Shown here: positions 1-64,000 of the stretch, one piece after another
How positions within the stretch are numbered: position 1 is the first letter of the stretch
Layout of the letters: every line of letters begins with the position of its first letter
Assembly: GCA_903873905.1 (NCBI GenBank)
Contig: CAIQQJ010000043.1
Span: forward strand, 4,426-68,425
Reading direction: 5' to 3'
Source: an uncultured Flavobacteriales bacterium
GTDB lineage: Bacteria; Bacteroidota; Bacteroidia; Palsa-965
DNA length: 64,000 nt
The notes under the pieces: generated by a model
What the model saw: only the letters and a program-made list of their open reading frames with translations
Database searches by the model: none
What the model was told of the DNA's origin: nothing
Translations under genes and position numbers: made by a program

Positions 1-134
1 TGAAATTTCGAGTAGGGCGCATAGGCGTTTTTTGCCGCAGTTCTTGCACTTTTCAGTAATTCCAAATCGGAACCCGAAAGTTCAGAATCGTCGGCAAATT
101 CAGTGAAGGTGGTGGTAAGTATGTGTTTTTTCAT
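1..134 (-). CDS. cdd: cytidine deaminase, N-terminal fragment (gene continues past the left edge)
   Basis: Own translation of the minus strand from ATG at 134: MKKHILTTTFTEFADDSELSGSDLELLKSARTAAKNAYAPYSKF... 'AYAPYSKF' is the conserved N-terminal motif of cytidine deaminases. The ORF is open-ended, so it is absent from the ORF track. Confidence 0.55.
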   Translation of the reverse strand, partial: MKKHILTTTFTEFADDSELSGSDLELLKSARTAAKNAYAPYSKF

Positions 135-499
135 AATATCAAGTACAAAGATAGTCGAAAGAAAAGCTAGATCAGAAATGTGCATTTTGCATAAATCAAA
201 CCAGCTTCAACAATCCAATTTTCCCATAGCCTCGATGCAAAGTGAATATTAGCCAATCCAGTGTAATTTATTAAGCATTTAGTTGAATCGCACTTTAATA
301 TTTTTTTAATCCAACCATGTACCATTTTATTTCGTCAAGAGTTTAATTAAACTTTAATTTTATGTTGATTTTGCGTAAATTCATAGATTGAAAAGTAATA
401 ATAAACCAATAACTTTACTTTAAGCCAATTTTCAATTCATACCGATTACTAAGGTTTCGGCTAACATTTTGTATCATTAATACCAGAAAACAAACTACT

Positions 500-913
500 A
501 TGAAGCGTTATTTCTATTTTATTGCTTTCGTTTCCATTCTAATTATTTCTTCCTGTAAAAATGGACCTGGTCCTGGTGGGCAAGCTTCCATTACTGGAAA
601 AGTACATACTGTAGGAAATTGGAATTCAACGTGCACCTTGTATACCGACTCCTCTTCAGGATTTACGCCATTTTACGCACCTGATTATGATGTGTATTTA
701 ATTTATGGAGAAGATCCAAGTTATGGCGATCGCGTGAAAACTGCGCCTGATGGAACTTATCAGTTCAATTATTTACGAAAAGGGAAATATACGGTCTATG
801 TCTATTCCAATGATTGTTTGGCCGCTTCGGGCAAGACTTCGGTTTCTACAACTGTGGAAATCACAGACAAAAAACAAGCTGTACAATTGTCAGATTTGAG
901 AATTAATAAATAG
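500..913 (+). CDS. small lipoprotein with a carboxypeptidase-regulatory-like beta-sandwich signature
   Basis: 137 aa. Signal peptide plus lipobox (ILIISS|C). 'ITGKV...APDGTYQFNYLRKGKYTVYVYS' resembles the CarboxypepD_reg fold. Confidence 0.6.
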   Translation: MKRYFYFIAFVSILIISSCKNGPGPGGQASITGKVHTVGNWNSTCTLYTDSSSGFTPFYAPDYDVYLIYGEDPSYGDRVKTAPDGTYQFNYLRKGKYTVYVYSNDCLAASGKTSVSTTVEITDKKQAVQLSDLRINK

Positions 914-917
914 AAAG

Positions 918-1508
918 ATGTTACGCAACATTCTGCTCTTTTCAATTGCCATTACTTTTTCAAATACTATTGCTGCACAATCAAAAAAGCAGATTAAGGA
1001 ATTGAAAATAAAAAGTGCGACTGAAAATATTACAATTTATAAGGACGGAAAAGAAACCGTCACGTATAAATCCGATTATTCCATCTTTGACAAAGACGGA
1101 AATTCCGTGTCTGAAATTGAGTATAATCAGGATGGGACAATTAAGAAAAAACAAACCACTACTTATGTTGGTAAAGACAAAACGCAAGAAATAACGGAAC
1201 ATCCGAATGACGTTGACAATGACAATTCGCCACCGAAAAAATATAAAAAGACAACTTGGAAATACAATTCCAACGGCGACAAGACTGAAGAAGTCGAATA
1301 TGATGGCTCAGGGGCGATTGTCAAAAAAACAACCTATGCTTACGATTCCAATGGGAATAAAGCATTTGAAATGGAATATGATTCCGCCGGAAAAATGACG
1401 CAGAAAAGCGCTTACTCCTATGATTTGAAAGGATTAAAAACTGAAAAGAAAGTTTATGGTCCTGGCGATGTTTTGTTGAAATACATTAAGTACACTTATA
1501 CTTATTAG
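918..1508 (+). CDS. secreted repeat protein (YD-like repeats), unknown function
   Basis: 196 aa with an N-terminal signal peptide. Repeated motifs of the type 'TTYAYDSNGNKAFEMEYDSAGKMTQKSAYSYDLKGLKTEK'. Starts 4 nt after the previous gene. Confidence 0.6.
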   Translation: MLRNILLFSIAITFSNTIAAQSKKQIKELKIKSATENITIYKDGKETVTYKSDYSIFDKDGNSVSEIEYNQDGTIKKKQTTTYVGKDKTQEITEHPNDVDNDNSPPKKYKKTTWKYNSNGDKTEEVEYDGSGAIVKKTTYAYDSNGNKAFEMEYDSAGKMTQKSAYSYDLKGLKTEKKVYGPGDVLLKYIKYTYTY

Positions 1509-1515
1509 TTCTCTC

Positions 1516-2280
1516 GTGAAAAATGCAGTCAAAGCGATACTGGATACGTTTGAGGTGATTACGCTCGAAGAGATGGACCGTGTCAAATTGATGGATCGCA
1601 CGGACAGCAAATTCAATTTTAATATTGCTCAATTACCAAAATTATTGGAAGAGGTTCGTGAAAATTATTTTGTTCTTGAAGTTTCGGGGACAAGAATGAG
1701 TCGTTATGAAACTCTTTATTATGATACACCTGAATTCGATTTATTCAAGAAACATCACAATGGAAGAACGAACCGTTATAAAATTCGTTTGCGGCGTTAT
1801 GTTGAATCCGATCTTAATTTCTTTGAGGTAAAATTCAAAAACAATAAAGGGCGTACGATAAAAAAGAGAGTGAAAAAAAGTGATTTGAATGAAAGCATAA
1901 CAGAAAAATCACTTGACCTGCTAGCCGCAACAGCAGGGATGAATCCGGATAGTGTTGAACCAAAACTCTGGGTGAATTATAACAGAATTACACTAGTAAA
2001 TAAAATTGAGGAAGAACGCATAACCATTGATTTAGATCTTGAGGTAAAGAACGGAGATTCAACCGCTGATTTTTCCGGACTTGTAATTGTTGAAGCCAAA
2101 CAATCAAAACTCAGTGACACGGCCTTCGTTCGCAAATTGAAAGAATTACATATTCGAGAAGGTGGTACAAGCAAATACTGTTTAGCAGTAAGCAAACTCG
2201 TTCCCGGAATAAAACAAAATAATTTTAAACCCGCCATATCCACCATCCAAAAAATCATCGATGACAAAAAATCTGCTTAA
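1516..2280 (+). CDS. VTC (polyphosphate-polymerase / CYTH-like tunnel) domain protein
   Basis: 254 aa, GTG start. 'RYETLYYDTPEFDLF...NRYKIRLRRY...FFEVKFKNNKGRTIKKR' matches the basic triphosphate-tunnel strand pattern of VTC domains. Confidence 0.7.
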   Translation: MKNAVKAILDTFEVITLEEMDRVKLMDRTDSKFNFNIAQLPKLLEEVRENYFVLEVSGTRMSRYETLYYDTPEFDLFKKHHNGRTNRYKIRLRRYVESDLNFFEVKFKNNKGRTIKKRVKKSDLNESITEKSLDLLAATAGMNPDSVEPKLWVNYNRITLVNKIEEERITIDLDLEVKNGDSTADFSGLVIVEAKQSKLSDTAFVRKLKELHIREGGTSKYCLAVSKLVPGIKQNNFKPAISTIQKIIDDKKSA

Positions 2281-3055
2281 ATATATTTTTCCATTACTCC
2301 TGTTGATCTTCACTCCTGCTCCTGCATTACATGCACAGGCCGCAAATAGTGACAACACTTCTGTGACTGCCAGCGACAATACACAGGATGACACAAGCGA
2401 TGACAAAAAGAAAAAGAAAAAAGAAAAAGACGAAGATCCCGATGCCAACTTTTTCTCTTTTCAAATTCAAAAATTCAACATGGCATTTTTCATGCGTCTA
2501 CTGATCGACTTGATATGCATGATCGTTTTGATACGAATGATTTATTTGCCCGTTTATAAACGTCGTGATCACCTGTTCACATTTTTCATGTTCAACATCA
2601 CCATCTTTATTATCACCAATATCCTCAGTGTGAAATCAGGGATTTCTACTGGTGCGGCTTTTGGTATGTTTGCTGTTTTCTCACTCTTGCGATACAGAAC
2701 TGAAGACATTTCTGCACGCGACATGACTTATCTGTTCATGGTTATTGCGCTTGGACTTATCAGTTCAATAAACAAAGGTGACATTTTAGAAACAGCAGTT
2801 ATCAATTTGATTATTCTTTTAGCCGCATTTCTGCTTGACGGAAACATTTTGGTCAAAACAGAATTTGTAAAGACAGTACAATATGAAAACATTGAACTCA
2901 TAAAACCGGAACGTTATCAAGAATTGCTAGATGATTTAAGTGCGCGAACAGGAGTCCCAGTTCATAAAGCGAGCATCGGAAAAATTGATTTTCTCCGCGA
3001 CACGGCGACGATCAAAATTTATTATCACGAAAACAAAAACCAGGAACAGGAATAA
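2261..3055 (+). CDS. DUF4956-type membrane protein
   Basis: 264 aa. Signal peptide, an acidic/K-rich linker, then TM helices with 'FGMFAVFSLLRYRTEDISARDMTYLF', which I recall as the DUF4956 hallmark. Overlaps the VTC gene by 20 nt. Confidence 0.7.
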   Translation: MTKNLLKYIFPLLLLIFTPAPALHAQAANSDNTSVTASDNTQDDTSDDKKKKKKEKDEDPDANFFSFQIQKFNMAFFMRLLIDLICMIVLIRMIYLPVYKRRDHLFTFFMFNITIFIITNILSVKSGISTGAAFGMFAVFSLLRYRTEDISARDMTYLFMVIALGLISSINKGDILETAVINLIILLAAFLLDGNILVKTEFVKTVQYENIELIKPERYQELLDDLSARTGVPVHKASIGKIDFLRDTATIKIYYHENKNQEQE

Positions 3056-3057
3056 TA

Positions 3058-3738
3058 ATGAAACGATATCTACTTCTTTTTTCATTCTTCATTTTAGCAA
3101 TTTCCTCTTTTTCCCAAACGGAAGATTTGGGTTCTTGGCTGACCTTCAGTTTCAACAAAGGGATTGTGAAAAATCTTGAATTTAATTTCGATCAGGAATT
3201 ACGTTTGAAGGATAATATCTCAAATATTAATTTGCTTTACACCAACTTGGGTGCCACCTATACCGTTGCAAAGTTTTTCAAGATTGCTGGAGTCTATCGT
3301 TTCATTGACAAACAGAAAGGCGATGGTTCATATGGATACCGCAATCGTTTTTATACTGACTTTATTTTCAAAGTGAAACCGGGAAAATGGTCATTGGGTT
3401 ATCGCGCACGTTTTCAAGGCGAATGGAGAAAAGGAGGCTATAACAGTAACCTTGGAAACATGCCCGAAGTTTATCTGCGCAATCTTTTCAAGATTGGCTA
3501 TAAATTAAACGACCGATGGAATCCATATGTTGCAACGGAACTTCGCTGGCAATTGCAAAACCCTCGTCTTCCTTGGGCAAATGGTTTTAATCGTACACGC
3601 TTTTACGCAGGAACCGATTATAAGATCAACAAGAAAATGTCTGCTGGTACTTATTTGCTTATGCAGAAAGAGTGGAATGTAAATGACCCGCAAACACTTT
3701 ACATTATCGGTTTGGAATTTGGGATTTCTATTGATTAG
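3058..3738 (+). CDS. outer-membrane beta-barrel protein (DUF2490-like)
   Basis: 226 aa. Signal peptide, alternating aromatic/beta-strand pattern, and starts 2 nt after the DUF4956 gene. The family assignment is from memory only. Confidence 0.5.
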   Translation: MKRYLLLFSFFILAISSFSQTEDLGSWLTFSFNKGIVKNLEFNFDQELRLKDNISNINLLYTNLGATYTVAKFFKIAGVYRFIDKQKGDGSYGYRNRFYTDFIFKVKPGKWSLGYRARFQGEWRKGGYNSNLGNMPEVYLRNLFKIGYKLNDRWNPYVATELRWQLQNPRLPWANGFNRTRFYAGTDYKINKKMSAGTYLLMQKEWNVNDPQTLYIIGLEFGISID

Positions 3739-4220
3739 TTCTTGTAAATCAACGCCACCGCCCAAGCATTCACACCTTCTTCATTTCCAACATAGCCCAA
3801 TTTTTCATTGGTAGTCGCTTTGATGGAAACACAATCGTTCTCCACTTGAAGAATTCCTGAAATTGTTTTTACCATCAATGGAACATGCGGATTTATTTTC
3901 GGTCGTTCCATCGCAAGTGTTGCGTCAATATTTCCTACCAACCAACCTTTTTCAGCAAGAAGTTTTCCAACTTTTTCAAGCAGAATTTTACTGTCAATAT
4001 TTTTGAATGTTGAATCTGTATTCGGAAAATAAAATCCAATGTCGCGTAACCCTGCAGCACCAAGCAACGCGTCACAAATCGCATGCAAGAGCACATCCGC
4101 ATCGGAATGCCCATCACAACCAAAATCATGCTCAATGCGAACACCGCCGAGCCAAAGCTCTCGACCTTTTACAAGCTGATGAACATCAAAACCTAAGCCG
4201 ACTCGGAAATTTGGAACCAT
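3735..4220 (-). CDS. ispF: 2-C-methyl-D-erythritol 2,4-cyclodiphosphate synthase
   Basis: 161 aa. 'RVGLGFDVHQL', 'GHSDADVLLHAICDALLGA' and 'IDATLAMERPKI' are canonical IspF motifs. Confidence 0.95.
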   Translation of the reverse strand: MVPNFRVGLGFDVHQLVKGRELWLGGVRIEHDFGCDGHSDADVLLHAICDALLGAAGLRDIGFYFPNTDSTFKNIDSKILLEKVGKLLAEKGWLVGNIDATLAMERPKINPHVPLMVKTISGILQVENDCVSIKATTNEKLGYVGNEEGVNAWAVALIYKN

Positions 4221-4300
4221 GTTTTCAAAAAATTTATGATGTACAAGGTACGCTGTACAATTAATAAAAAACGCAGTGTTTCAGATTTTTATTTTTTGAA

Positions 4301-4336
4301 TAAAAAAGCGCTGTTACTTTTTTAGTAACAACGCTT
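4301..4336 (-). terminator. intrinsic terminator of porV
   Basis: On the minus-strand RNA: AGCGUUGUUACU-AAAAA-AGUAACAGCGCU (12 bp, one G.U) followed by UUUUUAUU. Lies about 30 nt after the porV stop. Confidence 0.75.
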
Positions 4337-4364
4337 TGGATTTTTTATTAGCAATAATTAGTTT

Positions 4365-5624
4365 TTATTTTCCATCGGTACCAACATCACCTTGGTCCTT
4401 TGCTGCGTCAAAATCAAATGTCAAGGTGAAACGAAGTGTATTTGACAATGGACTGCGCTGACCATTTGTAGGAATGAGATAAGCGAAATCAAGTCCGAAT
4501 ACATGATATTTCACACCAGCTCCAAGGGTTAGAAATTGTCTGTTTCCTTTTGTAGGTGCTTCGTAAAAATAACCTGTACGCACTGCGAAAATATGATTGT
4601 ACCAATATTCAACACCAGTACAAATATTAATTTCACGCAATTCCTCTTTGTAACCACCCGGTGCATCATAGAAAGATTGAATCATTCCCTGGGGAACGGA
4701 AACATTTGGATCTTTTCCAGCAAGAATTTCATATTGTCCGGTGTTTGAATTAATCACAGGACTGCCATTGCTGCCAATAACATAATGTGGTGGAGTTGGA
4801 ACCAACAACTTATCAAATTCCAATTGGAAGCCGATTGCGTTATAATCATCTGCATTAATCATCATTCCTCCACCAAGTCGAAGGTTAATTGGAATGAAAT
4901 CGCGATTGACAGAAGTGCTGTATGAAATTTTATTCCCAATATTACTGATGGTCATTCCAAACATCAACGTGCTTTGCTTTCCTTGGATTTTTATTTTGTC
5001 ATTATGATAATATCCACTTAAGTCTACAGCAAAAGCAGATCCTGTTTTTGTATCCTGTCCTGCAACTGTAATTGCATTAGTAAGATTGGATCGAATCAAA
5101 CGGGCTGTCATAGCCGCAGAAAATTTATTTCCTAGTTTTCGCGCATAGAAGCCATCTAATGCAAATTCGTTCGGACGAAACTGGCCAATTACGGTTCCAA
5201 TATTATCTGTGAATGTGATATTTCCCATTGAGAAATAACGCATCGATCCACCAAATGCAGAATTCTTGTCTTTCAGTTTTGAATAAAAAGAAACGTAGGC
5301 AAGATTAATATCTGGAACCAACGCACGCAACCAAGGTGTGTAAGAAATCCCAAGTCCCATTTTTTTATCAGCAAATGGAAGTTTGGCTGCATTCCAATGA
5401 ATGGAATTTACATCAGGCGTTGTTGCAACTCCCGTTTCACCCATTCCTCCTGCACGCGAATCTGGCGTAATCAAAAGAAATGGCACAGCTGTCGTAATTG
5501 TGTTAATGTGCTTTAGGAAATCATTTACCTGTGTGGTTGTAACCTGTGCATTTCCCTGCGTAGAAATAGTAAGCGCTGCAATAAAGCCTGCTCCAGTTAC
5601 CATTTTGATCGCCTTCGTGTTCAT
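4365..5624 (-). CDS. porV: type IX secretion system outer-membrane channel protein PorV
   Basis: Beta-barrel protein with signal peptide MNTKAIKMVTGAGFIAALTISTQGNAQ. Sits immediately downstream of porU (30-nt gap), the conserved porU-porV arrangement. I prefer ATG 5624; the ORF track starts at TTG 5645. Confidence 0.8.
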   Translation of the reverse strand: MNTKAIKMVTGAGFIAALTISTQGNAQVTTTQVNDFLKHINTITTAVPFLLITPDSRAGGMGETGVATTPDVNSIHWNAAKLPFADKKMGLGISYTPWLRALVPDINLAYVSFYSKLKDKNSAFGGSMRYFSMGNITFTDNIGTVIGQFRPNEFALDGFYARKLGNKFSAAMTARLIRSNLTNAITVAGQDTKTGSAFAVDLSGYYHNDKIKIQGKQSTLMFGMTISNIGNKISYSTSVNRDFIPINLRLGGGMMINADDYNAIGFQLEFDKLLVPTPPHYVIGSNGSPVINSNTGQYEILAGKDPNVSVPQGMIQSFYDAPGGYKEELREINICTGVEYWYNHIFAVRTGYFYEAPTKGNRQFLTLGAGVKYHVFGLDFAYLIPTNGQRSPLSNTLRFTLTFDFDAAKDQGDVGTDGK

Positions 5625-5675
5625 GTGTTGCGTATTAGTAAACAAAAATAAAAATTAATGCTTCTCTTTTGATTA

Positions 5676-8600
5676 TTAATTGAGAATAACAAGCTTTTCG
5701 TATTTATCAGCAGATTTTCCGTCCATAGTTCGTGCGACAACATGGTAAATGTAAACGCCTCGCCCAATGGTATCACCGTAATCATCTTTGCCATCCCATT
5801 CAATCGGATCAGAGCGGAATCCTTCGGAATTTACATGCTCATTCATGGTCTTCACCAATTTTCCTGAAACAGTAAACACTTGGATCATGATGTCATAATC
5901 TGTACAACATTGATTGTATTCAATGAAAAAGGAAGTGTGTGTTGTAAATGGATTCGGATAATTGATCACATGTGCAAGGGAAAGTCCTGATGGATTTGTT
6001 ACCGTAAATTCTATTTTAGAGGTTGTTGAATTATTATACACATCCCACACTTTCAAACTCAAGGTGTGCTTTCCAGGCGAGAGTGAACTGAATGGATAAA
6101 TTATTTTTCCACTCTGATAACTATTCATGTCAGCTTGGTAATAATCATTCAGCACAATTGCATTTCCAGTTTCTTCATCCAGAATAGCAACCACATCATG
6201 ACCAATTCCATTTCCTACCGTATTCACGCCATTGGAATCTCGAACTACGGCAAACAATTTTGGACTTTCATTTGTAATTCCTCCACTGACAAAATTGCTA
6301 TCATTCAAAAACAATCGCACAACAGGTCCCGTTACATCAGTTGCCGCATTTGGATTCGATCCACCGACAATAATGTTTTCATAACTTCCACTTGCATCTG
6401 TTTGTCCATTATCCGCGTAATAACTCACGCGACCTTTTCCATATTGATAGGCAATGTCTTTAGGAACAACAAATGTGAATTGGAAGTAACCATTCACCAC
6501 ACTAACCTTTCCATGGTACAAAACACTTTTCTGAAGCAAAAAAGTAAAGGGTAAATTCGGTGGATTGTTTCCAAGCGTTGTAATCGCTTTTGCTTTATCA
6601 AAAACTGTCGGATAAATAATACCGTTAAAATTCGGCATGAAATTTCCAAGAGTATCGGCAACAAAACCCTTTACAGTAACATGACTTAATGCCTTTAAGG
6701 TATCGGGAATGCTTGTAATTACAACGTTGTTTACTTCTGTTGTCGAAACATTATTGATAGCATAATTCAATCGAACAGCAGGGTCACCAAGTAATGTGAA
6801 ATTTCTATTGTTAGTGTTATTTCCTGCATTGACTTTTGTCATCCGATACAAATCTCCAACACGAGGCATTTCCCCATTCAACGTATCAAATGCGCATTCA
6901 TAAAACTTGCGATTTAGATTAAAATTCGGAGTGGAATAAACCAAACGTACAGTTGTCATCAAACCAATTCCTCCTCCATCTGGATTAAGCAATACATCTT
7001 CTCCTGCAGAAGTGCGGGTAGGATCATCAAATCGACTGAACTCACAAGTTGCAGTAAAAAACAAAGGCATGTTGCAAATGTTTTTCCAGGCATTTATCAT
7101 CGAAACATCAAGAATGCGTTCGTGCGCAAGTCCAACTTCACCACCATGACCTGTATAATTGATAATAAGCGAGCCCATGTCAACTCGCTTGTCAAATGCG
7201 GCATTCACATCAGGGTATCGTTCACCACCAGGAGTCTGAATTTGCTGGTAAGCATCAAAATAAATTTTATCGATATTGTAATTGTTATAAGTCGTATCGA
7301 CAAATGTCGCAAGCTGATCGGCCTGACTCATGTGAACATCAGAATCTTCATCATCACCGATGAAAGTCAGCCAGTTTCTCCATTCACCGCCTTTAGAGCA
7401 TTGATCATTGGCACAGGCAGAAACATTAACAACAGGTTGTTGTCTTATAATATAACGTCGAACTTTTTCAACCATTGCCTGTGCTGAAGCTTTTGTCTGA
7501 ACAGGAAATCTTCCAACGCCAATATCTAAGTCGCCCAAATCACTTCCATCATCCCAACCTCCTGCATCATCCAACAATCCATAATATTCATCTGAAACAT
7601 AGGATTCCGTTGGCCCAACAGAATTCAGATTTTGAAATGTTGGAATAAAATTCGTGTTGCTTGGCATTCGGTGTTTGTTATCGTAGGATCCATCACCAAA
7701 AAGCAAAAGATAACGTGGTAAATCAGCTTGTGTTGTAGCACGGCCATAAACCATTCTCACAAAATCACGAATGGCCGTTACGTCTTGCGCTCCTGAAGAA
7801 AATTCATTGTAAATCTGCTGTGGTGTTACAATAAGATAAGTGAGACCATCATACGTTGCATGAAGGTCGGCAAGTTCTTGTGCCTCTGCCTGAAAATCAG
7901 GATGCGTGATGATAATGAAATCAACCGGCTGCATTGCGTGCAGATTTTGATTTGGAACAGGCCCAAAATTTACCGGCGTTAAAAACGAACTACCATCGAA
8001 AGCAATGAATTCATGCGTTGTGTCCGTGTGCAAGGTCCAAATCAGATTAGTAGTTTGCGGCGTTACACTTTGCAAACCCACATTTGCAAGATCTGTAACA
8101 TCCCATACCGCCAAACTAGGTGTATAACCATCAAGTATATATTGTGAAATATTTCCCGTGCCGCCAGTTCTTGAATCACGGAAACTCATTTGAGAACCTG
8201 TCATTTTTAATTGACGACGAGCGTTTACACGAATCCAGTTTAGCCAACCAATAGCAGAGGGATCTTGCTTAGTAATCGAAACATTTATAACAGGCCCAGT
8301 TGGATTAAAACAAAGCTGTGTACTTCCTTCATATGCGTAGGAACAATAATAACAATTACTGTTAGTAAATGCGACCGGGATAATTGCTGATGCTGATTGA
8401 GCATTTACTGTATAATTATTACTTGGACCATCGCATCTTGAAATCAAACTGACTTCCGCACAAGCATTGGAAGTGTCAACGATGTTTGGAAAATTAAATC
8501 CGAAACTATACGAAGTAAGAATATCAAACTTTTCACCATACCATTCTCTACCCGACTTGATCATGTTTACATTATCCAATTCATGGAATTGATAATCATC

Positions 8601-9572
8601 AAATGCATTCACAATTTTATTCGGAACATCAGGTGAAGAAGCTTGAATTGCAATTCTTTTTCCTGGCCCCAAATCGGTATTGAGAAAATAAAATGTTGTG
8701 TCTGAATAATTATGAACGTGATGATGATAGTGCTGATGTACTTGATCATAGGACCAAACATTCTGAGAGGTCCCATAAAACAAAACGTAATCGTTTGCAT
8801 CAAATGTTCCATTGCCATTTAAATCTCTAACATCAATTGCATATTCATTCAAATCATCCATATGCTGGCCGCTATTACTAAAAGGAATTTGACCATGACC
8901 ATTCCCATAGATGCGAATATTTGCAGGAACAAGCGTGGCCATATCAATACCCATATTGGATAAAAAATTATAATCCATTTTATGAACTCCTGTTATCGTA
9001 ACACCAATGCGATGCCATGTCCCGGTAGAAAGAATTGAACTAGATGCAAAAGCAGTCGATGCCGCAATACGTTGCCCATTCGAGTGACCTTGTATGTCAA
9101 TTGTAAAGCTGACCAGTTTTTCTATTTGTCCAGAAGTAGGGTTTTTGCGTAATGGAATAATGGAAACATTCGCAAAAGGCTCATGGCGACAAACCGAAAA
9201 CTTCATAATGACTTGCGGTTCATCTGAAAGAAAGTCGGTGCCAGCTCCCAAAGCTGCTAGTGATGCTTGATCAAGCGGCTCATAAACTTGATTATGAATT
9301 GCTGCAGTGGCAGAATTACTACCAAAAGGAAGTTTTCGGCGCTCACTGAATAATGGCAAAAAATCCTTTTCAGCATCATAAGACGCTCCTTCAAACCAAA
9401 GAAAACTTCTAAGTTCCGTTTCGGAAAAATGTGTAGTGATAGGAGCGGTCCAACGTAAATCACGCTTATTTACATCAAGGCCATGAATGCTTCTTTGCCC
9501 AAAAGCAGGCGAAAACAGCCCTAAAAGGGCTGTCAAAAAAAGAAAGCAGCGTTTTAAATCAATATTCCTCAT
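5676..9572 (-). CDS. porU: type IX secretion system sortase PorU (peptidase C25-like)
   Basis: 1298 aa with a signal peptide. Gingipain/C25-like core ('YLLLFGDGSYDN', 'INYTGHGGEVGLAHE', 'FFTATCEFSRFDD'). Size and pairing with porV are typical of PorU. Confidence 0.85.
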   Translation of the reverse strand: MRNIDLKRCFLFLTALLGLFSPAFGQRSIHGLDVNKRDLRWTAPITTHFSETELRSFLWFEGASYDAEKDFLPLFSERRKLPFGSNSATAAIHNQVYEPLDQASLAALGAGTDFLSDEPQVIMKFSVCRHEPFANVSIIPLRKNPTSGQIEKLVSFTIDIQGHSNGQRIAASTAFASSSILSTGTWHRIGVTITGVHKMDYNFLSNMGIDMATLVPANIRIYGNGHGQIPFSNSGQHMDDLNEYAIDVRDLNGNGTFDANDYVLFYGTSQNVWSYDQVHQHYHHHVHNYSDTTFYFLNTDLGPGKRIAIQASSPDVPNKIVNAFDDYQFHELDNVNMIKSGREWYGEKFDILTSYSFGFNFPNIVDTSNACAEVSLISRCDGPSNNYTVNAQSASAIIPVAFTNSNCYYCSYAYEGSTQLCFNPTGPVINVSITKQDPSAIGWLNWIRVNARRQLKMTGSQMSFRDSRTGGTGNISQYILDGYTPSLAVWDVTDLANVGLQSVTPQTTNLIWTLHTDTTHEFIAFDGSSFLTPVNFGPVPNQNLHAMQPVDFIIITHPDFQAEAQELADLHATYDGLTYLIVTPQQIYNEFSSGAQDVTAIRDFVRMVYGRATTQADLPRYLLLFGDGSYDNKHRMPSNTNFIPTFQNLNSVGPTESYVSDEYYGLLDDAGGWDDGSDLGDLDIGVGRFPVQTKASAQAMVEKVRRYIIRQQPVVNVSACANDQCSKGGEWRNWLTFIGDDEDSDVHMSQADQLATFVDTTYNNYNIDKIYFDAYQQIQTPGGERYPDVNAAFDKRVDMGSLIINYTGHGGEVGLAHERILDVSMINAWKNICNMPLFFTATCEFSRFDDPTRTSAGEDVLLNPDGGGIGLMTTVRLVYSTPNFNLNRKFYECAFDTLNGEMPRVGDLYRMTKVNAGNNTNNRNFTLLGDPAVRLNYAINNVSTTEVNNVVITSIPDTLKALSHVTVKGFVADTLGNFMPNFNGIIYPTVFDKAKAITTLGNNPPNLPFTFLLQKSVLYHGKVSVVNGYFQFTFVVPKDIAYQYGKGRVSYYADNGQTDASGSYENIIVGGSNPNAATDVTGPVVRLFLNDSNFVSGGITNESPKLFAVVRDSNGVNTVGNGIGHDVVAILDEETGNAIVLNDYYQADMNSYQSGKIIYPFSSLSPGKHTLSLKVWDVYNNSTTSKIEFTVTNPSGLSLAHVINYPNPFTTHTSFFIEYNQCCTDYDIMIQVFTVSGKLVKTMNEHVNSEGFRSDPIEWDGKDDYGDTIGRGVYIYHVVARTMDGKSADKYEKLVILN

Positions 9573-9823
9573 TTTTTACCGCAGATAAAGTTTTCCAAAG
9601 GTAACGATTGCTGATAATCCTCGGTTTTTCAGTGTTTAGTATTGGATTTTCGAGAATTTAGGATACTTTTGTTTCTAACCGCTTTTCCGTAGGCCTTTCA
9701 AACCACGGGAATAACGGAGGCAAACATGGTTTATTGCGCATTGGTTTTGAAAAATGTTTTTTTTTGAAACTGTTTCGTTAATTTTCCGTAAAATTGTTTT
9801 CTTACATTCTATATACCCTCATC

Positions 9824-10777
9824 ATGCTAAAGCGTGTTGTTATTGCTCTAGGTCTGATTGTCACTGCTGGTTTAGGCGATCTGAAAGCTCAGGATCCTGA
9901 GTTTACTCAGTTCTATGCCAATCCACTGTACCTCAACCCCGCATTTGCCGGAACAGCTCGTTGTCCGCGAATTTGTTTGAACTATCGTAATCAGTGGCCT
10001 GGAATTTCCGGAACCTTTGTTACCTATAGCGCTTCATACGATCAGCATATTGACGGAATTGCCGGTGGTCTGGGATTCTTAATGACCAATGACCGAGCAG
10101 GCCAAGCTACCATTAACACTACGAACATCAGTGGGATGTATTCTTACCAATTGAATATTACCCGCGAATTCTCCATTAAGGTTGGCCTTCAAGCTACTTA
10201 TATGCAGAAATCTGTAGACTGGAATAAATTGAATTTTGGTGATATGATTGATCCTCGTCGTGGATTTATTTACAACACGAATGAAGTTCCAAACATCACA
10301 AGTAAAACAAACGTTGATTTTTCTGCAGGTTTATTAGGTTACAGCCGTCGTTATTTCTTTGGTTTCGCTGTTCATCACATCACTGAACCAGATGAAGGAT
10401 TCCTGGGCGTTTCAAAACTTCCAATGAAATATACAGGACATGCAGGTGCTGTTATTCCATTAGGAGGTCGTTATGGAGAGTCAAGTATTTCTCCGAACAT
10501 CCTTTTCCAGAAACAACAAGATTTCCAACAACTCAACCTTGGTCTTTATTTTACTAAAGGTCCAATTGTGGGAGGTATTTGGTATCGCAATCAGGATTCA
10601 TTTATTCTTCTGATTGGTTTCCAACAGGACCTTTTCAAATTTGGTTACAGTTACGATGTTACAGTATCCAAATTGACAAACGCAACGGCAGGTTCACATG
10701 AACTTTCTTTTCAGATGCAGTTCCAATGCAAGCCTAAAAAGAAGAAATTCCGTACCGTAAGTTGTCCATCATTCTAA
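9824..10777 (+). CDS. PorP/SprF-family type IX secretion membrane protein
   Basis: 'AQDPEFTQFYANPLYLNPAFAG' is the family's N-terminal signature. ATG 9824 gives a normal signal peptide; the track ORF starts at TTG 9794. Confidence 0.85.
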   Translation: MLKRVVIALGLIVTAGLGDLKAQDPEFTQFYANPLYLNPAFAGTARCPRICLNYRNQWPGISGTFVTYSASYDQHIDGIAGGLGFLMTNDRAGQATINTTNISGMYSYQLNITREFSIKVGLQATYMQKSVDWNKLNFGDMIDPRRGFIYNTNEVPNITSKTNVDFSAGLLGYSRRYFFGFAVHHITEPDEGFLGVSKLPMKYTGHAGAVIPLGGRYGESSISPNILFQKQQDFQQLNLGLYFTKGPIVGGIWYRNQDSFILLIGFQQDLFKFGYSYDVTVSKLTNATAGSHELSFQMQFQCKPKKKKFRTVSCPSF

Positions 10778-10870
10778 TTGTTCTGAAAATATTTTTGGAA
10801 CCACATGTATCAAAAGGGAAAATTGACGTTATACATTAAAGGGAAATCTATTACACTCAAAAAAGTAATC

Positions 10871-12403
10871 ATGAAGAAAGCAGCGATGCCGTTGATGCTT
10901 ATTGCAGGAATATCCTTACTGGCCTCTTGCCAGAAAGAACGTTCTAATGTAACAGGCTGGAACTACAACGACCCGAACAATGGCGGTTTTGAGGTTGTAC
11001 CTTACGAAGAACAGGAAACAGGCCCAGGTCTGGTGTTCATTGAAGGTGGAACTTTCACAATGGGCCGAGTAGAACAAGATGTAAATTACGATTGGAATAA
11101 CCAGCCTCGCAGAGTGACTGTTTCATCTTTCTATATGGATGAAACCGAAGTTCGCAACTTGGATTATCTCGAGTATTTGTATTGGACCGACCGTGTTTTC
11201 CAGGCTGACTATCCTGAAATTTACACAGGTGCCTTACCTGACACCCTAGTTTGGCGTGAGAAACTTGCCTACAATGAACCGTATGTACTGTATTACCTGC
11301 GTCACCCTTCGTTCAGGGATTATCCTGTTGTTGGAGTCAACTGGTTGCAAGCAAACAATTTCTGTAGCTGGCGCTCTGATCGCGTAAATGAATTCATTCT
11401 TATTCGTGAAGGTGTCCTTGATTTCGCACCTGATCAAGTAAACGAAGCAACTTTTAATACTGACCATTATCTGGCTGGTACAAAAGCTAACAATCCTTAT
11501 GTAGGAAACGTGGTTCAAAATATTCCAAGCTTAAATCCTACTGGTCCTGAAGATCGTATGGTTCGTATGGAAGATGGAATTCTGCTTCCGAAATACCGTC
11601 TTCCAACAGAAGCGGAATGGGAATATGCTGCATATGGTTTAATCGGAAATACAATTGGTGAGCGTATCACAGACCGCCGTCTATATCCTTGGAATGGTCA
11701 TGCTGTTCGTAATCCAAACGAAGAATACATTGGTCAAATGCAAGCCAACTTCAAGCGTTCTAATGGTGACAACATGGGTACCGCAGGAATGTTGAATGAC
11801 GCCGCTGACATTACATCTCCTGTTTATTCTTATTGGCCAAACGACTATGGTTTATACAACATGGCAGGTAACGTTTCTGAGTGGGTACTTGATGTTTATC
11901 GTCCTTTGAGTGAAACTGATGATGATGATTTCCGCTCATTCCGTGGAAACGTTTTCCAGACACAATTGGAAGATTCTTTGACTCCAGGAACTTATGCGGT
12001 TGAGGATTCTGTTCGATATGACAAAGACAGCAATATCGTTTCAATTCCAGGTGCGATTCGTTACCGTCAAGTGAACATAGCATACAAAGAAGACAAACTT
12101 GACAAACGTCGTAATTACAAATACGCTGATAACATCAACTACAATGATGGCGATGGACAATCATCCGTATACTTTGGAGACCCTGCTGGTGTTAATGCCA
12201 ACAAACTGATGTATGAGTTTGGAATTACCTCTCTAATAAATGACAAAGCCCACGTTTTCAAAGGTGGCTCATGGCATGACCGTGCTTACTGGATGGTACC
12301 TGGAACTCGTAGATTCCTAGATCAAAATCAAGCTACTGCTTACCTCGGATTCCGTTGTGCGATGGATCGAGTAGGAAGTCCAGTTGGCCTTGGTGGAAAA
12401 TAA
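10871..12403 (+). CDS. gldJ: gliding motility lipoprotein GldJ (SUMF1/FGE-like domain)
   Basis: Lipoprotein signal MKKAAMPLMLIAGISLLASC. Sulfatase-modifying-factor-like motifs ('RVTVSSFYMDETEV', 'VVGVNWLQANNFC', 'NMAGNVSEWV', 'KGGSWHDRAYW'). Adjacent to murF, as in Flavobacterium. Confidence 0.85.
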   Translation: MKKAAMPLMLIAGISLLASCQKERSNVTGWNYNDPNNGGFEVVPYEEQETGPGLVFIEGGTFTMGRVEQDVNYDWNNQPRRVTVSSFYMDETEVRNLDYLEYLYWTDRVFQADYPEIYTGALPDTLVWREKLAYNEPYVLYYLRHPSFRDYPVVGVNWLQANNFCSWRSDRVNEFILIREGVLDFAPDQVNEATFNTDHYLAGTKANNPYVGNVVQNIPSLNPTGPEDRMVRMEDGILLPKYRLPTEAEWEYAAYGLIGNTIGERITDRRLYPWNGHAVRNPNEEYIGQMQANFKRSNGDNMGTAGMLNDAADITSPVYSYWPNDYGLYNMAGNVSEWVLDVYRPLSETDDDDFRSFRGNVFQTQLEDSLTPGTYAVEDSVRYDKDSNIVSIPGAIRYRQVNIAYKEDKLDKRRNYKYADNINYNDGDGQSSVYFGDPAGVNANKLMYEFGITSLINDKAHVFKGGSWHDRAYWMVPGTRRFLDQNQATAYLGFRCAMDRVGSPVGLGGK

Positions 12404-12423
12404 TTTGTGAATCACAAATATTC

Positions 12424-12459
12424 GACGCTCTAGGTTTCTAACTTAGAGCGTCTTTTTTT
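12424..12459 (+). terminator. intrinsic terminator of gldJ
   Basis: GACGCTCTA-(11 nt)-TAGAGCGTC, a perfect 9-bp stem, followed by T7. Confidence 0.85.
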
Positions 12460-12491
12460 GCTACTATTCTTAAAGCTTCGTAGCACGCAAT

Positions 12492-13811
12492 ATGATTAAT
12501 TCCTCAACTGAAAAACTTTATCAACTTTTCCTCCGGCATCCACAAGTTTGCACGGACACACGGAATGTCATTCCTGGAAGCATCTACTTTGCATTGAAGG
12601 GTGGAAATTTCAATGGAAATCTATTTGCCGAAGAGGCCTTATCAAAAGGAGCAGCATTTGCGGTTGTAGATGAAAAGGAATTTGTACGCAATGAAAAATA
12701 TTTTCTTGTTGATGATGTGCTGAGTGCTTTACAAAATCTTGCACGGTATCACCGACAAATTTTGGGGCAAAAGAAATTGCGTGTTTTTGCCTTGACAGGA
12801 AGCAACGGAAAAACAACAACGAAGGAATTGCTTGCGCGTGTACTTTCCAAAAAATTCAAAACACTTTTTACGCAGGGAAATCTGAACAATCATATTGGTG
12901 TTCCGTTGACTTTACTTCAACTCACGGATGAACATGAAATGGCGGTGATTGAAATGGGCGCGAATCACCAGAAAGAAATTGAATTGTTGTGTTCAATTGC
13001 AGAGCCAGATTTCGGATTGATTACGAATATAGGACTTGCGCATTTGGAAGGATTCGGTGGACCGGAAGGAGTTTTCATTGGGAAAATGGAACTTTTTGTT
13101 GCACTCGAAAAGCGCGGAGGAACAGCATTGGTTTTTTCGGATGATGAAAGAATTGTGGAGCGCGCAAAATCATTGAAACATATTTCTTACGGAACAAATG
13201 AAAATGCAGAAGTGAAAGGAAAATTAATTGCGTCCGATCCATTTGTGCGATTTGCGTGGCAGACAAAAGAAATTTCAAATCATGAAGTGCAGACACAGAT
13301 GGTGGGAAATTATAACCTTTCGAATTTGATTGCGGCGTGTGCAACTGGATATTATTTCAAAATTGATGTGGAGGAAATTGATGACGCAATTGCTTCGTAC
13401 TCGCCCGACAACAATCGTTCGCAAGTGGTGAAGTGTGGAACGAATACATTGTTACTGGATGCATACAATGCAAATCCTTCAAGCATGCGTGCGGCGATTG
13501 AAAACATTTCCAAAATGAAAGGCGCAAAAAAAATGCTTGTTCTTGGCGACATGTTTGAATTGGGGGAAACGAGTCAGAAGGAACATCAATACATTGTAAA
13601 TCTCATTGGAGAATTGATTCCTGACTCGACAGTTGTGCTTGTTGGAGAATTGTTTTCAAAAACGAAATACCGATTCAACTCCATTAAATTTTCGGATTCA
13701 AAATCGGCTGCGGAATGGATGAAGAATAATTTGCCGGAGAATTCATTGATTTTAATAAAAGGTTCTAGGGGAATGAAGATGGAACAATGTGCTAATGTGC
13801 TAATGTGCTAG
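12492..13811 (+). CDS. murF: UDP-N-acetylmuramoyl-tripeptide--D-alanyl-D-alanine ligase
   Basis: 439 aa. 'ALTGSNGKTTTKE' P-loop and 'LLDAYNANPSSM', the Mur ligase architecture. Confidence 0.9.
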   Translation: MINSSTEKLYQLFLRHPQVCTDTRNVIPGSIYFALKGGNFNGNLFAEEALSKGAAFAVVDEKEFVRNEKYFLVDDVLSALQNLARYHRQILGQKKLRVFALTGSNGKTTTKELLARVLSKKFKTLFTQGNLNNHIGVPLTLLQLTDEHEMAVIEMGANHQKEIELLCSIAEPDFGLITNIGLAHLEGFGGPEGVFIGKMELFVALEKRGGTALVFSDDERIVERAKSLKHISYGTNENAEVKGKLIASDPFVRFAWQTKEISNHEVQTQMVGNYNLSNLIAACATGYYFKIDVEEIDDAIASYSPDNNRSQVVKCGTNTLLLDAYNANPSSMRAAIENISKMKGAKKMLVLGDMFELGETSQKEHQYIVNLIGELIPDSTVVLVGELFSKTKYRFNSIKFSDSKSAAEWMKNNLPENSLILIKGSRGMKMEQCANVLMC

Positions 13812-13916
13812 TGAAAAATTACAATTTATCAGATTACAGATTACCAATTGTTGCGCTCCAAAAAAAACACGGAGACACACTCCCGAAGCCTCGGGAGGCA
13901 CAGAGAAAATTATTCA

Positions 13917-13946
13917 TAAAAAAAGGTCGATCAATTATGACCAACC
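13917..13946 (-). terminator. intrinsic terminator of the acyl-CoA dehydrogenase gene
   Basis: Minus-strand RNA GGUUGGUC-AUAAUU-GAUCGACC (8 bp including 2 G.U) followed by U8. The stem is much weaker on the plus strand. Confidence 0.65.
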
Positions 13947-14006
13947 TTTTATAATTACAAATTGTCAGACTGAGTAGTGACGCAGGAGTGTATCGAAGGC
14001 CGATAA

Positions 14007-15182
14007 TTATCCCAATACACTTCTTGAAATAACGATTTTCTGAACTTCACTTGTGCCTTCATAAATCTGTGTAATTTTTGCGTCGCGCATTAAACGCTCT
14101 ACGTGATATTCTTTTACGTAACCGTAACCGCCGTGAATTTGAACTGCTTCAGTTGTTACCCACATGGCAACGCGGGATGCGAAAAGTTTTGCCATTGCGC
14201 TCGACAATCCGTAATCCATGTGCATGTCTTTGTGCCAAGCGGCTTTCAAACAAAGCAAACGCGCAGCTTCGATTTCAGTTGCCATATCAGCCAATTTGAA
14301 AGCGACTGATTGGTGTTCGTGAATTGGTTTTCCAAATGCTTTTCTTTCTTTAGAATAAGCAAGTGCAAGTTCGTATGCGCCTGATGCAATTCCCAATGCT
14401 TGTGATGCGATACCGATTCTTCCGCCAGTCAATGTTTTCATTGCGAACTTGAATCCGAATCCGTCTTCACCAATTCTATTTTCTTTTGGAACTTTCACAT
14501 CGGTGAACATCAATGAATGTGTGTCACTTCCGCGAATTCCCATTTTATTTTCTTTCGGTCCGACAACAAAACCAGGCATTCCTTTTTCTATAATGAATGC
14601 ATTGATTCCTTTGTGACCCTTTTCAACATGCGTTTGTGCAATGACCAAATAAACTGAAGCGCTACTTCCGTTTGTAATCCAGTTTTTTGTTCCGTTCAAT
14701 AAATAATGATCGCCTTTATCAATTGCGGTGGTACGTTGTGAAGTTGCATCAGAACCAGCTTCTGGTTCAGACAAACAAAACGCTCCAATGATTTCTCCTT
14801 TTGCAAGTGGAACCAAATATTTTTGTTTTTGCTCTTCAGTACCGAATGTTTGCAATCCCCAACAAACGAGTGAATTGTTTACAGACATTACCACAGAACA
14901 GGAAGCATCTACTTTGGAAATTTCTTCCATCGCCAATACATATGAAATTGTATCCATTCCACCACCACCATATTTCGGATCGACCATCATTCCTAAAAAT
15001 CCGAGTTCAGCCATCATCTTGATTTGCTCTTTCGGGAATTTCTGATTTTCGTCGCGGTCAATAACGCCGGGTTTTAATTCATTCTGCGCAAAATCGCGTG
15101 CAGCTTTTTGAATCATCAAATGTTCCTCCGAAAGTTCGAAATTGAGACCTTGAGAAACGTTGTGTAATGTGTTAGTTTCCAT
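14007..15182 (-). CDS. acyl-CoA dehydrogenase (short/medium-chain type)
   Basis: 391 aa. 'FCLSEPEAGSDA', 'NGTKNWITNG' and 'QIYEGTSEVQ' are ACAD family motifs. Confidence 0.9.
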   Translation of the reverse strand: METNTLHNVSQGLNFELSEEHLMIQKAARDFAQNELKPGVIDRDENQKFPKEQIKMMAELGFLGMMVDPKYGGGGMDTISYVLAMEEISKVDASCSVVMSVNNSLVCWGLQTFGTEEQKQKYLVPLAKGEIIGAFCLSEPEAGSDATSQRTTAIDKGDHYLLNGTKNWITNGSSASVYLVIAQTHVEKGHKGINAFIIEKGMPGFVVGPKENKMGIRGSDTHSLMFTDVKVPKENRIGEDGFGFKFAMKTLTGGRIGIASQALGIASGAYELALAYSKERKAFGKPIHEHQSVAFKLADMATEIEAARLLCLKAAWHKDMHMDYGLSSAMAKLFASRVAMWVTTEAVQIHGGYGYVKEYHVERLMRDAKITQIYEGTSEVQKIVISRSVLG

Positions 15183-15329
15183 GGCGGCAAATATAATGTT
15201 TAACAGGCAAAATGCTATTCAAATTGAGTATGAATTGCGAATTTTTACAAATCTGCGAATGAGAATTTAATTGGCCGTAATTTGTAGTTCGTAGATTCGG
15301 TTTTTTATTCGTAATTCGTACTCAATAGT

Positions 15330-16388
15330 ATGATAAAGATTTCAGAAACTCGTGTTATTGGACTTATGTCAGGAACATCGCTCGATGGACTGGACATTTG
15401 CCTTGCTCGGTATATTAATGAGGAAGATCATTTTCGCTATGAAATTGAATTTGCACAGACTGTGGAATACTCTGCCGAATGGATTGAAAAATTGATTGCT
15501 GCGGAAAAGACTTCCGGAAAGGAATTGCTTCAACTGCATTCAGAATACGGAAAATATCTTGGTGAATGTGTTATTGCATTTCTGAAAAAACACAAATCAG
15601 AAAAACCTCTTTTTGTAGCATCACACGGACACACCATTTTTCATCAACCGCAATTTGGATTCACTTTTCAATTGGGATCGGGAGCTGCACTTTCTGCTGC
15701 TTGTGAAATTCCTGTTGTTTGCGATTTCCGTTCGCTTGATGTGGCGCTCGGTGGTCAAGGCGCGCCACTGGTTCCCATTGGTGATGCACTCCTTTTCAGT
15801 GATTACGATTATTGTTTAAACCTTGGGGGATTTGCAAACATTTCATTTGAGGAAAATGGAAAAAGAATTGCATTTGACATTTGTGCAGTGAATTATGTTT
15901 TGAATTATTTGACAAAAAGATTGGGTAAGCCCTATGATGAGGGTGGCCAAATATCTGCATCAGGGAAAATCATTCCTAAAATTCTAGAACAACTAAATGC
16001 CCTCGCCTACTTTAAAAAACCAGCTCCTAAATCTCTTGGTCGTGAATGGGTAGAGTTGACAATTTTCCCTTTGCTTTCAGAAAAAGAAAAAACACAAGAT
16101 TTACTGCGAACTTTTACCGAACACGCAGTTGAACAAATTTCGAATTCCATTGGTAAAAACGGTAAATTATTTGTCACGGGCGGTGGGACGCACAATACTT
16201 TTTTTCTTCAATTATTGAGGGAAAAATGCAAATCCGAAATTGTTGTTCCTGATTCCAAAACAATCGATTTCAAGGAGGCTTTGATTTTCGGATTTTTAGG
16301 TTTACTAAGATGGAACAATCAGATCAACACCTTGGCGAGTGTAACGGGGGCGAAAAGAGACAGCAGCGGAGGAATAATTTTTTACTAA
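15330..16388 (+). CDS. anmK: anhydro-N-acetylmuramic acid kinase
   Basis: 352 aa. 'IGLMSGTSLDGLD' N-terminus and 'LGGQGAPLVP'. Confidence 0.9.
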   Translation: MIKISETRVIGLMSGTSLDGLDICLARYINEEDHFRYEIEFAQTVEYSAEWIEKLIAAEKTSGKELLQLHSEYGKYLGECVIAFLKKHKSEKPLFVASHGHTIFHQPQFGFTFQLGSGAALSAACEIPVVCDFRSLDVALGGQGAPLVPIGDALLFSDYDYCLNLGGFANISFEENGKRIAFDICAVNYVLNYLTKRLGKPYDEGGQISASGKIIPKILEQLNALAYFKKPAPKSLGREWVELTIFPLLSEKEKTQDLLRTFTEHAVEQISNSIGKNGKLFVTGGGTHNTFFLQLLREKCKSEIVVPDSKTIDFKEALIFGFLGLLRWNNQINTLASVTGAKRDSSGGIIFY

Positions 16389-16440
16389 AAATTCAAGTTT
16401 CTGTACTGATTTCTCAAAAGATTCAACTAGAAAGAAATAA

Positions 16441-16476
16441 AAAAATCCGATCAAAAAGATCGGATTTTCATTTTTT
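16441..16476. terminator. bidirectional intrinsic terminator between convergent genes
   Basis: AATCCGATC-AAAAA-GATCGGATT, a perfect 9-bp stem, flanked by an A-run upstream and a T-run downstream. It can therefore serve anmK (+) and the acidic-protein gene (-). Confidence 0.75.
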
Positions 16477-16565
16477 CTATTCTGTTTTTTTGTCAGACTG
16501 CGTATCGTGTCAGGGGAAAAGCTTATTTGAAAAACAAAAATTATTCTGACGAGATGTATCGAAGT

Positions 16566-16853
16566 CTAGAAATTGTCTTCTTCGAAAAATGGTTCCTCAT
16601 CATCATCGCTGTCGAGGTTATCAATATCAATTTCTTCGAGTTTGATTTTTTTGTCATCCACCTCATCAGCATCATCATCTTCCTCCGATTTTTCGAAATC
16701 ATCCTCAGGAACATCATCGTCCTCTTCAGCTTCTTCAGCAGGTACATCCTCCTCGTCTTCATCGAAACTTTTCTTCTTCGATTTTTTTTCAACGATACCC
16801 TCACCGCTAATAGCAGTTTTGGTTTCTTTCGGCAGCTTGTTTTGTTTTTTCAC
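16566..16853 (-). CDS. small protein with a basic head and an extremely acidic tail, unknown function
   Basis: 95 aa. K-rich first ~30 residues, then by my count about 39 D/E in the last 66 residues. Chosen from four mutually overlapping ORFs because of the terminator placement and two TAnnTTTG-type boxes upstream on this strand (plus-strand CAAAAATA at about 16912 and 16931). Confidence 0.5.
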   Translation of the reverse strand: MKKQNKLPKETKTAISGEGIVEKKSKKKSFDEDEEDVPAEEAEEDDDVPEDDFEKSEEDDDADEVDDKKIKLEEIDIDNLDSDDDEEPFFEEDNF

Positions 16854-16998
16854 AGTGTAATGAATCTTATATCGTAAAGTTAGAAAGGTTTTTTGGTTTG
16901 CAATAAATACAACAAAAATATTTTTTTGCCCAAAAATATTTCAGCCCTGATTTAAAAAGATTCATTTCGTACTTTAGCCGCCTAAATCCTTTTGAAGA

Positions 16999-18219
16999 AT
17001 GAAAGAATTACTCGCAACTTACGAAAATAAAAAACCTGAAATTGTTTTTGAATGGAAAGATTCTGAAACAGATGCCGAAGGTTGGATTGTCATTAACTCA
17101 TTGCGAGGAGGTGCTGCTGGTGGTGGGACGCGTATGCGAAAAGGACTTGATCGTCGTGAAGTGGAGTCACTTGCAAAAACAATGGAAGTGAAATTTACTG
17201 TTGCTGGTCCTCCAATTGGTGGAGCAAAATCAGGTATTAATTTCGATCCTGCTGATCCTCGTCGAAAAGGCGTTTTGGAAAGATGGTTCAAAGCAGTAAT
17301 GCCCTTGCTCAAAAATTATTACGGAACTGGCGGCGATTTGAACGTTGACGAAATTCATGATGTAATTGCCATTACCCAACAATACGGATTGTTGCATCCA
17401 CAGGAAGGTGTTGTGCGCGGACATTTTGGCGCTGGCGATGCCATTGCCTCCAAACGCATTGAGCAACTGCGAGAAGGTGTTGTCAAAAAAGTGGTGGACA
17501 AGAATTATGTGCCTGTTGAAGGGTTGACTGTCGCTGATATGATTACCGGTTATGGCGTTGCCGAATCGGTGAAACACAATTATGACATTTGGGGTGGAGA
17601 TGTAAAAGGCAAACGTGTGATTATTCAGGGTTGGGGAAATGTTGCTTCTTCCGCTGCTTATTATTTGTCACAAATGGGTGCGCTCATTACTGGAATCATT
17701 GATCGTGAAGGTGGACTCATGAATGCAAAAGGATTTTCTTTTGCAGAAGTGACAAAATTATTTAACGATAAAAAAGCAAATAAACTTGTTGCAGATAATT
17801 TGCTCTCGGTTGAAGACACAAAAAAACTGGTGTGGTCATGTGGCGCAGAAATTTTTATTCCTGCTGCTGCTTCACGCCTTGTTACCAGAGAACAATTGGA
17901 TATAATGATTGAAAACGGACTCGAAGTGATCGCATGTGGCGCCAATGTTCCTTTTGCAGATAAAGAAATATTTTTTGGGCCAATCGGTGAATATGCAGAT
18001 GAGCGCGTGAGTTTGATTCCTGATTTTATTGCCAATTGTGGAATGGCTAGAGTATTTGCCTATCTCATGCAGGAAGATGCTGTGTTAACTGATGAGGCAA
18101 TTTTTAATGACGTTTCAGTCATCATTAAAAAAGCACTCGAAAAAACGCACGCTGCCAATCCTGGCAAAACACATATTGCAAAAGCAGCTTTTCGAATTGC
18201 TCTGAAACAACTTCTTTAG
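16999..18219 (+). CDS. Glu/Leu/Phe/Val-family amino-acid dehydrogenase
   Basis: 406 aa. 'GGAAGGGTRM', 'PIGGAKSGINFDP' (catalytic Lys box) and a Rossmann 'IQGWGNVASSAA'. Confidence 0.85.
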   Translation: MKELLATYENKKPEIVFEWKDSETDAEGWIVINSLRGGAAGGGTRMRKGLDRREVESLAKTMEVKFTVAGPPIGGAKSGINFDPADPRRKGVLERWFKAVMPLLKNYYGTGGDLNVDEIHDVIAITQQYGLLHPQEGVVRGHFGAGDAIASKRIEQLREGVVKKVVDKNYVPVEGLTVADMITGYGVAESVKHNYDIWGGDVKGKRVIIQGWGNVASSAAYYLSQMGALITGIIDREGGLMNAKGFSFAEVTKLFNDKKANKLVADNLLSVEDTKKLVWSCGAEIFIPAAASRLVTREQLDIMIENGLEVIACGANVPFADKEIFFGPIGEYADERVSLIPDFIANCGMARVFAYLMQEDAVLTDEAIFNDVSVIIKKALEKTHAANPGKTHIAKAAFRIALKQLL

Positions 18220-18418
18220 CCTTCGATACATTTTTGCCAACCAAACATTTCGTGTTTTCTACAAATTTGTCTTTGGCAAAAACACTCAGTCTGACAAAAA
18301 TTGAAAATTGTTCCAAGAAATCCGCATGGAAAAATATTTTGACTGCCGATTGCATAACACCGACTGAAACTATTTTTCAACTGCATCCTGCCGCTCTTTT
18401 TCCTACCGCATTTTTTTA

Positions 18419-18533
18419 GGGCGTGTCCCTCCTGCGTCGGGTCGGGCTATCCGTTCCAAGTCCTCAGCCGCAGTGTCAGGTTTGAAAACCCTACACCACG
18501 TCTTCCGGGCTTTCCTCTTCTATCCCTCACGCG
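18419..18533. other. GC-rich structured intergenic element (possible ncRNA or repeat), unassigned
   Basis: About 115 nt visibly far more GC-rich than the flanks, inside a 718-nt gene-free gap. Termini GCGTG/CACGC can pair. Contains an internal 26-nt imperfect direct repeat (18444-18469 vs 18507-18532, 17/26 identical) and a central imperfect hairpin (18473-18496). Confidence 0.3.
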
Positions 18534-18937
18534 AAAAAATCCAAGATTCAATTTAGACATGGATTCCATAATTCTATTGGAGACTTTTTTTTCTACAAGA
18601 ATTCATAATTAAATTTCAAATTTTTTATTCTTCAAATTATTTCCACTTACAACATCATCCTCGCCACATACAAAGCAAGTGTTTCCTACGTGGAACTTAC
18701 TTCTTAACGTTGCGTTATACAATTAGAAACAACATCCATCCCAAACATGATCTGAAAATTTACTCCTGCATTTGCTGAATAAATTCCGAGGGCTTCCCAT
18801 TCCCCACATTCCTCCACTCGGACGAACAATACATTCCCCATGTATTTCGCAGGTTGTTTTTTTCTGCAGAGAAAAACAAGTAAACAGATTTTTTCACTAA
18901 CCCGCTCCGATTATTTCGGAACTAAAAACCAAATCGC

Positions 18938-19726
18938 ATGGACACTAACATGGTGCTCAACGCAAGTTTCAATGAACTTGTCTTTGAAAACAGGCACAAG
19001 AATTACGGTGCCTATCAAATCCGTAAACGCTATCGGAAAAATGTTTGGCTCTCTGTATTGATTGCCGTTTCAATTTTTTCATCCGCATTGTTTCTATATG
19101 TTGTGAATATTCCAAAAGCCGTTGCTGCAGGAATTCCGAAAACAGATTCGGTGATCAGGATTATTCCTATACACATAGAGGATCCAAACAAAATCAAAAA
19201 GGTGGATCCTATTGTCAAACCTCCAGTATCGCCACCTGCAAAAGGACCAGATCATCCGGATCTTAACAATGTTTCTATCACGAAAGACTCCGTTAAAACC
19301 CGAAGTCTGCTTGATACAACAGCTACAAGTCCAAAAGGCGTTGTTGGTGGAACAGGTCCTGTAAATGGAAATCCAAATCCCTGTACAGATTGTGATACAG
19401 GAAAAACAAAAACACCAATTGTTTCAGAAACATGGGATCCCAAAAAAGCTCCTCTCGATCCAGGCATTGATGCATTTTTCGTGAACAATGTGAAGTATCC
19501 GGATATGGCTCGAGAAGGAAATATTGAAGGAACAGTTTGGTTATCGTTCATCGTCAATTTCAAAGGTGAAATTCGGGACATAAAAATTGCAAAGAGTGCG
19601 CATCCTTGGCTTGACAGGGAAGTTTTACGAGTGGCCAATCTTATGCCCAAGTGGATTCCAGTGAAAGACGCAGACAAAAATGTAGAATATATTTATCGCA
19701 AACCCGTTCGGTTTAGACTTCACTAG
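18938..19726 (+). CDS. tonB: energy transducer TonB
   Basis: 262 aa. 'FENRHKNYGAYQIRKRY' N-terminus, one TM helix, a Pro-rich linker, and a TonB_C domain ('YPDMAREGNIEGTVWLSFIV'). Confidence 0.75.
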   Translation: MDTNMVLNASFNELVFENRHKNYGAYQIRKRYRKNVWLSVLIAVSIFSSALFLYVVNIPKAVAAGIPKTDSVIRIIPIHIEDPNKIKKVDPIVKPPVSPPAKGPDHPDLNNVSITKDSVKTRSLLDTTATSPKGVVGGTGPVNGNPNPCTDCDTGKTKTPIVSETWDPKKAPLDPGIDAFFVNNVKYPDMAREGNIEGTVWLSFIVNFKGEIRDIKIAKSAHPWLDREVLRVANLMPKWIPVKDADKNVEYIYRKPVRFRLH

Positions 19727-20027
19727 GAAAGGGACAAGAGACGGGAGACGTGCGGCGAAGGGACGGGGAAATATTTTCACTGTTAACGGTTGGTAATTCA
19801 ATGCCTATTTTGGAAAATCAATCATCACTTGTCCCCTGTCCCTCGTCCCTCGTCACATGCTAAAGATCGTTGCGCAACGTGGTTTTGCTTGCAAGAGCAG
19901 AATCAAAAGGCCTCCGTGAATGAACACGTCGATGTTGAAAATCGGCTCAGGGCTTATTCCGGGGGCCTTTGCTTTAAGATAATTTCGTGTGATTGTTTCC
20001 GTTCTATTAGCAAACCCAAACGAAATT

Positions 20028-20762
20028 ATGTTTCACTCCATTCTTCTTCAAGTACCAAATGTTGCTGCTGATTCACTTCATCAAGCAACGGGAATTGTTT
20101 CTCCAACTGGAGCAATTGCACCAACCGGGCCAACACAAGATGTAACAACACCTTTTAAAATGTTGACTGAAGGTGGCTGGGTAATGATACCAATGGTTGT
20201 TTTTCTGTTGATCGCAATTTATTTTACCATTGAGCGATTGGTGGTCATTTCAAAAGCAGGAAAAGTTGATCGGAATTTTTCTCACAACATCAAGGATTAT
20301 ATTTTGAATGGGAAAGTTGATTCTGCACGTGAATTGTGTCGTTCACAAAACACTCCTGTTGCACGCGTGATTGAAAAAGGAATTTCACGATTGGGAAAAC
20401 CAACACGAGAAATTTCTGAAGCGATGGAAACAACAGGTCGACTCGAAATTGCGCGCGCTGAAAAAAATCTTCATTTCATTAGCCTCATTGCACGGATTGC
20501 ACCCATGCTTGGTTTCATCGGAACAATTTTCGGAGTAATTGTGATCTTCCGTGATATTGCCAATTCAGGTGGAGAAGTGAGCATTCAAAATATTTCTCAT
20601 GGACTTTATTTGAAAATGTTTTCATCCGCTGCTGGATTGAGCGTAGGTGTTCTTGCCTTCATGATGTATCACTTCCTGAATACGATGGTGGATAATCTTT
20701 CGAAAAAAATTGAACGCAACAGTTTGGAATTTCTCGATGTGATTAACGAGCCAGGTAAATAA
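20028..20762 (+). CDS. exbB: MotA/TolQ/ExbB proton channel
   Basis: Three TM helices and 'IAPMLGFIGTIFGVI'. I prefer ATG 20028 over the track's GTG 19989. Confidence 0.85.
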   Translation: MFHSILLQVPNVAADSLHQATGIVSPTGAIAPTGPTQDVTTPFKMLTEGGWVMIPMVVFLLIAIYFTIERLVVISKAGKVDRNFSHNIKDYILNGKVDSARELCRSQNTPVARVIEKGISRLGKPTREISEAMETTGRLEIARAEKNLHFISLIARIAPMLGFIGTIFGVIVIFRDIANSGGEVSIQNISHGLYLKMFSSAAGLSVGVLAFMMYHFLNTMVDNLSKKIERNSLEFLDVINEPGK

Positions 20763-20805
20763 TAATTGTAATCATTCTGCGTTTTATATTAACACATTGT
20801 CAACC

Positions 20806-21204
20806 ATGCAACTCAGACGTAAACAAAAAGAAGGTGCAGAAGTCTTTACAGATTCGTTGAACGATATCATGTTCTTCTTGCTGTTATTCTTCATCATTCT
20901 TTCAACGATGGCGAATAGAAATTCCATCAAGCTTGAATTGCCAAGTTCAAAAAGTGTTCAACAGGTTCAAGCAAAACAGATCTTGTTGCAAGTAGATGCG
21001 AATCACAATTATTTTGTAAACGGACTCCCGATCACCATTGACCAGATTGAACCTGTTTTGATGGCGGAATCAAAAGCCAAGCAAAACAATAATGTGACTT
21101 TGGTTCTGGATAAATCACTTTCCATTCAGGATCTTGCCGACATTATGCAAATTGGAAGTAAACTCAATCTGAAGATGGTACTCTCGGCTAAAACCACTAA
21201 ATAA
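20806..21204 (+). CDS. exbD: biopolymer transporter ExbD/TolR
   Basis: 'SLNDIMFFLLLFFIILS' TM helix plus a periplasmic domain. ATG 20806; the track starts at TTG 20797. Confidence 0.85.
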   Translation: MQLRRKQKEGAEVFTDSLNDIMFFLLLFFIILSTMANRNSIKLELPSSKSVQQVQAKQILLQVDANHNYFVNGLPITIDQIEPVLMAESKAKQNNNVTLVLDKSLSIQDLADIMQIGSKLNLKMVLSAKTTK

Positions 21205-21205
21205 A

Positions 21206-22054
21206 ATGGTAACGACATTGGCAATGCCCATCGACGAGAATCGGGATGAACGTCAAGCACGCATCATTTCATGGATTGTAACTGTTGCAATTACAATTCT
21301 TCTCTTTCTCATTTTATTCTTGATAAAAATCATCACACCCATTCCAGCCATTCCTCCAGATCCGGAAGTAATGACACTTGAAATTGGTTTGAATCTTGGA
21401 ACGGGCGGAGATGCGGAAACACAAGGTGGTGGTTCAAATGGAAATACCGGTTTACCTGGAATGCAAAATCCTTCAGATGCAGCAAATCCTACTCCGAAAA
21501 ATCCTACCGACAATGGAAATGTAACTGATGCGAATTCAACAAATAATGTTGCATCCAATTCGAATCACACAGGAACGGCTACAACTCCAACTGCTAGTCC
21601 GGAAATGCTGGCCGCCATTGCAAATTTTAATAAGAACAAAGGAAAAGCTTCGATCAATATTGGTGGTGATGGAAAAGGTGATCCCTACACAGGCGGTTTG
21701 GGAAATGGAAGTGGAAGTGATCAAGGACCAGGAAAAGGTGACCCTGGTGTTGGTGGACCTGGCGGAGAAAATGGGAACAGCCCCACAGGCAATGCTCATC
21801 GTGTTCGTCACATGTTATCAAAACCTGATATCATAAATCCAACTCAGGAAGAGGGAAAAGTTGTTGTGAATGTTTATGTTGATCGCACTGGAAAAGTTAT
21901 TAAGACTGAAGTAAATCCGAATGGAACAACAACTTTGAATTCCGTTCTTCGTTCGACTGCAACACAATCAGCTTACAAAATCGCGTTTGATGTTGATGCT
22001 TCAGGCCCTGAAATTCTTTTGCTTCCTATTGATATTTATTTCACACTGAAATAA
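21206..22054 (+). CDS. second TonB-like energy transducer with a long G/N/P/T-rich linker
   Basis: 282 aa. One N-terminal TM helix, a low-complexity Gly/Asn/Pro/Thr linker, and a C-terminal 'EGKVVVNVYVDRTGKVIKTEV' TonB_C-like fold. Starts 1 nt after exbD. Confidence 0.6.
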   Translation: MVTTLAMPIDENRDERQARIISWIVTVAITILLFLILFLIKIITPIPAIPPDPEVMTLEIGLNLGTGGDAETQGGGSNGNTGLPGMQNPSDAANPTPKNPTDNGNVTDANSTNNVASNSNHTGTATTPTASPEMLAAIANFNKNKGKASINIGGDGKGDPYTGGLGNGSGSDQGPGKGDPGVGGPGGENGNSPTGNAHRVRHMLSKPDIINPTQEEGKVVVNVYVDRTGKVIKTEVNPNGTTTLNSVLRSTATQSAYKIAFDVDASGPEILLLPIDIYFTLK

Positions 22055-22077
22055 AAAAGAATTTATTTCTAAAAACA

Positions 22078-22121
22078 AAATAGCAGATTCAAGAGATTAA
22101 ACTTTTGATTCTGCTATTTTT
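22078..22121 (+). terminator. intrinsic terminator of the tonB-exbBD cluster
   Basis: AAATAGCAGA...TCTGCTATTT (10-bp perfect stem, extendable) running into a T-run. Confidence 0.7.
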
Positions 22122-22165
22122 GTGTTCAGAAATTTCTACCAATTACCCTCTCAATATTCTCAAAG

Positions 22166-23461
22166 ATGAATTACACGCAAACACTCGAATATCTCTACAG
22201 TTGTTTGCCCATGTTTCATCGTGTGGGTCCGGCAGCTTACAAGCCTGATCTTTCCAACACCATAAAAATTTGCAATGCTTTAAACAATCCTGAAAATAAA
22301 TTCAGGTCTGTTCATATTGCAGGAACGAATGGGAAAGGTTCTACTTCTCACCTACTCGCTGCGGTATTGCAAGAAGCAGGATACAAAACAGGATTGTACA
22401 CATCCCCACATCTGAAAGATTTTCGCGAACGCATTCGCATCAACGGAAAAATGATTCCCCAAAAACGCGTGGTGGATTTTGTGGAAGCTCACAAAAAATT
22501 ATTTACAAAAGTTCAACCCTCCTTTTTTGAATGGACTGTTGGCTTAGCATTTGACTATTTCGCCAATGAAAAAGTGGACATCGCGATTATTGAAACAGGT
22601 TTGGGAGGAAGATTGGATTCTACGAATGTTTTGAATCCTCTCGTTTCCGTGATTACGAATATCAGTCGTGATCACATGAATTTGTTGGGGAAAAAAGTGA
22701 AACAAATTGCAACAGAAAAAGCGGGAATCATTAAAAATAAAATTCCGGTTGTCATAGGAGAAACGCAAGAAGACGTGAAATCCGTTTTTGAAAAGAAAGC
22801 GAAAAAAGAAAAATCACCTTTGCGATTTGCTGATGAGGAATTTCAATTGAATAAATTTCATCAGACAAAAACATTTCCTCCAATGCTAATTGGGAATGTG
22901 AAAGCTGGAAAAAATATTGTTTTAAAAAATCTGCATTGCCAACTACCTGGATTTTATCAGCGAAAAAATATCGCCACAGTTCTTTCCGCCATTGACGTTT
23001 TACGAGAATCGGGATTTATCATCAAGGAAAAAGCAATTCGAAAGGGATTTGCAAAAGTTTCTACACTCACAGGATTGCAAGGACGTTGGCAAATGATTTC
23101 AAAAAATCCCTTGACAATTGTTGACACGGGACACAATGAAGCTGGAATTATTGAAGTGGTTTCACAAATAAAAAAGACACCACACAAAAATCTTCATATT
23201 GTATTTGGAGTGGTGAACGACAAGGATCCTGGAATTGTACTGCAACATTTACCCAAAAAAGCAACTTATTATTTCTGTAAGGCAAATTTACCCCGTGCAC
23301 TGAATGCAATGGAATTGGCCGCGATTGCAATGAAATTCGGTTTGGAGGGGAATGTTTACCCATCTGTAAAAATTGCCTTGAAAGCTGCCCAAACAGGGGC
23401 ATTGCGTGGGGATTTGGTATTTGTGGGCGGATCCACTTTTATAGTTGCAGAAGCAATTTGA
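22166..23461 (+). CDS. folC: bifunctional folylpolyglutamate synthase / dihydrofolate synthase
   Basis: 431 aa. 'HIAGTNGKGST' P-loop and 'IIETGLGGRLDSTN'. Confidence 0.9.
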   Translation: MNYTQTLEYLYSCLPMFHRVGPAAYKPDLSNTIKICNALNNPENKFRSVHIAGTNGKGSTSHLLAAVLQEAGYKTGLYTSPHLKDFRERIRINGKMIPQKRVVDFVEAHKKLFTKVQPSFFEWTVGLAFDYFANEKVDIAIIETGLGGRLDSTNVLNPLVSVITNISRDHMNLLGKKVKQIATEKAGIIKNKIPVVIGETQEDVKSVFEKKAKKEKSPLRFADEEFQLNKFHQTKTFPPMLIGNVKAGKNIVLKNLHCQLPGFYQRKNIATVLSAIDVLRESGFIIKEKAIRKGFAKVSTLTGLQGRWQMISKNPLTIVDTGHNEAGIIEVVSQIKKTPHKNLHIVFGVVNDKDPGIVLQHLPKKATYYFCKANLPRALNAMELAAIAMKFGLEGNVYPSVKIALKAAQTGALRGDLVFVGGSTFIVAEAI

Positions 23462-23484
23462 AGGAAGTCTTAGCTAAAAACAAC

Positions 23485-23518
23485 AAACCCTGTCAATACA
23501 ATGTATTAACAGGGTTTT
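23485..23518 (+). terminator. intrinsic terminator of folC
   Basis: AAACCCTGT-(15 nt)-ACAGGGTTT followed by T residues. Confidence 0.6.
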
Positions 23519-23521
23519 CAT

Positions 23522-23599
23522 TGGTGGGAGCTATAGGGTTCGAACCTATGACCCCCTGCTTGTAAGGCAGGTGCTCTGAACCAGCTGAGCTAAGCTCCC
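23522..23599 (-). tRNA. tRNA-Val (anticodon TAC), CCA encoded
   Basis: Reverse complement GGGAGCTTAGCTCAGCTGGTTCAGAGCACCTGCCTTACAAGCAGGGGGTCATAGGTTCGAACCCTATAGCTCCCACCA folds as a cloverleaf: 7-bp acceptor, GCTC/GAGC D stem, CCTGC/GCAGG anticodon stem, loop CTTACAA, TPsiC GGTTCGAACC. Confidence 0.92.
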
Positions 23600-23672
23600 G
23601 AAATTCCCTTTTGGGGTTGCAAATATAGCTTGTTCTGCAACATCTGCAAAATTGCGGCAATAATTCTTTTTT

Positions 23673-24674
23673 TTACCCCAAACACTGAATTATCATGGCA
23701 TTTGCCTTTGCATCACCAATACTAATTCTCAATGCTTTCTCTTGGCCAAATATTTTCATGTCGCAAATGATGATTCCGTTTCTGAAAAGTTTGTCGTAAA
23801 CCATTTTCTTTTCATCATCCGTTCCGAACCACATGTATATGAAATTGGATTGTGAAGCAACAACATTATATCCAAGTTTATTTAATTCATTGAACAAAAT
23901 AGTTCGCTGTTCAGCATTATCTTTTGCCGATTTTAATATGAAGGCTTGATCATTCAACGCTGCAAGTGCAGCATTCACTGATATTGGACTCAATGAATAC
24001 GGAATTTGACCTCGCGACATGCTTGCGGCTTTTTCCTCATCCATAATCGCAAAGCCAATCCGCAATCCTGCTAATCCATATATTTTCGAAAAGGAATGCA
24101 GAATAACAAGGTTGGGATATTTTTTTTGCAAGGCAATTGAATTCGGAAAAGCAGAATCATTTACATATTCTCCATAGGCTTCATCAATTGCAACAATTAT
24201 ATTCTTGGAAATTTTACCAAGAAGATTTTCCAATTCAGCATGAGAAATTATTGTGCCTGTTGGATTATTTGGATTGGCAATAAAAATCAGTTTTGTTTTT
24301 TCGTTAATTAATGGAAAGATATTTTCAGGATTACATCTAAATTCAGTCAAGGGAGCAAATTGACATTTTCGATTGTGAAAACCAGCTAATTGTCCGTATG
24401 CAATAAAACTTTTTTCAAACGTCAACACTTCTTCTTCAGCACCAACAAATGTCTGAATCAATCCATCAATGATTCGAACTGAACCTGCACCTACAACAAT
24501 GTTTTTTGAATTCACGCCAAAACTCTCAGCCAGCTTGTCTTTTAATACAACAGGATTTACTTCCGGATACAAATGGATATTCTCCAGGTTTTTCTGAACA
24601 GCATCCATTGCAAAAGGAGAACAACCGTAGCAATTCTCATTGGCAGCCAGCCTTATTATTTTTGCTTCACTCAT
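23673..24674 (-). CDS. class II (HisC-like histidinol-phosphate/aromatic) aminotransferase
   Basis: 'RLAANENCYG' and 'HSFSKIYGLAGLRIGF' (PLP lysine box). ATG 24674 overlaps the upstream stop (ATGA). The track ORF extends to 24722. Confidence 0.8.
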   Translation of the reverse strand: MSEAKIIRLAANENCYGCSPFAMDAVQKNLENIHLYPEVNPVVLKDKLAESFGVNSKNIVVGAGSVRIIDGLIQTFVGAEEEVLTFEKSFIAYGQLAGFHNRKCQFAPLTEFRCNPENIFPLINEKTKLIFIANPNNPTGTIISHAELENLLGKISKNIIVAIDEAYGEYVNDSAFPNSIALQKKYPNLVILHSFSKIYGLAGLRIGFAIMDEEKAASMSRGQIPYSLSPISVNAALAALNDQAFILKSAKDNAEQRTILFNELNKLGYNVVASQSNFIYMWFGTDDEKKMVYDKLFRNGIIICDMKIFGQEKALRISIGDAKANAMIIQCLG

Positions 24675-25534
24675 TCGAGAATGCTTTTGCTGATATTGTA
24701 CAATACTTCCTTCCGATACCATGCGGTTGCACGAATATCAGTAATGGGTGATGCGTAAGACAAAACCTTGTCCGCAAATCTTTCCTTTTCTTCCTGAGAA
24801 ATTGTTTTTAATTTTTTTCCAATCAAAAATTCGCAGGCGGATTCTGCAAACCGAATTGTCGGAGCCGATGCTCCAATGGCAATACCTGCCTGAATAATAA
24901 TTCCATTTTTATCCAATTGAACATGATAAGAAAGAGAAACCACCGAACATTCCATTGACCGCCTTGTTCCAATTTTGATAAAACCAGAATGAATGTTAGT
25001 TGTTGTTTTTTTGTTTGCAGGAACAGCAACACCAAACAACACTTCATTTTTTTTGAGCGCTGTTTTTCTAACCCCAATTAAAAAATCATTAATAGGAACC
25101 ATTCTGCTTTTTCCAGAAGTATTCATTAATTCACATTCTGCCTGAAGGGCAACCAAAGCACAAGCCATATCACCTGAAGGAGATGCTGTACATAAATTAC
25201 CTCCCAATGTTGCCACTTGTCTAATCTGTGTGGAGGCAAGGTTAAATGCGGCCTCATGTAGCACATGATATTTATTCTTTATTTCCTCATTCACCACAAT
25301 TTTGTGTGCGGTAAACATAGCCCCGAATCGCAGACCTTTCGCGGATTTTTTTATTCCCGTGAAAAGAGGATCTTTCACAAAAGAAAGATTGATGACTGTC
25401 AAATCCTTTTCCGGTTTCTTTTTTAATTCCATCAACAAATCCGTGCAGCCTGCACCGAAGCGGAAATGATTTTCCTTCCTAATTGCACCAAGCAATTCTG
25501 ACTTTGTTTTAGGATTTACAATATTGAATTCCAT
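24671..25534 (-). CDS. molybdenum hydroxylase (xanthine dehydrogenase/CO dehydrogenase family) FAD-binding subunit
   Basis: 287 aa. 'GAGCTDLLMELK' and 'TLGGNLCTASPSGD' are FAD_binding_5 motifs, followed by a CO_deh_flav_C-like tail. Confidence 0.85.
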   Translation of the reverse strand: MEFNIVNPKTKSELLGAIRKENHFRFGAGCTDLLMELKKKPEKDLTVINLSFVKDPLFTGIKKSAKGLRFGAMFTAHKIVVNEEIKNKYHVLHEAAFNLASTQIRQVATLGGNLCTASPSGDMACALVALQAECELMNTSGKSRMVPINDFLIGVRKTALKKNEVLFGVAVPANKKTTTNIHSGFIKIGTRRSMECSVVSLSYHVQLDKNGIIIQAGIAIGASAPTIRFAESACEFLIGKKLKTISQEEKERFADKVLSYASPITDIRATAWYRKEVLYNISKSILE

Positions 25535-25548
25535 GTACAGAAATGTTA

Positions 25549-26421
25549 TTAAAAAATACTTAAATATCTTTCAGCTCGATCAGACAAAACAGTGACAACA
25601 ATTCCTTCAGGATTATTTTTTTCAATCCACCTTTCAGCAGCAAGAACATTTGCTCCAGAACTGAATCCTACAAAAATTCCATTTTCTTTCACTAACCTTC
25701 TTGCCCTTTCTTTTGCCTCTTCCGTTTTTATCAATACAATATCATCCAAAACATTTAAATCAACGAGAAATTTACTTCCATCACCAATCCCTTGAATACC
25801 ATGAAGACCGTGCTCTCCTCCACTCATCACAGGTGATTCGGCAGGTTCACATGCAACCACTTTCATTTGTGGATAAACATTGATCAATGCTTTTCTCAAA
25901 CCCATTATTGTTCCACCTGTTCCAGTTCCCAACACAATGGCAGAAATTTCTCCAATATTCTTTGTTTGACTTAAAACTTCAATTCCAGTTGTTTTTTCAT
26001 GACACTCAATATTCAAGGCATTATGAAATTGATTGGTATTAAACCACCCATTTTTCTCAGCCAATTCATTACGCAATGCAATTGCACCATCAAAATCGCC
26101 ATCAGCAACTTCAATGATTTCCGCTCCGAACAAACGCATCATTTGTTTCCGCTCTTCACTCATGTTTCGCGGCATAATAATTTTCACATTGTAGCCTCGC
26201 TCTGCTCCAATAAATGAAAAAGCTATTCCAGTATTTCCACTCGTCGCTTCAACAATTGTATCTCCTTTTTTTATGAGATTGTTTTTTTCAGCAGCATTAA
26301 TAATATACGTTGCAATCCTATCCTTAATGCTGCCACTTGGATTATACGTTTCAAATTTTGCATATAGCTTATCGCTGATTTTTAATAGCGGAGTATTGCC
26401 TACTGTGTCGGATGGTCTCAT
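25549..26421 (-). CDS. cysteine synthase-family (CysK/CysM-like) PLP enzyme
   Basis: 290 aa. 'NPSGSIKDRIA' (PLP Lys), 'TSGNTGIA' and 'GTGTGGTIMG'. Its start overlaps the Mo-subunit stop (ATGA at 26418-26421). Confidence 0.85.
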   Translation of the reverse strand: MRPSDTVGNTPLLKISDKLYAKFETYNPSGSIKDRIATYIINAAEKNNLIKKGDTIVEATSGNTGIAFSFIGAERGYNVKIIMPRNMSEERKQMMRLFGAEIIEVADGDFDGAIALRNELAEKNGWFNTNQFHNALNIECHEKTTGIEVLSQTKNIGEISAIVLGTGTGGTIMGLRKALINVYPQMKVVACEPAESPVMSGGEHGLHGIQGIGDGSKFLVDLNVLDDIVLIKTEEAKERARRLVKENGIFVGFSSGANVLAAERWIEKNNPEGIVVTVLSDRAERYLSIF

Positions 26422-28742
26422 AAAGAATGGGAATTAATCTTAGAATTATTTTTTGTGTTTCTTAAGGATATTGCTTTTAAAACTTTTTCGGGTGTAATTG
26501 GCAAATCCAAAAACTCCAAATCAAGTGCATTACATATTGCATTTGCAATGGCAGCTGCTGTTGGAATCAACGGCGCTTCACCAACGCCTTTTGCACCATA
26601 TGGCCCTTCTTTGTCGAATGTTTCAACAGGGGAAAAATGAATGTTTGGAATATCCGAAGCTGTCAACATTTTATAATTGTGAAAATTCGGATTCAGAATT
26701 TTTCCCTCATGCATTAATAATTCTTCGGTCAATGCATAACCAACGCCTTGCAAAATTCCGCCTTCAATTTGTCCATCCAACAAAAGTGGATTCAAAACTC
26801 TTCCCACATCTTGCGCCACATAAACATCCAACACTTTTACATTTCCCGTATAGGTGTCAACTTCCACTTCAATAGCTTGAGAAGCGAATGCATAAGTACC
26901 TGAAACATTTCCCTTGAAATCCTTATCCTGAAATTTACTGGATGGCTCATAAAAATAGTCAGCTATTGCCAGTTCATTCGGTTCAGAAAAATGCATTTCG
27001 CGAACCACTTTATCCAAAGCAATACTATCATTTGATTTCACTGAAATGATTTTGTTATCGGAATATTCAAATTCGGAATCGCCTGACTTAAGAAGTGCAG
27101 ACGCCTTTTTATTCAACTTCTCTTTCAAGATTTTAATTGCACCGAGCAAAGAATTTCCAGCAACAAAACTTGTGCGTGAAGCGTGTACTCCCACATCCCA
27201 TGGTTTTACATCGGTGTCGGTGTTGATGACTTTTATTTTTTTCAATTCAATTCCCAATTCTTCCGAAGCAATCATCGCAAGAACTGTTTCAGAGCCTTGG
27301 CCAATTTCATTGGACCCTGTAATGATTGTACAGTATCCATAAGGATCAATTTTTAAAATTGTACCGCAACCATCCGAACGATAAATTTTCGCGCCGCCTC
27401 CAACGTGCAACATGGAAGCAAGACCTATTCCCTTCTTGAACCTTCCTTCTTTGTTTATCGATTTCTTTTTGTTGTAATGACTTTTTGAAATTACATTTTC
27501 CAAACATTCAACTAATCCACAAGTTTCAAAATGCAATCCTTGCCCAGTAGTTTCACCTTTTCGATTGGCATTCTGCAAACGAATTTCCGCTTTGTCTATT
27601 CCCAACTCATCGGCAAGCAAATCGATTACTCGCTCCAATGCAAAAGTGGCCTGAGGATTTCCATAACCTCTGAAAGATCCTGCAAAAACATTATTTGTAT
27701 AAACGGCCATCGCATCAAACTTGACGGCATTCACTTTATACAAGGAAGAAAACGCTTGCATGATTACGAAGGGAGTTGTTGCTCCCCATGAAGTATACGC
27801 ACCATTGTCTTTCACAATATTAATTTCCCGGAATGTAAAATTCCCAGCCTTATCAACACCAGCCGTCAATTCAATTTCCATTGGCTGTCGAATCGGTGAA
27901 GCGATAAATTCCTCTTCGCGTGTATAGAGAATCTGAACTGGTTTACCGGTCTTAATGGAAAGCAGTGCGCAAATTGGTTCAAATGGATGCATGTCCAACT
28001 TACTACCGAATCCGCCGCCAATAACTGGTTGAATAACACGAATGTCGGATGGATTCATTTTCAATGCATGCGCCATATCGCGTTGATACAGGAATGGAAC
28101 TTGCGTTGAACTATACAGCAATAATTTTTTGTCAATGAGATTGAAACTCGCTGTAATGTTACTTGTAGCCATACAAGCATGTGTCATGCGTGGCAGTGTG
28201 AACTTTCTTGTTACAATGTGCTTGCTTCTCTTTTTTTCTTCTTCTAGATTTCCGTGTTCGTAATGGAATATTTCAGCAGTGTTTTTATTTTCAAATTTTC
28301 CACTGATGAATTTATTTATTTGTGGTGCACTTTTTTTCAATGCCTCTTGCACATCATAAATTCCCTTCCGAACTTTATATTTTACTTTTATTAGCTTCAA
28401 TGCCTGTTGTGCAATCTCTTTTGTATCGGCAGCAACAGCGGCAATTTCATCACGTGTACAATTCGCTTCACCCGTTTTCAAAATTGGATGATCGCGTTTG
28501 TAACCAATATTATTCACATCTACATCTTCAGCTGTAATTACGCAATGAACACCAGCAAGTTTTTTTGCTTCAGAAACATCTATGGATTCAATTATTGCGG
28601 ACGGATGTTCAGTACGCAAAATTGCACCATACAACATATCAGGCATTACAATGTCGTGCCCATATACCGCTTTCCCTGTCGCGCGAATATTCGCATCGTG
28701 CTTGGGAATTGGTTTTCCGATTACTTTAAGTTCCTTTTTCAT
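26418..28742 (-). CDS. molybdenum hydroxylase large (molybdopterin-binding) subunit
   Basis: About 774 aa from MKKELKVIGKP. 'VIGGGFGSKLD' and the C-terminal 'GAKGVGEAPLIP' (catalytic Glu box). The track ORF extends to 28787, into the upstream gene. Confidence 0.9.
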   Translation of the reverse strand: MKKELKVIGKPIPKHDANIRATGKAVYGHDIVMPDMLYGAILRTEHPSAIIESIDVSEAKKLAGVHCVITAEDVDVNNIGYKRDHPILKTGEANCTRDEIAAVAADTKEIAQQALKLIKVKYKVRKGIYDVQEALKKSAPQINKFISGKFENKNTAEIFHYEHGNLEEEKKRSKHIVTRKFTLPRMTHACMATSNITASFNLIDKKLLLYSSTQVPFLYQRDMAHALKMNPSDIRVIQPVIGGGFGSKLDMHPFEPICALLSIKTGKPVQILYTREEEFIASPIRQPMEIELTAGVDKAGNFTFREINIVKDNGAYTSWGATTPFVIMQAFSSLYKVNAVKFDAMAVYTNNVFAGSFRGYGNPQATFALERVIDLLADELGIDKAEIRLQNANRKGETTGQGLHFETCGLVECLENVISKSHYNKKKSINKEGRFKKGIGLASMLHVGGGAKIYRSDGCGTILKIDPYGYCTIITGSNEIGQGSETVLAMIASEELGIELKKIKVINTDTDVKPWDVGVHASRTSFVAGNSLLGAIKILKEKLNKKASALLKSGDSEFEYSDNKIISVKSNDSIALDKVVREMHFSEPNELAIADYFYEPSSKFQDKDFKGNVSGTYAFASQAIEVEVDTYTGNVKVLDVYVAQDVGRVLNPLLLDGQIEGGILQGVGYALTEELLMHEGKILNPNFHNYKMLTASDIPNIHFSPVETFDKEGPYGAKGVGEAPLIPTAAAIANAICNALDLEFLDLPITPEKVLKAISLRNTKNNSKINSHSL

Positions 28743-28743
28743 T

Positions 28744-29292
28744 CTAAAATTCTTCTTTTGCGAATAATTTTTCTGCTGCGTCAACAATTTTCACGTAGCC
28801 GGTGCATCTGCATAAATTTCCCTCCAGAAATTTCTTTATTTCATCTCTTGTTGGAAAGTCATTTCTGATTTCTCCAGGAACATGATGTGAATTTTCAAAA
28901 TGATTCACCATCGCTTTTATTGACATGGCCATTCCTGAAGTACAAAAACCACATTGTACAGCCCCATTATTTACCAATGATTCCTGAACTGGATGAAGCG
29001 ATCCGTCATGATTTGTCAAGCCTTCAATCGTTGTAATATTTTTCCCATTCGCATTCACGGCGAGAAACAAACAGGAATTGACTGGTGCATCATTTACCAA
29101 AACTGTACAAGCGCCACATTCCCCTTCGTGACAACCAGGTTTTGTGCCTTTCAATTCAAACACATCACGAATCAAATCAAGCAAAATCGTGGATGCTTTT
29201 ATTTTGCATGAAACCTGTTTCTCGTTCAAAGTGAAAGAGATTTCATGAAGCACTTCGATTTTTGGTTTGTTTTTTTTCAATTGCTTTTTCAT
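28744..29292 (-). CDS. molybdenum hydroxylase small subunit, 2x[2Fe-2S]
   Basis: 182 aa. 'CHEGECGACTV', 'CGFCTSGM' and 'NLCRCTGY'. Confidence 0.9.
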   Translation of the reverse strand: MKKQLKKNKPKIEVLHEISFTLNEKQVSCKIKASTILLDLIRDVFELKGTKPGCHEGECGACTVLVNDAPVNSCLFLAVNANGKNITTIEGLTNHDGSLHPVQESLVNNGAVQCGFCTSGMAMSIKAMVNHFENSHHVPGEIRNDFPTRDEIKKFLEGNLCRCTGYVKIVDAAEKLFAKEEF

Positions 29293-29300
29293 AACCTATT

Positions 29301-29897
29301 TTATGCTGATTGCTTTTTCAATTCAAATTCCACACCGAGCTTAAAAGCCTTCACTGTTTTTTCCTTATGGTAAGCTGTAACCGTATTGATAATTGCTTCC
29401 TCAATTTTATTTGCTTCAAATGGAAAATCCTTCATTCGCGTTGCCCTACCCAATAAGAAAACATTGAAGAGAACGGCGTCAATTCCTTCTGGGAATTTTT
29501 CGATAAACACAACTTCCTTGCATTGTTCCCCCAAATATTTCGCAAAGGAATTGATATCCGGATATTCTGCCATTTGTGCATTAACAGAATAAGGTTGCAC
29601 ACGATAATTACCAAAAATCACACAACTGTTCTTGTGCAAATAAGAAAGACATCTTTGCGTTTCAAGTGGCTCCAAACCGATTAACAAATCAATTCCGGCT
29701 GTTCCATAAAATCCAGTTGTGTGTTCTCCCAATCCAATTCCGGAAGTCACAACACCACCACGTTGGGATAGTCCATGAATTTCACTCACGCTAACAGGAA
29801 TATTTGAAAGCATTGCAGCTTCTACAATAATATTGCTCAGGTAAACAATTCCTTGTCCACCAACTCCTGCAATCAATATTTTTTTACAAACCAACAT
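29301..29897 (-). CDS. iorB: indolepyruvate:ferredoxin oxidoreductase beta subunit
   Basis: 198 aa. 'ILIAGVGGQGIVYLSNII', a POR gamma-type domain, 2 nt downstream of the iorA-like gene. Confidence 0.8.
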   Translation of the reverse strand: MLVCKKILIAGVGGQGIVYLSNIIVEAAMLSNIPVSVSEIHGLSQRGGVVTSGIGLGEHTTGFYGTAGIDLLIGLEPLETQRCLSYLHKNSCVIFGNYRVQPYSVNAQMAEYPDINSFAKYLGEQCKEVVFIEKFPEGIDAVLFNVFLLGRATRMKDFPFEANKIEEAIINTVTAYHKEKTVKAFKLGVEFELKKQSA

Positions 29898-29899
29898 GC

Positions 29900-32800
29900 T
29901 TATATTATTTCTTCTGGTTCCAACTCTTCTTCTTCAATTACCTCAAAACGAATTGCATTATTCGGACAAACATCAATGCACAATCCACATAAATTGCATC
30001 GCGACATATCAATTTGAACTTTTCCATTCACTTTCACCATTGCAGGACAACCGAAATTGTCAATGCAATGATTGCACTTCTGACACGACTGAAAAAGATT
30101 ATATCGTTCAATTTCAACTTGAATGTCATCATCAACAATAGCTTTTCTCAAATGAAGCGTTGGTGCAGGATTTGTATTCAAACGCTCCAAGGCCATTTCA
30201 CCTTCATAAGCATATTTATAATTCTCCAATGATTTCCGAACAGCGACAACTGCTTTCTTTCCTGATGCAATGGCACCTATCACACTCATATTGTTTCCTG
30301 AACTGATGTCACCAGCAACAAATACATTTTCGTATCCAGTAAATGAATTTTCACTTTTCACTCTTTGATTTTCATCAATTTGAATTTGTGCAAATAAACT
30401 TGGATCAGTAGTTTGTCCAATAGCAGTGATAATAAAATCACATTTGATATTTTGCAGGAATGTTTTCTTTTCGTGTGAATGAAGAACTACATTCAATTCA
30501 CCGTCTTTTCCAACAGAACAAGTCTCAACAAAACTATCGTGAATGAATTCAATATCCTCTTCGGAGGCATGTTTCACCTCTTCGGCAAAGGCAGGCATTG
30601 TACTTTCTGTTTCAATACAGGAAACAATGATTTTATTCAATACATTCAACTTTTTCGCTGAACGAGCCGTATCAATTGCACTGTTACCACCACCAATAAC
30701 CAAAACCGTGGAACCTGGTTTGATGATTTCCTCCTTGAGATTAAAAGATTTCAGGAAAGAAAGTGCATCTGTTCTTTTTGCTGATGGAATTGTAGAATCA
30801 ATCAAATCAATTGTTTTCGATTTATTCATTCCGATTGAAAGAATGACTGAATCGAATTCTTTTGCTAATTTCTCCAATGAGATTTCTTTTCCAAGTGAGG
30901 TATTGAATTGGAATTTCACTCCCATTTCCTCCAATTGCATGGCTTCGTAATCATATCCCGTTTTATCCATTCGGAAATCCGGAATTGCAAATGTTACCAT
31001 TCCACCAGCCTTATTCTCTTTTTCAAAAATGGTCACCTCATATCCGTTTTGAACCAAATCGTAAGCAGCACTCAAACCTGCAGGACCAGCACCGACAACA
31101 GCAATTGTTTTATTTTTCTTCACAGCATTTTTCACCCTTTTCATAGGAATAGAAAAATCGCGGAAATTCTGATCGATTTCAGCAACCAAATGCTTCAATT
31201 TCTTGATTGGCACAACACTATTCTCATTTGAGAAAAGTTCACATGGTCGATGACAAATTGCGCCACAAGTTCTTGCAAACAACATTTTATCGCGAACAAT
31301 CTCCACTGCAGATTTGTAATCACCTTCTAAAATGGAATTGAAAAAACCATGATTGCAAATATTTGCCGGACAAAGCTGTTCATCACCAGGAATGGAAATT
31401 TCCGCAATGAGTTTGGCTTTTGCTCTTGATAAATTATTTTTTGGAGCGTAACAACGTGAACAGGCCAAAGAAACATCTTCATGGTTAGCGCAGGAATTAC
31501 AAAGATTCGGATCAACAACGATTTGCATTTTCTTGTCGATCTTGTCCTTAAAATCAGGAAGGAAAATGCAAGGTGCTTTTGCTATTACCACAGAAACGCC
31601 AGTGTACTCCATTGCACCGTTCAGTTTCTTGAAACTTTCACGAATATCAAACGGATTGATTACTTCTAACTTCTCAATGCCCAATCCTTTCAAAAGGGAA
31701 TAAATGTCTATTTCATGATATTTTGGAAGACGTGAAGCACCTGGATGAGCTTGATGTCCTGTCATTCCTGTTGTGCGGTTGTCAAATATTACAACCAGTA
31801 TATTTGCGCGTGTATAAACGGCGTTCACCAAAGCGGAAAGTCCAGAATGGAAAAAGGTTCCATCTCCAACCAAAGCGACAACTTTTTTACCTTTTTCGGA
31901 AGAATTAAAAGATTCATACAATCCTTGAGCCATGGAAATACTCATGCCCATGTGATTGATGGTATCCAGCATTTTTAAAGGAGGCAATGCGCCCAAACCA
32001 AAGCAACCGATATCACCACACAAAATCAATTCACTCTGTTCACGAGGAATCGCAAGTTTCAGCAAATAAAATGTTGCGCGGTGTGGACAACCTGCACATA
32101 ATGCCGGAGGACGAGGTGGAAGATTCTGAAGATACTTTTCAAAATTGTCAAGTGGAATATTTTCATTCTTGTTGAATGGAACTTCCAAATATTCTTCCAA
32201 CACTTTTTTCAATAAGTCAATGGAAAATTCACCTGTTGAAAGCAAACCTGAAAAACCTTTTCCCAAAATGGTTAAATTCAAATTATTCTTTTGGGCAATT
32301 ATCCTAATGCAATTCTCAAGTAATGGATCAAGCTCTTCAAGCACCAATACTTTCTCAAATCCTTTTTTCAAAAATGCCAAAACTTCACTCTCCGGAAATG
32401 GGTGAATCATCCCAAGGTCAAGCACACAAACTTTCTCAGTGAAATCATTTTGATGAAGCAGCTCCGTAATATAGGAAGTTGCAACACCACTACTGATGAT
32501 GCCAAGTTTTGTTTTGTTACTGTTTAAAACAACTTTGGTATTCTGATTCAATAAGGCAAGCACACTTTCAGTTTTCAATTTATCAAGCAGGCGTGTGTGA
32601 GCGGCAGCAGTGCGTGCAGGAATATTGATGTGTTCCGGCAAACGATCAAAGTTTGCAATGCGATTTTCGTTGTTGATATTTCCATACGTCACAATTCCAC
32701 GAGTATGAGAAACGCGCGTGGTAGTACGAACGATGACTGGTAATTTTATTTTTCCAGAAAGTACAAACGCTTCCTTGATCATTTCAAATGCATCGGCAGG

Positions 32801-33295
32801 AGTAGCAGGATTAAACATCGGCACAGATGCCAACGGTCCCCAATAGCGGGAATCCTGTTCATTCGAGCTGGAGTGACAACCTGGATCATCACAAACGACA
32901 ATTACCAAGGGTGCGCCAATCGTTTGGTATGTAACGGACATCAATGCATCACTGGCCACATTCATTCCAACATTTTTCATTACGCAAAGTGCACTTCTGT
33001 TTCCTATAGAAAATGCAATTGCTTTTTCAAGCGCAATTTTTTCGTTGATGCTGAATTCAAAATAGACAGGATCAACAGTGAGTTCAGGATATTTTTCCTG
33101 ATTGCTAGGGCTGTTTTGAAAATTATTAATGTGATTGAAAATTTCTGAAATTTCAGTTGAAGGAGTTCCCGGATAAGCAAATACTCCATTCACACCCGCT
33201 TCAAGAGCGGCACGCGCTATTCCCTCATTACCCATCACACATGTTTTATGTGGAGAAGCATGTGGTCTTAATATATTGATAGTGCGTTGAATCAT
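29900..33295 (-). CDS. iorA: indolepyruvate:ferredoxin oxidoreductase alpha subunit with an inserted GltD/NfnB-like NAD(P)H-FAD module
   Basis: 1131 aa. N-terminal IorA core ('GNEGIARAALEAG', TPP box 'GDGTFFHSGLSALVNAV'). Then 'CPANICNHGFF...ARTCGAICHRPCE', 'IAVVGAGPAGLSAAYDL', 'VLVIGGGNSAIDTARSA' and 'VFVAGD' (glutamate synthase small-chain type). Then the 2x[4Fe-4S] 'CQKCNHCIDNFGCP ... CNLCGLCIDVCP'. Confidence 0.85.
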   Translation of the reverse strand: MIQRTINILRPHASPHKTCVMGNEGIARAALEAGVNGVFAYPGTPSTEISEIFNHINNFQNSPSNQEKYPELTVDPVYFEFSINEKIALEKAIAFSIGNRSALCVMKNVGMNVASDALMSVTYQTIGAPLVIVVCDDPGCHSSSNEQDSRYWGPLASVPMFNPATPADAFEMIKEAFVLSGKIKLPVIVRTTTRVSHTRGIVTYGNINNENRIANFDRLPEHINIPARTAAAHTRLLDKLKTESVLALLNQNTKVVLNSNKTKLGIISSGVATSYITELLHQNDFTEKVCVLDLGMIHPFPESEVLAFLKKGFEKVLVLEELDPLLENCIRIIAQKNNLNLTILGKGFSGLLSTGEFSIDLLKKVLEEYLEVPFNKNENIPLDNFEKYLQNLPPRPPALCAGCPHRATFYLLKLAIPREQSELILCGDIGCFGLGALPPLKMLDTINHMGMSISMAQGLYESFNSSEKGKKVVALVGDGTFFHSGLSALVNAVYTRANILVVIFDNRTTGMTGHQAHPGASRLPKYHEIDIYSLLKGLGIEKLEVINPFDIRESFKKLNGAMEYTGVSVVIAKAPCIFLPDFKDKIDKKMQIVVDPNLCNSCANHEDVSLACSRCYAPKNNLSRAKAKLIAEISIPGDEQLCPANICNHGFFNSILEGDYKSAVEIVRDKMLFARTCGAICHRPCELFSNENSVVPIKKLKHLVAEIDQNFRDFSIPMKRVKNAVKKNKTIAVVGAGPAGLSAAYDLVQNGYEVTIFEKENKAGGMVTFAIPDFRMDKTGYDYEAMQLEEMGVKFQFNTSLGKEISLEKLAKEFDSVILSIGMNKSKTIDLIDSTIPSAKRTDALSFLKSFNLKEEIIKPGSTVLVIGGGNSAIDTARSAKKLNVLNKIIVSCIETESTMPAFAEEVKHASEEDIEFIHDSFVETCSVGKDGELNVVLHSHEKKTFLQNIKCDFIITAIGQTTDPSLFAQIQIDENQRVKSENSFTGYENVFVAGDISSGNNMSVIGAIASGKKAVVAVRKSLENYKYAYEGEMALERLNTNPAPTLHLRKAIVDDDIQVEIERYNLFQSCQKCNHCIDNFGCPAMVKVNGKVQIDMSRCNLCGLCIDVCPNNAIRFEVIEEEELEPEEII

Positions 33296-33297
33296 AA

Positions 33298-34503
33298 TTA
33301 TATCACATTTTCATTTTTCATATTTACAATTTCCGCTTCTGTAAATCCCGCTTCTGTAAAAATTTTTGTGTTCTGTTCACCGAGATGTGGTGCACAAGAC
33401 AACGTATTATTGTTGTTCTTAAGAAAATCAGTTTCTGTAGATGAAGGAAAAAGAGAAACGGCTTTTCCATTCGGCAATACTGTTTTCAGTAATTCCTTGG
33501 AAACAAATTCAAGAGAAGCAACATCCTTAATAGTGCTTACGGGAGAAACGGAAAGATTGATGGTCAAACACAAATCAAGAAATTCTTTTGTTGTGAATTT
33601 TTTTGTTTGCTCTTCAATTTCCATATAAATATTTTCCTTGTCATCCATTCTTCCCTGATTTGTTTTGCGCTCTGGTTTTTCAAGCGTTTCAAATCCTATC
33701 AGTGAAGTGAATTTTGCCCATTGAGAATCATTTCCTATTGCGAGATAAACCATTTTATCCTTTGTAGGATAGACATTGCATGGGATAAAACTTCTGTGTT
33801 CATTTCCACTTCTTGTGAATAATTCACTTTCGCTTTTCACAAATTCCAATTGCGGCAAAGCGGTAATCAACCAACTCGCTGCACATTGTGCCATGGAAAT
33901 ATGAATTTCTTTTCCATTTGGATTTTTCTCCAACATGGCAAGAAGCACCTGTGTAAAAGCTTCATCACCTGCTTTCAGATCAATGATTGGAATTCCACAT
34001 GGAACAGGTTTACCATTTGTTTCTCCAGTCAAAAAAGTATAACCCATCAATGCTTGCAATGCAGGATCATACCCAGCGCGATCAGGATATTCCGGACCCA
34101 TCGCAGAAATTCCACACCAAATAAGATTTGGATTGGCCTCTCTCAAACTTTCAAAATCAATTCCAAGTTGTTTGTAACGCTTAGGCAATGTGTTGCACAA
34201 AAACACATCCACCTTCAAATCGCGAATTACTTTTTTCAGAAGTTCTTGTCCTTCTTTCTTTTTCAAATTTATTGTAATCGCTTCCTTACCAATATTTGGA
34301 GCGATGTAATAGGAATGCAAATCATTATAACCCAAATCCGCGCCGATATAACGATTGGGATCTCCCGCATTTCCCCCACCCTCTTCAGCAGGAGTTTCCA
34401 AACGAATCACGCGCCATCCTTGATGCACCATCCGTTCGGTGGCAAAAGGAAGAGCGAGCGCTTGCTCCAAACTTAAGACGGTAATATTTTTTTTAGCTGA
34501 CAT
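33298..34503 (-). CDS. family III CoA-transferase (CaiB/BaiF type)
   Basis: 401 aa. N-terminal 'LSLEQALALPFATERMVHQGWRVIRLE' Rossmann-like start and a length typical of the family. Confidence 0.8.
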   Translation of the reverse strand: MSAKKNITVLSLEQALALPFATERMVHQGWRVIRLETPAEEGGGNAGDPNRYIGADLGYNDLHSYYIAPNIGKEAITINLKKKEGQELLKKVIRDLKVDVFLCNTLPKRYKQLGIDFESLREANPNLIWCGISAMGPEYPDRAGYDPALQALMGYTFLTGETNGKPVPCGIPIIDLKAGDEAFTQVLLAMLEKNPNGKEIHISMAQCAASWLITALPQLEFVKSESELFTRSGNEHRSFIPCNVYPTKDKMVYLAIGNDSQWAKFTSLIGFETLEKPERKTNQGRMDDKENIYMEIEEQTKKFTTKEFLDLCLTINLSVSPVSTIKDVASLEFVSKELLKTVLPNGKAVSLFPSSTETDFLKNNNNTLSCAPHLGEQNTKIFTEAGFTEAEIVNMKNENVI

Positions 34504-34505
34504 TT

Positions 34506-36143
34506 CTATTTAAAAAAAATTGGTTCCTTGAATTCTCCGTAAACTTCTTTCATTGCCCTTACAATTTCACCGACAGTGCAATATTCTTTTACTGCTGCAA
34601 TAATTGAAGGCATAAGGTTTTTGTCATCTTGAGCGTCCTTTTTAATTGTGGCCAAACACTCAAGAACTTTTTGATTATTTCTTGTTGATTTTATTTTCTT
34701 GAGTTTTTCAATTTGATCATCAGCAGCTTTCTGATTGTAAGGATGGAATTCCACTTCCTTTGCTTTCTCTTCTCTGGTGAAAATATTCACTCCTACTTTA
34801 TCCACCTTTCCAGTTTGTACGCCCATTTCACGTTCATAAGCTTGTCGAGAAACAGATTCCTGAATTTTTCCGCTGGCAACAGCATTGACAATTCCATCCC
34901 ACTTCTCAACCGTTTTCATTTCATCCTTAATTGCCTTTTCAAAACGGTCGGTTAATGTTTCCACATAATAAGAACCACCTAAAGGATCGACCGTATCACA
35001 AATTCCCATTTCGTGAATCATGATCTGCATGGTGCGCAGAGAAATTTCAGCAGAATGTTCTGTTGGAATTGTATACGCTTCATCGTAACTGCACAATGCC
35101 ATTGTTTGTGTCCCTGACAATGCACTGATCAATGCATAATAGGCACTGCGAACTATATTATTTTCAGGTTGCTCTTTTGTTAATCCACCTCCACCGCCAC
35201 CGGCAATCATTCTCAACCAACAAGAGCTGTCTTTTTTTGCATGATATTCTTCGCGAATAATTTTTGCCCATAATCTTCTTCCACCTCTGAATTTTGCAAT
35301 TTGCTCAAAAAGATTTCCGTAAATATCAAAATTGAAAGAAAGTCGTGAAGCAAAATCATCAATATCAATTCCACGGCTTAAGGCACCATCGGTATACGCT
35401 TTAGCAATGCAAAATGCATAAGCCATTTCCTGAATAGGATTCGCGCCACTTTCTCTGATGTGATAACCGCATACACTCACTGGACTGTATTTTGGAACAT
35501 GCTTTGCACAATATTCAATCGTATCGACAACTAATTTCACAGATTTATCTACAGGAAAAATCCACGTTCCTCTGCCAATGAATTCTTTCAAAATATCATT
35601 TTGCGCAGTACCACGTAATTTTGAAATATCATAACCTTCTTTTTCCGCCATGGCAACATACATGGCGATCAAAATAATTGCTGTTCCATTAATGGTTAAT
35701 GAAACAGTAATTTTATCAAGGTCAATATTCTTAAATGCAATTTCAAAATCATTCAACGTATCCACCGTCATACCAACACGACCTACTTCACCAAAAGCCA
35801 TCGGATCATCTGAATCATAACCACATTGAGTTGGTAAATCAAAAGCAACGTTCAATCCTGACTGTCCATTATTTATCAAAAACTGAAACCTTTCATTCGT
35901 TTCTTCAGGTGATGCAAAACCTGCGTATTGTCGAATGGTAAAAGGTTTATTGCGATACATTGTTGGATGAATTCCTCTTGTGAAGGGATATTCTCCAGGC
36001 ATTTCATTTTTGATGTCAGAATTTTCAATATCGGATGCCGTATAAACTGGATTGACTTCCAAACCTGATTCGAGATAAACAGGTTTCACGTTTAAATCCT
36101 TTGCGGTTTTCCCTTTTGCGGAATTTATTTTTGTATCAGCCAT
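34506..36143 (-). CDS. B12-dependent acyl-CoA mutase, catalytic (large) subunit, methylmalonyl-CoA mutase-like
   Basis: 545 aa. 'PGEYPFTRGIHPTMYRNKPFTIRQYAGF', 'LNVAFDLPTQCGYDSD', 'NDILKEFIGRGTWIFP' and 'CGYHIRESG'. Confidence 0.85.
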   Translation of the reverse strand: MADTKINSAKGKTAKDLNVKPVYLESGLEVNPVYTASDIENSDIKNEMPGEYPFTRGIHPTMYRNKPFTIRQYAGFASPEETNERFQFLINNGQSGLNVAFDLPTQCGYDSDDPMAFGEVGRVGMTVDTLNDFEIAFKNIDLDKITVSLTINGTAIILIAMYVAMAEKEGYDISKLRGTAQNDILKEFIGRGTWIFPVDKSVKLVVDTIEYCAKHVPKYSPVSVCGYHIRESGANPIQEMAYAFCIAKAYTDGALSRGIDIDDFASRLSFNFDIYGNLFEQIAKFRGGRRLWAKIIREEYHAKKDSSCWLRMIAGGGGGGLTKEQPENNIVRSAYYALISALSGTQTMALCSYDEAYTIPTEHSAEISLRTMQIMIHEMGICDTVDPLGGSYYVETLTDRFEKAIKDEMKTVEKWDGIVNAVASGKIQESVSRQAYEREMGVQTGKVDKVGVNIFTREEKAKEVEFHPYNQKAADDQIEKLKKIKSTRNNQKVLECLATIKKDAQDDKNLMPSIIAAVKEYCTVGEIVRAMKEVYGEFKEPIFFK

Positions 36144-36166
36144 GACTTGTTTTTATAACTATTGAC

Positions 36167-36550
36167 TTAAGCAACCACTTTTATTGTATTAAAATACAAC
36201 ACCACATCAGCAACCTTGCTTCCTGTTGGAAATGCTTCCGACGCGCCCAACTTCTTTAATTCCTCAATGTCGTTTGCCGGAATATTCCCTCCGACAAACC
36301 AAGGAGTAGTCAGTTTTTTCCTATCCATCACTTCTTTCATTCTTCCAGAAAGTAAAAGATGAGTTCCCGATAAAATGGAAAGCCCAATGATGTCCACCTT
36401 GTTTTTTATAGCGATATCGACAATATCCTCAATGGATTTTCTCAGACCAGTATAAACAACTTCAAATCCTGCATCAATTAATCCGTGAGCCAAAACTTTA
36501 ACTCCAACATCGTGGCCATCAAGACCTGGTTTTGCCAATAAAACTTTCAT
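36167..36550 (-). CDS. B12-binding (small) subunit of the acyl-CoA mutase
   Basis: 127 aa. 'GLDGHDVGVKV' contains the DxHxxG cobalamin-binding motif. Confidence 0.85.
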   Translation of the reverse strand: MKVLLAKPGLDGHDVGVKVLAHGLIDAGFEVVYTGLRKSIEDIVDIAIKNKVDIIGLSILSGTHLLLSGRMKEVMDRKKLTTPWFVGGNIPANDIEELKKLGASEAFPTGSKVADVVLYFNTIKVVA

Positions 36551-36562
36551 AGTATAGAATAT

Positions 36563-37453
36563 TTATTTTTCAACTTTTTCCAACAAGGCTTCCCATTCTG
36601 TATCCACTTCTTTCTGATAGGAATTCATCAATTTTGTTGCATCTGTTTTAAACAAATGTGAAAAACGCCCTTGTTGTTTAAACAATTCACTTACTGCAAT
36701 TTTCTTTTTAGGAAAATGGGTGATTTCATAATCGCCATCTTCCGCTTCAAACAGCGGAAAATAATTTGTTTCCACTGCAAGTCGTGAAATTTCAATTGAC
36801 ATTTCAGGTGCATATTTATGACCTGGAGGGCAAGGGCTATCAATCATCAGAAAACGAAAACCAGATAATGATTTTGCCTTTTCTAATTTCTTTTTCAAAT
36901 CATCAAGAAATGCCAGAGAGGCGGTAGCAAAATAAGGAATCTTGTGAGCAGCAATTATTCCCATAAGATCTTTTGCATTCGAAGTTTTGCCAGAAGGATT
37001 TGTTGTTGTAATTGCACCCATTGGAGTTGCAGTGCTACTTTGAACACCCGTATTCATATAAGCACCATTATTGTTGCAGATATAAAGAATGTTTTCATTC
37101 CTTGCAGCGGCACCTGAAAGTGATTGCAAGCCAATGTCAAAAGTTCCTCCATCGCCGGCTAATACAACCACTGCAGATTTCTTTTTTCCTTGTCGGTCCA
37201 AGGAGTGCCGAACACCTGTTGCTGTTGCTGCTGCTGCTGCAAATAATGTATGCACAACAGTTCCTTTCAACATGTTCATTGGATAAGGCCCAGCGATAAT
37301 TGAAAAGCAGCATGCTGGGACAACATAAACCGTTTTTGTTCCCATCACATTTGAAATATGTCTTACGAGCAGCGACCATCCGCATCCGCGACAGCTCAAT
37401 GCACCACAAAAAACATTTTCTTCCTTTATCAAAAAATTACTTTCAGTTTTCAT
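36563..37453 (-). CDS. 2-oxoacid:ferredoxin oxidoreductase beta (TPP) subunit
   Basis: 296 aa. 'CRGCG' N-terminal Cys motif and 'LAGDGGTFDIGLQS' TPP box. Confidence 0.85.
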   Translation of the reverse strand: MKTESNFLIKEENVFCGALSCRGCGWSLLVRHISNVMGTKTVYVVPACCFSIIAGPYPMNMLKGTVVHTLFAAAAATATGVRHSLDRQGKKKSAVVVLAGDGGTFDIGLQSLSGAAARNENILYICNNNGAYMNTGVQSSTATPMGAITTTNPSGKTSNAKDLMGIIAAHKIPYFATASLAFLDDLKKKLEKAKSLSGFRFLMIDSPCPPGHKYAPEMSIEISRLAVETNYFPLFEAEDGDYEITHFPKKKIAVSELFKQQGRFSHLFKTDATKLMNSYQKEVDTEWEALLEKVEK

Positions 37454-37511
37454 TTTGCAAATGATTACAAGATTTATAAACTACTATTGCTCCAATTCGC
37501 TTTGGATTTCA

Positions 37512-38705
37512 CTATTTATCAATCCAAATTATTTCTTCTGTTTCAGGGGAATTGAAATCTATATTTATTATTTTTTCTATTGTTGTTGGTGGAACATCTC
37601 TTCCGCCAAGACCTGCATACACTCCAAATATTTTTCTGCTTCCGCCATACATCGCCCTTTTTATTTCCTGCATCAGTGCTCCTTCATTGTCTCCCAAATA
37701 ATTTCTGTCTATTGCAATGAGAATACAATCCTTATTGACTTTTTCAAGAACTTTCAAGATGGACTTTTTTGGAAAAGGTTTCATCAAACGAATCTTGAGC
37801 AAACCAACATCAGGATTTGATTGTAATACACCTCGAGCTGTTGTTGTAATGGAAGAAAGAGTAATCAGAATTTTTTTCGTTCCCGCATGAATGTTTACGG
37901 CTTCAATCGCTCCGTAACTTCTTCCAAAATGTGTTTCAAATTCCGCTCCAACTATATTGAATGCATCTTCCACTTTATTCATATCCTGCCAGAAAAGACG
38001 ATTGAACTTATCATACAATTCAGGTGCAACCAATCCACCAAACGCTTTAGGATGATCAATATCAATATCCGTATCGCTAACCATTCTTGGTGGTAAATAT
38101 TCATCCACCAATTTCTGCTCTGGGATATACACATTTTCATTGGTGTGACTCACGTAAAATGCGTCCAGCACAACTAAGGTCGGGAACAACAATTTTTCAG
38201 AAATTTTATATGCTTGAATAAGCGTATCCAAAACATCTTGTGAATTTTCACAGTAGATCTGAATCCAACCTGTATCTCGTTGTGCCAGTGAATCACTTTG
38301 GTCACACCAAATATTCCATGGATAAGATGGTCGACCTACGTTGCAAGCAACAACAGGCAAACGCAAATGTGCAATTGCATGGAGCACTTCGTGCGCATAT
38401 AATAAACCTTGTCCACTAGTTGCTGTAAAAACTCTTTCACCAACCAATGCAGCACCTTTGATTGCAGCAAAGACCGAATGTTCACTTTCCATATTGACGG
38501 AAACGGCATCAAATTCCCCTTTGGAAATCATAGAAGCAATTTCCTCAATGATGGTCGTTTGAGGAGTGATGGGATAAGCGGAAATAAATGTTGCCTTGCA
38601 AATTTTTGCTGCTTCGGCGGCGGCGGTATTTCCCTTCAACACTTTTTTAGTGTGCCGTTTCACTTCTTTTACTTTAGTAATTTTTATTGCTAGTTCGCTT
38701 TTCAT
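37512..38705 (-). CDS. 2-oxoacid:ferredoxin oxidoreductase alpha subunit
   Basis: 397 aa. 'GNTAAAEAAKICKATFISAYPITPQT', a PorA/VorA-type N-terminus. Confidence 0.85.
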   Translation of the reverse strand: MKSELAIKITKVKEVKRHTKKVLKGNTAAAEAAKICKATFISAYPITPQTTIIEEIASMISKGEFDAVSVNMESEHSVFAAIKGAALVGERVFTATSGQGLLYAHEVLHAIAHLRLPVVACNVGRPSYPWNIWCDQSDSLAQRDTGWIQIYCENSQDVLDTLIQAYKISEKLLFPTLVVLDAFYVSHTNENVYIPEQKLVDEYLPPRMVSDTDIDIDHPKAFGGLVAPELYDKFNRLFWQDMNKVEDAFNIVGAEFETHFGRSYGAIEAVNIHAGTKKILITLSSITTTARGVLQSNPDVGLLKIRLMKPFPKKSILKVLEKVNKDCILIAIDRNYLGDNEGALMQEIKRAMYGGSRKIFGVYAGLGGRDVPPTTIEKIINIDFNSPETEEIIWIDK

Positions 38706-38717
38706 CTTTTCAATTAT

Positions 38718-40976
38718 TTATTCTGTTACAACCAGGTTTTCTTCTTGATAGCGCACTGCAGAGCAAGGACATTCACGAACGCAAATTCCGCATCCTTTGC
38801 AAAAGTCATAATCTATGCGCAAACGATTTTCCTCATCAATGAAAATTGCAGCATCGGGACAATAATTAAAACAATTGCCACAGTTATAACAATCACCGCA
38901 ATGCAAACAGCGCGTCGCTTCTTCCACAATGGTTTTGGCTGGCAAACCCTGAACTACTTCGGTGAAATCATTCAGCAATTTTTCCACTTCCTTAAATGGA
39001 TTTGAATTTCCAGGAGTAGGAAGATAATAGGTGAAATTTATTTGATCTGCTGATACAACGTCATTGGTTCGTTCTGTTTTTACATATTCCGTTTTTCTCA
39101 AAAAAGCATTTACTTCATTCGCAACATCATTACCAGAACCAATTGCTTCCACAATTGTACCTCCCCAAGCCATATCACCACAACAGAAAACAGGAACATT
39201 GTTCTTTCCAGAAACAAATTCAATTTCTCCCTGCTTAACCGCTACTTTTTTATCGGTGAAAACAAAATCATCAAATGTTTGACCAGTAGCCTTGATAATT
39301 TTATTTGCAGTAAATTTTCTTTCTGATCCTTTTACAGGAATAGGTTTTCTTCTTCCAGAATCGTCAGCTTCACCAAGTTTCATTCTTACAGAGGTGATTC
39401 TGAATTCACCATTCTTGTTTTTTTCAATGTTCACTGGTGCAGTAAGAAATTCAATCTGCACACCTTCCTTCATTGCTTCTTCCACTTCGTGCGCGATAGC
39501 AGGCATTTCTTGCCGCGTTCTGCGGTAATAAATTATTGGATGACCTCCCAATCTCAAAACAGTTCGTGCAACATCAATAGCTGTATTACCGCCACCGATA
39601 ACTGCCACATCATCTCCTTTTCGTATTGCCTTTTTATTTTCTCCAGATTTAACTTCTCTCAAAAATTTTATTCCCTCGATGATTTCCTCTTCATTGGCCA
39701 AATTCATATTGGTTCCGATATGCGAACCCACTGCCACAACAATCGCGGAAAAATCATTTTTCAATTCATCGACTGAAACTTTTTTATTCAAAACAATTTT
39801 TACGTCTTGATCAACAATTTTCTGAATTTCTTGGTCAAGAACTTTTCCTGGAAGTCGAAACTCCGGAATGCCTGTTCTCATCATACCACCAGCAACAGGC
39901 ATGGATTCAAAAACGGTTACCTCATATCCTTGTTGCCGCAAACGCAAACCCGCTGTAAGTCCTGAGGGACCTGAACCGATCACTGCAATTTTTTCTTTGT
40001 GAAGAATAGGGACGCGTTTGAATTGATGAGATGCATTTTTGTCACCAAGAAAACGTTCAATCGCACCAATATTCACTTCTTCATCAAAACCAATTCTATT
40101 GCAATTTTGTTGACAGAAATGCGGACAGACGCGCCCACATATGGAAGGAAACGGGTTGTGTTTATAGATAACCTGATAAGCATCGGAAAATTTATTTTCA
40201 CCGGTGAGTTTTACAAATGTTCTCACATCTGTGCCAGCAGGACAGCTTTGCGTACACGGGGCTTGTCTATTTTGATAACCCGGAACTAAAACACGCCAAG
40301 TTCCCGTTTTATTCAATGACATTGGTTTGTCCCAATACGGCACACTCGGAAGATCGTTATATGATGGTGCAACCGCTTTGGCAATTGTGGCGGATTTAGT
40401 AAACGCAGAATCGATAAGTCCAACAACACTATTATATGCAATTTCTGCAGCGGCTTCATTTGCATCAGGCTTATTGGGAACTTCCTTTTTGATAATTGCT
40501 TTTGCATCATCAATTCCAGCTTCCAAAATTTTCAGAATTGCACCGATCATCGCGGCATTCACAATAGGAAGCGATTTACTTCCCAATTTATTATCTACCG
40601 ATATTCTTGTAGCAGGAACTGTGAAAATATTTTTGGCTCTACCCTTATAAAATGAAGGAGGATTTTCGGTATTGATCAAGATAATTCCATTCTCCGCTAA
40701 ACCATCAAATACATTGGTGAGTTCGATCAATCCCTCATCAAATACAACAACCAGATTCGGACTATAAATATTGCTGCGATTTAGAATCACCTCAGGAGAA
40801 AACCGAAAGAAGGCTTGAATGGGCGCGCCCGTACGTTCCACTCCGAAAAATGGGAATGCCTGCACTTCATAATTTTTAGTGTAGCTAAAAACTTTTGCAA
40901 GAATATCAAAAGCAGTAACCATTCCCTGTCCGCCACGTGCGTGACCTCTGACTTCAAAAACACCTGTTATATTCAT
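38718..40976 (-). CDS. 2-oxoacid oxidoreductase gamma subunit fused to a GltD/NfnB-like NAD(P)H-FAD module and a delta-type 2x[4Fe-4S] domain
   Basis: 752 aa. 'GHARGGQGMVTAFDILAK' (gamma). 'CPAGTDVRTFV...ICGRVCPHFCQQNC', 'IAVIGSGPSGLTAGLRL', 'VAVIGGGNTAIDVARTV' and 'VFCCGD' (GltD-like). 'CLHCGDCYNCGNCFNYCP...CKGCGICVRECP' (delta). Confidence 0.85.
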   Translation of the reverse strand: MNITGVFEVRGHARGGQGMVTAFDILAKVFSYTKNYEVQAFPFFGVERTGAPIQAFFRFSPEVILNRSNIYSPNLVVVFDEGLIELTNVFDGLAENGIILINTENPPSFYKGRAKNIFTVPATRISVDNKLGSKSLPIVNAAMIGAILKILEAGIDDAKAIIKKEVPNKPDANEAAAEIAYNSVVGLIDSAFTKSATIAKAVAPSYNDLPSVPYWDKPMSLNKTGTWRVLVPGYQNRQAPCTQSCPAGTDVRTFVKLTGENKFSDAYQVIYKHNPFPSICGRVCPHFCQQNCNRIGFDEEVNIGAIERFLGDKNASHQFKRVPILHKEKIAVIGSGPSGLTAGLRLRQQGYEVTVFESMPVAGGMMRTGIPEFRLPGKVLDQEIQKIVDQDVKIVLNKKVSVDELKNDFSAIVVAVGSHIGTNMNLANEEEIIEGIKFLREVKSGENKKAIRKGDDVAVIGGGNTAIDVARTVLRLGGHPIIYYRRTRQEMPAIAHEVEEAMKEGVQIEFLTAPVNIEKNKNGEFRITSVRMKLGEADDSGRRKPIPVKGSERKFTANKIIKATGQTFDDFVFTDKKVAVKQGEIEFVSGKNNVPVFCCGDMAWGGTIVEAIGSGNDVANEVNAFLRKTEYVKTERTNDVVSADQINFTYYLPTPGNSNPFKEVEKLLNDFTEVVQGLPAKTIVEEATRCLHCGDCYNCGNCFNYCPDAAIFIDEENRLRIDYDFCKGCGICVRECPCSAVRYQEENLVVTE

Positions 40977-41100
40977 TTTAAATAATTTTTCAAATGAGTA
41001 CTAAATGACTGTCATTATTTATTCTGAATCAAAGTTTCAATTTCCCGAGCTAATTTATTTCGTATTTTTTTCTTGTTTAAAATTGCAAAGCATAAAAAGA

Positions 41101-42060
41101 TTAGCGTTTGCCTATGTGATGTGTGTATCCTACGAGTAAAATAGGTTCAATAAAAGTGAAATGCTGACTTGCTTTTCCTCCAACCGTTGTTGTTCTGATA
41201 TCCGGCAAATTAATATAACCAGCTTTCAACTTTCCGAGAATAAAGAAGTGCTTAAACAAATCAATCTGCAATCCTGCGCTTGCCGATAAACTATATCCTG
41301 CCAAGTGAAAGGATTTTTTTCCTGTTTCCATATTATGGCGTGCAGTATAATCAAGTACATCAGCATCAGTATCAGGAATGACCATACCACTGCCAACTGT
41401 TGTTTGAAATGACAATGCATGTTTAGAATTTTTGGAAATCCACAATTGCTCAAGATGACCGAATTCAAAACTGAAATCATTCAAGCCATCACAATGTTCA
41501 AACTCTGGAACAAAACCTTGAGGTAAAGAATCGGTAATACTTGAAGGCAAATAGTTCCCATTTGCTGCGCCGTCGCCCACTAAAACCGTTGTGTTATTAT
41601 AAGTACCTGCATTTAATCCTGAATCAATAGTTCCCGACAAACGAGCAATTTGTCGATCGAGCGCATATTTCATATGATCATGCCCAAACGAAACCCAATT
41701 TTTATCGTTAAGGAAATAACCTACTCTTTCATTGTATTGCGGAACAGTAAATGTGTTGGGTTTAATGTATGTGAGGAAATCAAAATGAAAAACTCCTGTT
41801 CCCGTTACATCAAAAATTGTAAAATCATATCCGTCTCCCCAAAAACGAATATCACTTTTACTGAAAGCTGCTCTGTTGTATCCCCAATAGAGGAAAAAAT
41901 TACCTTTTCGTTGATAAAGTATTCTCGTCTCTGAATTACCATTTCCCTGATTATTCATATCAGGCACTTTTGCAATTGTCGTGTCTTTGTTCACCTGCGC
42001 CGATCCAACAAGTGATGTAAATGAAATCAACAGTAAGGCAGTTAGTTTTTGAATTTTCAT
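41101..42060 (-). CDS. secreted / outer-membrane protein of unknown function embedded in the catabolic cluster
   Basis: 319 aa. Signal peptide MKIQKLTALLLISFTSLVGSAQ and beta-rich, aromatic-alternating sequence. I recognise no family. Confidence 0.5.
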   Translation of the reverse strand: MKIQKLTALLLISFTSLVGSAQVNKDTTIAKVPDMNNQGNGNSETRILYQRKGNFFLYWGYNRAAFSKSDIRFWGDGYDFTIFDVTGTGVFHFDFLTYIKPNTFTVPQYNERVGYFLNDKNWVSFGHDHMKYALDRQIARLSGTIDSGLNAGTYNNTTVLVGDGAANGNYLPSSITDSLPQGFVPEFEHCDGLNDFSFEFGHLEQLWISKNSKHALSFQTTVGSGMVIPDTDADVLDYTARHNMETGKKSFHLAGYSLSASAGLQIDLFKHFFILGKLKAGYINLPDIRTTTVGGKASQHFTFIEPILLVGYTHHIGKR

Positions 42061-42082
42061 TATAGGTTTATTTTTGATAGGT

Positions 42083-43267
42083 TTATTTTTCTAAAATTAT
42101 TACTGAAGCAATTGCTCCAGGTCCACCGATGTTATGTGTCAATCCTCTTTTTGCATTCTTAACCTGACGTTCTCCCGCGCTTCCACGTAGATGATTGGCC
42201 ACTTCAACAACCATTCGAATTCCTGTTGCACCCACTGGATGTCCACATGACAATAATCCGCCACTCACATTCACAGGAATTTTTCCACCAAGTTGTGTTT
42301 CTTTACCACGAATCAAATCTTTTGCTTCTCCAACTTTGCACAAACCCAAATCTTCATAGGTAAGTAACTCAACAATAGAAAAACAATCATGCACTTCGAT
42401 CAAATCAATTTCATCAATTGGATTTGTGATTCCCGCTTGTGCATAGGCTTTTTTTGCTGCATTACGTGTCGCTTCAAAAGAAAGAAAATCATGATTCGGA
42501 TCGAAGAAGGGCAAATCCCAACCTGTGGAAATTGAAAGTCCGAGTCCTTTTACAAAAACAGGATTGTGTTTGGTCTTATCCACATCTTCAGCGCGAACCA
42601 TAATCACACATGCAGCACCATCAGTTGTTGGACAAGAATCCAAAACAGTAAGTGGATCAGCGACCATTTGTGATTTCATGACTTCTTCAAGAGAACAGGC
42701 CTTTTGATAAAAAGCTTTTTCATTCAATGAACCATGCAAATGATTTTTTACGGAAACGTTTGAAATATCTTCACGTGTCACACCATATTCTTTCATCATT
42801 CGATTTGCGTAAACAGCAAAAGTTCCTGCAGCAGTAAAACCTTTTTGCAAAAACGGATGGCCATATTCCACCATCATTTTTACAATGGAATCTTGTGGTT
42901 GACGATCGCGAAGTTTTTCAACACCAAGTGCCATAGCCACATCACATTCTCCAGCGCGCAACGCATTTATTGCATTCCGCATCGCATCTGCTCCCGAAGC
43001 ACAATAATTTGAAACACGAGTAACGGGAATATTATAAAGAGAAAGCGGTTCGCACAAATCCATTCCACTTCTTCCTTTAAAAACACCAATTTCCGGAAAT
43101 GCAGTAGAGAGCCAAGCTGCTCCAATATCATCCATGCTAATTTTTGCATCGCTCACTGCTTGCATCGCCGCATCACGTACCAAATCATCATAACTCTGAT
43201 GAAAGAGTTCACCAAATTTTGTGACTCCAATTCCAATGATCGCTATGTCTGTTAATTTAGAATTCAC
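42083..43267 (-). CDS. thiolase (SCP-x / archaeal-type, DUF35-associated class)
   Basis: 394 aa, GTG start. 'IAIIGIGVTKFGE', nucleophile box 'NYCASGADAM', 'GHPVGATGIRM' and 'HNIGGPG'. Confidence 0.85.
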   Translation of the reverse strand: MNSKLTDIAIIGIGVTKFGELFHQSYDDLVRDAAMQAVSDAKISMDDIGAAWLSTAFPEIGVFKGRSGMDLCEPLSLYNIPVTRVSNYCASGADAMRNAINALRAGECDVAMALGVEKLRDRQPQDSIVKMMVEYGHPFLQKGFTAAGTFAVYANRMMKEYGVTREDISNVSVKNHLHGSLNEKAFYQKACSLEEVMKSQMVADPLTVLDSCPTTDGAACVIMVRAEDVDKTKHNPVFVKGLGLSISTGWDLPFFDPNHDFLSFEATRNAAKKAYAQAGITNPIDEIDLIEVHDCFSIVELLTYEDLGLCKVGEAKDLIRGKETQLGGKIPVNVSGGLLSCGHPVGATGIRMVVEVANHLRGSAGERQVKNAKRGLTHNIGGPGAIASVIILEK

Positions 43268-43347
43268 AATTTAGAATTAAGAATTATTTTTTTTAGTCGA
43301 ATTAATAATCGAAGTCAATAACCGAAGAAGTTCATCTATTTGATTCT

Positions 43348-44712
43348 TCATTTTGTTGTCGCCTTCCAGAAATAATTAGGTTTCTCATCGTTCTCAATCA
43401 TTTTCCGTAAAACCAATTTCACTTTTGAACCGATCTCTAAAGTGTTTTTCTCAGGATACATTGTATCCGTTTGCTGAACAGTCATTCTTACTCCTCCGTC
43501 CAAATCAATAATAGCCATGGTGATCGGAGGAAAAGAACTTGGAAAATAATGTTCTTTTGTAAATGCATAAACTGATCCTGCATTTGCCAATTGAACAGTT
43601 GAAAATTTATCGCCCTTGCATTTTTTACAACGTCCGGTTTTCAAATAATAAATTGTTCCGCATGTTGTACATTTCAAGCCTTTCCTGTACAGCAATGTTT
43701 CTTTTTCCCTTTCCTGCATCATTTCGGAAGAAAACATTTCTTTGGTATCATATTTTGCAGAATGGAAATTCCCCGCTTTTCGTAACAGTAAATAATCCTG
43801 ATAGGAATTAACCAAATCAAAATTGCCGAGTTGTTCTTGCAAGTTTTTTTCTTTACCTACTGAATTGTTTTTTATTTCAAGAATGTTTGTCCCATTTGCA
43901 TAATCAACGAGTAGAATATGTTTCTTCTCGCTTTCAATTTCATTGATTAGAAGAAGTAATGCATGAGTCGCGCCAGTATTTCCAATTTTGGAAGAAATTA
44001 AATCTCTTGCAAATTGTTTTTCTTCAAAACCCGCTTTAGCAAATATTCCCCCTCCCATCCGAGCGTACACTGAATTAAGAATAATAGCATCGAAGGATTT
44101 CGGATCTGAAACAAGTTTCTTCAGTGAAGAAGTCAAATTGGTTTTGAATCCAGCATCGCGACTGAATCGCGGATCGTATTGAATGGATGCTCCTTTATAA
44201 GAAAACTCTTCCGCAAAAGAAGAACTGAATGATTTTGCAAAAGAAATTTCCGCGATTCCTTTTTCATTGCTAATTAATAGCGAACAAGCAGCATGACCAT
44301 AAGGAGTAGATAGTTCGTTTCCTATTCCTGGGAAATCAACATCTGATGCAATAACCAAAATGTTTTTGTACTTGCCCGAATCAATTAGATCATTTGCCAA
44401 AAGCAAAGCATCTGTTCCTCCCCTTGATGAGTTGATAAAATCAAGCGCCAAAATTCCTTGAGGGAGATTCAATAAATCAGCTAAAAAAGAAGCATGGTAA
44501 CGATTTTCAAAAACCGAACTTGAACTTGCAAAAAATATTCCGTCGATATTTTCTTTCGATATTTTTTCTGATGCTGCAAAAGCCAAAGTGATTAAATCCT
44601 CATCGGAAAAACAAACCGCTTTCATCACACCCTTTTTCCCCTTGGGATGCAAGGTGCAATCCTCCACTCTGAAATGTGGCAACGCAATTCCGTATGACTT
44701 AATTTGACTCAT
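43348..44712 (-). CDS. HMG-CoA synthase/KAS-III-like domain fused to a DUF35 Zn-ribbon + OB-fold domain
   Basis: 454 aa. Thiolase-superfamily fold in the first ~330 aa. C-terminal 'CTTCGTIYYLKTGRCKKCKG' zinc ribbon plus OB-fold ('VYAFTKEHY...MAIIDLDGGVRMTVQ'). Confidence 0.75.
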   Translation of the reverse strand: MSQIKSYGIALPHFRVEDCTLHPKGKKGVMKAVCFSDEDLITLAFAASEKISKENIDGIFFASSSSVFENRYHASFLADLLNLPQGILALDFINSSRGGTDALLLANDLIDSGKYKNILVIASDVDFPGIGNELSTPYGHAACSLLISNEKGIAEISFAKSFSSSFAEEFSYKGASIQYDPRFSRDAGFKTNLTSSLKKLVSDPKSFDAIILNSVYARMGGGIFAKAGFEEKQFARDLISSKIGNTGATHALLLLINEIESEKKHILLVDYANGTNILEIKNNSVGKEKNLQEQLGNFDLVNSYQDYLLLRKAGNFHSAKYDTKEMFSSEMMQEREKETLLYRKGLKCTTCGTIYYLKTGRCKKCKGDKFSTVQLANAGSVYAFTKEHYFPSSFPPITMAIIDLDGGVRMTVQQTDTMYPEKNTLEIGSKVKLVLRKMIENDEKPNYFWKATTK

Positions 44713-44715
44713 TGA

Positions 44716-46029
44716 TCAGGAAATTATTTTTTTAGTTTCATTTGCAATAACAGGTTCGCGTAAGGATTGAAACATTTTTTCTGCATCAATCTTTTTTGAA
44801 ATTTTACTTTCACTGAAAACTTTCATCAATGATTCCATTGGGAAAAGTCCTGTTGCAGTCAACATATAGAAAAGGCAATACATGGAAGAGTTTTTTGCAC
44901 CACCTCTTTCGCGAAATGGAAATGAAATGACTTCCGCTTTCGTTTCAGGAGCTGTGAGGGAACTATCAAGGAATAATTTCCCACCTTTCATGCTTGTAAG
45001 TGTTTTCCTTGCGTAATCCAAACCATCTGTTGACGTCACACAAATCACATCTGGATTAGGCGATCCAGTGTAAAGAATTTCATCCGAAGAAAGAATAATT
45101 TCTGAAGCGGAAAACCCAACTCCTACCGTAACGGGATAACTTCCTTTTTTTGTTCCATTCAAACCAGAAACAATTCCTGCTTCCAACAACATTTCAGCCG
45201 CACCTTGAATTCCTTCTCCTGCCGACCCACACAACATCAAGCGAACTTCCTTTTCCAACTTTGAAGGAAAAGCAGTTTCAATAATGTCATCATCATTGAA
45301 AAGAACATTACTTGATTGATTGATTTTAGATTTATAATTAACAGCTTCCGTATCAGCATATTTTTTTACATCGAGACCCGCACCTTCCATCACATTGGAA
45401 AGTTTCATTCCAGGATTCGATTTCACACCGTAACTCGGACAAATTTCCATCACTTCCACCAATGAAAAACCTTTCTTTGAAAACGCTTCAGCCAATTGTT
45501 CAGAAAAATCACCAATACCTTCCAAGCGAGAAACATAAGTCACACCATCAACAGCAGCAATCAATTTACAAATATCATATCCCGCCTTATCAGCACCATT
45601 TGGCAATGTCGGAGTCTTGAATCCCATTGGAGTGAATTCGCTGCATTGTCCGCCGGTCATTCCATACAACATGTTGTTATGTATTACAACCGTCATGTTA
45701 AAGCCATTGTGTGCCGCATTGAACAAATGTTGCATCCCAATTGTTGTACCGCCGTCACCGATAAAAACAATCACTTTCTTATCTGGATTTTCCAATGCAG
45801 CGGAAATTCCAGAAGCCAAGGCAACCGAACGTCCATGAAGGCCGTGAACTGTATGTGTTTTAAAAGATTTGTCAATGATTCCATGGCAACCAATATCAGT
45901 TACTAAAATCACATCCATTGGATTCATTCCCAATGACTGCAAAGCCTTTTCAGTATTTCCAGCAATATGATGATGGCCACATCCTTTGCAAAATGGTAAA
46001 GCCTCATCGGTTAAAAATTTTTCCATCAC
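44716..46029 (-). CDS. 2-oxoacid:acceptor oxidoreductase beta (TPP) subunit fused to a gamma domain
   Basis: 437 aa. 'FCKGCGHHHI', 'FIGDGGTTIGMQH', then 'LMLCGSAGEGIQGAAEMLLEAG' (gamma-type). No delta/ferredoxin domain. Confidence 0.8.
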   Translation of the reverse strand: MMEKFLTDEALPFCKGCGHHHIAGNTEKALQSLGMNPMDVILVTDIGCHGIIDKSFKTHTVHGLHGRSVALASGISAALENPDKKVIVFIGDGGTTIGMQHLFNAAHNGFNMTVVIHNNMLYGMTGGQCSEFTPMGFKTPTLPNGADKAGYDICKLIAAVDGVTYVSRLEGIGDFSEQLAEAFSKKGFSLVEVMEICPSYGVKSNPGMKLSNVMEGAGLDVKKYADTEAVNYKSKINQSSNVLFNDDDIIETAFPSKLEKEVRLMLCGSAGEGIQGAAEMLLEAGIVSGLNGTKKGSYPVTVGVGFSASEIILSSDEILYTGSPNPDVICVTSTDGLDYARKTLTSMKGGKLFLDSSLTAPETKAEVISFPFRERGGAKNSSMYCLFYMLTATGLFPMESLMKVFSESKISKKIDAEKMFQSLREPVIANETKKIIS

Positions 46030-46052
46030 TCTTAATTTTTCTTCTTCAACAA

Positions 46053-47186
46053 TTATTTAAATAAAACAGCATCAACAATTTTTGCAGGTGTAATCATTTC
46101 TGCAAATCCATTTACACCTGAGATATTTTTATTGCCAAATTCCCCGAATAAAATCTTGCGGTATTGTCCTGAAAGATTTTCCTCAGCGATCACCACCTTT
46201 TTGTATTCGCTAATGATTTCGAAATATTTCGGTGCAACGGGTAATAATGTTTTTGGAATCAACAGTGAAACCTTTTCACCTTTCGCTCGCAAATTCTTCA
46301 CAGCTTCACGACTTGCAGACGCGGTGATGCCATAAGAAATCAAAAGTGTTTCCGCTCCGTTTTCCTTGTCATAATCGAAATACAAATGCTTATTAAGATT
46401 CAAAATGTGTTTTGCTTCGAGACGTTTTGTATTCTCAATTGCCTCTTTTGCCACATTTTGTATAATTCCTTTTTGATCATGTGTGGAAGCGGTAAAACGA
46501 ACTTGATGTTTTGCATTCCCAACTTTGAGGAATTCAGGAACAAGTGATTCTTCCGTTTTATAAGGAACAAAAGTTTCATTGGAAGAATATTGTTTCCTCT
46601 CGATTAAATTAATTTCAGAAAGTTGTGATATATCAAAACTTGCCTGTGTCATCACTTCTTCTTTCGATGTCAATAAAACAACTGGGGTTCTTAGATCTAC
46701 TGCCATTTTCATTGCCTTGTTCGACAATTCCCAACAATCATTCATGTTACTCACACTAATAACTGGCAATGTGAATCCACCAGAAATACTTCCATGTAGC
46801 AATGACAAATCACCTTGAGCGCCACAGGTTGCACTTCCTGTTGCTGGTCCAAGACGTTGCACCAAAACAATTACCATTGGCAATTCCATCATATACGCCA
46901 TGTTCACCGATTCCAACATCAAAGCGTATCCGGGAAATGAAGTTGCAGTAACTGGAATTTTTCCTGTGGTAGAAAACCCACACATCCATTGCAATGTTGT
47001 GATTTCATCGGGAGCAGCGAAGAATTCCCTGAATCTTTCCAATGAATAGGAATACAATAAATTCGCCGGTGTTATTGGATAGCCAATGAACACATCCGCT
47101 CCTGAACGCACCAATGATTCCACAATCAATTTGGAACCATCCATGATCACTGTTTTACTTTTTTCTTTCACTTGCATCATCTTCAA
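46053..47186 (-). CDS. 2-oxoacid:acceptor oxidoreductase alpha subunit
   Basis: 377 aa. 'DGSKLIVESLVRSGADVFIGYPITPAN', a KorA-type N-terminus. Confidence 0.8.
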   Translation of the reverse strand: MKMMQVKEKSKTVIMDGSKLIVESLVRSGADVFIGYPITPANLLYSYSLERFREFFAAPDEITTLQWMCGFSTTGKIPVTATSFPGYALMLESVNMAYMMELPMVIVLVQRLGPATGSATCGAQGDLSLLHGSISGGFTLPVISVSNMNDCWELSNKAMKMAVDLRTPVVLLTSKEEVMTQASFDISQLSEINLIERKQYSSNETFVPYKTEESLVPEFLKVGNAKHQVRFTASTHDQKGIIQNVAKEAIENTKRLEAKHILNLNKHLYFDYDKENGAETLLISYGITASASREAVKNLRAKGEKVSLLIPKTLLPVAPKYFEIISEYKKVVIAEENLSGQYRKILFGEFGNKNISGVNGFAEMITPAKIVDAVLFK

Positions 47187-47196
47187 TTGTCTTTTA

Positions 47197-48327
47197 TTAC
47201 AACCCTAATTCTTTTGCAATATTTATTTTCAAAATTTCCGAAGTACCTCCACCGATCAAAGTGAATCGCGCATCACGCAGGTAACGCTCCATGTTGTATT
47301 CAACAGCATAACCATAGGAGGCAAGCACACGTGACGCTTCATCACAAATGTTATTGGAAATTTCAGAAGCGTATAATTTCGCAATCATCGCCTCTTTTTG
47401 TCGTGGCTTATTTTGATCACTCAAAGTCGCTGCATATAGCACATAATGTTTTGCTGTCTCCAATTGAACTGCCATATCAGCAAACTTCATTTGAATGGCT
47501 TGGAATTTTCCAATTGGTTTCCCAAATTGAGAACGTTCTTTCGCATATTTTACCGCATCATCATATGCTGCAGTGGCAACACCAATAGCAAGTGCGGCGG
47601 TCATGATTCTGATTTCGGCAAGAATTTCCTTCAGACATTTTGTTCCACCACCAATTTCTCCCAACAAATAATTCTTCGGAAGCTTTACATTATTAAATGA
47701 AACTTCACTTGTAACAGAGGCGCGAACGCCCATTTTTTCAATGCTCTTTCCAATAAGAACACCTTTCAAATTAACTGGAACAAAAAATATGGAAAGTTGT
47801 TCGTGATTATCGGTTCTTGCAAGCACTGTGAAAAAATCTGCAACAGGTGCAGAAGTTATCCAAGTTTTTTGCCCATTCAAAATGAAACCGTCATCGGTAA
47901 CATTTGCAAGTGTTTTGACTGCCATCAAATCACTTCCTGCATTTGGTTCGGTCATACAAATGCCGCCTATTTTATTTCCTTTTAATGCTTCTGCAAAATA
48001 ATTTTTTTTGATTTCATCATCGCCAAAACGATAAAGGAAATAAGTTCCCATCAAAGATTGCATGGTAACAGCTGCTGCAACTGAAAGAGAGCCACGTGCA
48101 ATTTCTATTACCGCAAGTGAATAGGAAACAACATCAAGTCCAGTTCCTCCAACACTCTCAGGATAACGCATTCCAAAAAAACCAAGTTCTCCCGCTTCTT
48201 TGAATAACTCCATTGGAAATTTTTTCTCTTCATCCAATTTTGCAGCCACAGGTTTTATTCTCCTGTCCGCAAAATCGCGGAAGGTTTCTTGAACTTGTTT
48301 TTGTATTTCACTTAAGTCGAAATTCAT
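47197..48327 (-). CDS. acyl-CoA dehydrogenase
   Basis: 376 aa. 'ICMTEPNAGSDL', 'NGQKTWITSA' and 'LIGGGTSEI'. Confidence 0.9.
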   Translation of the reverse strand: MNFDLSEIQKQVQETFRDFADRRIKPVAAKLDEEKKFPMELFKEAGELGFFGMRYPESVGGTGLDVVSYSLAVIEIARGSLSVAAAVTMQSLMGTYFLYRFGDDEIKKNYFAEALKGNKIGGICMTEPNAGSDLMAVKTLANVTDDGFILNGQKTWITSAPVADFFTVLARTDNHEQLSIFFVPVNLKGVLIGKSIEKMGVRASVTSEVSFNNVKLPKNYLLGEIGGGTKCLKEILAEIRIMTAALAIGVATAAYDDAVKYAKERSQFGKPIGKFQAIQMKFADMAVQLETAKHYVLYAATLSDQNKPRQKEAMIAKLYASEISNNICDEASRVLASYGYAVEYNMERYLRDARFTLIGGGTSEILKINIAKELGL

Positions 48328-48353
48328 TTTTGTTTTAGAATTTTATAAATGGG

Positions 48354-49208
48354 TTAATCATCGTCATGCCCACCATGTTCACCACTATGTTCATTTGAGT
48401 TTCCTCCACCCTCTGATTCATGTTCGCTTCCACTTTTATGACAAGAAATGCAATTGTCAAAATTGTAAATCCCTTCTTCATTATGCTTTTCACTCAAATT
48501 GCTTTGTGAATGTTCGTGACATCCATAACAGGTGTATGATTTATAATTGCTATCCGTGTGACATGTATTGCATGTTGCGTTGTGATTTCCACTCAGCTGA
48601 AAATAGGCTGAATGATTAAATGACGATGGTGTCCATTTGTTTGTATTATGACATTGCTTGCAATTATTTTCAAACTGACTATGGGAAGTTCCCGCTGGCT
48701 TTTGATGACACGAAAGGCAATTCGAAAATGAATCCTGTAACATTTCATGATTAAACTTTGCAGGCATCCATGCATTTGTATTATGGCAACTTCCACAATC
48801 CTTTGATAATTTATCGTGAATAATTGTCGATGAAGTATGACAACTAGAGCAATTTTCTCTCACACTATTGATCAGAAGTTCATGAGAAAAACTTTTGACA
48901 CTTGATTTAGGATTTGCGCCAATATGATCAGTGTGACATGAAGTGCAACTTTGTTCCGCCAAATGTTGATGGAATAAAATATTCTTCATTTTAGCAGCAC
49001 TCGTGTCTTTACCGATTTCAGATAATTTATGGCAAGTGATACATTTTTCTGAAGCAAGTCCCTTGAAGAAAGTATGGCAAGAACCACAATCATCTTTAAT
49101 TTTATTGTGTCCCTCCAACAGTTCACCCGGATTTACCATAGCCGCAGGAAACTTGAACATGGCAAATGTGCAAAGCAAAATAATTAAAAGGATGACAGAC
49201 TTTTTCAT
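48354..49208 (-). CDS. decaheme c-type cytochrome (secreted/periplasmic), His-rich acidic tail
   Basis: 284 aa. N-terminal signal/anchor and ten CxxCH motifs counted in the translation: CGSCH, CITCH, CTSCH, CSSCH, CGSCH, CLSCH, CKQCH, CNTCH, CYGCH, CISCH. Recurring 'CxxCHxTxxWxPxxFNH' units. Confidence 0.9.
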   Translation of the reverse strand: MKKSVILLIILLCTFAMFKFPAAMVNPGELLEGHNKIKDDCGSCHTFFKGLASEKCITCHKLSEIGKDTSAAKMKNILFHQHLAEQSCTSCHTDHIGANPKSSVKSFSHELLINSVRENCSSCHTSSTIIHDKLSKDCGSCHNTNAWMPAKFNHEMLQDSFSNCLSCHQKPAGTSHSQFENNCKQCHNTNKWTPSSFNHSAYFQLSGNHNATCNTCHTDSNYKSYTCYGCHEHSQSNLSEKHNEEGIYNFDNCISCHKSGSEHESEGGGNSNEHSGEHGGHDDD

Positions 49209-49777
49209 TTAGCAAACATTATTATTGAAAGAATATGCAGGATCGTCAAAAATCCAAAGACAACTGTAATTGGAAGATGAACAACTCTCCACTTCTTCAT
49301 TAGGTCAACCATTATTGAATCGCGATAAAGTTTTTCTTGAATTTCTTTTTCGCTGAGTCCTGCTTTCACCAAATCATTTTTCTTCTCTGTAAGTGCAGCC
49401 TTTGCAATGTTCAAAAGGACTTTCCCCACAAAACCACTTGCAACAGTTATGATCAGCATAAATATTGCAAGCCAAGGCAAAATGGCATTGAAGTGAATTC
49501 CTGCGTGAACCATTACCATCAAGGCGCCAATCCAGGAAAGAATTTCATGAACTTCTAGAAGAGCTTTCGGTGGAGCAATGTTTATTATTTTTCGTTTTTG
49601 TAAGGAATAGAGGAATGAAAGTAGAATCAGAACTGTTCCTGCTGTTCCCAAATAACGCCCTAATAAAACCAACTTAAAGTGGTGAAGAATGTAATCGAAT
49701 AAGATGGTAGCAATAAATAGCAAAGCATACCATACAATATATGGTAACATATCTTTGAAAAAGATTGACTTTATCAT
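49205..49777 (-). CDS. small polytopic membrane protein, possible b-type heme/quinone-interacting partner of the cytochrome
   Basis: 190 aa, about 5 predicted TM helices with intramembrane His residues ('ILHHF', 'VMVHAGIHF', 'VVHLPITVVFGFLTILHIL'). Its stop overlaps the cytochrome start (ATGA at 49205-49208). Confidence 0.55.
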   Translation of the reverse strand: MIKSIFFKDMLPYIVWYALLFIATILFDYILHHFKLVLLGRYLGTAGTVLILLSFLYSLQKRKIINIAPPKALLEVHEILSWIGALMVMVHAGIHFNAILPWLAIFMLIITVASGFVGKVLLNIAKAALTEKKNDLVKAGLSEKEIQEKLYRDSIMVDLMKKWRVVHLPITVVFGFLTILHILSIIMFAK

Positions 49778-49783
49778 TCGCTA

Positions 49784-50185
49784 TTATTCAGGTATTACTG
49801 CTGTTGCTTCAATTTCTATCACTGCAGGATGATCCAGTAAATCCACAACGAAAATCATGCTCATGCAGGGATAGTGATTTCCGATGATTTCTTTCCAGAC
49901 TTTCCCAATTTCTCTTCGTGTTGCCAAATATTGATCACGGTCTTTACAGAAACATGTCATTTTGCAAATGTCTTCTGGTTTTCCACCAGCCTTTTTCACA
50001 ATTGCAACAATGTTTTTCAAGGCTTGTTCGAATTGCGGAACTAATTTATCACTGGCAAATTTTTCTTCTGGCGACCAACCCACTTGTCCTGCCAAAAAAA
50101 GTGTTCTTCCTTTCGCTGCAAGAATTCCATTCGAATATCCTTTTGGAACTGGCCAACCTTCTGGTAAAATAATTTCGTGATTCAT
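49784..50185 (-). CDS. RidA/YjgF/UK114-family enamine/imine deaminase
   Basis: 133 aa. 'GYSNGILAAKGRTLFLAGQVG...' and the C-terminal 'IEIEATAV' are typical of the family. Confidence 0.8.
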   Translation of the reverse strand: MNHEIILPEGWPVPKGYSNGILAAKGRTLFLAGQVGWSPEEKFASDKLVPQFEQALKNIVAIVKKAGGKPEDICKMTCFCKDRDQYLATRREIGKVWKEIIGNHYPCMSMIFVVDLLDHPAVIEIEATAVIPE

Positions 50186-50188
50186 TTT

Positions 50189-51862
50189 TTATTTTTTTAC
50201 TCCGTAAATTTTTTCAGCAACTTTTTTAGAAACCACTTCATTCTTCACATCCTCCAAAACCTTTTTCTTGTCACGTTTTTTTGGATTGCCATAACCACCA
50301 CCGCCACTTGCAATTTGCAAATACAAGGTGTTGTCTGGAATTCCCTGAATCATATCCTTGCTCATTGGAATTAACTTCTTCCCATTCTTGTATTTCAACT
50401 CAATTTTGTTCAGCACACTTCCTTTTCCTCCGAACAAACCATAATTCGTTTCCACATCTCCATCTCCGAAAACAACCATCGTAGTATCGTCGCCTCGCAA
50501 CATGATTTGTGTAACGGTTCCCAATCCGCCGCGCCACTCTCCTGCTCCACCAGAATCGCACAAATATTCATGCTGTACAATTCGATGCGGAGTTTGTTGC
50601 TCATACATTTCATAATCCTGATCCAACACGCCACCCGATGCATCAATCATTCCGATGTGATCATAACCATCATCGTTTTTCATTGCGCCACTTCCACCTT
50701 TCAATCCGAGAAAACAGATATCCACATATTTTTTTCCTGTGCGCGGATGATTGCCTGTGAAAAGTGAACACAACAAATGATTCCATCCTGCAGTGATTCT
50801 ATCCGGAACAGCAGGACCGAGTGCCTTGAAAATCGCATCAGCCACTTGGGGACAAAGATGATTTCCAAAAGTTGTGGCTGCAGGATAAGATGCATTCAGA
50901 ATTGTTCCTTCAGGTACAATGTATTTTAATGGTTTGATCATTCCTTCATTGTGTGGAATGTTGGGATTGATCATTTGCAAAAAAGTAAGGGTAATGGCTG
51001 AACAGGTTGAAGTGTAAATTCCATTTACAAACCCTTTTGTCTGTGGAGATGATTTTGAAAAATCAAAAGTGATGTCCTCGTTTCTAACAGTAATTTCCGT
51101 ACGAATTGGGAATTTGCTTCCCTTGTGTTTTCCATCGTAATAAACAGTGCTTCCTCCTTTGTAAACACCATTTGGAATTGCTTTGATTTCCGCACGCATC
51201 ATTTTTTCCGTTGCATCGAACAATGCAATTTTGTGTGCTTCGAAAACTTCTAATCCATATTTTTCAACAAATGCACTCAATCTTCTTTCTCCAAGTGTGC
51301 ATGCACCAATTTGCGCCTTGATATCTTCCTGCACCATTTGCAATCGAATGTTTGCAAAAATTAAATTCCAAACATCCTTTCTGAATTTTCCTTTTTCATA
51401 CAACTTTACTGCAGGAATACGAAGCGCTTCTTGCCAAACTTCGGTTGCGTTTGGATTGTAACCACCTTGCACTGCACCACCAATATCTGCTTGATGTCCT
51501 TTCGCCGCTGACCAACCCACCAATTTATTTTGGTGAAAAATCGGTTTGAAAATAGCAACGTCATTATTCTGATTTCCCATTGAGAAAACATCATTATGAA
51601 TAATTACATCACCTTCGTGAATGTCGCTGCCATATTGCTCCAGAATCACTTTGCAAACGGGTCCGAGTGAAAAAGAAAGGATGGGAAGATTTTCTGTTTG
51701 TTCCAACATTTGCCCTTTCGCATCATACAATCCCGTCACGAAATCTTTCGCTTCGCAGAGAATTGGTGAGCGCGTAGTTTTTGTCAATGAGATGCTCATC
51801 TCATCCGTAATGGATTTGAAAGCACGCTGGAAAATGGAAACTAATATTTTATCAATGTTCAT
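50189..51862 (-). CDS. hydantoinase B / oxoprolinase-family subunit
   Basis: 557 aa. The N-terminal 'FQRAFKSITDEM' region and 'CDSGGAGEWRGGLG' are HyuB-type. Confidence 0.9.
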   Translation of the reverse strand: MNIDKILVSIFQRAFKSITDEMSISLTKTTRSPILCEAKDFVTGLYDAKGQMLEQTENLPILSFSLGPVCKVILEQYGSDIHEGDVIIHNDVFSMGNQNNDVAIFKPIFHQNKLVGWSAAKGHQADIGGAVQGGYNPNATEVWQEALRIPAVKLYEKGKFRKDVWNLIFANIRLQMVQEDIKAQIGACTLGERRLSAFVEKYGLEVFEAHKIALFDATEKMMRAEIKAIPNGVYKGGSTVYYDGKHKGSKFPIRTEITVRNEDITFDFSKSSPQTKGFVNGIYTSTCSAITLTFLQMINPNIPHNEGMIKPLKYIVPEGTILNASYPAATTFGNHLCPQVADAIFKALGPAVPDRITAGWNHLLCSLFTGNHPRTGKKYVDICFLGLKGGSGAMKNDDGYDHIGMIDASGGVLDQDYEMYEQQTPHRIVQHEYLCDSGGAGEWRGGLGTVTQIMLRGDDTTMVVFGDGDVETNYGLFGGKGSVLNKIELKYKNGKKLIPMSKDMIQGIPDNTLYLQIASGGGGYGNPKKRDKKKVLEDVKNEVVSKKVAEKIYGVKK

Positions 51863-53981
51863 TGACGGTAACTTTTTTATTTTTCAACTGATAACCTTTC
51901 GGGAATTTCTCTTTTTCATAAACAATGAATGAACCGAAATCATCCACCACACAATCATAACTTTCCGTGAGCAAAATGGACGTTGTGATTTTCTCGATGA
52001 CACAAGGTCCTTGAATCGTTGATCCGAAAATTGGCATATCGCCATCATAAATCGGAACCTTTTTCATTTTGTTCAATTCAGGAATATAGATTTCACGGTG
52101 TTCCTTGATTGCTTTTTCAGCAGGGATATTTTTTGAATTTCCGGATAGGAATTTTGGCTTTTCTGTTTTGCCAACCACACGCAAACGCACATTGATGATT
52201 TCCATTTCCGTTCCTTCTTCCTTGAGTGAATAACCGAATTGGCGATTGTGTTCTTTGTGAAATGCTTCGAAAATATTTTCAAGATTAAATTTCATCACAT
52301 CATCCCAATTCGCTTCCATTTGCACTTCGTGATATTGACCGAGATAACGCATATCTAAAATCGGGTAAAAAGAGATTCGATCGGCGGCAACGCCTTCTTC
52401 CTTCACCAATGCATTCAAGCCATCATCTTTCATTTCATTGAATAGCGAAATGAATTTTTTTCTGTCGATATTATTGAAAGATGTGAAATAGGAACGAATG
52501 TAATCGTGTTTCAAATCGCCCAACAACATTCCTGCTGCACAAAATATCGAGGAAACATTTGGAACAAGGAACATTGGAATTTCCAACTCCTTGCAGATTT
52601 CAGAAGAGTGAATCGACCCAGCACCTCCGGCAACAATGAATAAAAATTCTCTTGGATCATAACCACGCTCAACAGAAATTTCGCGAACACCTTGCGCCAT
52701 ATTGCTATTGATGATGCGATACATTCCTGCTGCAGTTTCCAAAACAGACAATCCCAATTTCGAAGCGAGTTCATCCTTGATTGATTTTTCCGCCTTTGCT
52801 TTATTGAGTTTTAATTTTCCGCCCGCAAAAAAATTCGGATTGAGATATCCCAAAATCAAATCAGCATCTGTACATGCTGGAATTGTTCCACCACGATCGT
52901 AACACACAGGACCGGGCATTGCTCCTGCACTTTGCGGACCCATTTGCAAAAGTCCACCGCTGTTAAGCCAACCGATACTTCCACCACCAGCACCAATGGT
53001 AATGATATCGAGTGATGGAAGTGCGATGCGATAACGATTGATATTTCCCTCTGTACTTGTCACGCATTGATTGTCAATTACGATTGCAGCATCGAAACTT
53101 GTTCCGCCCATGTCAACGGTGATGCAATTTTTATAACCAAGCAATTGTGAATAGAATGCTCCTGCAGTTGGAGCAGCAGCAGGTCCGGATAGAACAGTAA
53201 CCGCTGGATTTTTTTTCACTTGATCAGGAACAACAACTCCTCCATTCGACTGCATAATCAGCAGCGTTCCTTTGTAATTAATGCTTTCTAATTTCTGAGT
53301 TAGATTGTCCAAATATTTTGCAACGATTGGACCAACAAATGCGCTGACGACAGTTGTGCTTACTCTTTCGTAAAAACGAATAGAAGGAAGAACTTCGAAT
53401 GAAGCCGTGACAAAAATTCCTTTCAGATTTTTTCTCAGAAATTTTATTGCTTTTTTTTCATGATTTGCATTTTTGTATGAATTCATGAAACAAACCGCAA
53501 CAGATTCCACATTTTCATCTTTGATTTTTTTGATGATAGGAAGAAGTTCTTTCTCATCGAATTTCTTTAACACTTTTCCTTCGGAATCCATTCGTTCATC
53601 AACGGTGAAACGCAAATAACGTGGTGCAAGCGGAGTAACATTTCTGTAATGATTGTTGAATTGTTCCTCTCGAATTCCCCTTCTCATTTCGAGCGCATCA
53701 CGAAAACCTTTGGTGGTGATGAGTGCTGTTTTTGCTCCGCGCAAAGTGAGCAATGCATTTGTGGAAACCGTTGTTCCATGAACAATTGTATCAATGTTCG
53801 ATACGAATTTCTCGAATGACAAACCGCTCATTTCAGCAACTTCCCGAATGCCATTGATGAATCCAATGGACGAATCCTGTGGAGTGGAAAGTGTTTTGTG
53901 TACAATGGTTTTGCCTTCCGAAGAAACGCAAATCAAATCGGTAAAGGTTCCACCAATATCAATTCCTACGTTGAATCTCAT
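51852..53981 (-). CDS. hydantoinase A / oxoprolinase-family subunit (ATP-binding, ASKHA fold)
   Basis: 709 aa. 'RFNVGIDIGGTFTDL' and 'ITVDMGGTSFD' are actin-like ATPase motifs. Overlaps the B subunit gene by 11 nt. Confidence 0.9.
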   Translation of the reverse strand: MRFNVGIDIGGTFTDLICVSSEGKTIVHKTLSTPQDSSIGFINGIREVAEMSGLSFEKFVSNIDTIVHGTTVSTNALLTLRGAKTALITTKGFRDALEMRRGIREEQFNNHYRNVTPLAPRYLRFTVDERMDSEGKVLKKFDEKELLPIIKKIKDENVESVAVCFMNSYKNANHEKKAIKFLRKNLKGIFVTASFEVLPSIRFYERVSTTVVSAFVGPIVAKYLDNLTQKLESINYKGTLLIMQSNGGVVVPDQVKKNPAVTVLSGPAAAPTAGAFYSQLLGYKNCITVDMGGTSFDAAIVIDNQCVTSTEGNINRYRIALPSLDIITIGAGGGSIGWLNSGGLLQMGPQSAGAMPGPVCYDRGGTIPACTDADLILGYLNPNFFAGGKLKLNKAKAEKSIKDELASKLGLSVLETAAGMYRIINSNMAQGVREISVERGYDPREFLFIVAGGAGSIHSSEICKELEIPMFLVPNVSSIFCAAGMLLGDLKHDYIRSYFTSFNNIDRKKFISLFNEMKDDGLNALVKEEGVAADRISFYPILDMRYLGQYHEVQMEANWDDVMKFNLENIFEAFHKEHNRQFGYSLKEEGTEMEIINVRLRVVGKTEKPKFLSGNSKNIPAEKAIKEHREIYIPELNKMKKVPIYDGDMPIFGSTIQGPCVIEKITTSILLTESYDCVVDDFGSFIVYEKEKFPKGYQLKNKKVTVNEH

Positions 53982-53983
53982 TC

Positions 53984-55153
53984 TTACGATATTTGTTTTT
54001 CTTTAATTTTCCATCCCCCTGCACTTACTGCTTGCGTCAACGAAGTTGGTATTTTGAAACTGGAATGTTCCTTGCAGAATTCACTCACCACTTTCAAAGC
54101 TTTCTCCATTCCAAAACCATTCATCATGGAAAATGGCGGATTGATGACCAATGAATTCTTACATGCAAAATCCAAATCATCGATGTTGACAATTGCAAGA
54201 TCCATGATGTAGGATGCAAGTGAGAAATACGCACCCAAAAACTCTTGTGCGATTTTTTCTTTTCTTTCAGCTGGAATATTTATTTCTTCTCCTTTGCTTG
54301 CGGTGTGCCAAGGCAAATTACTGTCGACAGCATTTTTTAAAGTCAATGGAGATTTGAACCATGGCATCAAATGTTTTCCCATTTCATCCAAACCATGTGC
54401 AGTAATTGGATTCCCTCCGGTAAGATTCAAAGCTGTGAACGGCCCAACGCCAAGACCAAGCGTTTCCATTGCCACTTTATCAATTTCCTTTTCATTGCCA
54501 AGATTTTTTTCGAGACAAAGAATAGCAGTTTGACAAAGACCTTCAAAAATTGGATCGACAGCATAACCGTATGAACTTTTTACAACAATTGGTTTTTTAC
54601 CAATGGATTTGTAAAAATTCAAAAGATTTTCCACCAGATTTTTATCTGTATCAGCAGAAGGAACAAGTTCAACAACTGGATTTCTATCAGCAGGAAAAAA
54701 ATAATGTGCCACCAAACATCTTGATTTGTCCTTGATGCTTTTGAAAATAACTTCAGGTTGCATGTGTGAAGAATTCGAAAGGAAAATTGTGTTCTCGCCA
54801 CAAATTGCTTCTACCTGTTTGAAGATTTTATCTTTTATTGGTTCGCTTTCCGTTGCTGCTTCCAATACAATTTCAGAATTCGAAATGCTGGAATAATCGC
54901 TGGTGTAGCTAATGCAGTTTTTCAATGCTGCAGCAAGCTCCGCACTAAAGGATCCTGTTTCAAGACCTTTCGCAATTTTTTTCTCAATTTTTTTCTGCGC
55001 ATTCTGTAATGCTGTTTCAGCAATGTCAACTAAAACAAGTTGAGCATTCTTTTCAGCAAAAGCCTTTGCGAAATGGAACAGAATATCTGGGCCAATTTGT
55101 CCTGCGCCAATTACAGCGATTTTGGAAATGGCAATTTTTTCTATTTGTCTCAT
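53984..55153 (-). CDS. 3-hydroxyacyl-CoA dehydrogenase family protein; first gene of the cluster
   Basis: 389 aa. 'KIAVIGAGQIGPDI' Rossmann start and 'LVAHYFFPADRNPVVE' (3HCDH_N-type). Confidence 0.8.
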   Translation of the reverse strand: MRQIEKIAISKIAVIGAGQIGPDILFHFAKAFAEKNAQLVLVDIAETALQNAQKKIEKKIAKGLETGSFSAELAAALKNCISYTSDYSSISNSEIVLEAATESEPIKDKIFKQVEAICGENTIFLSNSSHMQPEVIFKSIKDKSRCLVAHYFFPADRNPVVELVPSADTDKNLVENLLNFYKSIGKKPIVVKSSYGYAVDPIFEGLCQTAILCLEKNLGNEKEIDKVAMETLGLGVGPFTALNLTGGNPITAHGLDEMGKHLMPWFKSPLTLKNAVDSNLPWHTASKGEEINIPAERKEKIAQEFLGAYFSLASYIMDLAIVNIDDLDFACKNSLVINPPFSMMNGFGMEKALKVVSEFCKEHSSFKIPTSLTQAVSAGGWKIKEKQIS

Positions 55154-55429
55154 GAGCGTTTTGGAAAAATATTACTTCCGAATTTCCGCAATAAGCACAC
55201 TCAAAACTATGAGTATAGTCATGTTTTTTGTGTGTCAAAAACATTCCTTACAACTATTTACAAAGCTTTAATCTCCATACTATTAAGCCTTAATAATTGA
55301 GTCTGTTTTCCCAAATTGACATGGCCTCAATTATCGCAAACCAAAAACAATTTTCCAGGAGAACTTCCAATTAGCTATTTCTTCAAAATCTTTAAAGATT
55401 CCCTTTCACTAGTTGCACCTTCCTTTACC

Positions 55430-55437
55430 TACATTTG
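55430..55437 (+). promoter_or_regulatory. candidate Bacteroidetes -7 promoter box (TAnnTTTG) for the methionine gamma-lyase-type gene
   Basis: TACATTTG lies 20 nt upstream of ATG 55457. This is a consensus match only, in an AT-rich context. Confidence 0.25.
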
Positions 55438-55456
55438 CCTCCTAATTTACCCCACT

Positions 55457-56707
55457 ATGAAACACAATTTTTCTCCTGAAAGTTTAATGATGTCTTACGG
55501 CTACAAGCCAGAACTTTCCGAAGGCGCTCTTAAGTGTCCGATTTTTCAGACTTCAACATTTGTTTTCAAAAATGCAGAGGAAGGCAAAGCCTTTTTCGAA
55601 GTCGCTTACGGATTACGTGAGAAAAAAGTAAACGAAGAATTGGGATTGATTTACAGTCGCATCAATAATCCTGATTTGGAAATTTTGGAAAACCGTTTGT
55701 GTTTGTGGGATGGTGCTGAAGATTGTGCTGTTTTTGAAAGCGGAATGTCGGCCATTACAACTATGTTGTTGGAATTTCTCAAACCTGGAGACTTGCTTTT
55801 ATACAGCACACCTTTATATGGAGGAACCGATCATTTCATTCATGATTTTTTGAAAAAAATCGGTGTGCATGCAATTGGTTTTAAACCTTGGCAGACAAAA
55901 GAGGAAATTATTCAGCTCATGACAAAAGCGAATCTCCAAAATAATCTTGCATTATTTTTCATTGAAACACCTGCCAATCCAACCAACGCTCTCATTGACA
56001 TTTCTGTTTGCAAAGAAATTGCAGATCAATTCAGCACCAAAGAAAAACAGGTTTATGTTGCGGTCGACAACACCTATATGGGACCACTTTGGCAACATCC
56101 ACTCAAGAACGGAGGAGATTTGGTTTTGTATTCCGCAACAAAATATATCGGTGGACACAGTGACGTAATTGCAGGAGCGTGTTTGGGGAACAAGGAATTA
56201 ATGACAAGAGTAAAAACACTCAGAACATTTCTTGGAAACATGGCAGGTCCTTGGACAGGTTGGTTGTTACTTCGAAGTTTGGAAACTTTGAAAGTAAGAA
56301 TGGATCAACAAGCTGAAAATGCAAAACACGTTGCGGAATTTTTACGCACTCATCCGAAAATTGAAAAAGTATATTATTTGGGATTTATTCCAGAAAATTC
56401 TGAAGAATATAAAATTTATAAAAAACAATATTCCTCCGCAGGTGCCATGCTTTCCTTCGATGTGAAAGGTGGAGAAAAAGAAGCATTCGCTTTTTTGAAT
56501 GCACTTAAAATGATAAAACTTGCAGTGAGTTTAGGTGGAACAGAAAGTTTGGCTGAACATCCTATTACTATGACGCATGCAGGTGTGGAACCTGAACACA
56601 GAAAGGAAATGCACATCACCGAAAAACTAGTTCGTATTTCTGTAGGTGTAGAAAATTTTAAAGATATCATTTGGGATATTGAGCAAGCTTTGGAAAAAAT
56701 TGTTTAG
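55457..56707 (+). CDS. methionine gamma-lyase / Cys-Met-metabolism PLP enzyme
   Basis: 416 aa from MKHNFSPESLMMSYGY. 'IFQTSTFVF', 'YSRINNPD' and 'YSATKYIGGHSDVIAG' (PLP Lys). The track ORF starts at an upstream TTG (55316) that I consider non-coding. Confidence 0.85.
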   Translation: MKHNFSPESLMMSYGYKPELSEGALKCPIFQTSTFVFKNAEEGKAFFEVAYGLREKKVNEELGLIYSRINNPDLEILENRLCLWDGAEDCAVFESGMSAITTMLLEFLKPGDLLLYSTPLYGGTDHFIHDFLKKIGVHAIGFKPWQTKEEIIQLMTKANLQNNLALFFIETPANPTNALIDISVCKEIADQFSTKEKQVYVAVDNTYMGPLWQHPLKNGGDLVLYSATKYIGGHSDVIAGACLGNKELMTRVKTLRTFLGNMAGPWTGWLLLRSLETLKVRMDQQAENAKHVAEFLRTHPKIEKVYYLGFIPENSEEYKIYKKQYSSAGAMLSFDVKGGEKEAFAFLNALKMIKLAVSLGGTESLAEHPITMTHAGVEPEHRKEMHITEKLVRISVGVENFKDIIWDIEQALEKIV

Positions 56708-56744
56708 AAATTCTCTGTACTTTTCAGTAATAATTCCAAAAAAC

Positions 56745-56819
56745 GGGATGTTAGCTCAGCTGGTTTAGAGCGCTACCTCGACAAGGTAGAGGTCACTGGT
56801 TCGAACCCAGTACGTCCCA
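56745..56819 (+). tRNA. tRNA-Val (anticodon GAC), no encoded CCA, unusual C at position 33
   Basis: GGGATGTTAGCTCAGCTGGTTTAGAGCGCTACCTCGACAAGGTAGAGGTCACTGGTTCGAACCCAGTACGTCCCA. Cloverleaf with CTACC/GGTAG anticodon stem and loop TCGACAA. Confidence 0.85.
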
Positions 56820-56828
56820 CTACCTCTA

Positions 56829-56856
56829 AAGCCCTTAATAATTGAGGGCTTTTTTA
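56829..56856 (+). terminator. intrinsic terminator after tRNA-Val(GAC)
   Basis: AAGCCCT-(9 nt)-AGGGCTT followed by a T-run. Confidence 0.65.
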
Positions 56857-56901
56857 TTTATCTCTTGGGGAATAGAACTTTTACCTTAACAGCTACATTA
56901 T

Positions 56902-56946
56902 AGCTATGGAATTATTTGGAATCCGATTCCATATAATTCCATAGCT
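56902..56946. promoter_or_regulatory. 45-nt near-perfect palindrome ending 8 nt before the ATPase start codon (operator / recombination site candidate)
   Basis: AGCTATGGAATTATTTGGAATC-C-GATTCCATATAATTCCATAGCT. 21 of 22 positions pair around the centre at 56924. Confidence 0.45.
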
Positions 56947-56953
56947 TTGTTTT

Positions 56954-58114
56954 ATGATTCAACGTATTGCAAAAGATAAATTAAAAGATTTAGCCTCCAA
57001 ATTCAAGGCAGTGGCAGTAACGGGCGCCAGACAAACTGGTAAAACAACGTTAGTCAAACAAGTATTTAAAGGCAAACCTTACCTTTCCTTAGAAAATCCC
57101 GATACACGTAACTTTGCTTTAGAAGACCCTCGTGGATTTTTAGATTCATACCCTAATGGAGCGATTTTAGATGAAGTGCAACGTGCTCCAATTTTGTTTT
57201 CATACTTGCAAGAAATATTGGATAATTCTAAAACGAAAGGTTTATTTATACTTTCAGGTTCAAACAATTTTTTATTGCAACAATCGATTTCTCAAACACT
57301 TGCTGGAAGAGTTGGGTATATTAATTTACTTCCATTTTCTATCACTGAATTAACGAAGGCGAAACTATTGCCGACTGACGATGATAGCCTTATGCTTAAA
57401 GGATTTTATCCGCCAATTTATGATCAAAATATTCCACCTGAAGATTGGTGTCCAAATTATATTCGAACATATATTGAAAAAGATGTTAGACAAATAAAAA
57501 ACATAACAGATCTTATTGTTTTTGAACGATTCATAAAGTTACTAGCGGGTCGATCGAGCCAGGAACTAAACAATAGTGCTTTAGCCGTAGAAACGGGAGT
57601 AGATGTTAAAACAATTCAGTCCTGGATAGGGATTTTAGAAAGTAGTTTTATAATTTATCTTCTGAAACCTCATTTTAAAAATTTCAATAAAACGATTGTT
57701 AAAAGGCCGAAAGTTTATTTTTATGATACGGCTTTAGTTTGCTATTTGTTAGGAATTCGAAATGTTACGCAACTCAAAACTCATCCTTTGAGAGGTTCAA
57801 TTTTTGAAAGCATGGTAGTAACAGAATTGGTAAAGAAGAGAACAAATGCTGGTTTGCCAATTAATCTTTACTATTGGAGAGATAAAACAGGACACGAAAT
57901 TGATGTGATAATTGATAACGGAAGTAAGTTATTACCAATAGAAATTAAATCCGGAAAGACTTTTAATACTGAATTCTTTAAAAACATTAATTATTGGTGC
58001 AATTTAAGTGGAAATGAAAAAGCTATTTTGCTGTATGCTGGTGATCAAAACCAGAAAAGAAGCAATGGCAAGGAAATATTAAATTGGAAAAAGATTGTTT
58101 CTCGTGAATTATAA
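56954..58114 (+). CDS. AAA+ ATPase with DUF4143 (AAA_14/DUF4143 family)
   Basis: 386 aa. 'VTGARQTGKTTL' P-loop. The layout and length fit this widespread, uncharacterised family. Confidence 0.8.
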   Translation: MIQRIAKDKLKDLASKFKAVAVTGARQTGKTTLVKQVFKGKPYLSLENPDTRNFALEDPRGFLDSYPNGAILDEVQRAPILFSYLQEILDNSKTKGLFILSGSNNFLLQQSISQTLAGRVGYINLLPFSITELTKAKLLPTDDDSLMLKGFYPPIYDQNIPPEDWCPNYIRTYIEKDVRQIKNITDLIVFERFIKLLAGRSSQELNNSALAVETGVDVKTIQSWIGILESSFIIYLLKPHFKNFNKTIVKRPKVYFYDTALVCYLLGIRNVTQLKTHPLRGSIFESMVVTELVKKRTNAGLPINLYYWRDKTGHEIDVIIDNGSKLLPIEIKSGKTFNTEFFKNINYWCNLSGNEKAILLYAGDQNQKRSNGKEILNWKKIVSREL

Positions 58115-58223
58115 AAAAACGGAAATTATTACTCGGGTGATAAACAATATTTCAAAGTACCTAAGACCTTCAAGTCTAGTAAAAAAAAGGTCGAAAATTC
58201 TTCAGTAAACTCCACTCTACTGG

Positions 58224-58257
58224 GAAGCACGTCAGAAATGATGTGCTTCTTTTTTTT
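58224..58257 (+). terminator. intrinsic terminator
   Basis: GAAGCAC-(12 nt)-GTGCTTC followed by T8. Confidence 0.6.
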
Positions 58258-58291
58258 GTCCCTTCCAGAAGTTTTGTTATTCCTGCACGAA

Positions 58292-58918
58292 TTACTTAAT
58301 ATTTAGAAGTATTGATGAAGTACTACTAATAATCAATTGTATTCCTATTGACAAAACAATAAACCCCATAATTTTTGACATGGCTTTTAAGCCTGCTTGT
58401 CCCATTGCTAATAGTATTTTTGGTGCTAACATCAGCACTAAAAAAATAGTAATGCTTGCGAGCAATATCGATAATATAGCCATAGAAGTTGGCGCAAAAT
58501 TATAATTTGTCTGTGTCGACAGATTTATTAATAATGAAATTGAGCCTGGCCCTGATAGCAAGGGCATAGCTAAGGGTGTAAATGAAATGTCTTCTTTATG
58601 TAAAGACTCTGTTTGTATTTTCTTGCCCACATCTTTTTTATGTTTGGCGTTTAATAATTGAAAACCTGAACGACTAATGATTATTCCACCAGCAATTTTT
58701 AAAGCATTAATGGAGATGCCAAAAAAATCCAAGATAAAATTGCCGATTAAAAAGGACACGACACATATGACAAAAACATTTACCGATGTTTTAATAATTT
58801 GCTTTCGTACCCACTCTTTTTGATGATTAGCAGTGAGCGATAAAAAAACAGGTATTGCGCCTATTGGATTAATTAAAGAAACCAAAGACACGTAATTACT
58901 TAACAAAAATGAGAACAT
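58292..58918 (-). CDS. MarC-family (UPF0056) integral membrane protein
   Basis: 208 aa. 'LINPIGAIPVFLSLT' N-terminal motif and 6 TM helices. Confidence 0.8.
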   Translation of the reverse strand: MFSFLLSNYVSLVSLINPIGAIPVFLSLTANHQKEWVRKQIIKTSVNVFVICVVSFLIGNFILDFFGISINALKIAGGIIISRSGFQLLNAKHKKDVGKKIQTESLHKEDISFTPLAMPLLSGPGSISLLINLSTQTNYNFAPTSMAILSILLASITIFLVLMLAPKILLAMGQAGLKAMSKIMGFIVLSIGIQLIISSTSSILLNIK

Positions 58919-59439
58919 TTATATATTGTTTTTTGAGTTTATGTCAATAAAAAAATACTCCGCTTAACAATTCAACCAATTTTTACAAAGATGCGGTTGC
59001 AATCTTACCTCGGCATGAATAGATTGTTAGATCTGAACTTAGAATTCACATTCTGTCTTTAACAGGAACGCTGTACACTATTCACATGACCACCAAATTG
59101 GAAGAGGCCGCAATTAGAACAACAGATAGTATTAACGTATTCCATAAAAAAACCTTTTCCCATTTTTTGGAATATCTTATTTTTTGAAACCTTCTATTGT
59201 CCTGACTATCCGCTATTGTTTAATTTTTTGCCCTATTATTAAAACGGCGTAGATATCTCCTTTTGCAAGGTGAAGGGCAATAAAAGAAACTTGGAAGAAA
59301 TAATTCAATATTGTTCATCTAGAAATTCATAATTTGCTAAATAAAAGATGAGGTGATCTGGTTATAATGAAATTGGACAAAAAGCTTTCACAAAAACATT
59401 AATAGCTAATCACGAAGGAAAATTTTAAAGAAAAAAAAC

Positions 59440-60627
59440 ATGAGCGATGAATTAAATCACTTGAAAGAAAGAATTGATGAACTTGAAAAAGAAAACGCTA
59501 TTCTTAAAATTCAGCTCACGGAAAGTTTGAATTCAAAAGAATTGTGTGTGAGAATTTTCGAAGATTTTCCTGTCTTAATATGGCGAGCTCGCTTAGATAA
59601 GTTATGTGATTATTTTAATAAAAAATGGTTGGAGTTTACAGGAAGAACCATGGAACAAGAAGTTGGAAATGGTTGGACTGAAGGAGTTCATCCAGACGAT
59701 TTCGATGCCTGCTTAAATACATATGTTACTTCATTTGATAAAAGAGAATCGTTTGTAATGGAATATCGCTTGAAAAATAATTTAGTCGAATACCGGTGGA
59801 TACTGGATTATGGTCAACCCTTCTATGACCTTGACAATACCTTTCTAGGTTATATTGGTGCTTGTTTTGATATCACTGAAATTGAAAACGCAAAATCAAT
59901 TATTAAAGAGCAAAACAAAGAATTGCAAAAGTTGAATTCAACTAAGAATTTATTTATTTCTATTCTTGGACATGATTTAAGAGATCCATTCAATTCGCTT
60001 TTAGTTTTATCCAATTTATTAAAGGACAATTTGCGTAATTACGATATTGATAAAATTGAAACTTTTGTAAAAAACATTAATGAAGTATCAATCAGCACAT
60101 TTAATTTACTTGAAGAATTATTATTGTGGGTAAAAACTCAAACTGGCCAATTAATTTTCGAACCTCAGGAATTAAATTTATCTGAAATTTGCAATGAAAT
60201 TTTAGGTTTGCTTGATTTGAGTATAAATAAAAAAAACATTCTAATAATAAAAATATTTCCACTAGACCTAGTTTTCTATGGTGACAAGAATATGGTAAAA
60301 TTTATCATTAGAGATATCGTTTCTAATGCTATAAAATTTACAAATCCTGGTGGGCAAATAACTATTGCAGCTCAACAAAAAAATGAAAATGTTGAAATCT
60401 CAATTGAAGACAATGGAGTTGGCATGACTGCAATTCAAAAACAAAAGCTATTTGACATTTCAAAAATGCAATCAACTTTGGGAACTAAGAAAGAAGTTGG
60501 AACAGGATTAGGATTAATAATCTGTAAAGAATTTATTGATAAGCACAGCGGAAAAATTGGGGTTGAGTCTGAAAAAGAAAAAGGCACTATTTTCAAGTTT
60601 TCTTTGCCATCTAAAGTTGAGGAATAA
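59440..60627 (+). CDS. cytoplasmic PAS-domain sensor histidine kinase (orphan)
   Basis: 395 aa. Coiled-coil N-terminus, PAS ('WLEFTGRTMEQEVGNGWTEGVHPDD'), HisKA H-box 'ILGHDLRDPFNS', HATPase 'DNGVGM...GTGLGL'. No response regulator gene nearby. Confidence 0.85.
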   Translation: MSDELNHLKERIDELEKENAILKIQLTESLNSKELCVRIFEDFPVLIWRARLDKLCDYFNKKWLEFTGRTMEQEVGNGWTEGVHPDDFDACLNTYVTSFDKRESFVMEYRLKNNLVEYRWILDYGQPFYDLDNTFLGYIGACFDITEIENAKSIIKEQNKELQKLNSTKNLFISILGHDLRDPFNSLLVLSNLLKDNLRNYDIDKIETFVKNINEVSISTFNLLEELLLWVKTQTGQLIFEPQELNLSEICNEILGLLDLSINKKNILIIKIFPLDLVFYGDKNMVKFIIRDIVSNAIKFTNPGGQITIAAQQKNENVEISIEDNGVGMTAIQKQKLFDISKMQSTLGTKKEVGTGLGLIICKEFIDKHSGKIGVESEKEKGTIFKFSLPSKVEE

Positions 60628-60684
60628 AAAACAATTTCGTCCAGCATTAAAAAAAATAGAAATTTAGAATTCACTCTCAAAATT

Positions 60685-61821
60685 CTATTGAAGCTTTACG
60701 ATGTTCATGCTAGCACTCGTGGATCCTACTTGACTGTTGATTGATACAGTTGAATTGGAAATGTTTACTACTTGTATTATGTCATTTGCAGCTGCATTAA
60801 TGATGGTTACAAATGTTGCGATTGTAGTGCTGTTCACGATTGAAAAAGCTCCTCCGGGTGTCAAAACCCCATTTTGATAAATACCAAATTTGAAAGTGCC
60901 AGAAGAAGCATCAGAGAGAGAGCAGGAAATTAAATACGTTCCCGATGAGGATAATGTAAATGTAGTTCCACCTGAAAATGTTATTCCTTGAGAAATGTCG
61001 GAGTTAAAATTTACATAACCACCAGTGAGTATTGACTGTGCTCCTGTGTTCATATAAGCTCTACAAAATTGAGATGATAAATTTCCTGTCACACCTGTTG
61101 CTCCCGTAGCTCCTGTTGCACCATTTATTCCTGTAGCACCTGTAGGTCCAGTCAAACCAATATTTCCTTGAGGACCTGTTGGTCCTGCAAAACCTGTGGC
61201 TCCAACATTTCCTGTTGCACCTGTTAATCCTGTTGGTCCTACATTTCCTGTAGCTCCTGTTAATCCTGTGGCTCCAACATTTCCTGTTGCGCCAGTTGCT
61301 CCGGTTAATCCTACAGCTCCAACATTTCCTGTTGCGCCAGTAACTCCGGTCAAACCTGTAGCTCCAACATTTCCTGTTGCACCAATTGCTCCGGTTAATC
61401 CTGTTGGTCCTTGAATAGAACTCCCAGAAGTTTCAGCATACAATGCGTAAGGAACAGAAATAAGTTGTGTTGTACCAGCGGAGACATATGAATTTCCTCC
61501 GGTAATATCCATTCCCACCTCAAGAAAATATGAATTTGTTCCCCAACTTATTGTAGAAAAATTTCCTGTTACAGGAGTTCCCATTCCGATTTTTACTGTG
61601 TACAATCCGAATTGATTTGTTGTGGGTGAAAAAGTTTCCTGATACACTATTGGGCCAATAGTCGATCCACCATGAATGGTCAATTCCAATCCGAGCAAAT
61701 GTGACATCAATGGATTCCCAGAACCATCACGTGCAATTCCTTGGTAATTTATTGCTTGTGGTGCTTGCGCGAAAACAGAAATTGCAACAAGCAAGAAGGA
61801 GATTGTAAAAACTCTTTTCAT
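60685..61821 (-). CDS. secreted collagen-like (G-X-Y) protein with globular N- and C-terminal domains
   Basis: 378 aa. Signal peptide. N-terminal domain '[15 protein letters not shown]...SVPYALYAE'. About 36 uninterrupted G-X-Y triplets (mostly G-x-T). A ~130-aa beta-rich C-terminal domain. Confidence 0.85.
61084..61410. repeat. in-frame tandem repeats encoding the G-X-Y tract
   Basis: Recurrent 'gctccaacatttcctgttgc' units at irregular multiples of 9 nt. They also create a mirror ORF on the plus strand (61196..61414). Confidence 0.8.
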
Positions 61822-61845
61822 GATTCTATCTAGTTAATGTGCTAT

Positions 61846-61907
61846 TTGAAATTTGATTGGAAAGTTTTTATATGATGCAATATAAAAACTTTCCCTTCAA
61901 ATTTCAA
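61846..61907. repeat. 62-nt inverted repeat (28-nt arms, 6-nt loop) 25 nt upstream of the collagen-like gene
   Basis: TTGAAATTTGATTGGAAAGTTTTTATAT-GATGCA-ATATAAAAACTTTCCCTTCAAATTTCAA. 26 of 28 arm positions pair. No flanking U-run on either strand. Confidence 0.6.
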
Positions 61908-62440
61908 TCCGCATTATTATCAAAAAGTGGTGCAAGGAAATAACATTTATTTAATGCTTCCCGTCGCTTCAATGGCATTTACATGCCTTTTTAGCAATAA
62001 ATCTTGAAAAAGATCAAAATCTCAACATTGCTTAAAAAAATAAAAAACATTTTCAGGTGATTATTCATTACAAAAAATAACCCAAAAAGCACATTGACAA
62101 TTGTCGCTTTTTGCAAATTTTTTTTTTAGACAATACCATTTTTCATTACCACTTGTCGGTTCTTTCCTACAAGTTATCGGTTTTTGAACACAAACCATCG
62201 AACAGAAAAAAAGAAATTCTTAAATGAAAGACATTTGCGCCGCAAACATTTTTGTCTGGTCATTTTTGACTGAAAAGTCATGGAGGCTTTCAAAACAATA
62301 TTAACAAAAACACGAACAACCTTACAGGTGTATGACAACCTGTGAGATTGTTATAACTATGAACAGAGAGGATAATACTTTTGAAATGTATTATCAGAAG
62401 AATCGTCCACTCTTTAAACCCTTGATTAATACTAAATCCT

Positions 62441-63252
62441 ATGTTTACCTTCTCCATTCACTTGGCCCTGCTAATTATTGCAGGAAACAACGCTTCTCAA
62501 AACCAAGTTGCTGATTTTAATTTAAGCAAAAACCAGTCAGCTTTAATTGCACAAAAATCCTTATCACTATTAGCAGAAAAAAAACAGCATTCAATAAGCT
62601 ATTTTTCGCTTGAGCCAGATATGGTTTTGTCTGTGTCTACTTCCAATTCTAAAAAGCTTCTTTTTGTTTCTTTCAACGCAAATGAAGGAAGCGATGGCAC
62701 CATGCGAATTTTCGTTTCCCAGTTGCCAATAAAAAAGTTGGTGATGAAATCAGCTACACCATCACATTTGAAAAATCCGGCTATCTCACACAAACAAAAA
62801 CCATTACTGAAACAGTAAAGAATTCAGAAGAGATTGTTGTTTCAGAAACACTCGACCCTATTTCTGTTGGGATGGATCTTTCCAAAATAATTCAGATCAA
62901 TCCAATTTATTTTGATGTGAATAAATTCAACATTCGAACCGATGCAGCAAAAGAACTCGACAAAATTGTGAATGTCCTAAATGAAAATCCCACAATGATA
63001 ATAGAGCTTGGTTCCCATACGGATTGCCGCGGCACTGCAACAGCAAATTTGACATTATCGGAAAAACGCGCAAAAGCATCCGCCGATTATGTAAAAAAAC
63101 GCATTAGCAATCCTGAGCGTATTTATGGAAAAGGTTATGGTGAAACACAACTTCTTAATGGATGCAATTGTGAAGGAACTGTAAAATCAGATTGCACAGA
63201 AGAAGAGCATCAGAAAAACAGAAGAACCGAATTCAAGATTATCAAAATGTAA
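62441..63252 (+). pseudogene. OmpA-family protein split by a frameshift (or an assembly error)
   Basis: ORF 62441..62818 supplies the signal peptide. The OmpA_C frame ('IYFDVNKFNIR...LGSHTDCRG...LSEKRA...NRRTEFKI') is open upstream of its ATG back to 62686, reading 'ANFRFPVANKKVGDEISYTITFEKSGYLTQTKTIT', a typical pre-OmpA beta-sandwich. Both frames are open over 62686-62818. Confidence 0.45.
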
Positions 63253-63707
63253 TTTGAAAAGAGTGCAAGTAACACTTAATGAAAATAAACATTTCGTATT
63301 ACCTCGAAAAAACTAGTTACAATATTGAATGTCTTGATTATTGGATAATAATTTCATACGACAAGAACAGCTAGGTGCTTTTTGGAACTCATTTTGATTT
63401 CTATCTTTCTAAGTGAGAATTGAGTTTCAGTGATTTTACTTTTCCCCAAGAATAGTATTGGTGTGAAAAAGTTGATGCTAATCAGCAAAATGTATTTCCT
63501 AAAAATCTTATTCCAACAGGGTCTTACTGCTGTAAGGTTTACTGCATTTATGTAATAAATAAATAATAATAATTTATTTGTTTTGAAGCAGAATCGCAAT
63601 GGATTTTAAGAAATTATATTCAAACAATAAACAAACAGCCTATGACCCCCTTTTACTCCAATCCTGATTTGTGGAATTTCGAAAAAGCGAAAACACAACA
63701 TAGAAAA

Positions 63708-64000
63708 ATGTCACCTTTCTGTTTTCTGATTTTATTGGCACTAATTGCATTGCCGAGCTTCGGATTTGCTCAAACAACTACGTTGTCTTATACTGGTGCA
63801 TCCCAAACCTACACTGTCCCTACAGGAGTTACAAGTATATTAATTGAATGTTGGGGAGCTCAAGGAGGTAGTGGTGGTGATAATGGCGGTTACGCAAAAG
63901 GCTATTTGGCAGTAACCCCGGCGCAAGTATTAAACATATATGTTGGCGGACAAGGTACCCATCCAACAGGAGGTTGGAATGGAGGCGGGCCAGGTGGAAT
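63708..64000 (+). CDS. secreted glycine-rich-domain protein, N-terminal fragment (continues past the right edge)
   Basis: Own translation: MSPFCFLILLALIALPSFGFAQTTTLSYTGASQTYTVPTGVTSILIECWGAQGGSGGDNGGYAKGYLAVTPAQVLNIYVGGQGT... Signal peptide plus the 'TYTVPxGVTSIxIExWGAQGG' glycine-rich domain pattern. An in-frame upstream ATG exists at 63642. Confidence 0.65.
   Translation, partial: MSPFCFLILLALIALPSFGFAQTTTLSYTGASQTYTVPTGVTSILIECWGAQGGSGGDNGGYAKGYLAVTPAQVLNIYVGGQGTHPTGGWNGGGPGG

Follow-up and report, generated by a model that had tools for sequence, protein, structure and literature searches.

Anaerobic degradation of the auxin indoleacetate is a characterised pathway in Aromatoleum/Azoarcus (PMC8360864, which cites Ebenau-Jehle 2012 on this subject). 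The iaa cluster of Rhodocyclales converts indole-3-acetate to 2-aminobenzoyl-CoA, and the characterised pathway begins with free indoleacetate. IaaB, IaaL, and IaaF are the only enzymes reported as characterised in this literature; the mutase is named, without a description of its characterisation, and even for Aromatoleum the hydroxylase and lactamase steps have only been predicted. The 2-oxoindoleacetyl-CoA gamma-lactamases are predicted to form a distinct subcluster of the hydantoinases. IaaL transfers CoA intermolecularly with succinyl-CoA, its reported substrates being phenylsuccinate and succinate. Replacement of YEG by GGG is described as a feature peculiar to the IaaF subclass (PMC8360864).

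The window analysed here is the whole 64-kb stretch of DNA. An ORF scan revealed 25 consecutive, tightly packed ORFs on its minus strand between positions 23673 and 55153 (Table 1), as the original prediction had described. Internal ATG starts were chosen to fit homologue lengths for g25 (24674), g22 (28742), g8 (47180), and g9 (46026). With homologue-matched starts, the 11-nt overlap at 51852-51862 and three ATGA overlaps were reproduced, as were the three gaps of more than 50 nt (43268-43347, 40977-41100, and 37454-37511). The intergenic distances from g1 to g25 were 2, -11, 3, 6, -4, 26, 16, 26, 3, 80, 22, 124, 12, 58, 12, 23, 2, 2, 2, 8, 1, -4, 14, and -4 nt. Pfam and NCBIfam searches bore out all the protein families named earlier, although two labels, RidA for g4 and HMGCS-like for g10, proved too specific, since PAR is changed to PCM in the former and the catalytic cysteine to serine in the latter. 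Regulators, ETF, free ferredoxin, and inner-membrane transporters were, as predicted, not found within the cluster using Pfam. A methionine-gamma-lyase-like gene lies upstream of the block and is divergently transcribed.

Table 1. Genes of the cluster in transcription order, with family evidence and amino acid identity to the iaa reference locus L032.
Gene	Product	Position	Strand	Family evidence	Identity to iaa protein
g1	3-hydroxyacyl-CoA dehydrogenase, short form	53984..55153	-	Pfam 3HCDH_N/3HCDH	35% over 359 aa
g2	HyuA-type ATP-dependent lactamase subunit, IaaC position	51852..53981	-	Pfam Hydant_A_N/Hydantoinase_A/Hydant_A_C; closest NCBIfam caprolactamase alpha, 670 bits (under 1000-bit cut-off)	50% over 692 aa (L032/L030)
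g3	HyuB-type lactamase subunit, IaaE position	50189..51862	-	Pfam Hydantoinase_B	65% over 552 aa, 774 bits
g4	Rid/YjgF-family protein	49784..50185	-	Pfam Ribonuc_L-PSP	
g5	Helical membrane protein	49205..49777	-	Six invariant histidines	
g6	Secreted decahaem c-type cytochrome	48354..49208	-	Pfam Cytochrom_CIII/c3_2/C7; exactly 10 CXXCH	
g7	IaaF-type acyl-CoA dehydrogenase	47197..48327	-		59% over 375 aa (iaaF-primer-matching gene)
g8	2-oxoacid:acceptor oxidoreductase 1, alpha (KorA-like)	46053..47186	-	Pfam POR_N/PFOR_II; NCBIfam OAFO_sf 244 bits	
g9	Oxidoreductase 1, beta-gamma fusion	44716..46029	-	Pfam TPP_enzyme_C + POR	
g10	PhlA/HMGCS-like domain + DUF35 (Zn-ribbon/OB) fusion	43348..44712	-	Pfam OB_ChsH2_C, weak ACP_syn_III	
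g11	SCP2/archaeal-type thiolase	42083..43267	-	Pfam Thiolase_N/Thiolase_C_1	No match to L032 thiolase
g12	Secreted protein, N-terminal signal peptide	41101..42060	-	No family match even at E=5	
g13	Oxidoreductase 2, gamma + GltD-like FAD/NAD(P) + delta 2x[4Fe-4S] fusion	38718..40976	-	Pfam POR + Fer4_20 + Pyr_redox_2 + Fer4; NCBIfam PRK12771 502 bits, PorC 142 bits, PorD 59 bits; two CxxCxxCxxxCP motifs	
g14	Oxidoreductase 2, alpha (PorA/VorA-like)	37512..38705	-	Pfam POR_N/PFOR_II; NCBIfam PorA_Arch 340 bits, PadG 217 bits, none reaching its cut-off	
g15	Oxidoreductase 2, beta	36563..37453	-	Pfam TPP_enzyme_C; NCBIfam VorB-beta 344 bits, PorB 296 bits, PadI 217 bits	
g16	B12-binding small mutase subunit (IaaG)	36167..36550	-	Pfam B12-binding	48%
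g17	Large mutase subunit (IaaH)	34506..36143	-	Pfam MM_CoA_mutase	64% over 529 aa
g18	Family III CoA-transferase, IaaL orthologue (phenylsuccinyl-CoA transferase type)	33298..34503	-	Pfam CoA_transf_3	45% over 403 aa
g19	IOR alpha + GltD-like FAD/NAD(P) module + C-terminal 2x[4Fe-4S] domain	29900..33295	-	Pfam; NCBIfam IOR_alpha 591 bits (equivalog cut-off 651), residues 17-616; PRK12771 270 bits, 635-1117; Cys motifs at 1071 and 1100	
g20	IOR beta subunit	29301..29897	-	Pfam POR; NCBIfam IOR beta models at 125-144 bits, cut-offs not reached (144 vs equivalog 238)	
g21	Mo-hydroxylase [2Fe-2S] subunit	28744..29292	-	Pfam Fer2_2/Fer2	44%
g22	Mo-hydroxylase molybdopterin subunit	26418..28742	-	Pfam Ald_Xan_dh_C/MoCoBD_1/2; closest NCBIfam 4-hydroxybenzoyl-CoA reductase alpha 558 bits, XdhA 543 bits, neither reaching its cut-off	50% over 775 aa
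g23	CysK/CysM-like PLP enzyme, between hydroxylase subunit genes	25549..26421	-	Pfam PALP; NCBIfam cysK 302 bits (cut-off 351)	
g24	Mo-hydroxylase FAD subunit	24671..25534	-	Pfam FAD_binding_5/CO_deh_flav_C	33%
g25	HisC-family aminotransferase	23673..24674	-	Pfam Aminotran_1_2; NCBIfam hisC 303 bits	

The published iaaF forward primer (PMC8360864) led to Aromatoleum buckelii locus L030, and a HyuB 94% identical led from there to L032, which served as the iaa reference locus. At its ends, the dehydrogenase gene of L032 carries matches to both published iaaF primers. L032 encodes, in order, a regulator, thiolase, CoA ligase, HyuA, HyuB, acyl-CoA dehydrogenase, B12 small subunit, mutase, the FAD, FeS, and Mo subunits of a Mo-hydroxylase, CoA-transferase, and a binding protein. 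Ten window proteins are orthologues of the Rhodocyclales iaa cluster, with 33-65% identity and local order kept. For the dehydrogenase, where g7 has 59% identity, unrelated acyl-CoA dehydrogenases that share the N-terminus do not exceed 38%. The original prediction had been unable to assign a substrate, knew of no characterised pathway, and held that a published pathway with the same gene set would remove the novelty. As the iaa pathway has this core gene set, both claims are refuted for the core. The chemistry guessed earlier (an N-heterocycle is hydroxylated to a lactam, the ring is opened at the cost of ATP, and a B12-dependent rearrangement of the carbon skeleton is followed by beta-oxidation) essentially agrees with the published pathway. 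The order of steps does not: transamination and oxidative decarboxylation most likely precede ring opening, rather than following it as proposed.

The two loci differ at the point of entry. L032 has a CoA ligase, whereas the window has no IaaB homologue and instead carries a GltD-fused indolepyruvate oxidoreductase and a HisC-family aminotransferase. L032 also has a regulator and a binding protein; the cluster in the window has neither, nor any transporter or other uptake protein. Since IaaB is absent, the window offers no route to indoleacetyl-CoA other than g19/g20, and the replacement of IaaB by the oxidoreductase and aminotransferase makes it likely that tryptophan passes through indolepyruvate and indoleacetyl-CoA into the iaa pathway. 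We therefore think it probable that the cluster serves to catabolise tryptophan anaerobically, with the known indoleacetate pathway as its foundation. Family membership and orthology were observed, and from these we infer the pathway substrates. The iaa core pathway was already known; an apparent direct feed from tryptophan and several extra redox modules are added here.

In the proposed scheme, aminotransferase g25 would convert tryptophan to indole-3-pyruvate, and g19/g20 would convert this to indoleacetyl-CoA and CO2, sidestepping the indoleacetate-CoA ligase IaaB, which consumes ATP in Aromatoleum. The GltD-type FAD/Fe-S module of g19 probably passes electrons to NAD(P)+ rather than to free ferredoxin. 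A proposed indoleacetyl-CoA 2-hydroxylase (g21/g22/g24) would then hydroxylate indole C2 to give 2-oxoindoleacetyl-CoA, a gamma-lactam, which the proposed gamma-lactamase g2/g3 would open with ATP to (2-aminophenyl)succinyl-CoA. After g18 had shifted CoA onto the other carboxyl group, B12 mutase g16/g17 would rearrange the product to (2-aminobenzyl)malonyl-CoA, and g7 would oxidise and decarboxylate it to 2-aminocinnamoyl-CoA. Hydration, for which the window encodes no enzyme, oxidation by g1, and thiolysis by g11 on a g10 scaffold would yield 2-aminobenzoyl-CoA and acetyl-CoA.

The neighbourhood of the IorA fusion bears on the entry steps. The order CoA-transferase, IorA fusion, IorB, hydroxylase FeS, Mo, and FAD subunits, and aminotransferase is kept in five relatives (IorA identity 55-85%), and in L001, L002, L034, L035, and L036 the module ends with the g25-type aminotransferase. 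In relatives, g18 always lies directly upstream of the IorA fusion. The most distant relative, L037 (IorA 53%), keeps CoA-transferase, IorA fusion, and IorB together, with the Fe-S subunit gene further downstream. In a second lineage, L057, an indolepyruvate oxidoreductase has independently been joined to the cluster as an IorA-IorB fusion without GltD. In an alternative reading, the cluster degrades free indole-3-acetate activated by the CoA-transferase, and the oxidoreductase and aminotransferase are either unrelated neighbours, for which the fixed linkage in the relatives would be unexpected, or reductive, tryptophan-forming enzymes. The characterised pathway does start from the free acid, IaaL does transfer CoA from one molecule to another, and assimilation of indoleacetate by methanogens is believed to proceed through reductive carboxylation by an indolepyruvate oxidoreductase together with a ligase. 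However, indoleacetate is not among the reported IaaL substrates and the cluster has neither ligase nor uptake protein, so we regard degradation of the free acid as unlikely.

The substrate specificity of the oxidoreductase and aminotransferase was deduced from family and context. Both g19 and g20 score below the equivalog cut-offs. The indolepyruvate oxidoreductase model is far ahead of other oxidoreductase models for the g19 alpha region. At least 120 clusters of full-length g19 homologues share at least 53% identity, and those named are mostly Bacteroidota. The second-best solved structure for g25 is a putative phenylalanine aminotransferase (4r2n).

The mutase and dehydrogenase carry signatures of the iaa enzymes. 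RMIA(G/A)GGGGGLT and TMALCSYDEAYT are common to g17 and the iaa mutase and are missing in human MCM and HcmA, the best solved structures (426 and 482 bits, respectively); g17 retains the Tyr and the carboxylate-binding Arg of methylmalonyl-CoA mutase. The C-terminal motif of g7 is LIGGGTSEIL, where other acyl-CoA dehydrogenases have YEG or GEG; GGG also occurs in Bacteroidota homologues of g7. On this basis, g17 would be the large subunit of a (2-aminophenyl)succinyl-CoA/(2-aminobenzyl)malonyl-CoA mutase, and g7 a decarboxylating (2-amino)benzylmalonyl-CoA dehydrogenase. The signatures of both recur in enzymes whose substrates are aryl-succinyl and benzyl-malonyl thioesters. Together with the g19 model scores, they make it very improbable that the substrate is a different heteroaromatic 2-oxoacid or arylacetyl-CoA, such as substituted indoles or histidine-derived imidazolepyruvate, even though g25 belongs to the histidinol-phosphate aminotransferase family, substrates were deduced, and identities to Rhodocyclales fall short of near-identity. 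An imidazole ring, once opened, would yield no arylsuccinyl-CoA.

For the lactamase, the best solved structure of g3, caprolactamase 6yra_B, scored just 324 bits. Its neighbour g4 lacks the RidA catalytic arginine (Arg to Met in alignment to HI0719); it is kept after HyuB in many relatives and in 23 of the 54 metagenome loci holding HyuB and IaaF.

The lower beta-oxidation genes depart from the reference. The protein matched by g1 is the dehydrogenase half of a 552-aa dehydrogenase-hydratase adjoining the Rhodocyclales iaa cluster. Relatives of g1 mostly carry a C-terminal hydratase domain, which is missing from g1 and its L118 copy. No enoyl-CoA hydratase is encoded across the 64-kb window, which leaves one beta-oxidation step unaccounted for. 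We propose that g1 acts on 3-hydroxy-3-(2-aminophenyl)propionyl-CoA and that g11 cleaves 2-aminobenzoylacetyl-CoA. Thiolase g11 carries NYCASG and HDCF motifs, is 83-94% identical in relatives, and matches archaeal acetoacetyl-CoA thiolase 6esq_A, BbsB 7pxp_C, and PhlC among solved structures; it is a non-orthologous replacement of the thiolase at the IaaA position. The best solved structures for g10, which is 57-80% identical in the four relatives compared, were PhlA (9skh_A/5m3k_A), DUF35 protein 6esq_E, and BbsA 7pxp_A. Serine occupies its catalytic-cysteine position (NSSRGGT), where PhlA, the best solved-structure relative, has SGKSGT; we propose g10 as a non-catalytic scaffold for g11. 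Ring-reducing enzymes acting beyond 2-aminobenzoyl-CoA were absent from the window.

Dozens of metagenome contigs again contain HyuA, HyuB, (Rid), IaaF, thiolase, B12 subunit, mutase, and CoA-transferase. The core is conserved in many Bacteroidota assemblies, and all the Bacteroidota examples are uncultured. The adjacency is not incidental: the order of the core is also found in Bacteroidota contigs in which identity of the IorA fusion falls to 53-85%. The view of one 25-gene supercluster stands for a conserved core of about 17 genes and not as an indivisible unit. Eight genes are accessory, gained or lost among close relatives, and have no role in the scheme.

These lineage-variable genes are g5/g6, g8/g9, g12, g13-g15, and g23. 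The L044 copies of g8 and g9 (72% and 74% identical) likewise separate IaaF from the HMGCS-like gene, and in L046/L047 copies of g13 with 70-73% identity lie at the junction that g13 occupies here (g14 copy in L046, 78%). That one block holds three different 2-oxoacid oxidoreductases, that the same junction holds different ones in different relatives, and that a CysK-like gene lies inside and the methionine-gamma-lyase-like gene outside would suit a general amino-acid oxidation island with the iaa-like genes merely as one component. We consider this improbable: it leaves the iaa-specific enzymes unexplained, 17 of the 25 genes are core and ten of these are iaa orthologues with substrate-specific signatures, and the oxidation of branched-chain amino acids, methionine, or phenylalanine/tyrosine has no use for the mutase, decarboxylating dehydrogenase, lactamase, and hydroxylase. 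The extra oxidoreductases are also missing from close relatives that retain the core. General amino-acid oxidation may still fit these two accessory oxidoreductases, alongside the tryptophan route favoured for the core.

Among the remaining accessory genes, g23 is present in L001 (84%) and absent from L002, L034, L035, and L036. Only L034 has a copy of g12 (70% identical) in the corresponding position; the structure model of g12 was unusable (pLDDT 30). The g5-g6 pair recurs between RidA and IaaF in L118, occurs with unrelated surroundings on three other contigs, and is found in none of the 54 metagenome iaa loci. Pfam and NCBIfam searches gave no match for g5, and its predicted all-helical structure had none in a fold search. 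H32, H77, H91, H95, H167, and H181 are invariant in four g5 homologues and the homologues are always paired with the cytochrome; g5 is possibly a haem- or metal-binding partner of g6.

An ORF scan of the window revealed 25 minus-strand ORFs in unbroken succession, designated g1 to g25 in transcription order. With internal ATG starts chosen to match homolog lengths, three gaps measured 80, 124, and 58 nt, and every other intergenic spacing fell between -11 and 26 nt. The original prediction had described a co-directional block of 25 genes with several overlaps and a list of protein families; the 25 ORFs and all overlaps were reproduced, and each named family was matched by Pfam and NCBIfam. It had also proposed hydroxylation of a heterocycle, ATP-dependent lactam opening, oxidation of a 2-oxoacid to an acyl-CoA, rearrangement, and beta-oxidation, in no known pathway. 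This interpretation was supported in part, because its chemical logic was right and the absence of a known pathway was wrong: the core appears to be the pathway of anaerobic indoleacetate degradation (iaa). The best explanation of the cluster, and in our judgment quite a probable one, is anaerobic degradation of tryptophan/indoleacetyl-CoA to 2-aminobenzoyl-CoA.

In the iaa pathway, IaaB is indoleacetate-CoA ligase, IaaL is a family III phenylsuccinyl-CoA transferase, and IaaGH is a B12-dependent mutase (PMC8360864 and open literature). IaaF is a decarboxylating benzylmalonyl-CoA dehydrogenase of a subclass with GGG where a YEG active-site motif is expected, and its physiological electron acceptor is given as unknown (PMC8360864). 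The published iaaF forward primer, searched in species-representative genomes, matched 29 stretches, of which 28 were unrelated acyl-CoA dehydrogenases with a common MDFDLTD N-terminus. The remaining match was a locus of Aromatoleum buckelii (L030) with the order thiolase, CoA ligase, HyuA, HyuB, iaaF. A protein search with its HyuB, followed by contig look-up, led to a Rhodocyclales reference contig (L032) with the order regulator, thiolase, ligase, HyuA, HyuB, acyl-CoA dehydrogenase, B12 small subunit, mutase, hydroxylase FAD, FeS, and Mo subunits, CoA-transferase, and binding protein. At the two ends of its dehydrogenase gene lie matches to both published iaaF primers, each with three mismatches. 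The position names IaaA, C, E, I, J, and K are tentative and follow this gene order.

Features of the window, with identities to the Rhodocyclales iaa reference contig (L032)
Feature	Position	Strand	Identity to L032	Remark
Cluster g1-g25	23673-55153	-
3-Hydroxyacyl-CoA dehydrogenase g1			35%
HyuA g2			50%
HyuB g3			65%
Acyl-CoA dehydrogenase g7			59%
B12 small subunit g16			48%
Mutase large subunit g17			64%
CoA-transferase g18			45% over 403 aa
Hydroxylase subunits g21/g22/g24			44/50/33%
PorC-like gamma g13	38718-40976			in-frame PRK12771-type unit
IorA g19	29900-33295			in-frame PRK12771-type unit
tRNA-Val	23522-23599	-		anticodon TAC
tRNA-Val	56745-56820	+		anticodon GAC
Cystathionine-gamma-synthase/methionine-gamma-lyase-family PLP enzyme	55316-56707	+		PRK07049, 543 bits, exceeds cut-off
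Type IX secretion/gliding genes	4365-12403			PorV, PorU-like C25 peptidase (1298 aa), PorP/SprF, GldJ-like FGE-sulfatase-domain protein
Conventional second acyl-CoA dehydrogenase	14007-15182	-		6-10 kb off cluster
Glu/Leu/Phe/Val-family amino-acid dehydrogenase	16999-18219	+		6-10 kb off cluster
Collagen triple-helix repeat protein with BclA C-terminal domain	60685-61821	-

Control acyl-CoA dehydrogenases with the shared N-terminus had identities of at most 38%. The C-terminal end of g7, ...RFTLIGGGTSEILK, carries GGG in place of YEG, and LIGGGTSEIL was common to g7, its Bacteroidota homologs, and the L032 IaaF, whereas all five control dehydrogenases had YEG or GEG. Two residues of methylmalonyl-CoA mutase (MCM), a Tyr and an Arg, are conserved in the mutase g17, consistent with a substrate bearing a free carboxylate. 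This mutase shared RMIA(G/A)GGGGGLT and TMALCSYDEAYT with the iaa mutase, where human MCM has HCQTSGWSLT and SLHTNSFDEA; the signatures that the g16/g17 pair shares with L032 were found in neither human MCM nor HcmA, the best solved relatives (426 and 482 bits, respectively). The sole family III CoA-transferase gene of the cluster is g18, for which the best NCBIfam model, succinate-glutarate CoA-transferase, scored just 170 bits, and g21, g22, and g24 make up a three-subunit molybdenum hydroxylase of the xanthine dehydrogenase family. By pairwise identity (50%/65% to the L030/L032 pair), g2/g3 were assigned to the '2-oxoindoleacetyl-CoA gamma-lactamase' subcluster. Their closest characterized and solved relative is the caprolactamase CapAB of Pseudomonas jessenii (6yra), likewise a two-subunit ATP-dependent lactam hydrolase; however, the caprolactamase scores of 670 and 407 lay below the equivalog cut-off of 1000, and g3 was nearer to the iaa-cluster HyuB (774 bits) than to caprolactamase (324 bits).

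The ligase, binding protein, and regulator of L032 gave no match at E<=1e-3 in tblastn against the whole window, no homolog of its classical thiolase was found in the window, and Pfam found no AMP-binding domain in the cluster. Judged by sequence, five of the defining features tested place the core in the iaa family; the ligase/binding-protein feature is absent, and the beta-oxidation set is not complete. Readings of the cluster as acetone or 2-hydroxyisobutyryl-CoA metabolism, as a valine/isobutyryl-CoA mutase system, or as a lactam-to-glutarate route, nicotinate fermentation, or gut purine degradation were dropped once the iaa orthology emerged.

The iaa cluster of Aromatoleum aromaticum EbN1 / Azoarcus evansii was reportedly described by Ebenau-Jehle et al. 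in 2012, and also treated by Schuhle et al. in 2016 and 2021. The window holds iaa orthologs at 33-65% identity and keeps the local orders HyuA-HyuB-...-IaaF and B12 subunit-mutase. However, it has no IaaB, IaaM, or GntR-type regulator, and entry would be by an indolepyruvate oxidoreductase-GltD fusion and an aminotransferase. An SCP2-type thiolase with a PhlA-like/DUF35 putative scaffold stands in place of the classical thiolase, a Rid-family gene and eight accessory genes are added, and the hydratase domain is absent. The hosts of the described cluster are Betaproteobacteria, whereas the window host belongs to Bacteroidota.

The IorA-GltD fusion g19 (1131 aa) had at least 120 full-length homolog clusters with identity >=53%, and nearly all named homologs were Bacteroidota MAGs. 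These homologs, together with the type IX secretion genes of the window, assign the organism to Bacteroidota. The neighborhoods of six homologs (85, 82, 74, 63, 55, and 53% identity) were examined. The original prediction had allowed that dispersal of the genes in related genomes would make the adjacency here incidental; five of the six neighborhoods kept the order CoA-transferase, IorA fusion, IorB, hydroxylase FeS, Mo, and FAD subunits, and aminotransferase. In the most distant (L037, 53%), CoA-transferase, IorA fusion, and IorB were grouped with unrelated genes intervening. Nearer relatives also kept the upstream part, namely (HyuA), HyuB, Rid, acyl-CoA dehydrogenase, HMGCS-like/DUF35, thiolase, B12 small subunit, and mutase, and core identities among relatives were 89-95% for the mutase, 83-94% for the thiolase, and 89-94% for HyuB. 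This retained order and high identity argue that the core gene adjacency is selected and not incidental.

A metagenome scan with HyuB yielded 80 loci, onto which all window proteins were mapped by tblastn. Three broad cluster types were seen: window-like, a type with classical thiolase and an IorA-IorB fusion, and a soil type with a ligase that is similar to the proteobacterial cluster. In the 74%-identical relative (L036, 5481-9878), a 1465-aa BcrAD_BadFG/DUF2229 activase-like gene lies between CoA-transferase and IorA, and a DUF7793 gene separates IorA from IorB. In a contig of the second type (L057, 9-4766), UbiD, UbiX, UPF0261, a PAC-like protein, and a PaaK-like CoA ligase lie just upstream of the dehydrogenase-hydratase gene; these neighbors suggest that a (de)carboxylation may be tied to the pathway, possibly one that acts on the aminobenzoate product. 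An extra aminotransferase in another related contig (L002) showed no kinship with the aminotransferase adjoining the Rhodocyclales cluster.

IOR_alpha was by far the best NCBIfam model for g19 (590.7 vs cut-off 650.9), and g20 scored 125-144 bits with IOR beta models (cut-offs 206-238). After its TPP domain, g19 carries a GltD-like FAD/NAD(P) module with two [4Fe-4S] motifs (PRK12771-type), which replaces the C-terminal ferredoxin domain. The same unit is fused in g13, suggesting that it is a recurrent replacement for the delta/ferredoxin domain. The module ends with g25, which encodes an aminotransferase of the HisC family; among solved structures, a putative phenylalanine aminotransferase ranked second for it. 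In the simplest reading, indoleacetyl-CoA would be made straight from tryptophan via indolepyruvate, and the oxidoreductase would take the place of the ligase. The second, more distant lineage (L057) has an indolepyruvate oxidoreductase at the same position, as an IorA-IorB fusion without GltD, which supports a functional link to the iaa genes. Such an oxidoreductase entry suggests a lower cost, with one ATP-dependent activation saved.

A route from tryptophan through indolepyruvate oxidoreductase into an iaa-type pathway was reportedly proposed for Ferroglobus placidus by Aklujkar et al. in 2014; in this proposal, an aminotransferase and the oxidoreductase would feed tryptophan into the route, which would end at 2-aminobenzoyl-CoA. 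The iaa operon of F. placidus contains an iaaF ortholog and a dedicated ETF paralog (PMC8360864). This organism is an archaeon, and the window cluster has no ETF. In full-text literature searches, we found no description of an iaa-type cluster in Bacteroidota, of an IorA-GltD fusion in an iaa context, or of the whole gene combination; the searchable literature describes the iaa pathway for Betaproteobacteria, sulfate reducers, and one archaeon only.

The beta-oxidation set in the window comprises a dehydrogenase and a non-orthologous thiolase. The first gene in most relatives is a dehydrogenase and enoyl-CoA hydratase fusion of about 670 aa, whereas g1 (389 aa) has no hydratase domain, and no hydratase-like sequence was found anywhere in the 64 kb. 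The short form also occurs in L118, a contig with related genes. The thiolase g11 is of the SCP2/archaeal/BbsB type and matched the thiolase subunits of PhlACB (5m3k, 9skh), the archaeal thiolase-HMGCS-DUF35 complex (6esq), and the benzoylsuccinyl-CoA thiolase BbsAB (7pxp). In the preceding g10, an N-terminal region similar to PhlA/HMGCS and a C-terminal region similar to DUF35/BbsA/PhlB are fused into a single chain; its best solved relative is PhlA. Assignment as HMG-CoA synthase was not supported for g10, which has Ser at the catalytic cysteine position (FINSSRGGT) and scored 91 bits with NCBIfam HMGCS (cut-off 244); PhlA likewise has no Cys there. The catalytic subunit of all three complexes is the thiolase, and from this likeness we infer that g10 is a scaffold. 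The g10-scaffolded g11 would act on 2-aminobenzoylacetyl-CoA, its putative substrate. The Rid-family protein g4 was also considered as a RidA enamine/imine deaminase. It has Met at the position of the catalytic arginine (YPCMS vs FPARS of HI0719) in the PAR motif (Arg105 in Salmonella RidA), and scored 54 bits with TIGR00004 (cut-off 106); the absent arginine speaks against this function.

The accessory genes varied among relatives. The first accessory oxidoreductase (g8/g9) was found at the same junction in L044 (72-74% identity), and the second (g13/g14) also follows the thiolase in L046/L047 (70-78% identity); L118 has an unrelated four-subunit oxidoreductase at the junction of the second. 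Neither was present in the close relatives L001 and L034. This recurrence of varying oxidoreductase types at the thiolase/B12 junction hints at a functional tie. Among the relatives compared, the secreted protein g12 was common only to L034 and the CysK-like g23 only to L001. Given their patchy distribution, we treated the eight accessory genes as lineage-specific additions with putative roles. Lenient Pfam searches gave no match for g5 or g12; a single-sequence AlphaFold prediction for g12 was too poor to use (pLDDT 30), and the structure model of g5 (pLDDT 74, pTM 0.38) had no significant PDB fold match.

The membrane protein g5 has six invariant histidines and the cytochrome g6 has ten CXXCH motifs. 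The g5/g6 pair occurred in none of the 54 metagenome loci holding HyuB and IaaF. It was found in L118 at the identical Rid/IaaF junction (70% and 60% identity), so that iaaF directly follows the cassette in two diverged genomes, and two-gene cassettes of this type were found in three further contigs in unrelated contexts. One metagenome (JGI 3300050139) contains both L034, the closest relative of the cluster, without the cassette, and another contig, L119, in which a membrane-protein/decaheme cassette adjoins a P-type ATPase. The cassette seems to travel separately from the iaa genes.

The five-subunit phenylglyoxylate:NAD+ oxidoreductase PadEFGHI is NAD(P)-linked and, as predicted for the window enzymes, joins an oxidoreductase to a flavin/NAD(P) module with no need for free ferredoxin. 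Matches of g13-g15 to PadE, PadG, and PadI (85-217 bits) were all far under the cut-offs, and the window module differs in being PRK12771/GltD-type and fused to IorA and to a gamma subunit. Through these modules, on the indolepyruvate oxidoreductase and the second oxidoreductase, electrons from 2-oxoacid oxidation would pass directly to NAD(P), and the histidine-rich membrane protein with the decaheme cytochrome would be the re-oxidation route of IaaF. Taken whole, we consider it rather improbable that the iaa pathway has been rebuilt as a self-contained tryptophan-oxidizing unit without ligase or free ferredoxin, in which the fused modules reduce NAD(P) and g5/g6 re-oxidize IaaF. If true, it would solve the electron disposal of the pathway, IaaF re-oxidation included; the cassette beside iaaF is one concrete, weak lead on the latter. 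For NAD(P) coupling of 2-oxoacid oxidoreductases, the in-frame GltD fusions provide a natural model. Under the main reading, tryptophan degradation, an apparent orphan supercluster becomes a testable prediction of anaerobic catabolism, in which many uncultured Bacteroidota of lakes, sediments, and sludge would degrade tryptophan, or auxin-related indoleacetyl-CoA, anaerobically to anthraniloyl-CoA. The hydroxylase and lactamase steps, both little understood in the published pathway, have highly conserved and expressible homologs here.

The cluster is flanked downstream by a tRNA-Val and a Mur-ligase gene, and upstream by the divergent PLP-enzyme gene and a second tRNA-Val. The two tRNA-Val genes are inverted (77 nt at 74% complementarity), enclose the cluster and the PLP-enzyme gene, and were the only match in a repeat search; no integrase or direct repeats were seen at this bracket. 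G+C content was level at 0.37-0.40 over the cluster and the preceding sequence, and dropped to 0.32-0.35 past about 56 kb. Promoter and terminator scans within the cluster showed little or no enrichment compared to shuffles. By eye, a candidate TAnnTTTG element, the Bacteroidota-type promoter consensus, was spotted upstream of g1. The divergent PLP enzyme and g23 are two sulfur-amino-acid enzymes adjoining a molybdenum hydroxylase; a tie to the latter, e.g., in cofactor sulfuration, is pure speculation. The Glu/Leu/Phe/Val-family dehydrogenase could replenish the amino acceptor that the aminotransferase uses. The collagen-repeat/BclA protein seems unusual in a Bacteroidota genome.

Follow-up and report, generated by a model that had tools for sequence, protein, structure and literature searches.

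An IorA-type protein with an inserted GltD/NfnB/StnC-type flavoprotein module, encoded in an iaa-like gene cluster: a probable indolepyruvate:NAD+ oxidoreductase

A stretch of 64,000 nucleotides from contig CAIQQJ010000043.1 of an uncultured Flavobacteriales bacterium (the window, to which all coordinates refer) was analysed. On its minus strand, a single ORF encodes a protein in which IorA-type and GltD-like sequences are joined. The ORF starts 2 nt past the stop codon of an upstream CoA-transferase gene, iorB starts 2 nt downstream of it, and the base composition is even along the whole fusion gene. The following features were identified in this gene and in iorB.

29900..33295, (-): IorA::GltD-like fusion, whole gene, one ORF, 1131 aa
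31529..33295, (-): IorA catalytic core, aa 1-589 (pyrimidine-binding domain, domain II, TPP domain), TIGR03336
31778..31867, (-): TPP-binding motif GDG...N, aa 477-506, Pfam TPP_enzyme_C
31448..31528, (-): strand 'IVVDP' and Cys triad C599-x2-C602-x9-C612, aa 590-616, from the alignment with canonical IorA
31172..31381, (-): helical Fe-S domain of the GltD/NfnB/StnC type, aa 639-708, partial Pfam Fer4_20
30221..31123, (-): FAD/NAD(P)-binding flavoprotein, two Rossmann folds, aa 725-1025, Pyr_redox_2 (9.1e-25)
30587..30709, (-): nicotinamide-nucleotide fold with specificity motif, aa 863-903, from alignments to 8oh5_C, 4ylf_B, and 5jca_L
29945..30121, (-): C-terminal IorA-type 2x[4Fe-4S] ferredoxin domain, aa 1059-1117, end of the IOR_alpha model
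29301..29897, (-): iorB, gamma-type subunit, 198 aa, Pfam POR (2.2e-19) and NCBIfam IOR beta models

According to the NCBIfam analysis, the IOR_alpha model TIGR03336 matches aa 17-616 of the fusion protein (590.7 bits, E 2.7e-177), the score of the full-length fusion being below the curated cutoff. Over aa 17 to about 600, the protein is 36-43% identical to canonical IorA; the canonical IorA/IorB enzymes, which belong to the OFOR superfamily, were first purified from Pyrococcus/Thermococcus. TPP_enzyme_C is matched by aa 428-570 (E 3.4e-20), and the TPP motif columns G477, D478, G479, D505, and N506 are invariant in the homologue alignment. The TPP-domain [4Fe-4S] cysteines (C400, C403, C431, C576) and G477-D478-G479 are invariant in fused and canonical IorA alike. 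The IorA-type part, taken in the original prediction to end after the TPP box, continues to about aa 590.

The match to the IOR_alpha model reaches model position 568 in the linker, and model positions 539-595 are matched again at the C-terminus, where they give the top family match of the ferredoxin domain (45 bits). This domain has the Cx2Cx2Cx5CPA...Cx2Cx2Cx3CP pattern in common with canonical IorA, and all eight of its Cys are invariant (59/59 close homologues). Since the C-terminal dicluster domain fits the end of the IorA model better than it fits other families, the flavoprotein module has genuinely been inserted. Besides Pyr_redox_2, Pfam detects Fer4 (2.5e-8) and a partial Fer4_20 match (23.1 bits vs the 25.8 cutoff), and the NCBIfam model PRK12771 ('NAD(P)-binding protein') matches aa 635-1117 with E 3.8e-80. 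Every motif quoted in the original prediction was found in the ORF; the motifs lie at aa 599-615 (CNSCANHEDVSLACSRC), 642-652 (CPANICNHGFF), 676-686 (TCGAICHRPCE), 730-740 (IAVVGAGPAGL), 864-875 (VLVIGGGNSAID), 991-996 (VFVAGD), and 1071-1111 (CQKCNHCIDNFGCP...CNLCGLCIDVCP). The domain annotation suggested there as a check was carried out, Pfam and NCBIfam agreeing with an IorA core, a flavoprotein module, and a ferredoxin tail. The fusion is confirmed as an intact IorA with a GltD/NfnB/StnC-type [4Fe-4S]-FAD-NAD(P) module of ~440 aa between the TPP and ferredoxin domains.

The fusion thus has in common with the canonical system its catalytic core and TPP motif, the cluster Cys of domain VI, the C-terminal ferredoxin domain, and a separate IorB, whereas the Fe-S flavoprotein of ~440 aa before the ferredoxin domain doubles the length; canonical proteins have 580-690 aa, which bears out the estimate of roughly half the size. 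The acceptor is predicted to differ as well, with NAD+ in the fusion taking the place of the free ferredoxin of canonical IorA.

Full-length homologues (1100-1170 aa, 53-85% identity) occur in more than 120 database clusters. The same full-length protein was found in 90 species-level genomes, mostly of Bacteroidota; all 80 listed genomes with the fusion are MAGs or uncultured assemblies. About 40 more distant fused lineages (30-39% identity) rank ahead of canonical IorA of ~600 aa. This census, proposed earlier as a check, shows that the fused architecture is widespread rather than rare. It also rules out an assembly chimera or a frameshift joining two genes: the identical full-length layout recurs at 97-100% query coverage in assemblies made independently, in many studies and from many phyla, and the even base composition and the invariant residues in all parts of the protein leave such an artefact next to no chance. 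No description of an IorA::GltD fusion was found in the searchable literature, in line with the original remark that the architecture had not been characterised biochemically.

The helical Fe-S domain aligns to StnC residues 106-175, K701 being equivalent to StnC K170. In all 59 close homologues C642, C647, C677, C681, C685, E686, K701, and R775 are kept, as are the GD motif (aa 995-996) and the glycine-rich loop of each of the two nucleotide folds. By alignment and conservation, the FAD/NAD(P)-binding features on which the original proposal depended are therefore intact. In the AF2 model, pLDDT is 85-95 over the flavoprotein part (aa 725-1025), where R775 lies at the flavin; the Cys linker (57-73) and the C-terminal ferredoxin domain (58-76) are the least confidently modelled parts. 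The Foldseek analysis of the flavoprotein gives P. furiosus NfnI-L as the top match (5jca_L, E 2.3e-27, TM(target) 0.74); NfnI-L, NfnB, StnC, DPD, and the GltS beta subunit all match with E 1e-20 to 2e-27 and TM(target) 0.72-0.76. The top PDB sequence match of the module is the GltD-like domain of StnC from Sporomusa ovata StnABC (PDB 8oh5, E 1e-49; PMC10482914).

Glu126 and Arg333 of NfnB and the NfnA partner have been used as criteria of bifurcation (PMC12221290). In pairwise alignments with 8oh5_C, 4ylf_B, and 5jca_L, Glu126 is replaced by K701 and Arg333 by F903, Phe occupying the latter position in 57/59 close homologues, and no nfnA-like gene was found within the gene cluster of the fusion. 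StnC K170 is the Lys ligand of the FAD-proximal cluster, and its domain is experimentally non-bifurcating (PMC10482914). Because K701 is not Glu, the Arg333 equivalent is Phe, and an nfnA gene is missing from the cluster, the inserted module looks non-bifurcating and StnC-like. It is quite improbable, then, that the module is an NfnB-like bifurcating or confurcating flavin that ties indolepyruvate oxidation and NAD(P)(H) to a further redox partner. That partner, a donor or an acceptor, might be free ferredoxin; donors of higher potential would be, for example, the Mo-hydroxylase and the IaaF-type dehydrogenase encoded in the same cluster. Such coupling would fit NfnB/NfnI-L as the closest solved folds (for NfnB of NfnAB, PDB 4ylf and 5jca, TM(target) is 0.74-0.76), the hydroxylase 2Fe-2S and FAD subunit genes directly downstream, the NuoE/NuoF-like genes beside one distant fused relative, and the electron acceptor of IaaF, an open problem (PMC8360864). 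The Arg of NfnB that contacts flavin N5 is also conserved as R775, but it does not discriminate, since non-bifurcating StnC keeps the same Arg. The fusion system has none of the following features of NfnB: Glu as cluster ligand, Arg333, the arginines that bind NADPH, and NfnA as partner.

The nicotinamide-nucleotide fold contains G868-G869-G870 followed by S-C893-I894-E895-T, where NfnB and StnC have YRR(T/S); Y323-R324-R325 of NfnB align with C893-I894-E895. C893 and E895 occur in 57/59 close homologues, and the xC(I/V/L)Ex motif in ~77/86 loci. In NfnB, two conserved Arg hold the 2'-phosphate of NADPH (PMC6405883). Because YRR is replaced by the conserved C-I-E, NAD+ is predicted to be a likelier acceptor than NADP+, an assignment that applies a motif rule rather than a characterised C-I-E relative. 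Of the NAD(P)+ linkage proposed originally, the intact nucleotide-binding fold stands, and the NADP+ option has become less likely.

Among characterised proteins, StnC shares with the module the Lys proximal-cluster ligand, a further Cys close by (C114, approximately C647), and the folds for FAD and NAD(P); its flavin likewise feeds or receives a linear cluster chain without bifurcating (PMC10482914). It differs in binding NADPH (YRR) and in passing electrons from NADPH to a NuoG/HydBC-type bifurcating module; the fusion has C-I-E and an OFOR partner, and the opposite direction of electron flow is expected in it. Stand-alone Fer4_20 + Pyr_redox_2 proteins are simple ferredoxin:NADP+ oxidoreductases; those of the Cac_0764 type, which likewise have neither NfnA nor Arg333, have been shown to transfer the electrons of reduced ferredoxin to NADP+ with no energy coupling (PMC12221290), the activity that the fused module would need. 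They are free-standing, with standard cluster ligands and NADPH, whereas the 'ferredoxin' of the fusion is the covalent IorA domain.

In the alignment with canonical IorA, the linker (aa 590-616) corresponds to the beginning of the ferredoxin domain (VDxxxCxxC). It had been called degenerate, yet it is not decaying: C599, C602, and C612 are kept in 59/59 close homologues, and only C615 varies. The fused-IorA family has no counterparts of DPD Cys87 and Cys140, the residues that canonically bind the distal cluster of the GltD-type domain. The triad C599/C602/C612 may help to coordinate the module's distal cluster; a second cluster rebuilt from C599, C602, C612, and C677 is only a guess. Since the distal-cluster ligands are missing, wiring to the flavin is not assured, and the complete IorA-type ferredoxin domain, with all eight Cys, could still reduce free ferredoxin. 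Free ferredoxin might thus remain the main acceptor, with the flavoprotein as an auxiliary (an optional exit, NAD(P)H-dependent reductive activation, cluster protection, or redox sensing). We consider this unlikely, as the whole module, including both nucleotide folds, is strongly conserved across many deep lineages and over 90 species, and no ferredoxin gene was found in the conserved block. The same kind of module also stands directly ahead of the ferredoxin (delta) domain of a second, unrelated OFOR in the window.

38718..40976: PorG::GltD::PorD fusion

This fusion is part of an OFOR of the four-subunit type, with gamma, module, and delta joined and alpha and beta separate, and is widespread among Bacteroidota, Ignavibacteria, and Balneolota. 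Its module is only ~26% identical to that of IorA, retains the NADPH-type motif YRR and a Glu where the cluster ligand lies, and is the type with which the PRK12771 family is grouped. Other NAD(P)-linked 2-oxoacid oxidoreductases are the pyruvate:NADP+ oxidoreductase (PNO) of Euglena/Cryptosporidium, the phenylglyoxylate:NAD+ oxidoreductase PadEFGHI, and the 2-oxoglutarate:NADP+ oxidoreductase of Azoarcus. In these, too, an OFOR core is wired to a flavoprotein and pyridine nucleotide replaces ferredoxin as the acceptor. The PNO module is a P450-reductase-type FMN/FAD module; such domains were not among the Pfam matches of the fusion, and no Pad-type flavoprotein model was among the 25 best of the module's 27 NCBIfam matches.

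The fusion gene and iorB lie among the following genes of the window.

50189..53981, (-): hydantoinase A/B-type ATP-dependent lactamase pair, Pfam Hydantoinase_A and Hydantoinase_B
47197..48327, (-): IaaF-type acyl-CoA dehydrogenase with GGG replacing the catalytic YEG, translation ends ...RFTLIGGGTSEIL...
34506..36550, (-): B12-dependent acyl-CoA mutase, large and small subunits, IaaGH-like, MM_CoA_mutase (2.7e-188) and B12-binding (1.7e-20)
33298..34503, (-): family III CoA-transferase, directly upstream, CoA_transf_3 (1e-60)
24671..29292, (-): xanthine-dehydrogenase-family Mo-hydroxylase, three subunits, Pfam
28744..29292, (-): Mo-hydroxylase 2Fe-2S subunit, Pfam, in 70/83 loci
26418..28787, (-): Mo-hydroxylase Mo subunit, Pfam, in 64/83 loci
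25549..26421, (-): PLP enzyme gene between the Mo-hydroxylase subunit genes
24671..25534, (-): Mo-hydroxylase FAD subunit, Pfam, in 58/83 loci
23673..24722, (-): HisC-family aminotransferase, end of the conserved block, Aminotran_1_2 (2.9e-54)

The order HydA-HydB-ACAD-(DUF35-thiolase)-MutS-MutL-CoAT-IorA::GltD-IorB-2Fe2S-Mo-FAD-aminotransferase is conserved across Bacteroidota, Ignavibacteria, KSB1, and Krumholzibacteriia. The upstream CoA-transferase, for which an IaaL-like role is proposed, is present in 65/83 loci, and the large and small mutase subunits in 57/83 and 53/83. The lactamase pair has caprolactamase CapA/CapB as its top NCBIfam match, and the Mo subunit has 4-hydroxybenzoyl-CoA reductase alpha and XdhA. 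The GGG motif, reported as diagnostic of IaaF (PMC8360864), was found in 41/41 loci that have the IaaF-type dehydrogenase gene. Judged from gene families and the GGG motif rather than from alignment with the Aromatoleum Iaa sequences, the cluster resembles that of the anaerobic indoleacetate (iaa) pathway, whose early steps are themselves only proposed in the literature. The aminotransferase (54/83 loci) is proposed to convert Trp to indolepyruvate; it could simply be HisC, since it passes the hisC equivalog cutoff (TIGR01141, 302.8 bits).

IOR enzymes are generally promiscuous toward arylpyruvates. The same mechanism acting on phenylpyruvate, 4-hydroxyphenylpyruvate, imidazolepyruvate, or another arylpyruvate would suit the HisC family of the aminotransferase and the distant fused relatives outside iaa-like clusters, but appears unlikely given the dehydrogenase motif and co-conserved genes that form a proposed set for oxindole-type lactam opening and arylsuccinyl/benzylmalonyl-CoA processing.

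OFOR reactions can in principle run both ways, and in some anaerobes aromatic amino acids are made through the reverse reaction. The original prediction also allowed for an NAD(P)H-driven reductive carboxylase, here one that would form the 2-oxoacid for amino-acid biosynthesis from indoleacetyl-CoA or a different arylacetyl-CoA, to which the aminotransferase encoded within the cluster would be suited. This direction is disfavoured because the features of bifurcating NfnB are absent and the gene context is catabolic (lactamase-type hydrolase, mutase, decarboxylating IaaF-type dehydrogenase, thiolase). NAD(P)H (~-320 mV) alone cannot drive a couple near -500 mV, which makes the reverse reaction very improbable.

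IorB is an obligatory partner of the fused IorA: its gene adjoins the fusion gene in 78/83 loci and in 5/5 distant fused lineages inspected. The enzyme is consequently not self-contained, as had been supposed; of the arylpyruvate:NAD(P)+ oxidoreductase proposed earlier, the architecture and the intact cofactor sites stand. We consider it probable, at somewhat better than even confidence, that the fusion and IorB form a ferredoxin-independent indolepyruvate:NAD+ oxidoreductase making indoleacetyl-CoA for an iaa-type pathway. In this enzyme, TPP-dependent oxidative decarboxylation would convert indolepyruvate and CoA to indoleacetyl-CoA and CO2. We infer that the two electrons would leave singly via the TPP-domain [4Fe-4S] cluster and the two clusters of the C-terminal ferredoxin domain, continue to the inserted StnC/GltD-type domain with its [4Fe-4S] cluster(s) rather than to free ferredoxin, and be gathered on FAD. 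From the flavin, predicted to be non-bifurcating, hydride transfer would then reduce NAD+ directly.

Several distant fused relatives sit in unrelated gene contexts, and indolepyruvate therefore need not be the substrate superfamily-wide. No AMP-forming ligase was found in the cluster of the window. Here, the fused enzyme would provide the entry into a route of the anaerobic iaa type from tryptophan to 2-aminobenzoyl-CoA, in which it would stand in for the indoleacetate-CoA ligase of Aromatoleum.

The protein IorA::GltD is encoded by one uninterrupted ORF (29900..33295, minus strand, 1131 aa). Gaps of 2 nt separate its start from the stop codon of an upstream family III CoA-transferase gene and its end from iorB (29301..29897, minus strand), which encodes a gamma-type subunit of 198 aa according to Pfam and NCBIfam. 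All sequence motifs quoted in the original prediction are located at the expected positions of this ORF. Among the Pfam domains named there, TPP_enzyme_C (aa 428-570, E 3.4e-20), Pyr_redox_2 (aa 730-1012, E 9.1e-25) and Fer4 (aa 1093-1116) were found, whereas Fer4_20 was matched only partially (aa 639-708) and with 23.1 bits, below its cutoff of 25.8. The NCBIfam model IOR_alpha (TIGR03336) aligns its positions 2-568 with aa 17-616 and matches the protein in one more place; the insertion divides the match in two, and the combined score of 590.7 bits is slightly below the equivalog cutoff of 650.9. The NCBIfam model PRK12771 ('NAD(P)-binding protein') spans aa 635-1117. The TPP-binding motif (GDG-x(25-30)-N) is present as G477-D478-G479...N506 in invariant columns, and the cysteines of the TPP-adjacent [4Fe-4S] cluster (C400, C403, C431, C576) are invariant in 33 fused and 12 canonical IorA sequences. 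The region aa 1059-1117 corresponds to the IorA-type 2x[4Fe-4S] ferredoxin domain, all eight cysteines of which (C1071, C1074, C1077, C1083 and C1100, C1103, C1106, C1110) are invariant, and a separate IorB gene adjoins IorA::GltD in the window and in 78 of 83 related loci. Its core, its ferredoxin domain and its IorB partner, all shared with canonical indolepyruvate oxidoreductase (IOR), classify the protein from its sequence as an IOR, but one that falls short of the full-length equivalog cutoff.

The middle module (~aa 617-1058, ~440 aa) had been proposed to lie between the TPP and ferredoxin domains, and analysis of both junctions bears this out. According to the alignment, the C-terminal part of canonical IorA follows the pattern '...VDxxxCxxCxxCxxxFGCPA...CxGCGxCxxxCP'. 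The fused proteins retain the strand with the first two cysteines ('IVVDPNLC599NSC602') and the third cysteine, C612, after which the module begins. The C-terminal 81 aa, searched alone, showed the best similarity with IOR_alpha, positions 539-595. The start of the ferredoxin domain is therefore represented twice, as the N-terminal match extends to model position 568 and the C-terminal one begins from 539, which indicates that the module is a genuine insertion. The other possible arrangement, in which a whole PRK12771-type protein fused at the C-terminus took the place of the IorA ferredoxin domain, is ruled out by the same search, in which IOR_alpha came first and PRK12771 was not among the top matches for the C-terminal domain. 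The neighbouring 752-aa PorG fusion shows the reverse, its C-terminal domain favouring PRK12771 over IOR_alpha. The cysteine region preceding the module, described originally as degenerate, proved otherwise: C599, C602 and C612 are invariant in 59 of 59 close homologues and are kept in most of the distant fused lineages, so this region is under selection. The 64-aa cysteine linker alone gave no NCBIfam match at E ≤ 1, so that only the alignments relate it to the beginning of the ferredoxin domain of IorA.

In a search of 5.8 billion proteins, full-length relatives (1100-1170 aa, 53-85% identity, 97-100% coverage) made up more than 120 clusters. Among 1.84 billion cluster representatives, approximately 40 further lineages of equal length were found at 30-39% identity, and these distant fused lineages score ahead of canonical IorA (580-690 aa; 36-43% identity over aa 17 to ~600) in the same search. 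GC content and skew are even over the whole gene. Taken with the single ORF, this census and the uniform composition rule out an assembly chimera or a frameshift joining two genes; the architecture is real, abundant and conserved. When one genome per prokaryotic species was scanned, the close family turned up in 90 genomes, and all 80 that were listed are metagenome-assembled or uncultured assemblies. The carriers are mainly Bacteroidota (Flavobacteriales, Chitinophagales, Saprospiraceae), with others in Ignavibacteria, KSB1, Hatepunaea, Krumholzibacteriia, Desulfobacterales, Armatimonadetes and Gammaproteobacteria such as Arenicellales. Database names of the homologues are generic ('FAD-dependent oxidoreductase', 'thiamine pyrophosphate-dependent enzyme', 'IOR alpha subunit'). 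Full-text literature searches, covering mainly open-access papers, found no description of IorA fused to such a module, in agreement with the earlier supposition that the architecture had not been characterised biochemically. The neighbour-joining tree of the IorA core is star-like with fused and canonical sequences interleaved, and does not distinguish between a single and multiple origins of the fusion. In two homologues, P0009 (1275 aa) and P0065 (1288 aa), restriction-endonuclease-like domains (DUF559 and MTES_1575) are added. Those of P0009 lie in an in-frame insertion of ~145 aa between the equivalents of residues ~260 and 263 of IorA::GltD; a mobile endonuclease may have inserted here into the IorA core.

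As for the module itself, the closest solved protein by sequence is the GltD-like domain of StnC (8oh5_C, E 1e-49), followed by the large subunits of NfnABC (9bov_A, 9n5u_A) and T. maritima NfnB (4ylf_B), then by P. furiosus NfnI-L and Xfn, and further by glutamate synthase small subunits and dihydropyrimidine dehydrogenase (DPD). No Pad-type flavoprotein model was found among the best 25 of 27 NCBIfam matches of the module. The AlphaFold2 model, built on 59 homologues, has a mean pLDDT of 78.7 (85-95 in the flavoprotein part, 57-73 in the cysteine linker and 58-76 in the C-terminal ferredoxin domain). Foldseek superimposed the module on NfnI-L (5jca_L) with E 2.3e-27 and TM(target) 0.74 over 451 of 471 residues; TM(target) was 0.75 for 4ylf_B and 0.72 for 2vdc_G. 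The module belongs to the GltD/NfnB/StnC fold family and is nearest to StnC. Alignment of the cofactor-binding residues, on which the original reading depended, shows an intact FAD site (GxGxxG loop G735-A-G737-P-A-G740, acidic residue E757 ending beta-2, GG motif G764-G765, R775, C-terminal GD motif G995-D996), with these positions invariant or nearly so, as well as the second glycine-rich loop (G868-G869-G870).

Three published features speak against the module being a bifurcating NfnB. The position of P. furiosus Glu126, a ligand of the FAD-proximal cluster, is occupied by K701, which is Lys in 59 of 59 close homologues and aligns with K170 of StnC; in StnC this Lys ligates the FAD-proximal cluster, and the flavin was shown to be non-bifurcating (PMC10482914). 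The position of P. furiosus Arg333, a second Arg close to the flavin and a bifurcation discriminator in NfnB (PMC12221290), corresponds to F903 (Phe in 57 of 59). No nfnA is present: the upstream gene encodes the CoA-transferase, and no ORF of the cluster contains an FNR-like or NfnA-like domain. Bifurcating NfnB identity is ruled out by these three features, which the module lacks along with the NADPH arginines of NfnB. Stand-alone proteins consisting of Fer4_20 and Pyr_redox_2 are plain ferredoxin:NADP+ oxidoreductases (PMC12221290); by analogy, this is the activity that the fused module would need.

In NfnB, two conserved Arg bind the 2'-phosphate of NADP+ (PMC6405883). In the pairwise alignment, Y323-R324-R325 of P. 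furiosus NfnI-L is opposite C893-I894-E895 of IorA::GltD, and so is the YRR of T. maritima NfnB and of StnC. The C..E pair replaces the NADPH-type YRR in 57 of 59 close homologues. The motif xC(I/V/L)Ex was found in ~77 of 86 loci, with YRR retained in ~8 of 86; among 33 diverse fused proteins, ~20 contain YRR and ~10 the acidic variant. An acidic residue ending the second strand of the Rossmann fold is a classical mark of NAD(H) binding. Because YRR is replaced by C-I-E with such a residue, NAD+ is predicted to be the nucleotide of the close IorA::GltD family. The naturally occurring YRR and C-I-E variants allow the nucleotide specificity of the NfnB/GltD fold to be tested readily.

Comparison with DPD, NfnB and StnC gives C642, C681, C685 and K701 as the ligand set of the proximal cluster. 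In the alignment, the close family lacks the two canonical cysteines of the distal cluster (counterparts of DPD Cys87 and Cys140), and most of the distant fused lineages have them, in the form of 'PCxxxCP' and 'CExxC'. C599, C602, C612 and C677 are all invariant in the close family and might rebuild this cluster. The predicted number of [4Fe-4S] clusters in the protein is five, falling to four if the module has lost its distal one.

The best explanation of these data, to which we assign a fair degree of probability, is that the fused IOR reduces NAD+ directly and independently of ferredoxin, as the entry step of a route like the anaerobic indoleacetate (iaa) pathway of Aromatoleum. The IorA/IorB core would carry out TPP-dependent decarboxylation and form the CoA thioester; single electrons would travel from the domain-VI cluster via both clusters of the C-terminal ferredoxin domain to one or more clusters of the StnC-type domain, and FAD would gather two electrons and transfer a hydride to NAD+. 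The drop from ~-500 mV to -320 mV would make the reaction irreversible and independent of the ferredoxin pool. NAD(P)-linked members of the 2-oxoacid:ferredoxin oxidoreductase (OFOR) superfamily are known, namely, pyruvate:NADP+ oxidoreductase (PNO) of Euglena and Cryptosporidium, phenylglyoxylate:NAD+ oxidoreductase of Azoarcus, and 2-oxoglutarate:NADP+ oxidoreductase. The working principle proposed for IorA::GltD is the same, but its parts differ. The original analogy to PNO fusions built from different parts holds: PNO contains a C-terminal P450-reductase-like FMN/FAD module, whereas IorA::GltD has no flavodoxin-type or FNR-type Pfam domains and contains Fer4_20/Pyr_redox_2. NAD(P)-linked OFORs as such are not a new idea, and the function of the combination of IorA with a GltD-type module is a prediction.

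The gene is part of a run of ~31 kb (23673..55153), all on the minus strand. The pathway context described here is an addition to the original prediction.

Genes of the run in listed order, all on the minus strand; fractions give the number of related loci (of 83, flank limit 10 kb) with the gene as a neighbour
3-hydroxyacyl-CoA dehydrogenase, first of the run
Hydantoinase A/B pair, best NCBIfam match caprolactamase (hydantoinase B 32/83)
49205-49777, 190-aa ORF with no family matches, overlapping the cytochrome ORF; no counterpart in the 83 loci
48354-49208, multihaem cytochrome c, 284 aa, c3/c7-type with weak MtrC-like similarity; no counterpart in the 83 loci
Acyl-CoA dehydrogenase (ACAD), IaaF-type, '...LIGGGTSEI...' (39/83)
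44716-47186, two-gene OFOR, the third of the window: 377-aa alpha-type subunit (POR_N, PFOR_II) and 437-aa TPP (beta)-POR (gamma) fusion; only a few related loci
DUF35-type protein and thiolase (thiolase 35/83)
41101-42060, 319-aa ORF directly upstream of the PorG fusion, no Pfam match even at E 0.1; only 2 related loci
38718-40976, PorG::GltD::PorD fusion, 752 aa
37512-38705 and 36563-37453, separate PorA and PorB
B12 mutase, small (53/83), then large subunit (57/83)
CoA-transferase (65/83), then IorA::GltD, then IorB (78/83)
2Fe-2S (70/83) and Mo (64/83) subunits of a xanthine-dehydrogenase-family enzyme
25549-26421, PLP enzyme, cysteine-synthase-like (PALP), between the Mo and FAD subunit genes; this position in only 11/83
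24671..25534, FAD subunit of the xanthine-dehydrogenase-family enzyme (58/83)
23673..24722, HisC-family aminotransferase passing the hisC cutoff, last of the run (54/83)

The order HydA-HydB-ACAD-(DUF35-thiolase)-MutS-MutL-CoAT-IorA::GltD-IorB-2Fe2S-Mo-FAD-aminotransferase is kept across phyla, and the homologue P0138, only 32% identical, is likewise followed by hydantoinase, ACAD and mutase genes. Other distant fused relatives occur in unrelated contexts: two stand alone with IorB, one lies by NuoE/F-like genes and one by a CoA ligase. As listed, the ORFs of the FAD subunit and the aminotransferase overlap by 52 nt (24671-24722), and the aminotransferase may start at a downstream ATG. In another part of the window (4365-12403), type IX secretion/gliding genes were found, encoding PorV, a PorU-type C25 peptidase of 1298 aa, PorP/SprF and an FGE-sulfatase-domain protein; by these genes the host belongs to Bacteroidota.

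The 752-aa subunit consists of PorG (gamma), a Fer4_20/Pyr_redox_2 module and a PorD-like dicluster domain, with the module immediately before the delta (ferredoxin) domain; it retains an NADPH-type YYRRT motif. Its homologues, named only '2-oxoacid:acceptor oxidoreductase family protein', are very widespread: Bacteroidota, Ignavibacteria and Balneolota, the cultured Natronogracilivirga saccharolytica among them, contribute at least 120 clusters at ≥ 56% identity. Of the 83 related loci, only 1 has por genes in this place. The linking of an OFOR to such a module appears twice in the window, in IorA::GltD and PorG::GltD::PorD, as independent examples.

Proteins named for the iaa pathway of Aromatoleum are IaaB (CoA ligase), IaaL (CoA-transferase), IaaGH (mutase) and IaaF (decarboxylating acyl-CoA dehydrogenase); all IaaF orthologues contain GGG instead of the catalytic YEG (PMC8360864). 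The IaaF-type GGG was found in the dehydrogenase of the window and in 41 of 41 loci holding the gene. A Mo-hydroxylase and a hydantoinase-like pair are said, from the 2012 work of Ebenau-Jehle, to be components of the pathway as well. The B12 mutase, family III CoA-transferase, Mo-hydroxylase and hydantoinase-like pair are all present and co-conserved, and are matched to iaa at the family level. No AMP-binding ORF, such as the indoleacetate-CoA ligase IaaB, was found between 23.6 and 55.2 kb of the window; the IOR would supply indoleacetyl-CoA in place of the ligase. The simplest reading, with a likeness to iaa at the family level, is that tryptophan is converted to indolepyruvate by the aminotransferase and then to indoleacetyl-CoA by the fused IOR, followed by iaa-type steps. 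The role of the aminotransferase is assigned with the caveat that the same protein also exceeds the hisC cutoff.

It is also conceivable, but quite improbable, that the fused IOR is the low-potential arm of a confurcating assembly, in which electrons released at ~-500 mV by decarboxylation of indolepyruvate are merged with higher-potential ones, either at the flavin itself or within a complex that includes the co-encoded Mo-hydroxylase 2Fe-2S/FAD subunits, and all end in NADH. The higher-potential electrons could come from hydroxylation of indoleacetyl-CoA or from the IaaF-type dehydrogenase, and confurcation, if true, would explain how IaaF is re-oxidised in anaerobes. In locus L087 (6254-9976), NuoE-like, NuoF-like and Fer2/Fer4/GCV_H genes, which make up a HydBC/Bfu-type module, come before the gene of the distant IorA::GltD homologue P0147; judging by these neighbours, a separate bifurcating unit may be coupled to part of the superfamily, as it is to StnC.

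As a rule, OFORs depend on ferredoxin, which ties them to electron economies of a strictly anaerobic kind. If IorA::GltD reduces NAD+ directly, a family of NAD+-wired OFORs would show how respiring or facultative bacteria can exploit the oxygen-sensitive chemistry of 2-oxoacids with no need of a ferredoxin pool, the main case being the FCB group, much of which is poorly studied. For enzyme engineering, one polypeptide that couples arylpyruvate decarboxylation to NADH formation would be a handy ferredoxin-free module. The gene context suggests a complete, so far undescribed pathway from tryptophan to aminobenzoyl-CoA in uncultured Bacteroidota of peat, lakes and groundwater, which bears on the turnover of auxin and indole.

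What the first reader, a model, noticed from the sequence alone, without database searches (positions are those of the whole stretch)
38718..40976. Second OFOR in the cluster carries the same GltD-like module, inserted between its gamma and delta domains
Seen: the 752-aa ORF has a PorG-type N-terminus (GHARGGQGMVTAFDILAK). It is followed by 'CPAGTDVRTFV...ICGRVCPHFCQQNC', 'IAVIGSGPSGLTAGLRL...VFESMPVAGGMMRTGIPEFRLP', 'VAVIGGGNTAIDVARTV' and 'VFCCGD'. It ends with a delta-type 'CLHCGDCYNCGNCFNYCP...CKGCGICVRECP'. Alpha (37512-38705) and beta (36563-37453) genes follow, so the order matches the usual porG-porD-porA-porB layout with one extra module. In both fusions (this one and 29900-33295) the GltD-like module sits directly N-terminal to the 2x[4Fe-4S] domain, and the two modules align well by eye. 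Inference: a recurring GltD-ferredoxin cassette has been recruited twice, which argues for function rather than a chance fusion. It fits the absence of any ferredoxin gene in the cluster. Because NfnB-type flavins are bifurcation sites in Nfn, a confurcating or bifurcating role is conceivable but unsupported here (no NfnA-like partner is seen).
Basis: partly seen in the sequence, partly recalled or inferred. Interest (0 to 1): 0.7.

Follow-up and report, generated by a model that had tools for sequence, protein, structure and literature searches.

The report
Oxoacid oxidoreductase with built-in NADPH module
This Bacteroidota gene fuses two small subunits of a 2-oxoacid oxidoreductase to a DsrL/NfnB-like flavoprotein threaded through the enzyme's own ferredoxin domain, so electrons probably go straight to NADP+ rather than to free ferredoxin; the design is widespread, has a partial biochemical precedent, and is untested in this family.

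Summary
The 752-aa ORF, its motifs and the downstream alpha and beta genes are real. The anatomy needs correcting. The flavoprotein is not between gamma and delta but nested inside delta. The order is gamma, PorD N-terminal arm, NfnB-like core, linker, the relocated NfnB N-terminal helix with its CxxC, then the PorD dicluster. Two graft tests support this, each adding about 16-28 bits across independent profiles. All cofactor ligands are invariant in 120/120 full-length homologues.

Residues 220-746 form a full-length member of the DsrL/PRK12771 architecture. Unfused forms sit in the delta slot of gamma|X|alpha|beta operons in 8 of 11 sampled contexts; one other is a true DsrL in a dsr locus.

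The IorA fusion's module is only 25-27% identical. It has the canonical cysteine order, Lys instead of the Glu ligand, "CIE" instead of the NADPH motif "YRR", and an IorA-type ferredoxin domain. So these were two independent recruitments, not one cassette.

Bifurcation is disfavoured: no NfnA gene, Arg333 replaced by Ile, and the closest solved relatives do not bifurcate.

Most likely function: a ferredoxin-independent, CoA-acylating 2-oxoacid:NADP+ oxidoreductase. Substrate unresolved. A new variant of a known kind.

The parts
38718..40976 (-). 752-aa fusion protein: gamma + (delta interleaved with a DsrL/NfnB-like NADPH flavoprotein)
   Evidence: 120/120 listed homologues share the architecture
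40422..40958 (-). OFOR gamma (PorC/PorG) domain, residues 7-185
   Evidence: PF01558 E 2.6e-30; TIGR02175 142 bits vs cutoff 81.1
40257..40319 (-). PorD N-terminal arm ('NKTGTWRVLVPGYQNRQAP'), residues ~220-240
   Evidence: Grafting it onto the C-terminal dicluster raises TIGR02179 from 63.1 to 83.1 bits (profile 27-77 to 7-77) and raises five further delta-subunit models. W227 is invariant in 120/120 and present in 82/90.
40017..40256 (-). Fe-S subdomain of the NfnB-like module, residues 241-320. C241 and C292 belong to the distal cluster; C245, C284, C288 and E307 to the proximal cluster.
   Evidence: Fer4_20 profile 28-111; alignment to T. maritima and P. furiosus NfnB; ligand assignment from PMC7596348; invariant
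39087..39992 (-). FAD domain with embedded NADP(H) domain, residues 329-630: GSGPSG 334-339, GGGNTA 461-466, Y484-R485-R486, I494 at the position of Pf NfnB Arg333, GD 600-601
   Evidence: Pyr_redox_2; alignment to NfnB, StnC and GltD structures; conservation
38997..39086 (-). Linker joining the old C-terminus of the flavoprotein core to its relocated N-terminal element, residues 631-660
   Evidence: No family match; corresponds to the 'linker' described for DsrL
38892..38996 (-). Relocated NfnB/GltD N-terminal helix plus C690-x2-C693 (distal-cluster ligands), residues 661-695
   Evidence: NfnB residues 13-42 align here, after the core. Putting the segment back in front of C241 raises Fer4_20 from 79 to 105 bits (profile 28-111 to 3-111) and seven canonical GltD-family models by 16-28 bits. 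C690 and C693 are invariant in 120/120 and 90/90.
38739..38891 (-). PorD-type 2x[4Fe-4S] domain, residues 696-746: C696/699/702/706 and C726/729/732/736
   Evidence: TIGR02179 61-63 bits vs cutoff 60.05; invariant cysteines
37512..38705 (-). OFOR alpha subunit, 397 aa
   Evidence: POR_N + PFOR_II. Best matches: PorA_Arch 340 bits and M. acetivorans POR alpha 9bt4_B 239 bits. Follows the fusion in all 23 fusion loci whose contig continues.
36563..37453 (-). OFOR beta subunit, 296 aa (TPP and [4Fe-4S])
   Evidence: TPP_enzyme_C; GDG..NN at residues 100-134; C21, C24, C49, C208 invariant in 21/21 relatives
29900..33295 (-). Comparator: IorA fused to a distantly related, non-permuted NfnB-like module (probably NAD-type) placed ahead of its native ferredoxin domain
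29301..29897 (-). IorB partner of the comparator fusion

Best explanation
The 752-aa protein, with the alpha (37512-38705) and beta (36563-37453) genes, encodes a POR/VOR-clade 2-oxoacid oxidoreductase whose acceptor is built in.

Shown from sequence: the chain runs gamma domain, PorD N-terminal arm, NfnB/DsrL-like Fe-S subdomain and FAD/NADP(H) domains, a linker, the relocated NfnB N-terminal helix with its CxxC, then the PorD 2x[4Fe-4S] domain. The flavoprotein is therefore a circular permutant of the NfnB/GltD fold nested inside delta. All ligands for four [4Fe-4S] clusters, FAD and NADP(H) are conserved.

Inferred mechanism: the 2-oxoacid is decarboxylated on TPP in alpha/beta. Single electrons pass from the beta [4Fe-4S] to the two delta clusters. 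They then reach the module's distal cluster (C690, C693, C241, C292), which begins two residues from the delta dicluster and takes the place where free ferredoxin docks on NfnB. From there they go to the proximal cluster (C245, C284, C288, E307) and to FAD, which collects two electrons and reduces NADP+. The net reaction is 2-oxoacid + CoA + NADP+ -> acyl-CoA + CO2 + NADPH. It needs no ferredoxin, does not bifurcate, and is strongly exergonic, so in practice it runs one way.

The substrate is not resolved. Candidates are pyruvate, 2-oxobutyrate and branched-chain 2-oxoacids. The gene string points to amino-acid catabolism. The neighbouring IorA fusion is an independent, probably NAD+-linked, solution to the same problem.
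For: Anatomy: domain hits; NfnB aligns in two swapped pieces. The delta graft adds 17-24 bits in four PorD/VorD delta models, 8-13 bits in the PadF and oxalate-OR delta models, and none with the native upstream sequence. The Fer4_20/GltD graft adds 26 bits in Pfam and 16-28 bits in seven NCBIfam models. The junction motifs are shared by all 21 split-delta members displayed; the three IorA-type proteins shown alongside differ.

Selection: C241, C245, C284, C288, C292, E307, C690, C693, the eight delta cysteines, GxGxxG, GxGxxA and YRR are invariant in 120/120 fusions and in at least 83/90 representatives at <=50% identity. C280, which corresponds to a non-ligand Thr in Pf NfnB, varies.

Intact catalytic partners.

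Operon logic: unfused relatives sit as gamma|X|alpha|beta in L026, L027, L030, L032, L033, L034, L036 and L037.

NADP(H): the YRR motif binds the 2'-phosphate in NfnB and tracks NADP(H) preference experimentally in DsrL (PMC7596348). The equivalents of Pf Arg325 and Arg382 are kept.

Not bifurcating: the Arg333 equivalent is Ile (120/120) and is never Arg in 90 representatives. No NfnA gene. These are the criteria of PMC12221290. The best solved matches, StnC and NfnA of NfnABC, are plain NADPH ports.

No ferredoxin ORF in the window.

Precedent: A. evansii 2-oxoglutarate:NADP+ oxidoreductase has a GltD/NfnB-type subunit (PMC10134865).
Against: There is no biochemistry for any member of this family; NADP+ reduction is inferred from motifs and relatives. 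Inter-cluster distances could not be measured, because the tools return no coordinates and model no complex. The route from the delta clusters to the distal cluster is therefore a topological inference. Free ferredoxin or flavodoxin encoded outside the 64-kb window could still interact. Alpha and beta score below every NCBIfam equivalog cutoff, so substrate is unknown. The nearest standalone relative (Ca. Desulfatibia, 58-59% identical) lies among cytochrome b/c genes, not OFOR genes, which shows the unit can serve other partners. NF009410 scores 502 bits against a 516-bit cutoff.
Confidence: 0.65

Rival explanations
1. Dual-acceptor or ferredoxin-coupled enzyme. The complex still exchanges electrons with a free ferredoxin or flavodoxin encoded elsewhere. 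The embedded module then acts as an attached Fd:NADP+ oxidoreductase (Fnor-like) that balances the Fd and NADPH pools, rather than as an obligatory exit.
For: Standalone NfnB-like proteins of the Cac_0764 type are monofunctional Fd:NADP+ oxidoreductases. DsrL uses its C-terminal ferredoxin domain to dock onto partner proteins. The same unit occurs with non-OFOR partners.
Against: In NfnB, ferredoxin docks at the distal cluster. Here that cluster is covalently followed, two residues later, by the delta dicluster. The unit occupies the delta slot in 8 of 11 sampled unfused contexts. No ferredoxin ORF in 64 kb.
Confidence: 0.15
2. Flavin-based electron bifurcation or confurcation at the module's FAD, as in NfnAB, coupling 2-oxoacid oxidation to two acceptors or donors.
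For: The module is homologous to NfnB (237 bits to 4ylf_B) and keeps the Glu ligand of the proximal cluster.
Against: There is no NfnA-like partner in the window. The Arg333 equivalent is Ile and is never Arg across the family. The extended N-terminus is absent or relocated. The closest solved relatives have lost bifurcation. No second nucleotide site or third electron path is evident.
Confidence: 0.06
3. Reductive direction: an NADPH-driven 2-oxoacid synthase that carboxylates acyl-CoAs for amino-acid synthesis.
For: OFORs are reversible in principle. From general knowledge, not tested here: some Bacteroidota reductively carboxylate branched-chain and aromatic acids.
Against: From established redox potentials, NADPH (about -320 mV) cannot drive a couple near -500 mV without coupling, and no coupling device is visible. 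The neighbours are catabolic: acyl-CoA dehydrogenases, thiolase, 3-hydroxyacyl-CoA dehydrogenase, MCM, an aminotransferase and an amino-acid dehydrogenase.
Confidence: 0.06
4. One reading: one GltD+ferredoxin cassette was copied into both OFORs of this cluster.
For: Both modules have NF009410 as their best flavoprotein family (502 and 270 bits). Both precede a dicluster domain. Both fusions occur together on related contigs (L001).
Against: Identity is 25-29%. The cysteine topologies differ, as do Glu vs Lys and YRR vs CIE. The ferredoxin domains are PorD-type vs IorA-type. Other IorA fusions (P0155, P0175) carry a module 41% identical to module 1, so IorA fusions arose more than once.
Confidence: 0.08

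Closest known systems
DsrL (NAD(P)H:acceptor oxidoreductase of dissimilatory sulfur metabolism; Loffler et al. 2020, PMC7596348)
   Same: Same unit: Fer4_20-type Fe-S subdomain, FAD with an embedded NAD(P) domain, a linker, then a C-terminal 2x[4Fe-4S] domain ending '...ECPC'. A dsr-locus member (P0188) is 40% identical to module 1 over its whole length and also has 'RCxxCGxC...' ahead of the ferredoxin motif. YRR marks NADP(H) preference in DsrL-2.
   Different: DsrL is a separate protein working with DsrAB/DsrC. It has only a degenerate N-terminal arm ('..LRP..PxC'). Its authors explicitly excluded homologues linked to pyruvate/ketoisovalerate:ferredoxin oxidoreductase genes, which is the group this gene belongs to. 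Here the unit is fused to gamma and followed by alpha and beta.
Four-subunit pyruvate/2-ketoisovalerate:ferredoxin oxidoreductases (PorGDAB/VorGDAB)
   Same: Gamma, delta, alpha and beta parts in the canonical gene order; TPP motif and beta-cluster cysteines intact; delta dicluster of PorD type.
   Different: Gamma and delta are fused and delta is split by a ~455-residue flavoprotein. The predicted acceptor is NADP+ instead of free ferredoxin. Alpha and beta fall below all equivalog cutoffs.
2-Oxoglutarate:NADP+ oxidoreductase (KGOR) of Azoarcus evansii (Ebenau-Jehle et al. 2003)
   Same: A biochemically characterised OFOR that reduces NADP+ and includes a GltD/NfnB-homologous subunit (as cited in PMC10134865). 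It is the functional precedent for the proposed reaction.
   Different: From general knowledge, that enzyme has a KorAB-type 2-oxoglutarate catalytic core; here the core is POR/VOR-type. I could not read the original paper, so its subunit architecture was not compared. My recollection of three subunits of 63/62/37 kDa with FAD is unverified.
StnC (Sporomusa Stn) and NfnA of Bfu-type NfnABC (PDB 8oh5_C, 9n5u_A, 9bov_A)
   Same: Best solved matches (242-287 bits). They align colinearly through core then 'EA.RCLeCG', the same permuted order. There the GltD-like domain is nested in an Fe-S scaffold and acts as a non-bifurcating NADPH port.
   Different: The scaffold is NuoG/formate-dehydrogenase-like, not PorD. 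The proximal-cluster ligand is Lys/Cys in StnC and Glu here. Those enzymes are part of bifurcating HydBC-type complexes.
NfnB / Cac_0764-type Fnor / GltD
   Same: Homologous Fe-S subdomain plus FAD/NADPH domains; all seven Cys and the Glu ligand, and YRR, are conserved.
   Different: Those have the canonical N-terminal helix-CxxC order. They lack a C-terminal dicluster and an OFOR linkage. NfnB needs NfnA and Arg333, and GltD needs GltB.
Phenylglyoxylate:NAD+ oxidoreductase PadEFGHI; pyruvate:NADP+ oxidoreductase (PNO) of Euglena and Cryptosporidium
   Same: OFORs that hand electrons to a pyridine nucleotide through an added flavoprotein. This is an analogy from general knowledge.
   Different: Pad has five separate subunits, and matches here are far below cutoffs: PadE 85/300, PadG 217/700, PadI 217/700, PadF 45/150. 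PNO uses a cytochrome-P450-reductase-type FMN/FAD module. Neither uses an NfnB-like module nested in delta.

Membership tests
POR/VOR-type four-subunit OFOR | Gamma domain (PF01558 / TIGR02175) | tested here: met
   142 bits vs cutoff 81.1, residues 7-184
POR/VOR-type four-subunit OFOR | Delta subunit: N-terminal arm plus 2x[4Fe-4S] (TIGR02179) | tested here: met
   The C-terminal part alone scores 61-63 bits vs cutoff 60.05. Arm and dicluster rejoined score 83.1 bits over profile 7-77 of 78. In the native chain the two halves are about 455 residues apart.
POR/VOR-type four-subunit OFOR | Alpha and beta subunits with the TPP motif and beta [4Fe-4S] cysteines, in gene order gamma-delta-alpha-beta | tested here: met
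POR/VOR-type four-subunit OFOR | Equivalog-level identity to PorA/PorB or VorA/VorB (substrate assignment) | tested here: not met
   PorA_Arch 340/550, VorA 289/646, NF008818 344/405, PorB 296/405
POR/VOR-type four-subunit OFOR | Free ferredoxin as electron acceptor | not testable with these tools
   Predicted not to apply; no ferredoxin ORF in the window
DsrL (criteria of Loffler et al. 2020) | All domains in order: N-terminal Fe-S, FAD/NAD(P), linker, C-terminal 2x[4Fe-4S] | tested here: met
DsrL (criteria of Loffler et al. 2020) | Gene not immediately linked to pyruvate/ketoisovalerate:Fd oxidoreductase genes | tested here: not met
   The gene is fused to gamma and followed by alpha and beta; the criterion is quoted
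DsrL (criteria of Loffler et al. 2020) | Organism carries dsrAB | tested here: inconclusive
   No NIR_SIR or dsr gene was found among the window ORFs scanned. The rest of the genome is unknown.
NF009410 / PRK12771 'NAD(P)-binding protein' | Full-length match above the curated cutoff | tested here: inconclusive
   502 bits vs cutoff 516; coverage 31-564 of 566
NfnB (bifurcating subunit of NfnAB) | nfnA immediately upstream | tested here: not met
   No NfnA-like ORF in the window
NfnB (bifurcating subunit of NfnAB) | Arg333 (Pf numbering) beside the FAD | tested here: not met
   Ile494 in 120/120; I/F/H/L/V in the representatives
NfnB (bifurcating subunit of NfnAB) | Extended N-terminus preceding the first CxxC | tested here: not met
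   The helix and CxxC lie after the core
GltD (glutamate synthase small subunit) | Score above family cutoffs, with a GltB partner | tested here: not met
   TIGR01318 210/483 and TIGR01317 156/448; no GltB among the window ORFs scanned
NADH-dependent phenylglyoxylate dehydrogenase PadEFGHI | Equivalog matches to the Pad subunits | tested here: not met
   All are far below cutoffs. PadH could not be assessed because only the best 25 families are listed.
NADP+-reducing OFOR (A. evansii KGOR type) | 2-oxoacid- and CoA-dependent NADP+ reduction; bound FAD | not testable with these tools
   Inferred from YRR, the FAD motifs and the Fe-S chain

The most novel reading that the evidence does not exclude
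The FCB-group bacteria, many of them aerobes, together with some Chloroflexota and Proteobacteria, carry a large uncharacterised class of ferredoxin-free 2-oxoacid:NAD(P)+ oxidoreductases. In these, a circularly permuted NfnB fold is nested in the enzyme's own ferredoxin domain. The same insertion-ready NAD(P)H port is what became DsrL and the StnC/NfnA module. DsrL would then descend from an OFOR delta subunit: it nests among delta-slot proteins in the tree and keeps a vestigial arm. The two 'missing' distal-cluster cysteines that the DsrL literature replaces with Ser/Thr/Arg would in fact be supplied by the RCxxC pair after the linker.
Probability: 0.3. Interest if true: 0.7.

Novelty: new variant of a known kind. 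Interest (0 to 1): 0.55.

Why it matters
If the enzyme reduces NADP+ directly, a whole set of amino-acid and 2-oxoacid oxidations in Bacteroidota, Ignavibacteria, Balneolales, Calditrichia and some Chloroflexota yields NADPH rather than reduced ferredoxin. That changes how redox budgets are read from genomes, where these genes are now annotated simply as 'ferredoxin oxidoreductase' or 'FAD-dependent oxidoreductase'. It could also help explain how oxygen-exposed lineages use OFOR chemistry without a low-potential ferredoxin pool.

Structurally, it is a clean natural case of circular permutation combined with domain insertion to hard-wire an electron chain. It also suggests a corrected cluster-ligand assignment for DsrL-type proteins. 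A compact three-gene, ferredoxin-independent, NADPH-forming oxoacid decarboxylase would be a useful part for metabolic engineering.

Tried and rejected
- **Archaeal origin.** Suggested by PorA_Arch and the thiolase/HMGCS/DUF35 genes. Rejected: named homologues are Bacteroidota/FCB and the window carries a T9SS PorP/SprF gene.
- **Phenylglyoxylate (Pad) enzyme for tyrosine or phenylalanine breakdown.** Rejected: all Pad models are far below cutoff.
- **Isobutyryl-CoA or 2-hydroxyisobutyryl-CoA mutase downstream, which would have pointed to a VOR.** Rejected. Despite HcmA being the best PDB hit, the specificity residues are Tyr/Ala/Arg as in methylmalonyl-CoA mutase.
- **My first ligand mapping.** I initially put the relocated CxxC on the proximal cluster, by analogy with DPD recalled from memory. 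I corrected this to the distal cluster using the NfnB assignment quoted in PMC7596348.
- **Papers not held.** Ebenau-Jehle 2003, Lopez-Barragan 2004 and Carmona 2009. Several literature searches gave nothing relevant.
- **Lost output.** One search returned nothing; the tree was recomputed. It is neighbour-joining without bootstraps, so only coarse placements are used.
- **L023 gap between beta and IorB.** It holds an unrelated opposite-strand ORF.
- **Structure prediction not run.** The tools return no coordinates and model no complex or cofactors, so the decisive inter-cluster distances could not be obtained.


Full report

Yes at the level of sequence. ORF 38718-40976 (-) encodes 752 aa and every quoted motif is present at the expected place. 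Pfam and NCBIfam give four kinds of domain:
- an OFOR gamma domain at residues 7-185 (TIGR02175 142 bits, cutoff 81);
- a Fer4_20 Fe-S subdomain at 237-317;
- a Pyr_redox_2 FAD/NAD(P) domain at 329-612;
- a PorD-type dicluster at 694-746.

Alpha (POR_N + PFOR_II) and beta (TPP_enzyme_C) follow 12 and 58 nt downstream. Beta keeps GDG...NN, and four cysteines are invariant in 21/21 relatives. The window is from a Bacteroidota genome: named homologues point there and it has a T9SS PorP/SprF gene.

**2. The anatomy is different from, and more interesting than, 'a module between gamma and delta'.**

Three results show that delta and the flavoprotein are interleaved.

(i) T. maritima and P. furiosus NfnB align to the protein in two pieces in swapped order. 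Their N-terminal helix plus first CxxC (residues about 12-46) aligns after the flavoprotein core (protein residues 660-694). Residues from 46-49 onward align to 238-628. StnC, 9bov_A and NfnA of NfnABC align colinearly through core then 'EA.RCLeCG'.

(ii) Delta graft test. I compared three constructs against six delta-subunit profiles:

| Model | Dicluster alone | With native upstream 40 aa | With residues 202-240 ('..NKTGTWRVLVPGYQNRQAP') joined on |
|---|---|---|---|
| TIGR02179 | 63.1 bits (profile 27-77) | 60.7 | 83.1 (profile 7-77 of 78) |
| PorD_Arch | 57.6 | 58.0 | 81.3 |
| PRK09624 | 52.7 | 50.6 | 77.0 |
| PRK09623 | 55.2 | 57.5 | 72.3 |
| PadF | 36.7 | 35.0 | 45.1 |
| Oxalate-OR delta | 39.4 | 37.0 | 52.0 |

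(iii) Reciprocal graft test. Placing residues 657-695 back in front of C241 gives these changes:

| Model | Native | Re-ordered |
|---|---|---|
| Pfam Fer4_20 | 79.0 bits (profile 28-111) | 105.3 (profile 3-111 of 113) |
| gltA | 60.5 | 85.0 |
| PRK12778 | 52.4 | 80.7 |
| gltD_gamma_fam | 46.4 | 70.6 |
| PRK13984 | 47.3 | 70.2 |
| PRK12775 | 51.4 | 67.5 |
| AegA | 37.1 | 63.2 |
| GOGAT_sm_gam | 34.0 | 55.6 |

The chain is therefore: gamma, PorD arm, NfnB-like part 2 (C241...core), linker, NfnB-like part 1 (helix + C690xxC693), PorD dicluster. In other words, a circularly permuted NfnB fold is nested inside delta.

Using the NfnB ligand assignment quoted in PMC7596348:
- the distal cluster is C690, C693, C241 and C292;
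- the proximal cluster is C245, C284, C288 and E307.

The delta dicluster starts two residues after C693, at the site where free ferredoxin meets NfnB.

**3. It is a conserved family, not an accident.**

All 120 listed homologues are about 740-790 aa with the same domains, at 56-100% identity. They come from Bacteroidia, Flavobacteriales, Chitinophagales, Saprospirales, Cytophagia, Balneolales, Ignavibacteria, Calditrichaceae and one cultured species, Natronogracilivirga saccharolytica. Fusion-alpha-beta is kept in all 21 fusion loci whose contig continues far enough to show it. In L001 and L002 the mutase and CoA-transferase genes follow as well, and in L001 the start of the IorA fusion too.

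Every ligand listed above, the eight delta cysteines, both Rossmann motifs and Y484-R485-R486 are invariant in 120/120. They are kept in at least 83/90 representatives that share at most 50% identity with each other. C280, which matches a non-ligand Thr in Pf NfnB, varies. The junction motifs 'TGxWR..P..PCxxxCP' and 'F.EV...EA.RC[FL]xCGxCxxCxxCxxxCP' are family-wide.

**4. What the unit is.**

Residues 222-745 match NF009410/PRK12771 end to end (31-564 of 566; 502 bits, cutoff 516). An exhaustive search with residues 222-752 found 20,537 relatives at E<=1e-3. The best 150 are mostly standalone proteins of 530-610 aa at 35-46% identity. At least 12 are independent gamma fusions, including one from Dehalococcoidales, and two are IorA fusions.

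I sampled the genomic context of 11 unfused forms:
- Eight sit as gamma|X|alpha(|beta): L026, L027, L030, L032, L033, L034, L036, L037.
- One (P0188, 40% identical) lies between dsrAB and dsrN/C/M/K-like genes, so it is DsrL.
- Two lie next to cytochrome b/c or Rieske genes.

The DsrL paper describes the same domain order. It shows experimentally that YRR goes with NADP(H) preference. It also states that homologues linked to pyruvate/ketoisovalerate:ferredoxin oxidoreductase genes were found and deliberately excluded. So this group has been seen but not studied.

In a neighbour-joining tree without support values, gamma fusions are scattered among standalone forms, which suggests repeated fusion or fission. 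The DsrL-like sequences nest among delta-slot proteins.

**5. Comparison with the IorA fusion (29900-33295).**

That fusion is equally widespread: 120/120 top hits are fusions longer than native IorA, 117 of them about 1,100-1,200 aa, mostly from Bacteroidota. But it is not the same cassette.

| Feature | Module 1 (this gene) | Module 2 (IorA fusion) |
|---|---|---|
| Identity to module 1 | - | 25% over 530 aa; 27.1% over the core |
| Identity to the 28 fetched loci carrying a module-1-type protein | - | 24.7-29.5% |
| Identity to Tm NfnB / StnC | 36.4% / 37.0% | 32.5% / 32.3% |
| Position of distal-cluster CxxC | After the core (permuted) | C599, C602, C612 upstream of the core (canonical) |
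| Residue at the proximal-cluster Glu position | Glu307 | Lys701, invariant, as in StnC |
| NAD(P) motif | YRR | 'C-I-E' (114/117) |
| 'SGRR' loop | Present | Missing |
| C-terminal dicluster type | PorD (61-63 bits) | IorA (TIGR03336 539-595, 45 bits; PorD 28) |

The motif differences suggest module 2 uses NAD. IorA fusions of a second kind (P0155, P0175) carry a module 41% identical to module 1. The two fusions in this cluster are thus independent solutions of the same design problem.

**6. Function.**

The best-supported reading is a ferredoxin-independent, CoA-acylating 2-oxoacid:NADP+ oxidoreductase. The inferred route is TPP, beta cluster, delta clusters, distal cluster, proximal cluster, FAD, NADP+.

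Bifurcation is unlikely by the published criteria:
- no nfnA in the window;
- the Arg333 equivalent is Ile and is never Arg in the family;
- the extended N-terminus is absent.

The closest solved relatives use the domain as a simple NADPH port. A. evansii 2-oxoglutarate:NADP+ oxidoreductase, whose GltD/NfnB-type subunit is noted in PMC10134865, is a functional precedent. I could not read the original paper.

No ferredoxin ORF with the classical motif exists in the window.

The substrate stays open. Alpha and beta fall in the POR/VOR clade but below every equivalog cutoff. The same-strand gene string runs from about 55153 to 23673 and points to amino-acid catabolism. It holds:
- a third OFOR of KorAB type;
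- an acyl-CoA dehydrogenase, a thiolase and a 3-hydroxyacyl-CoA dehydrogenase;
- an MCM-type B12 mutase and a family-III CoA-transferase;
- the IorAB fusion and a Mo-hydroxylase;
- RidA and a HisC-type aminotransferase.

Just outside it, on the + strand, lies a methionine-gamma-lyase-family PLP enzyme (55316-56707), and about 5 kb beyond the other end a Glu/Leu/Phe/Val dehydrogenase (16999-18219).

**7. Novelty and verdict.**

The kind is known: an OFOR coupled to NAD(P) through an NfnB/GltD-like flavoprotein, and the DsrL architecture. To my knowledge and within the literature I could search, three things are not described:
- the nesting of a permuted module inside delta;
- the gamma fusion and its breadth in the FCB group;
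- the implication that the RCxxC pair completes the distal cluster in DsrL-type proteins.

I rate it a new variant of a known kind, with interest 0.55. The anatomy is well supported. The NADP+-linked activity is a well-motivated inference that a simple enzyme assay would settle.

Noticed in passing
window 29900-33295 (-): The IorA fusion's flavoprotein has 'C-I-E' (893-895; 114/117 homologues) where NADPH-type relatives have 'YRR'. It also has an invariant Lys701 at the Glu-ligand position and three invariant cysteines (C599, C602, C612) upstream of the core. It probably uses NAD+, and its topology is not permuted.
   Followed up: partly
L038 4501-6216 (P0188); compare window 38718-40313: A true DsrL, in a dsrAB...dsrC/M/K locus, is 40% identical to module 1. 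It shares the post-linker 'RCxxCGxC' motif and keeps a degenerate '..LRP..PxC' N-terminus. DsrL may descend from an OFOR delta subunit. Its distal-cluster ligands may be the relocated CxxC rather than the Ser/Thr/Arg proposed in the literature.
   Followed up: partly
L022 1593-10450; L035 5049-5471: The nearest standalone relative of module 1 (Ca. Desulfatibia, 58-59% identical, no gamma) lies among cytochrome b, multihaem and c-type cytochrome, EB_dh-like and Fer4_11 genes. Another copy is followed by a Rieske protein. The unit may serve as an NAD(P) port on a cytochrome bc-like complex.
   Followed up: partly
window 44716-47186 (-): There is a third OFOR in the same gene string: a KorA-like alpha (46053-47186) and a beta+gamma fusion (44716-46029). 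It has no delta/ferredoxin domain and no flavoprotein.
   Followed up: no
window 48354-49208 (-): A 284-aa multihaem cytochrome c (c3/c7-type motifs) is embedded in an otherwise cytoplasmic acyl-CoA and oxoacid catabolic gene string.
   Followed up: no
window 34506-36550 (-): The split B12 mutase (545-aa large and 127-aa B12-binding subunits) has HcmA as its best PDB hit. It nevertheless carries the methylmalonyl-CoA mutase specificity residues (RQ-Y-AGF, V-A-FD, IG-R-G). It sits immediately downstream of beta, an arrangement conserved in L001 and L002.
   Followed up: partly
window 24671-29292 (-): A Mo-hydroxylase set (2Fe-2S subunit, 789-aa large subunit, FAD subunit) scores equally for 4-hydroxybenzoyl-CoA reductase and xanthine dehydrogenase but below both cutoffs. 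A cysK-like gene (25549-26421) interrupts it between the large and FAD subunits.
   Followed up: no
window 42083-44712 (-): A thiolase lies next to a fusion of an HMG-CoA-synthase-like domain with a DUF35/BbsA-like domain. From general knowledge, this pairing is better known from archaea and from benzylsuccinate beta-oxidation.
   Followed up: no
window 49784-53981 (-): A hydantoinase A/B-type pair (oxoprolinase or acetone/acetophenone-carboxylase family) and RidA lie in the same strand run, with a 3-hydroxyacyl-CoA dehydrogenase at 53984-55153.
   Followed up: no
window 41101-42060 (-): A 319-aa ORF directly upstream of the fusion gene has no Pfam or NCBIfam match. It is conserved (46% identity) close upstream of the fusion gene in L002.
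   Followed up: no
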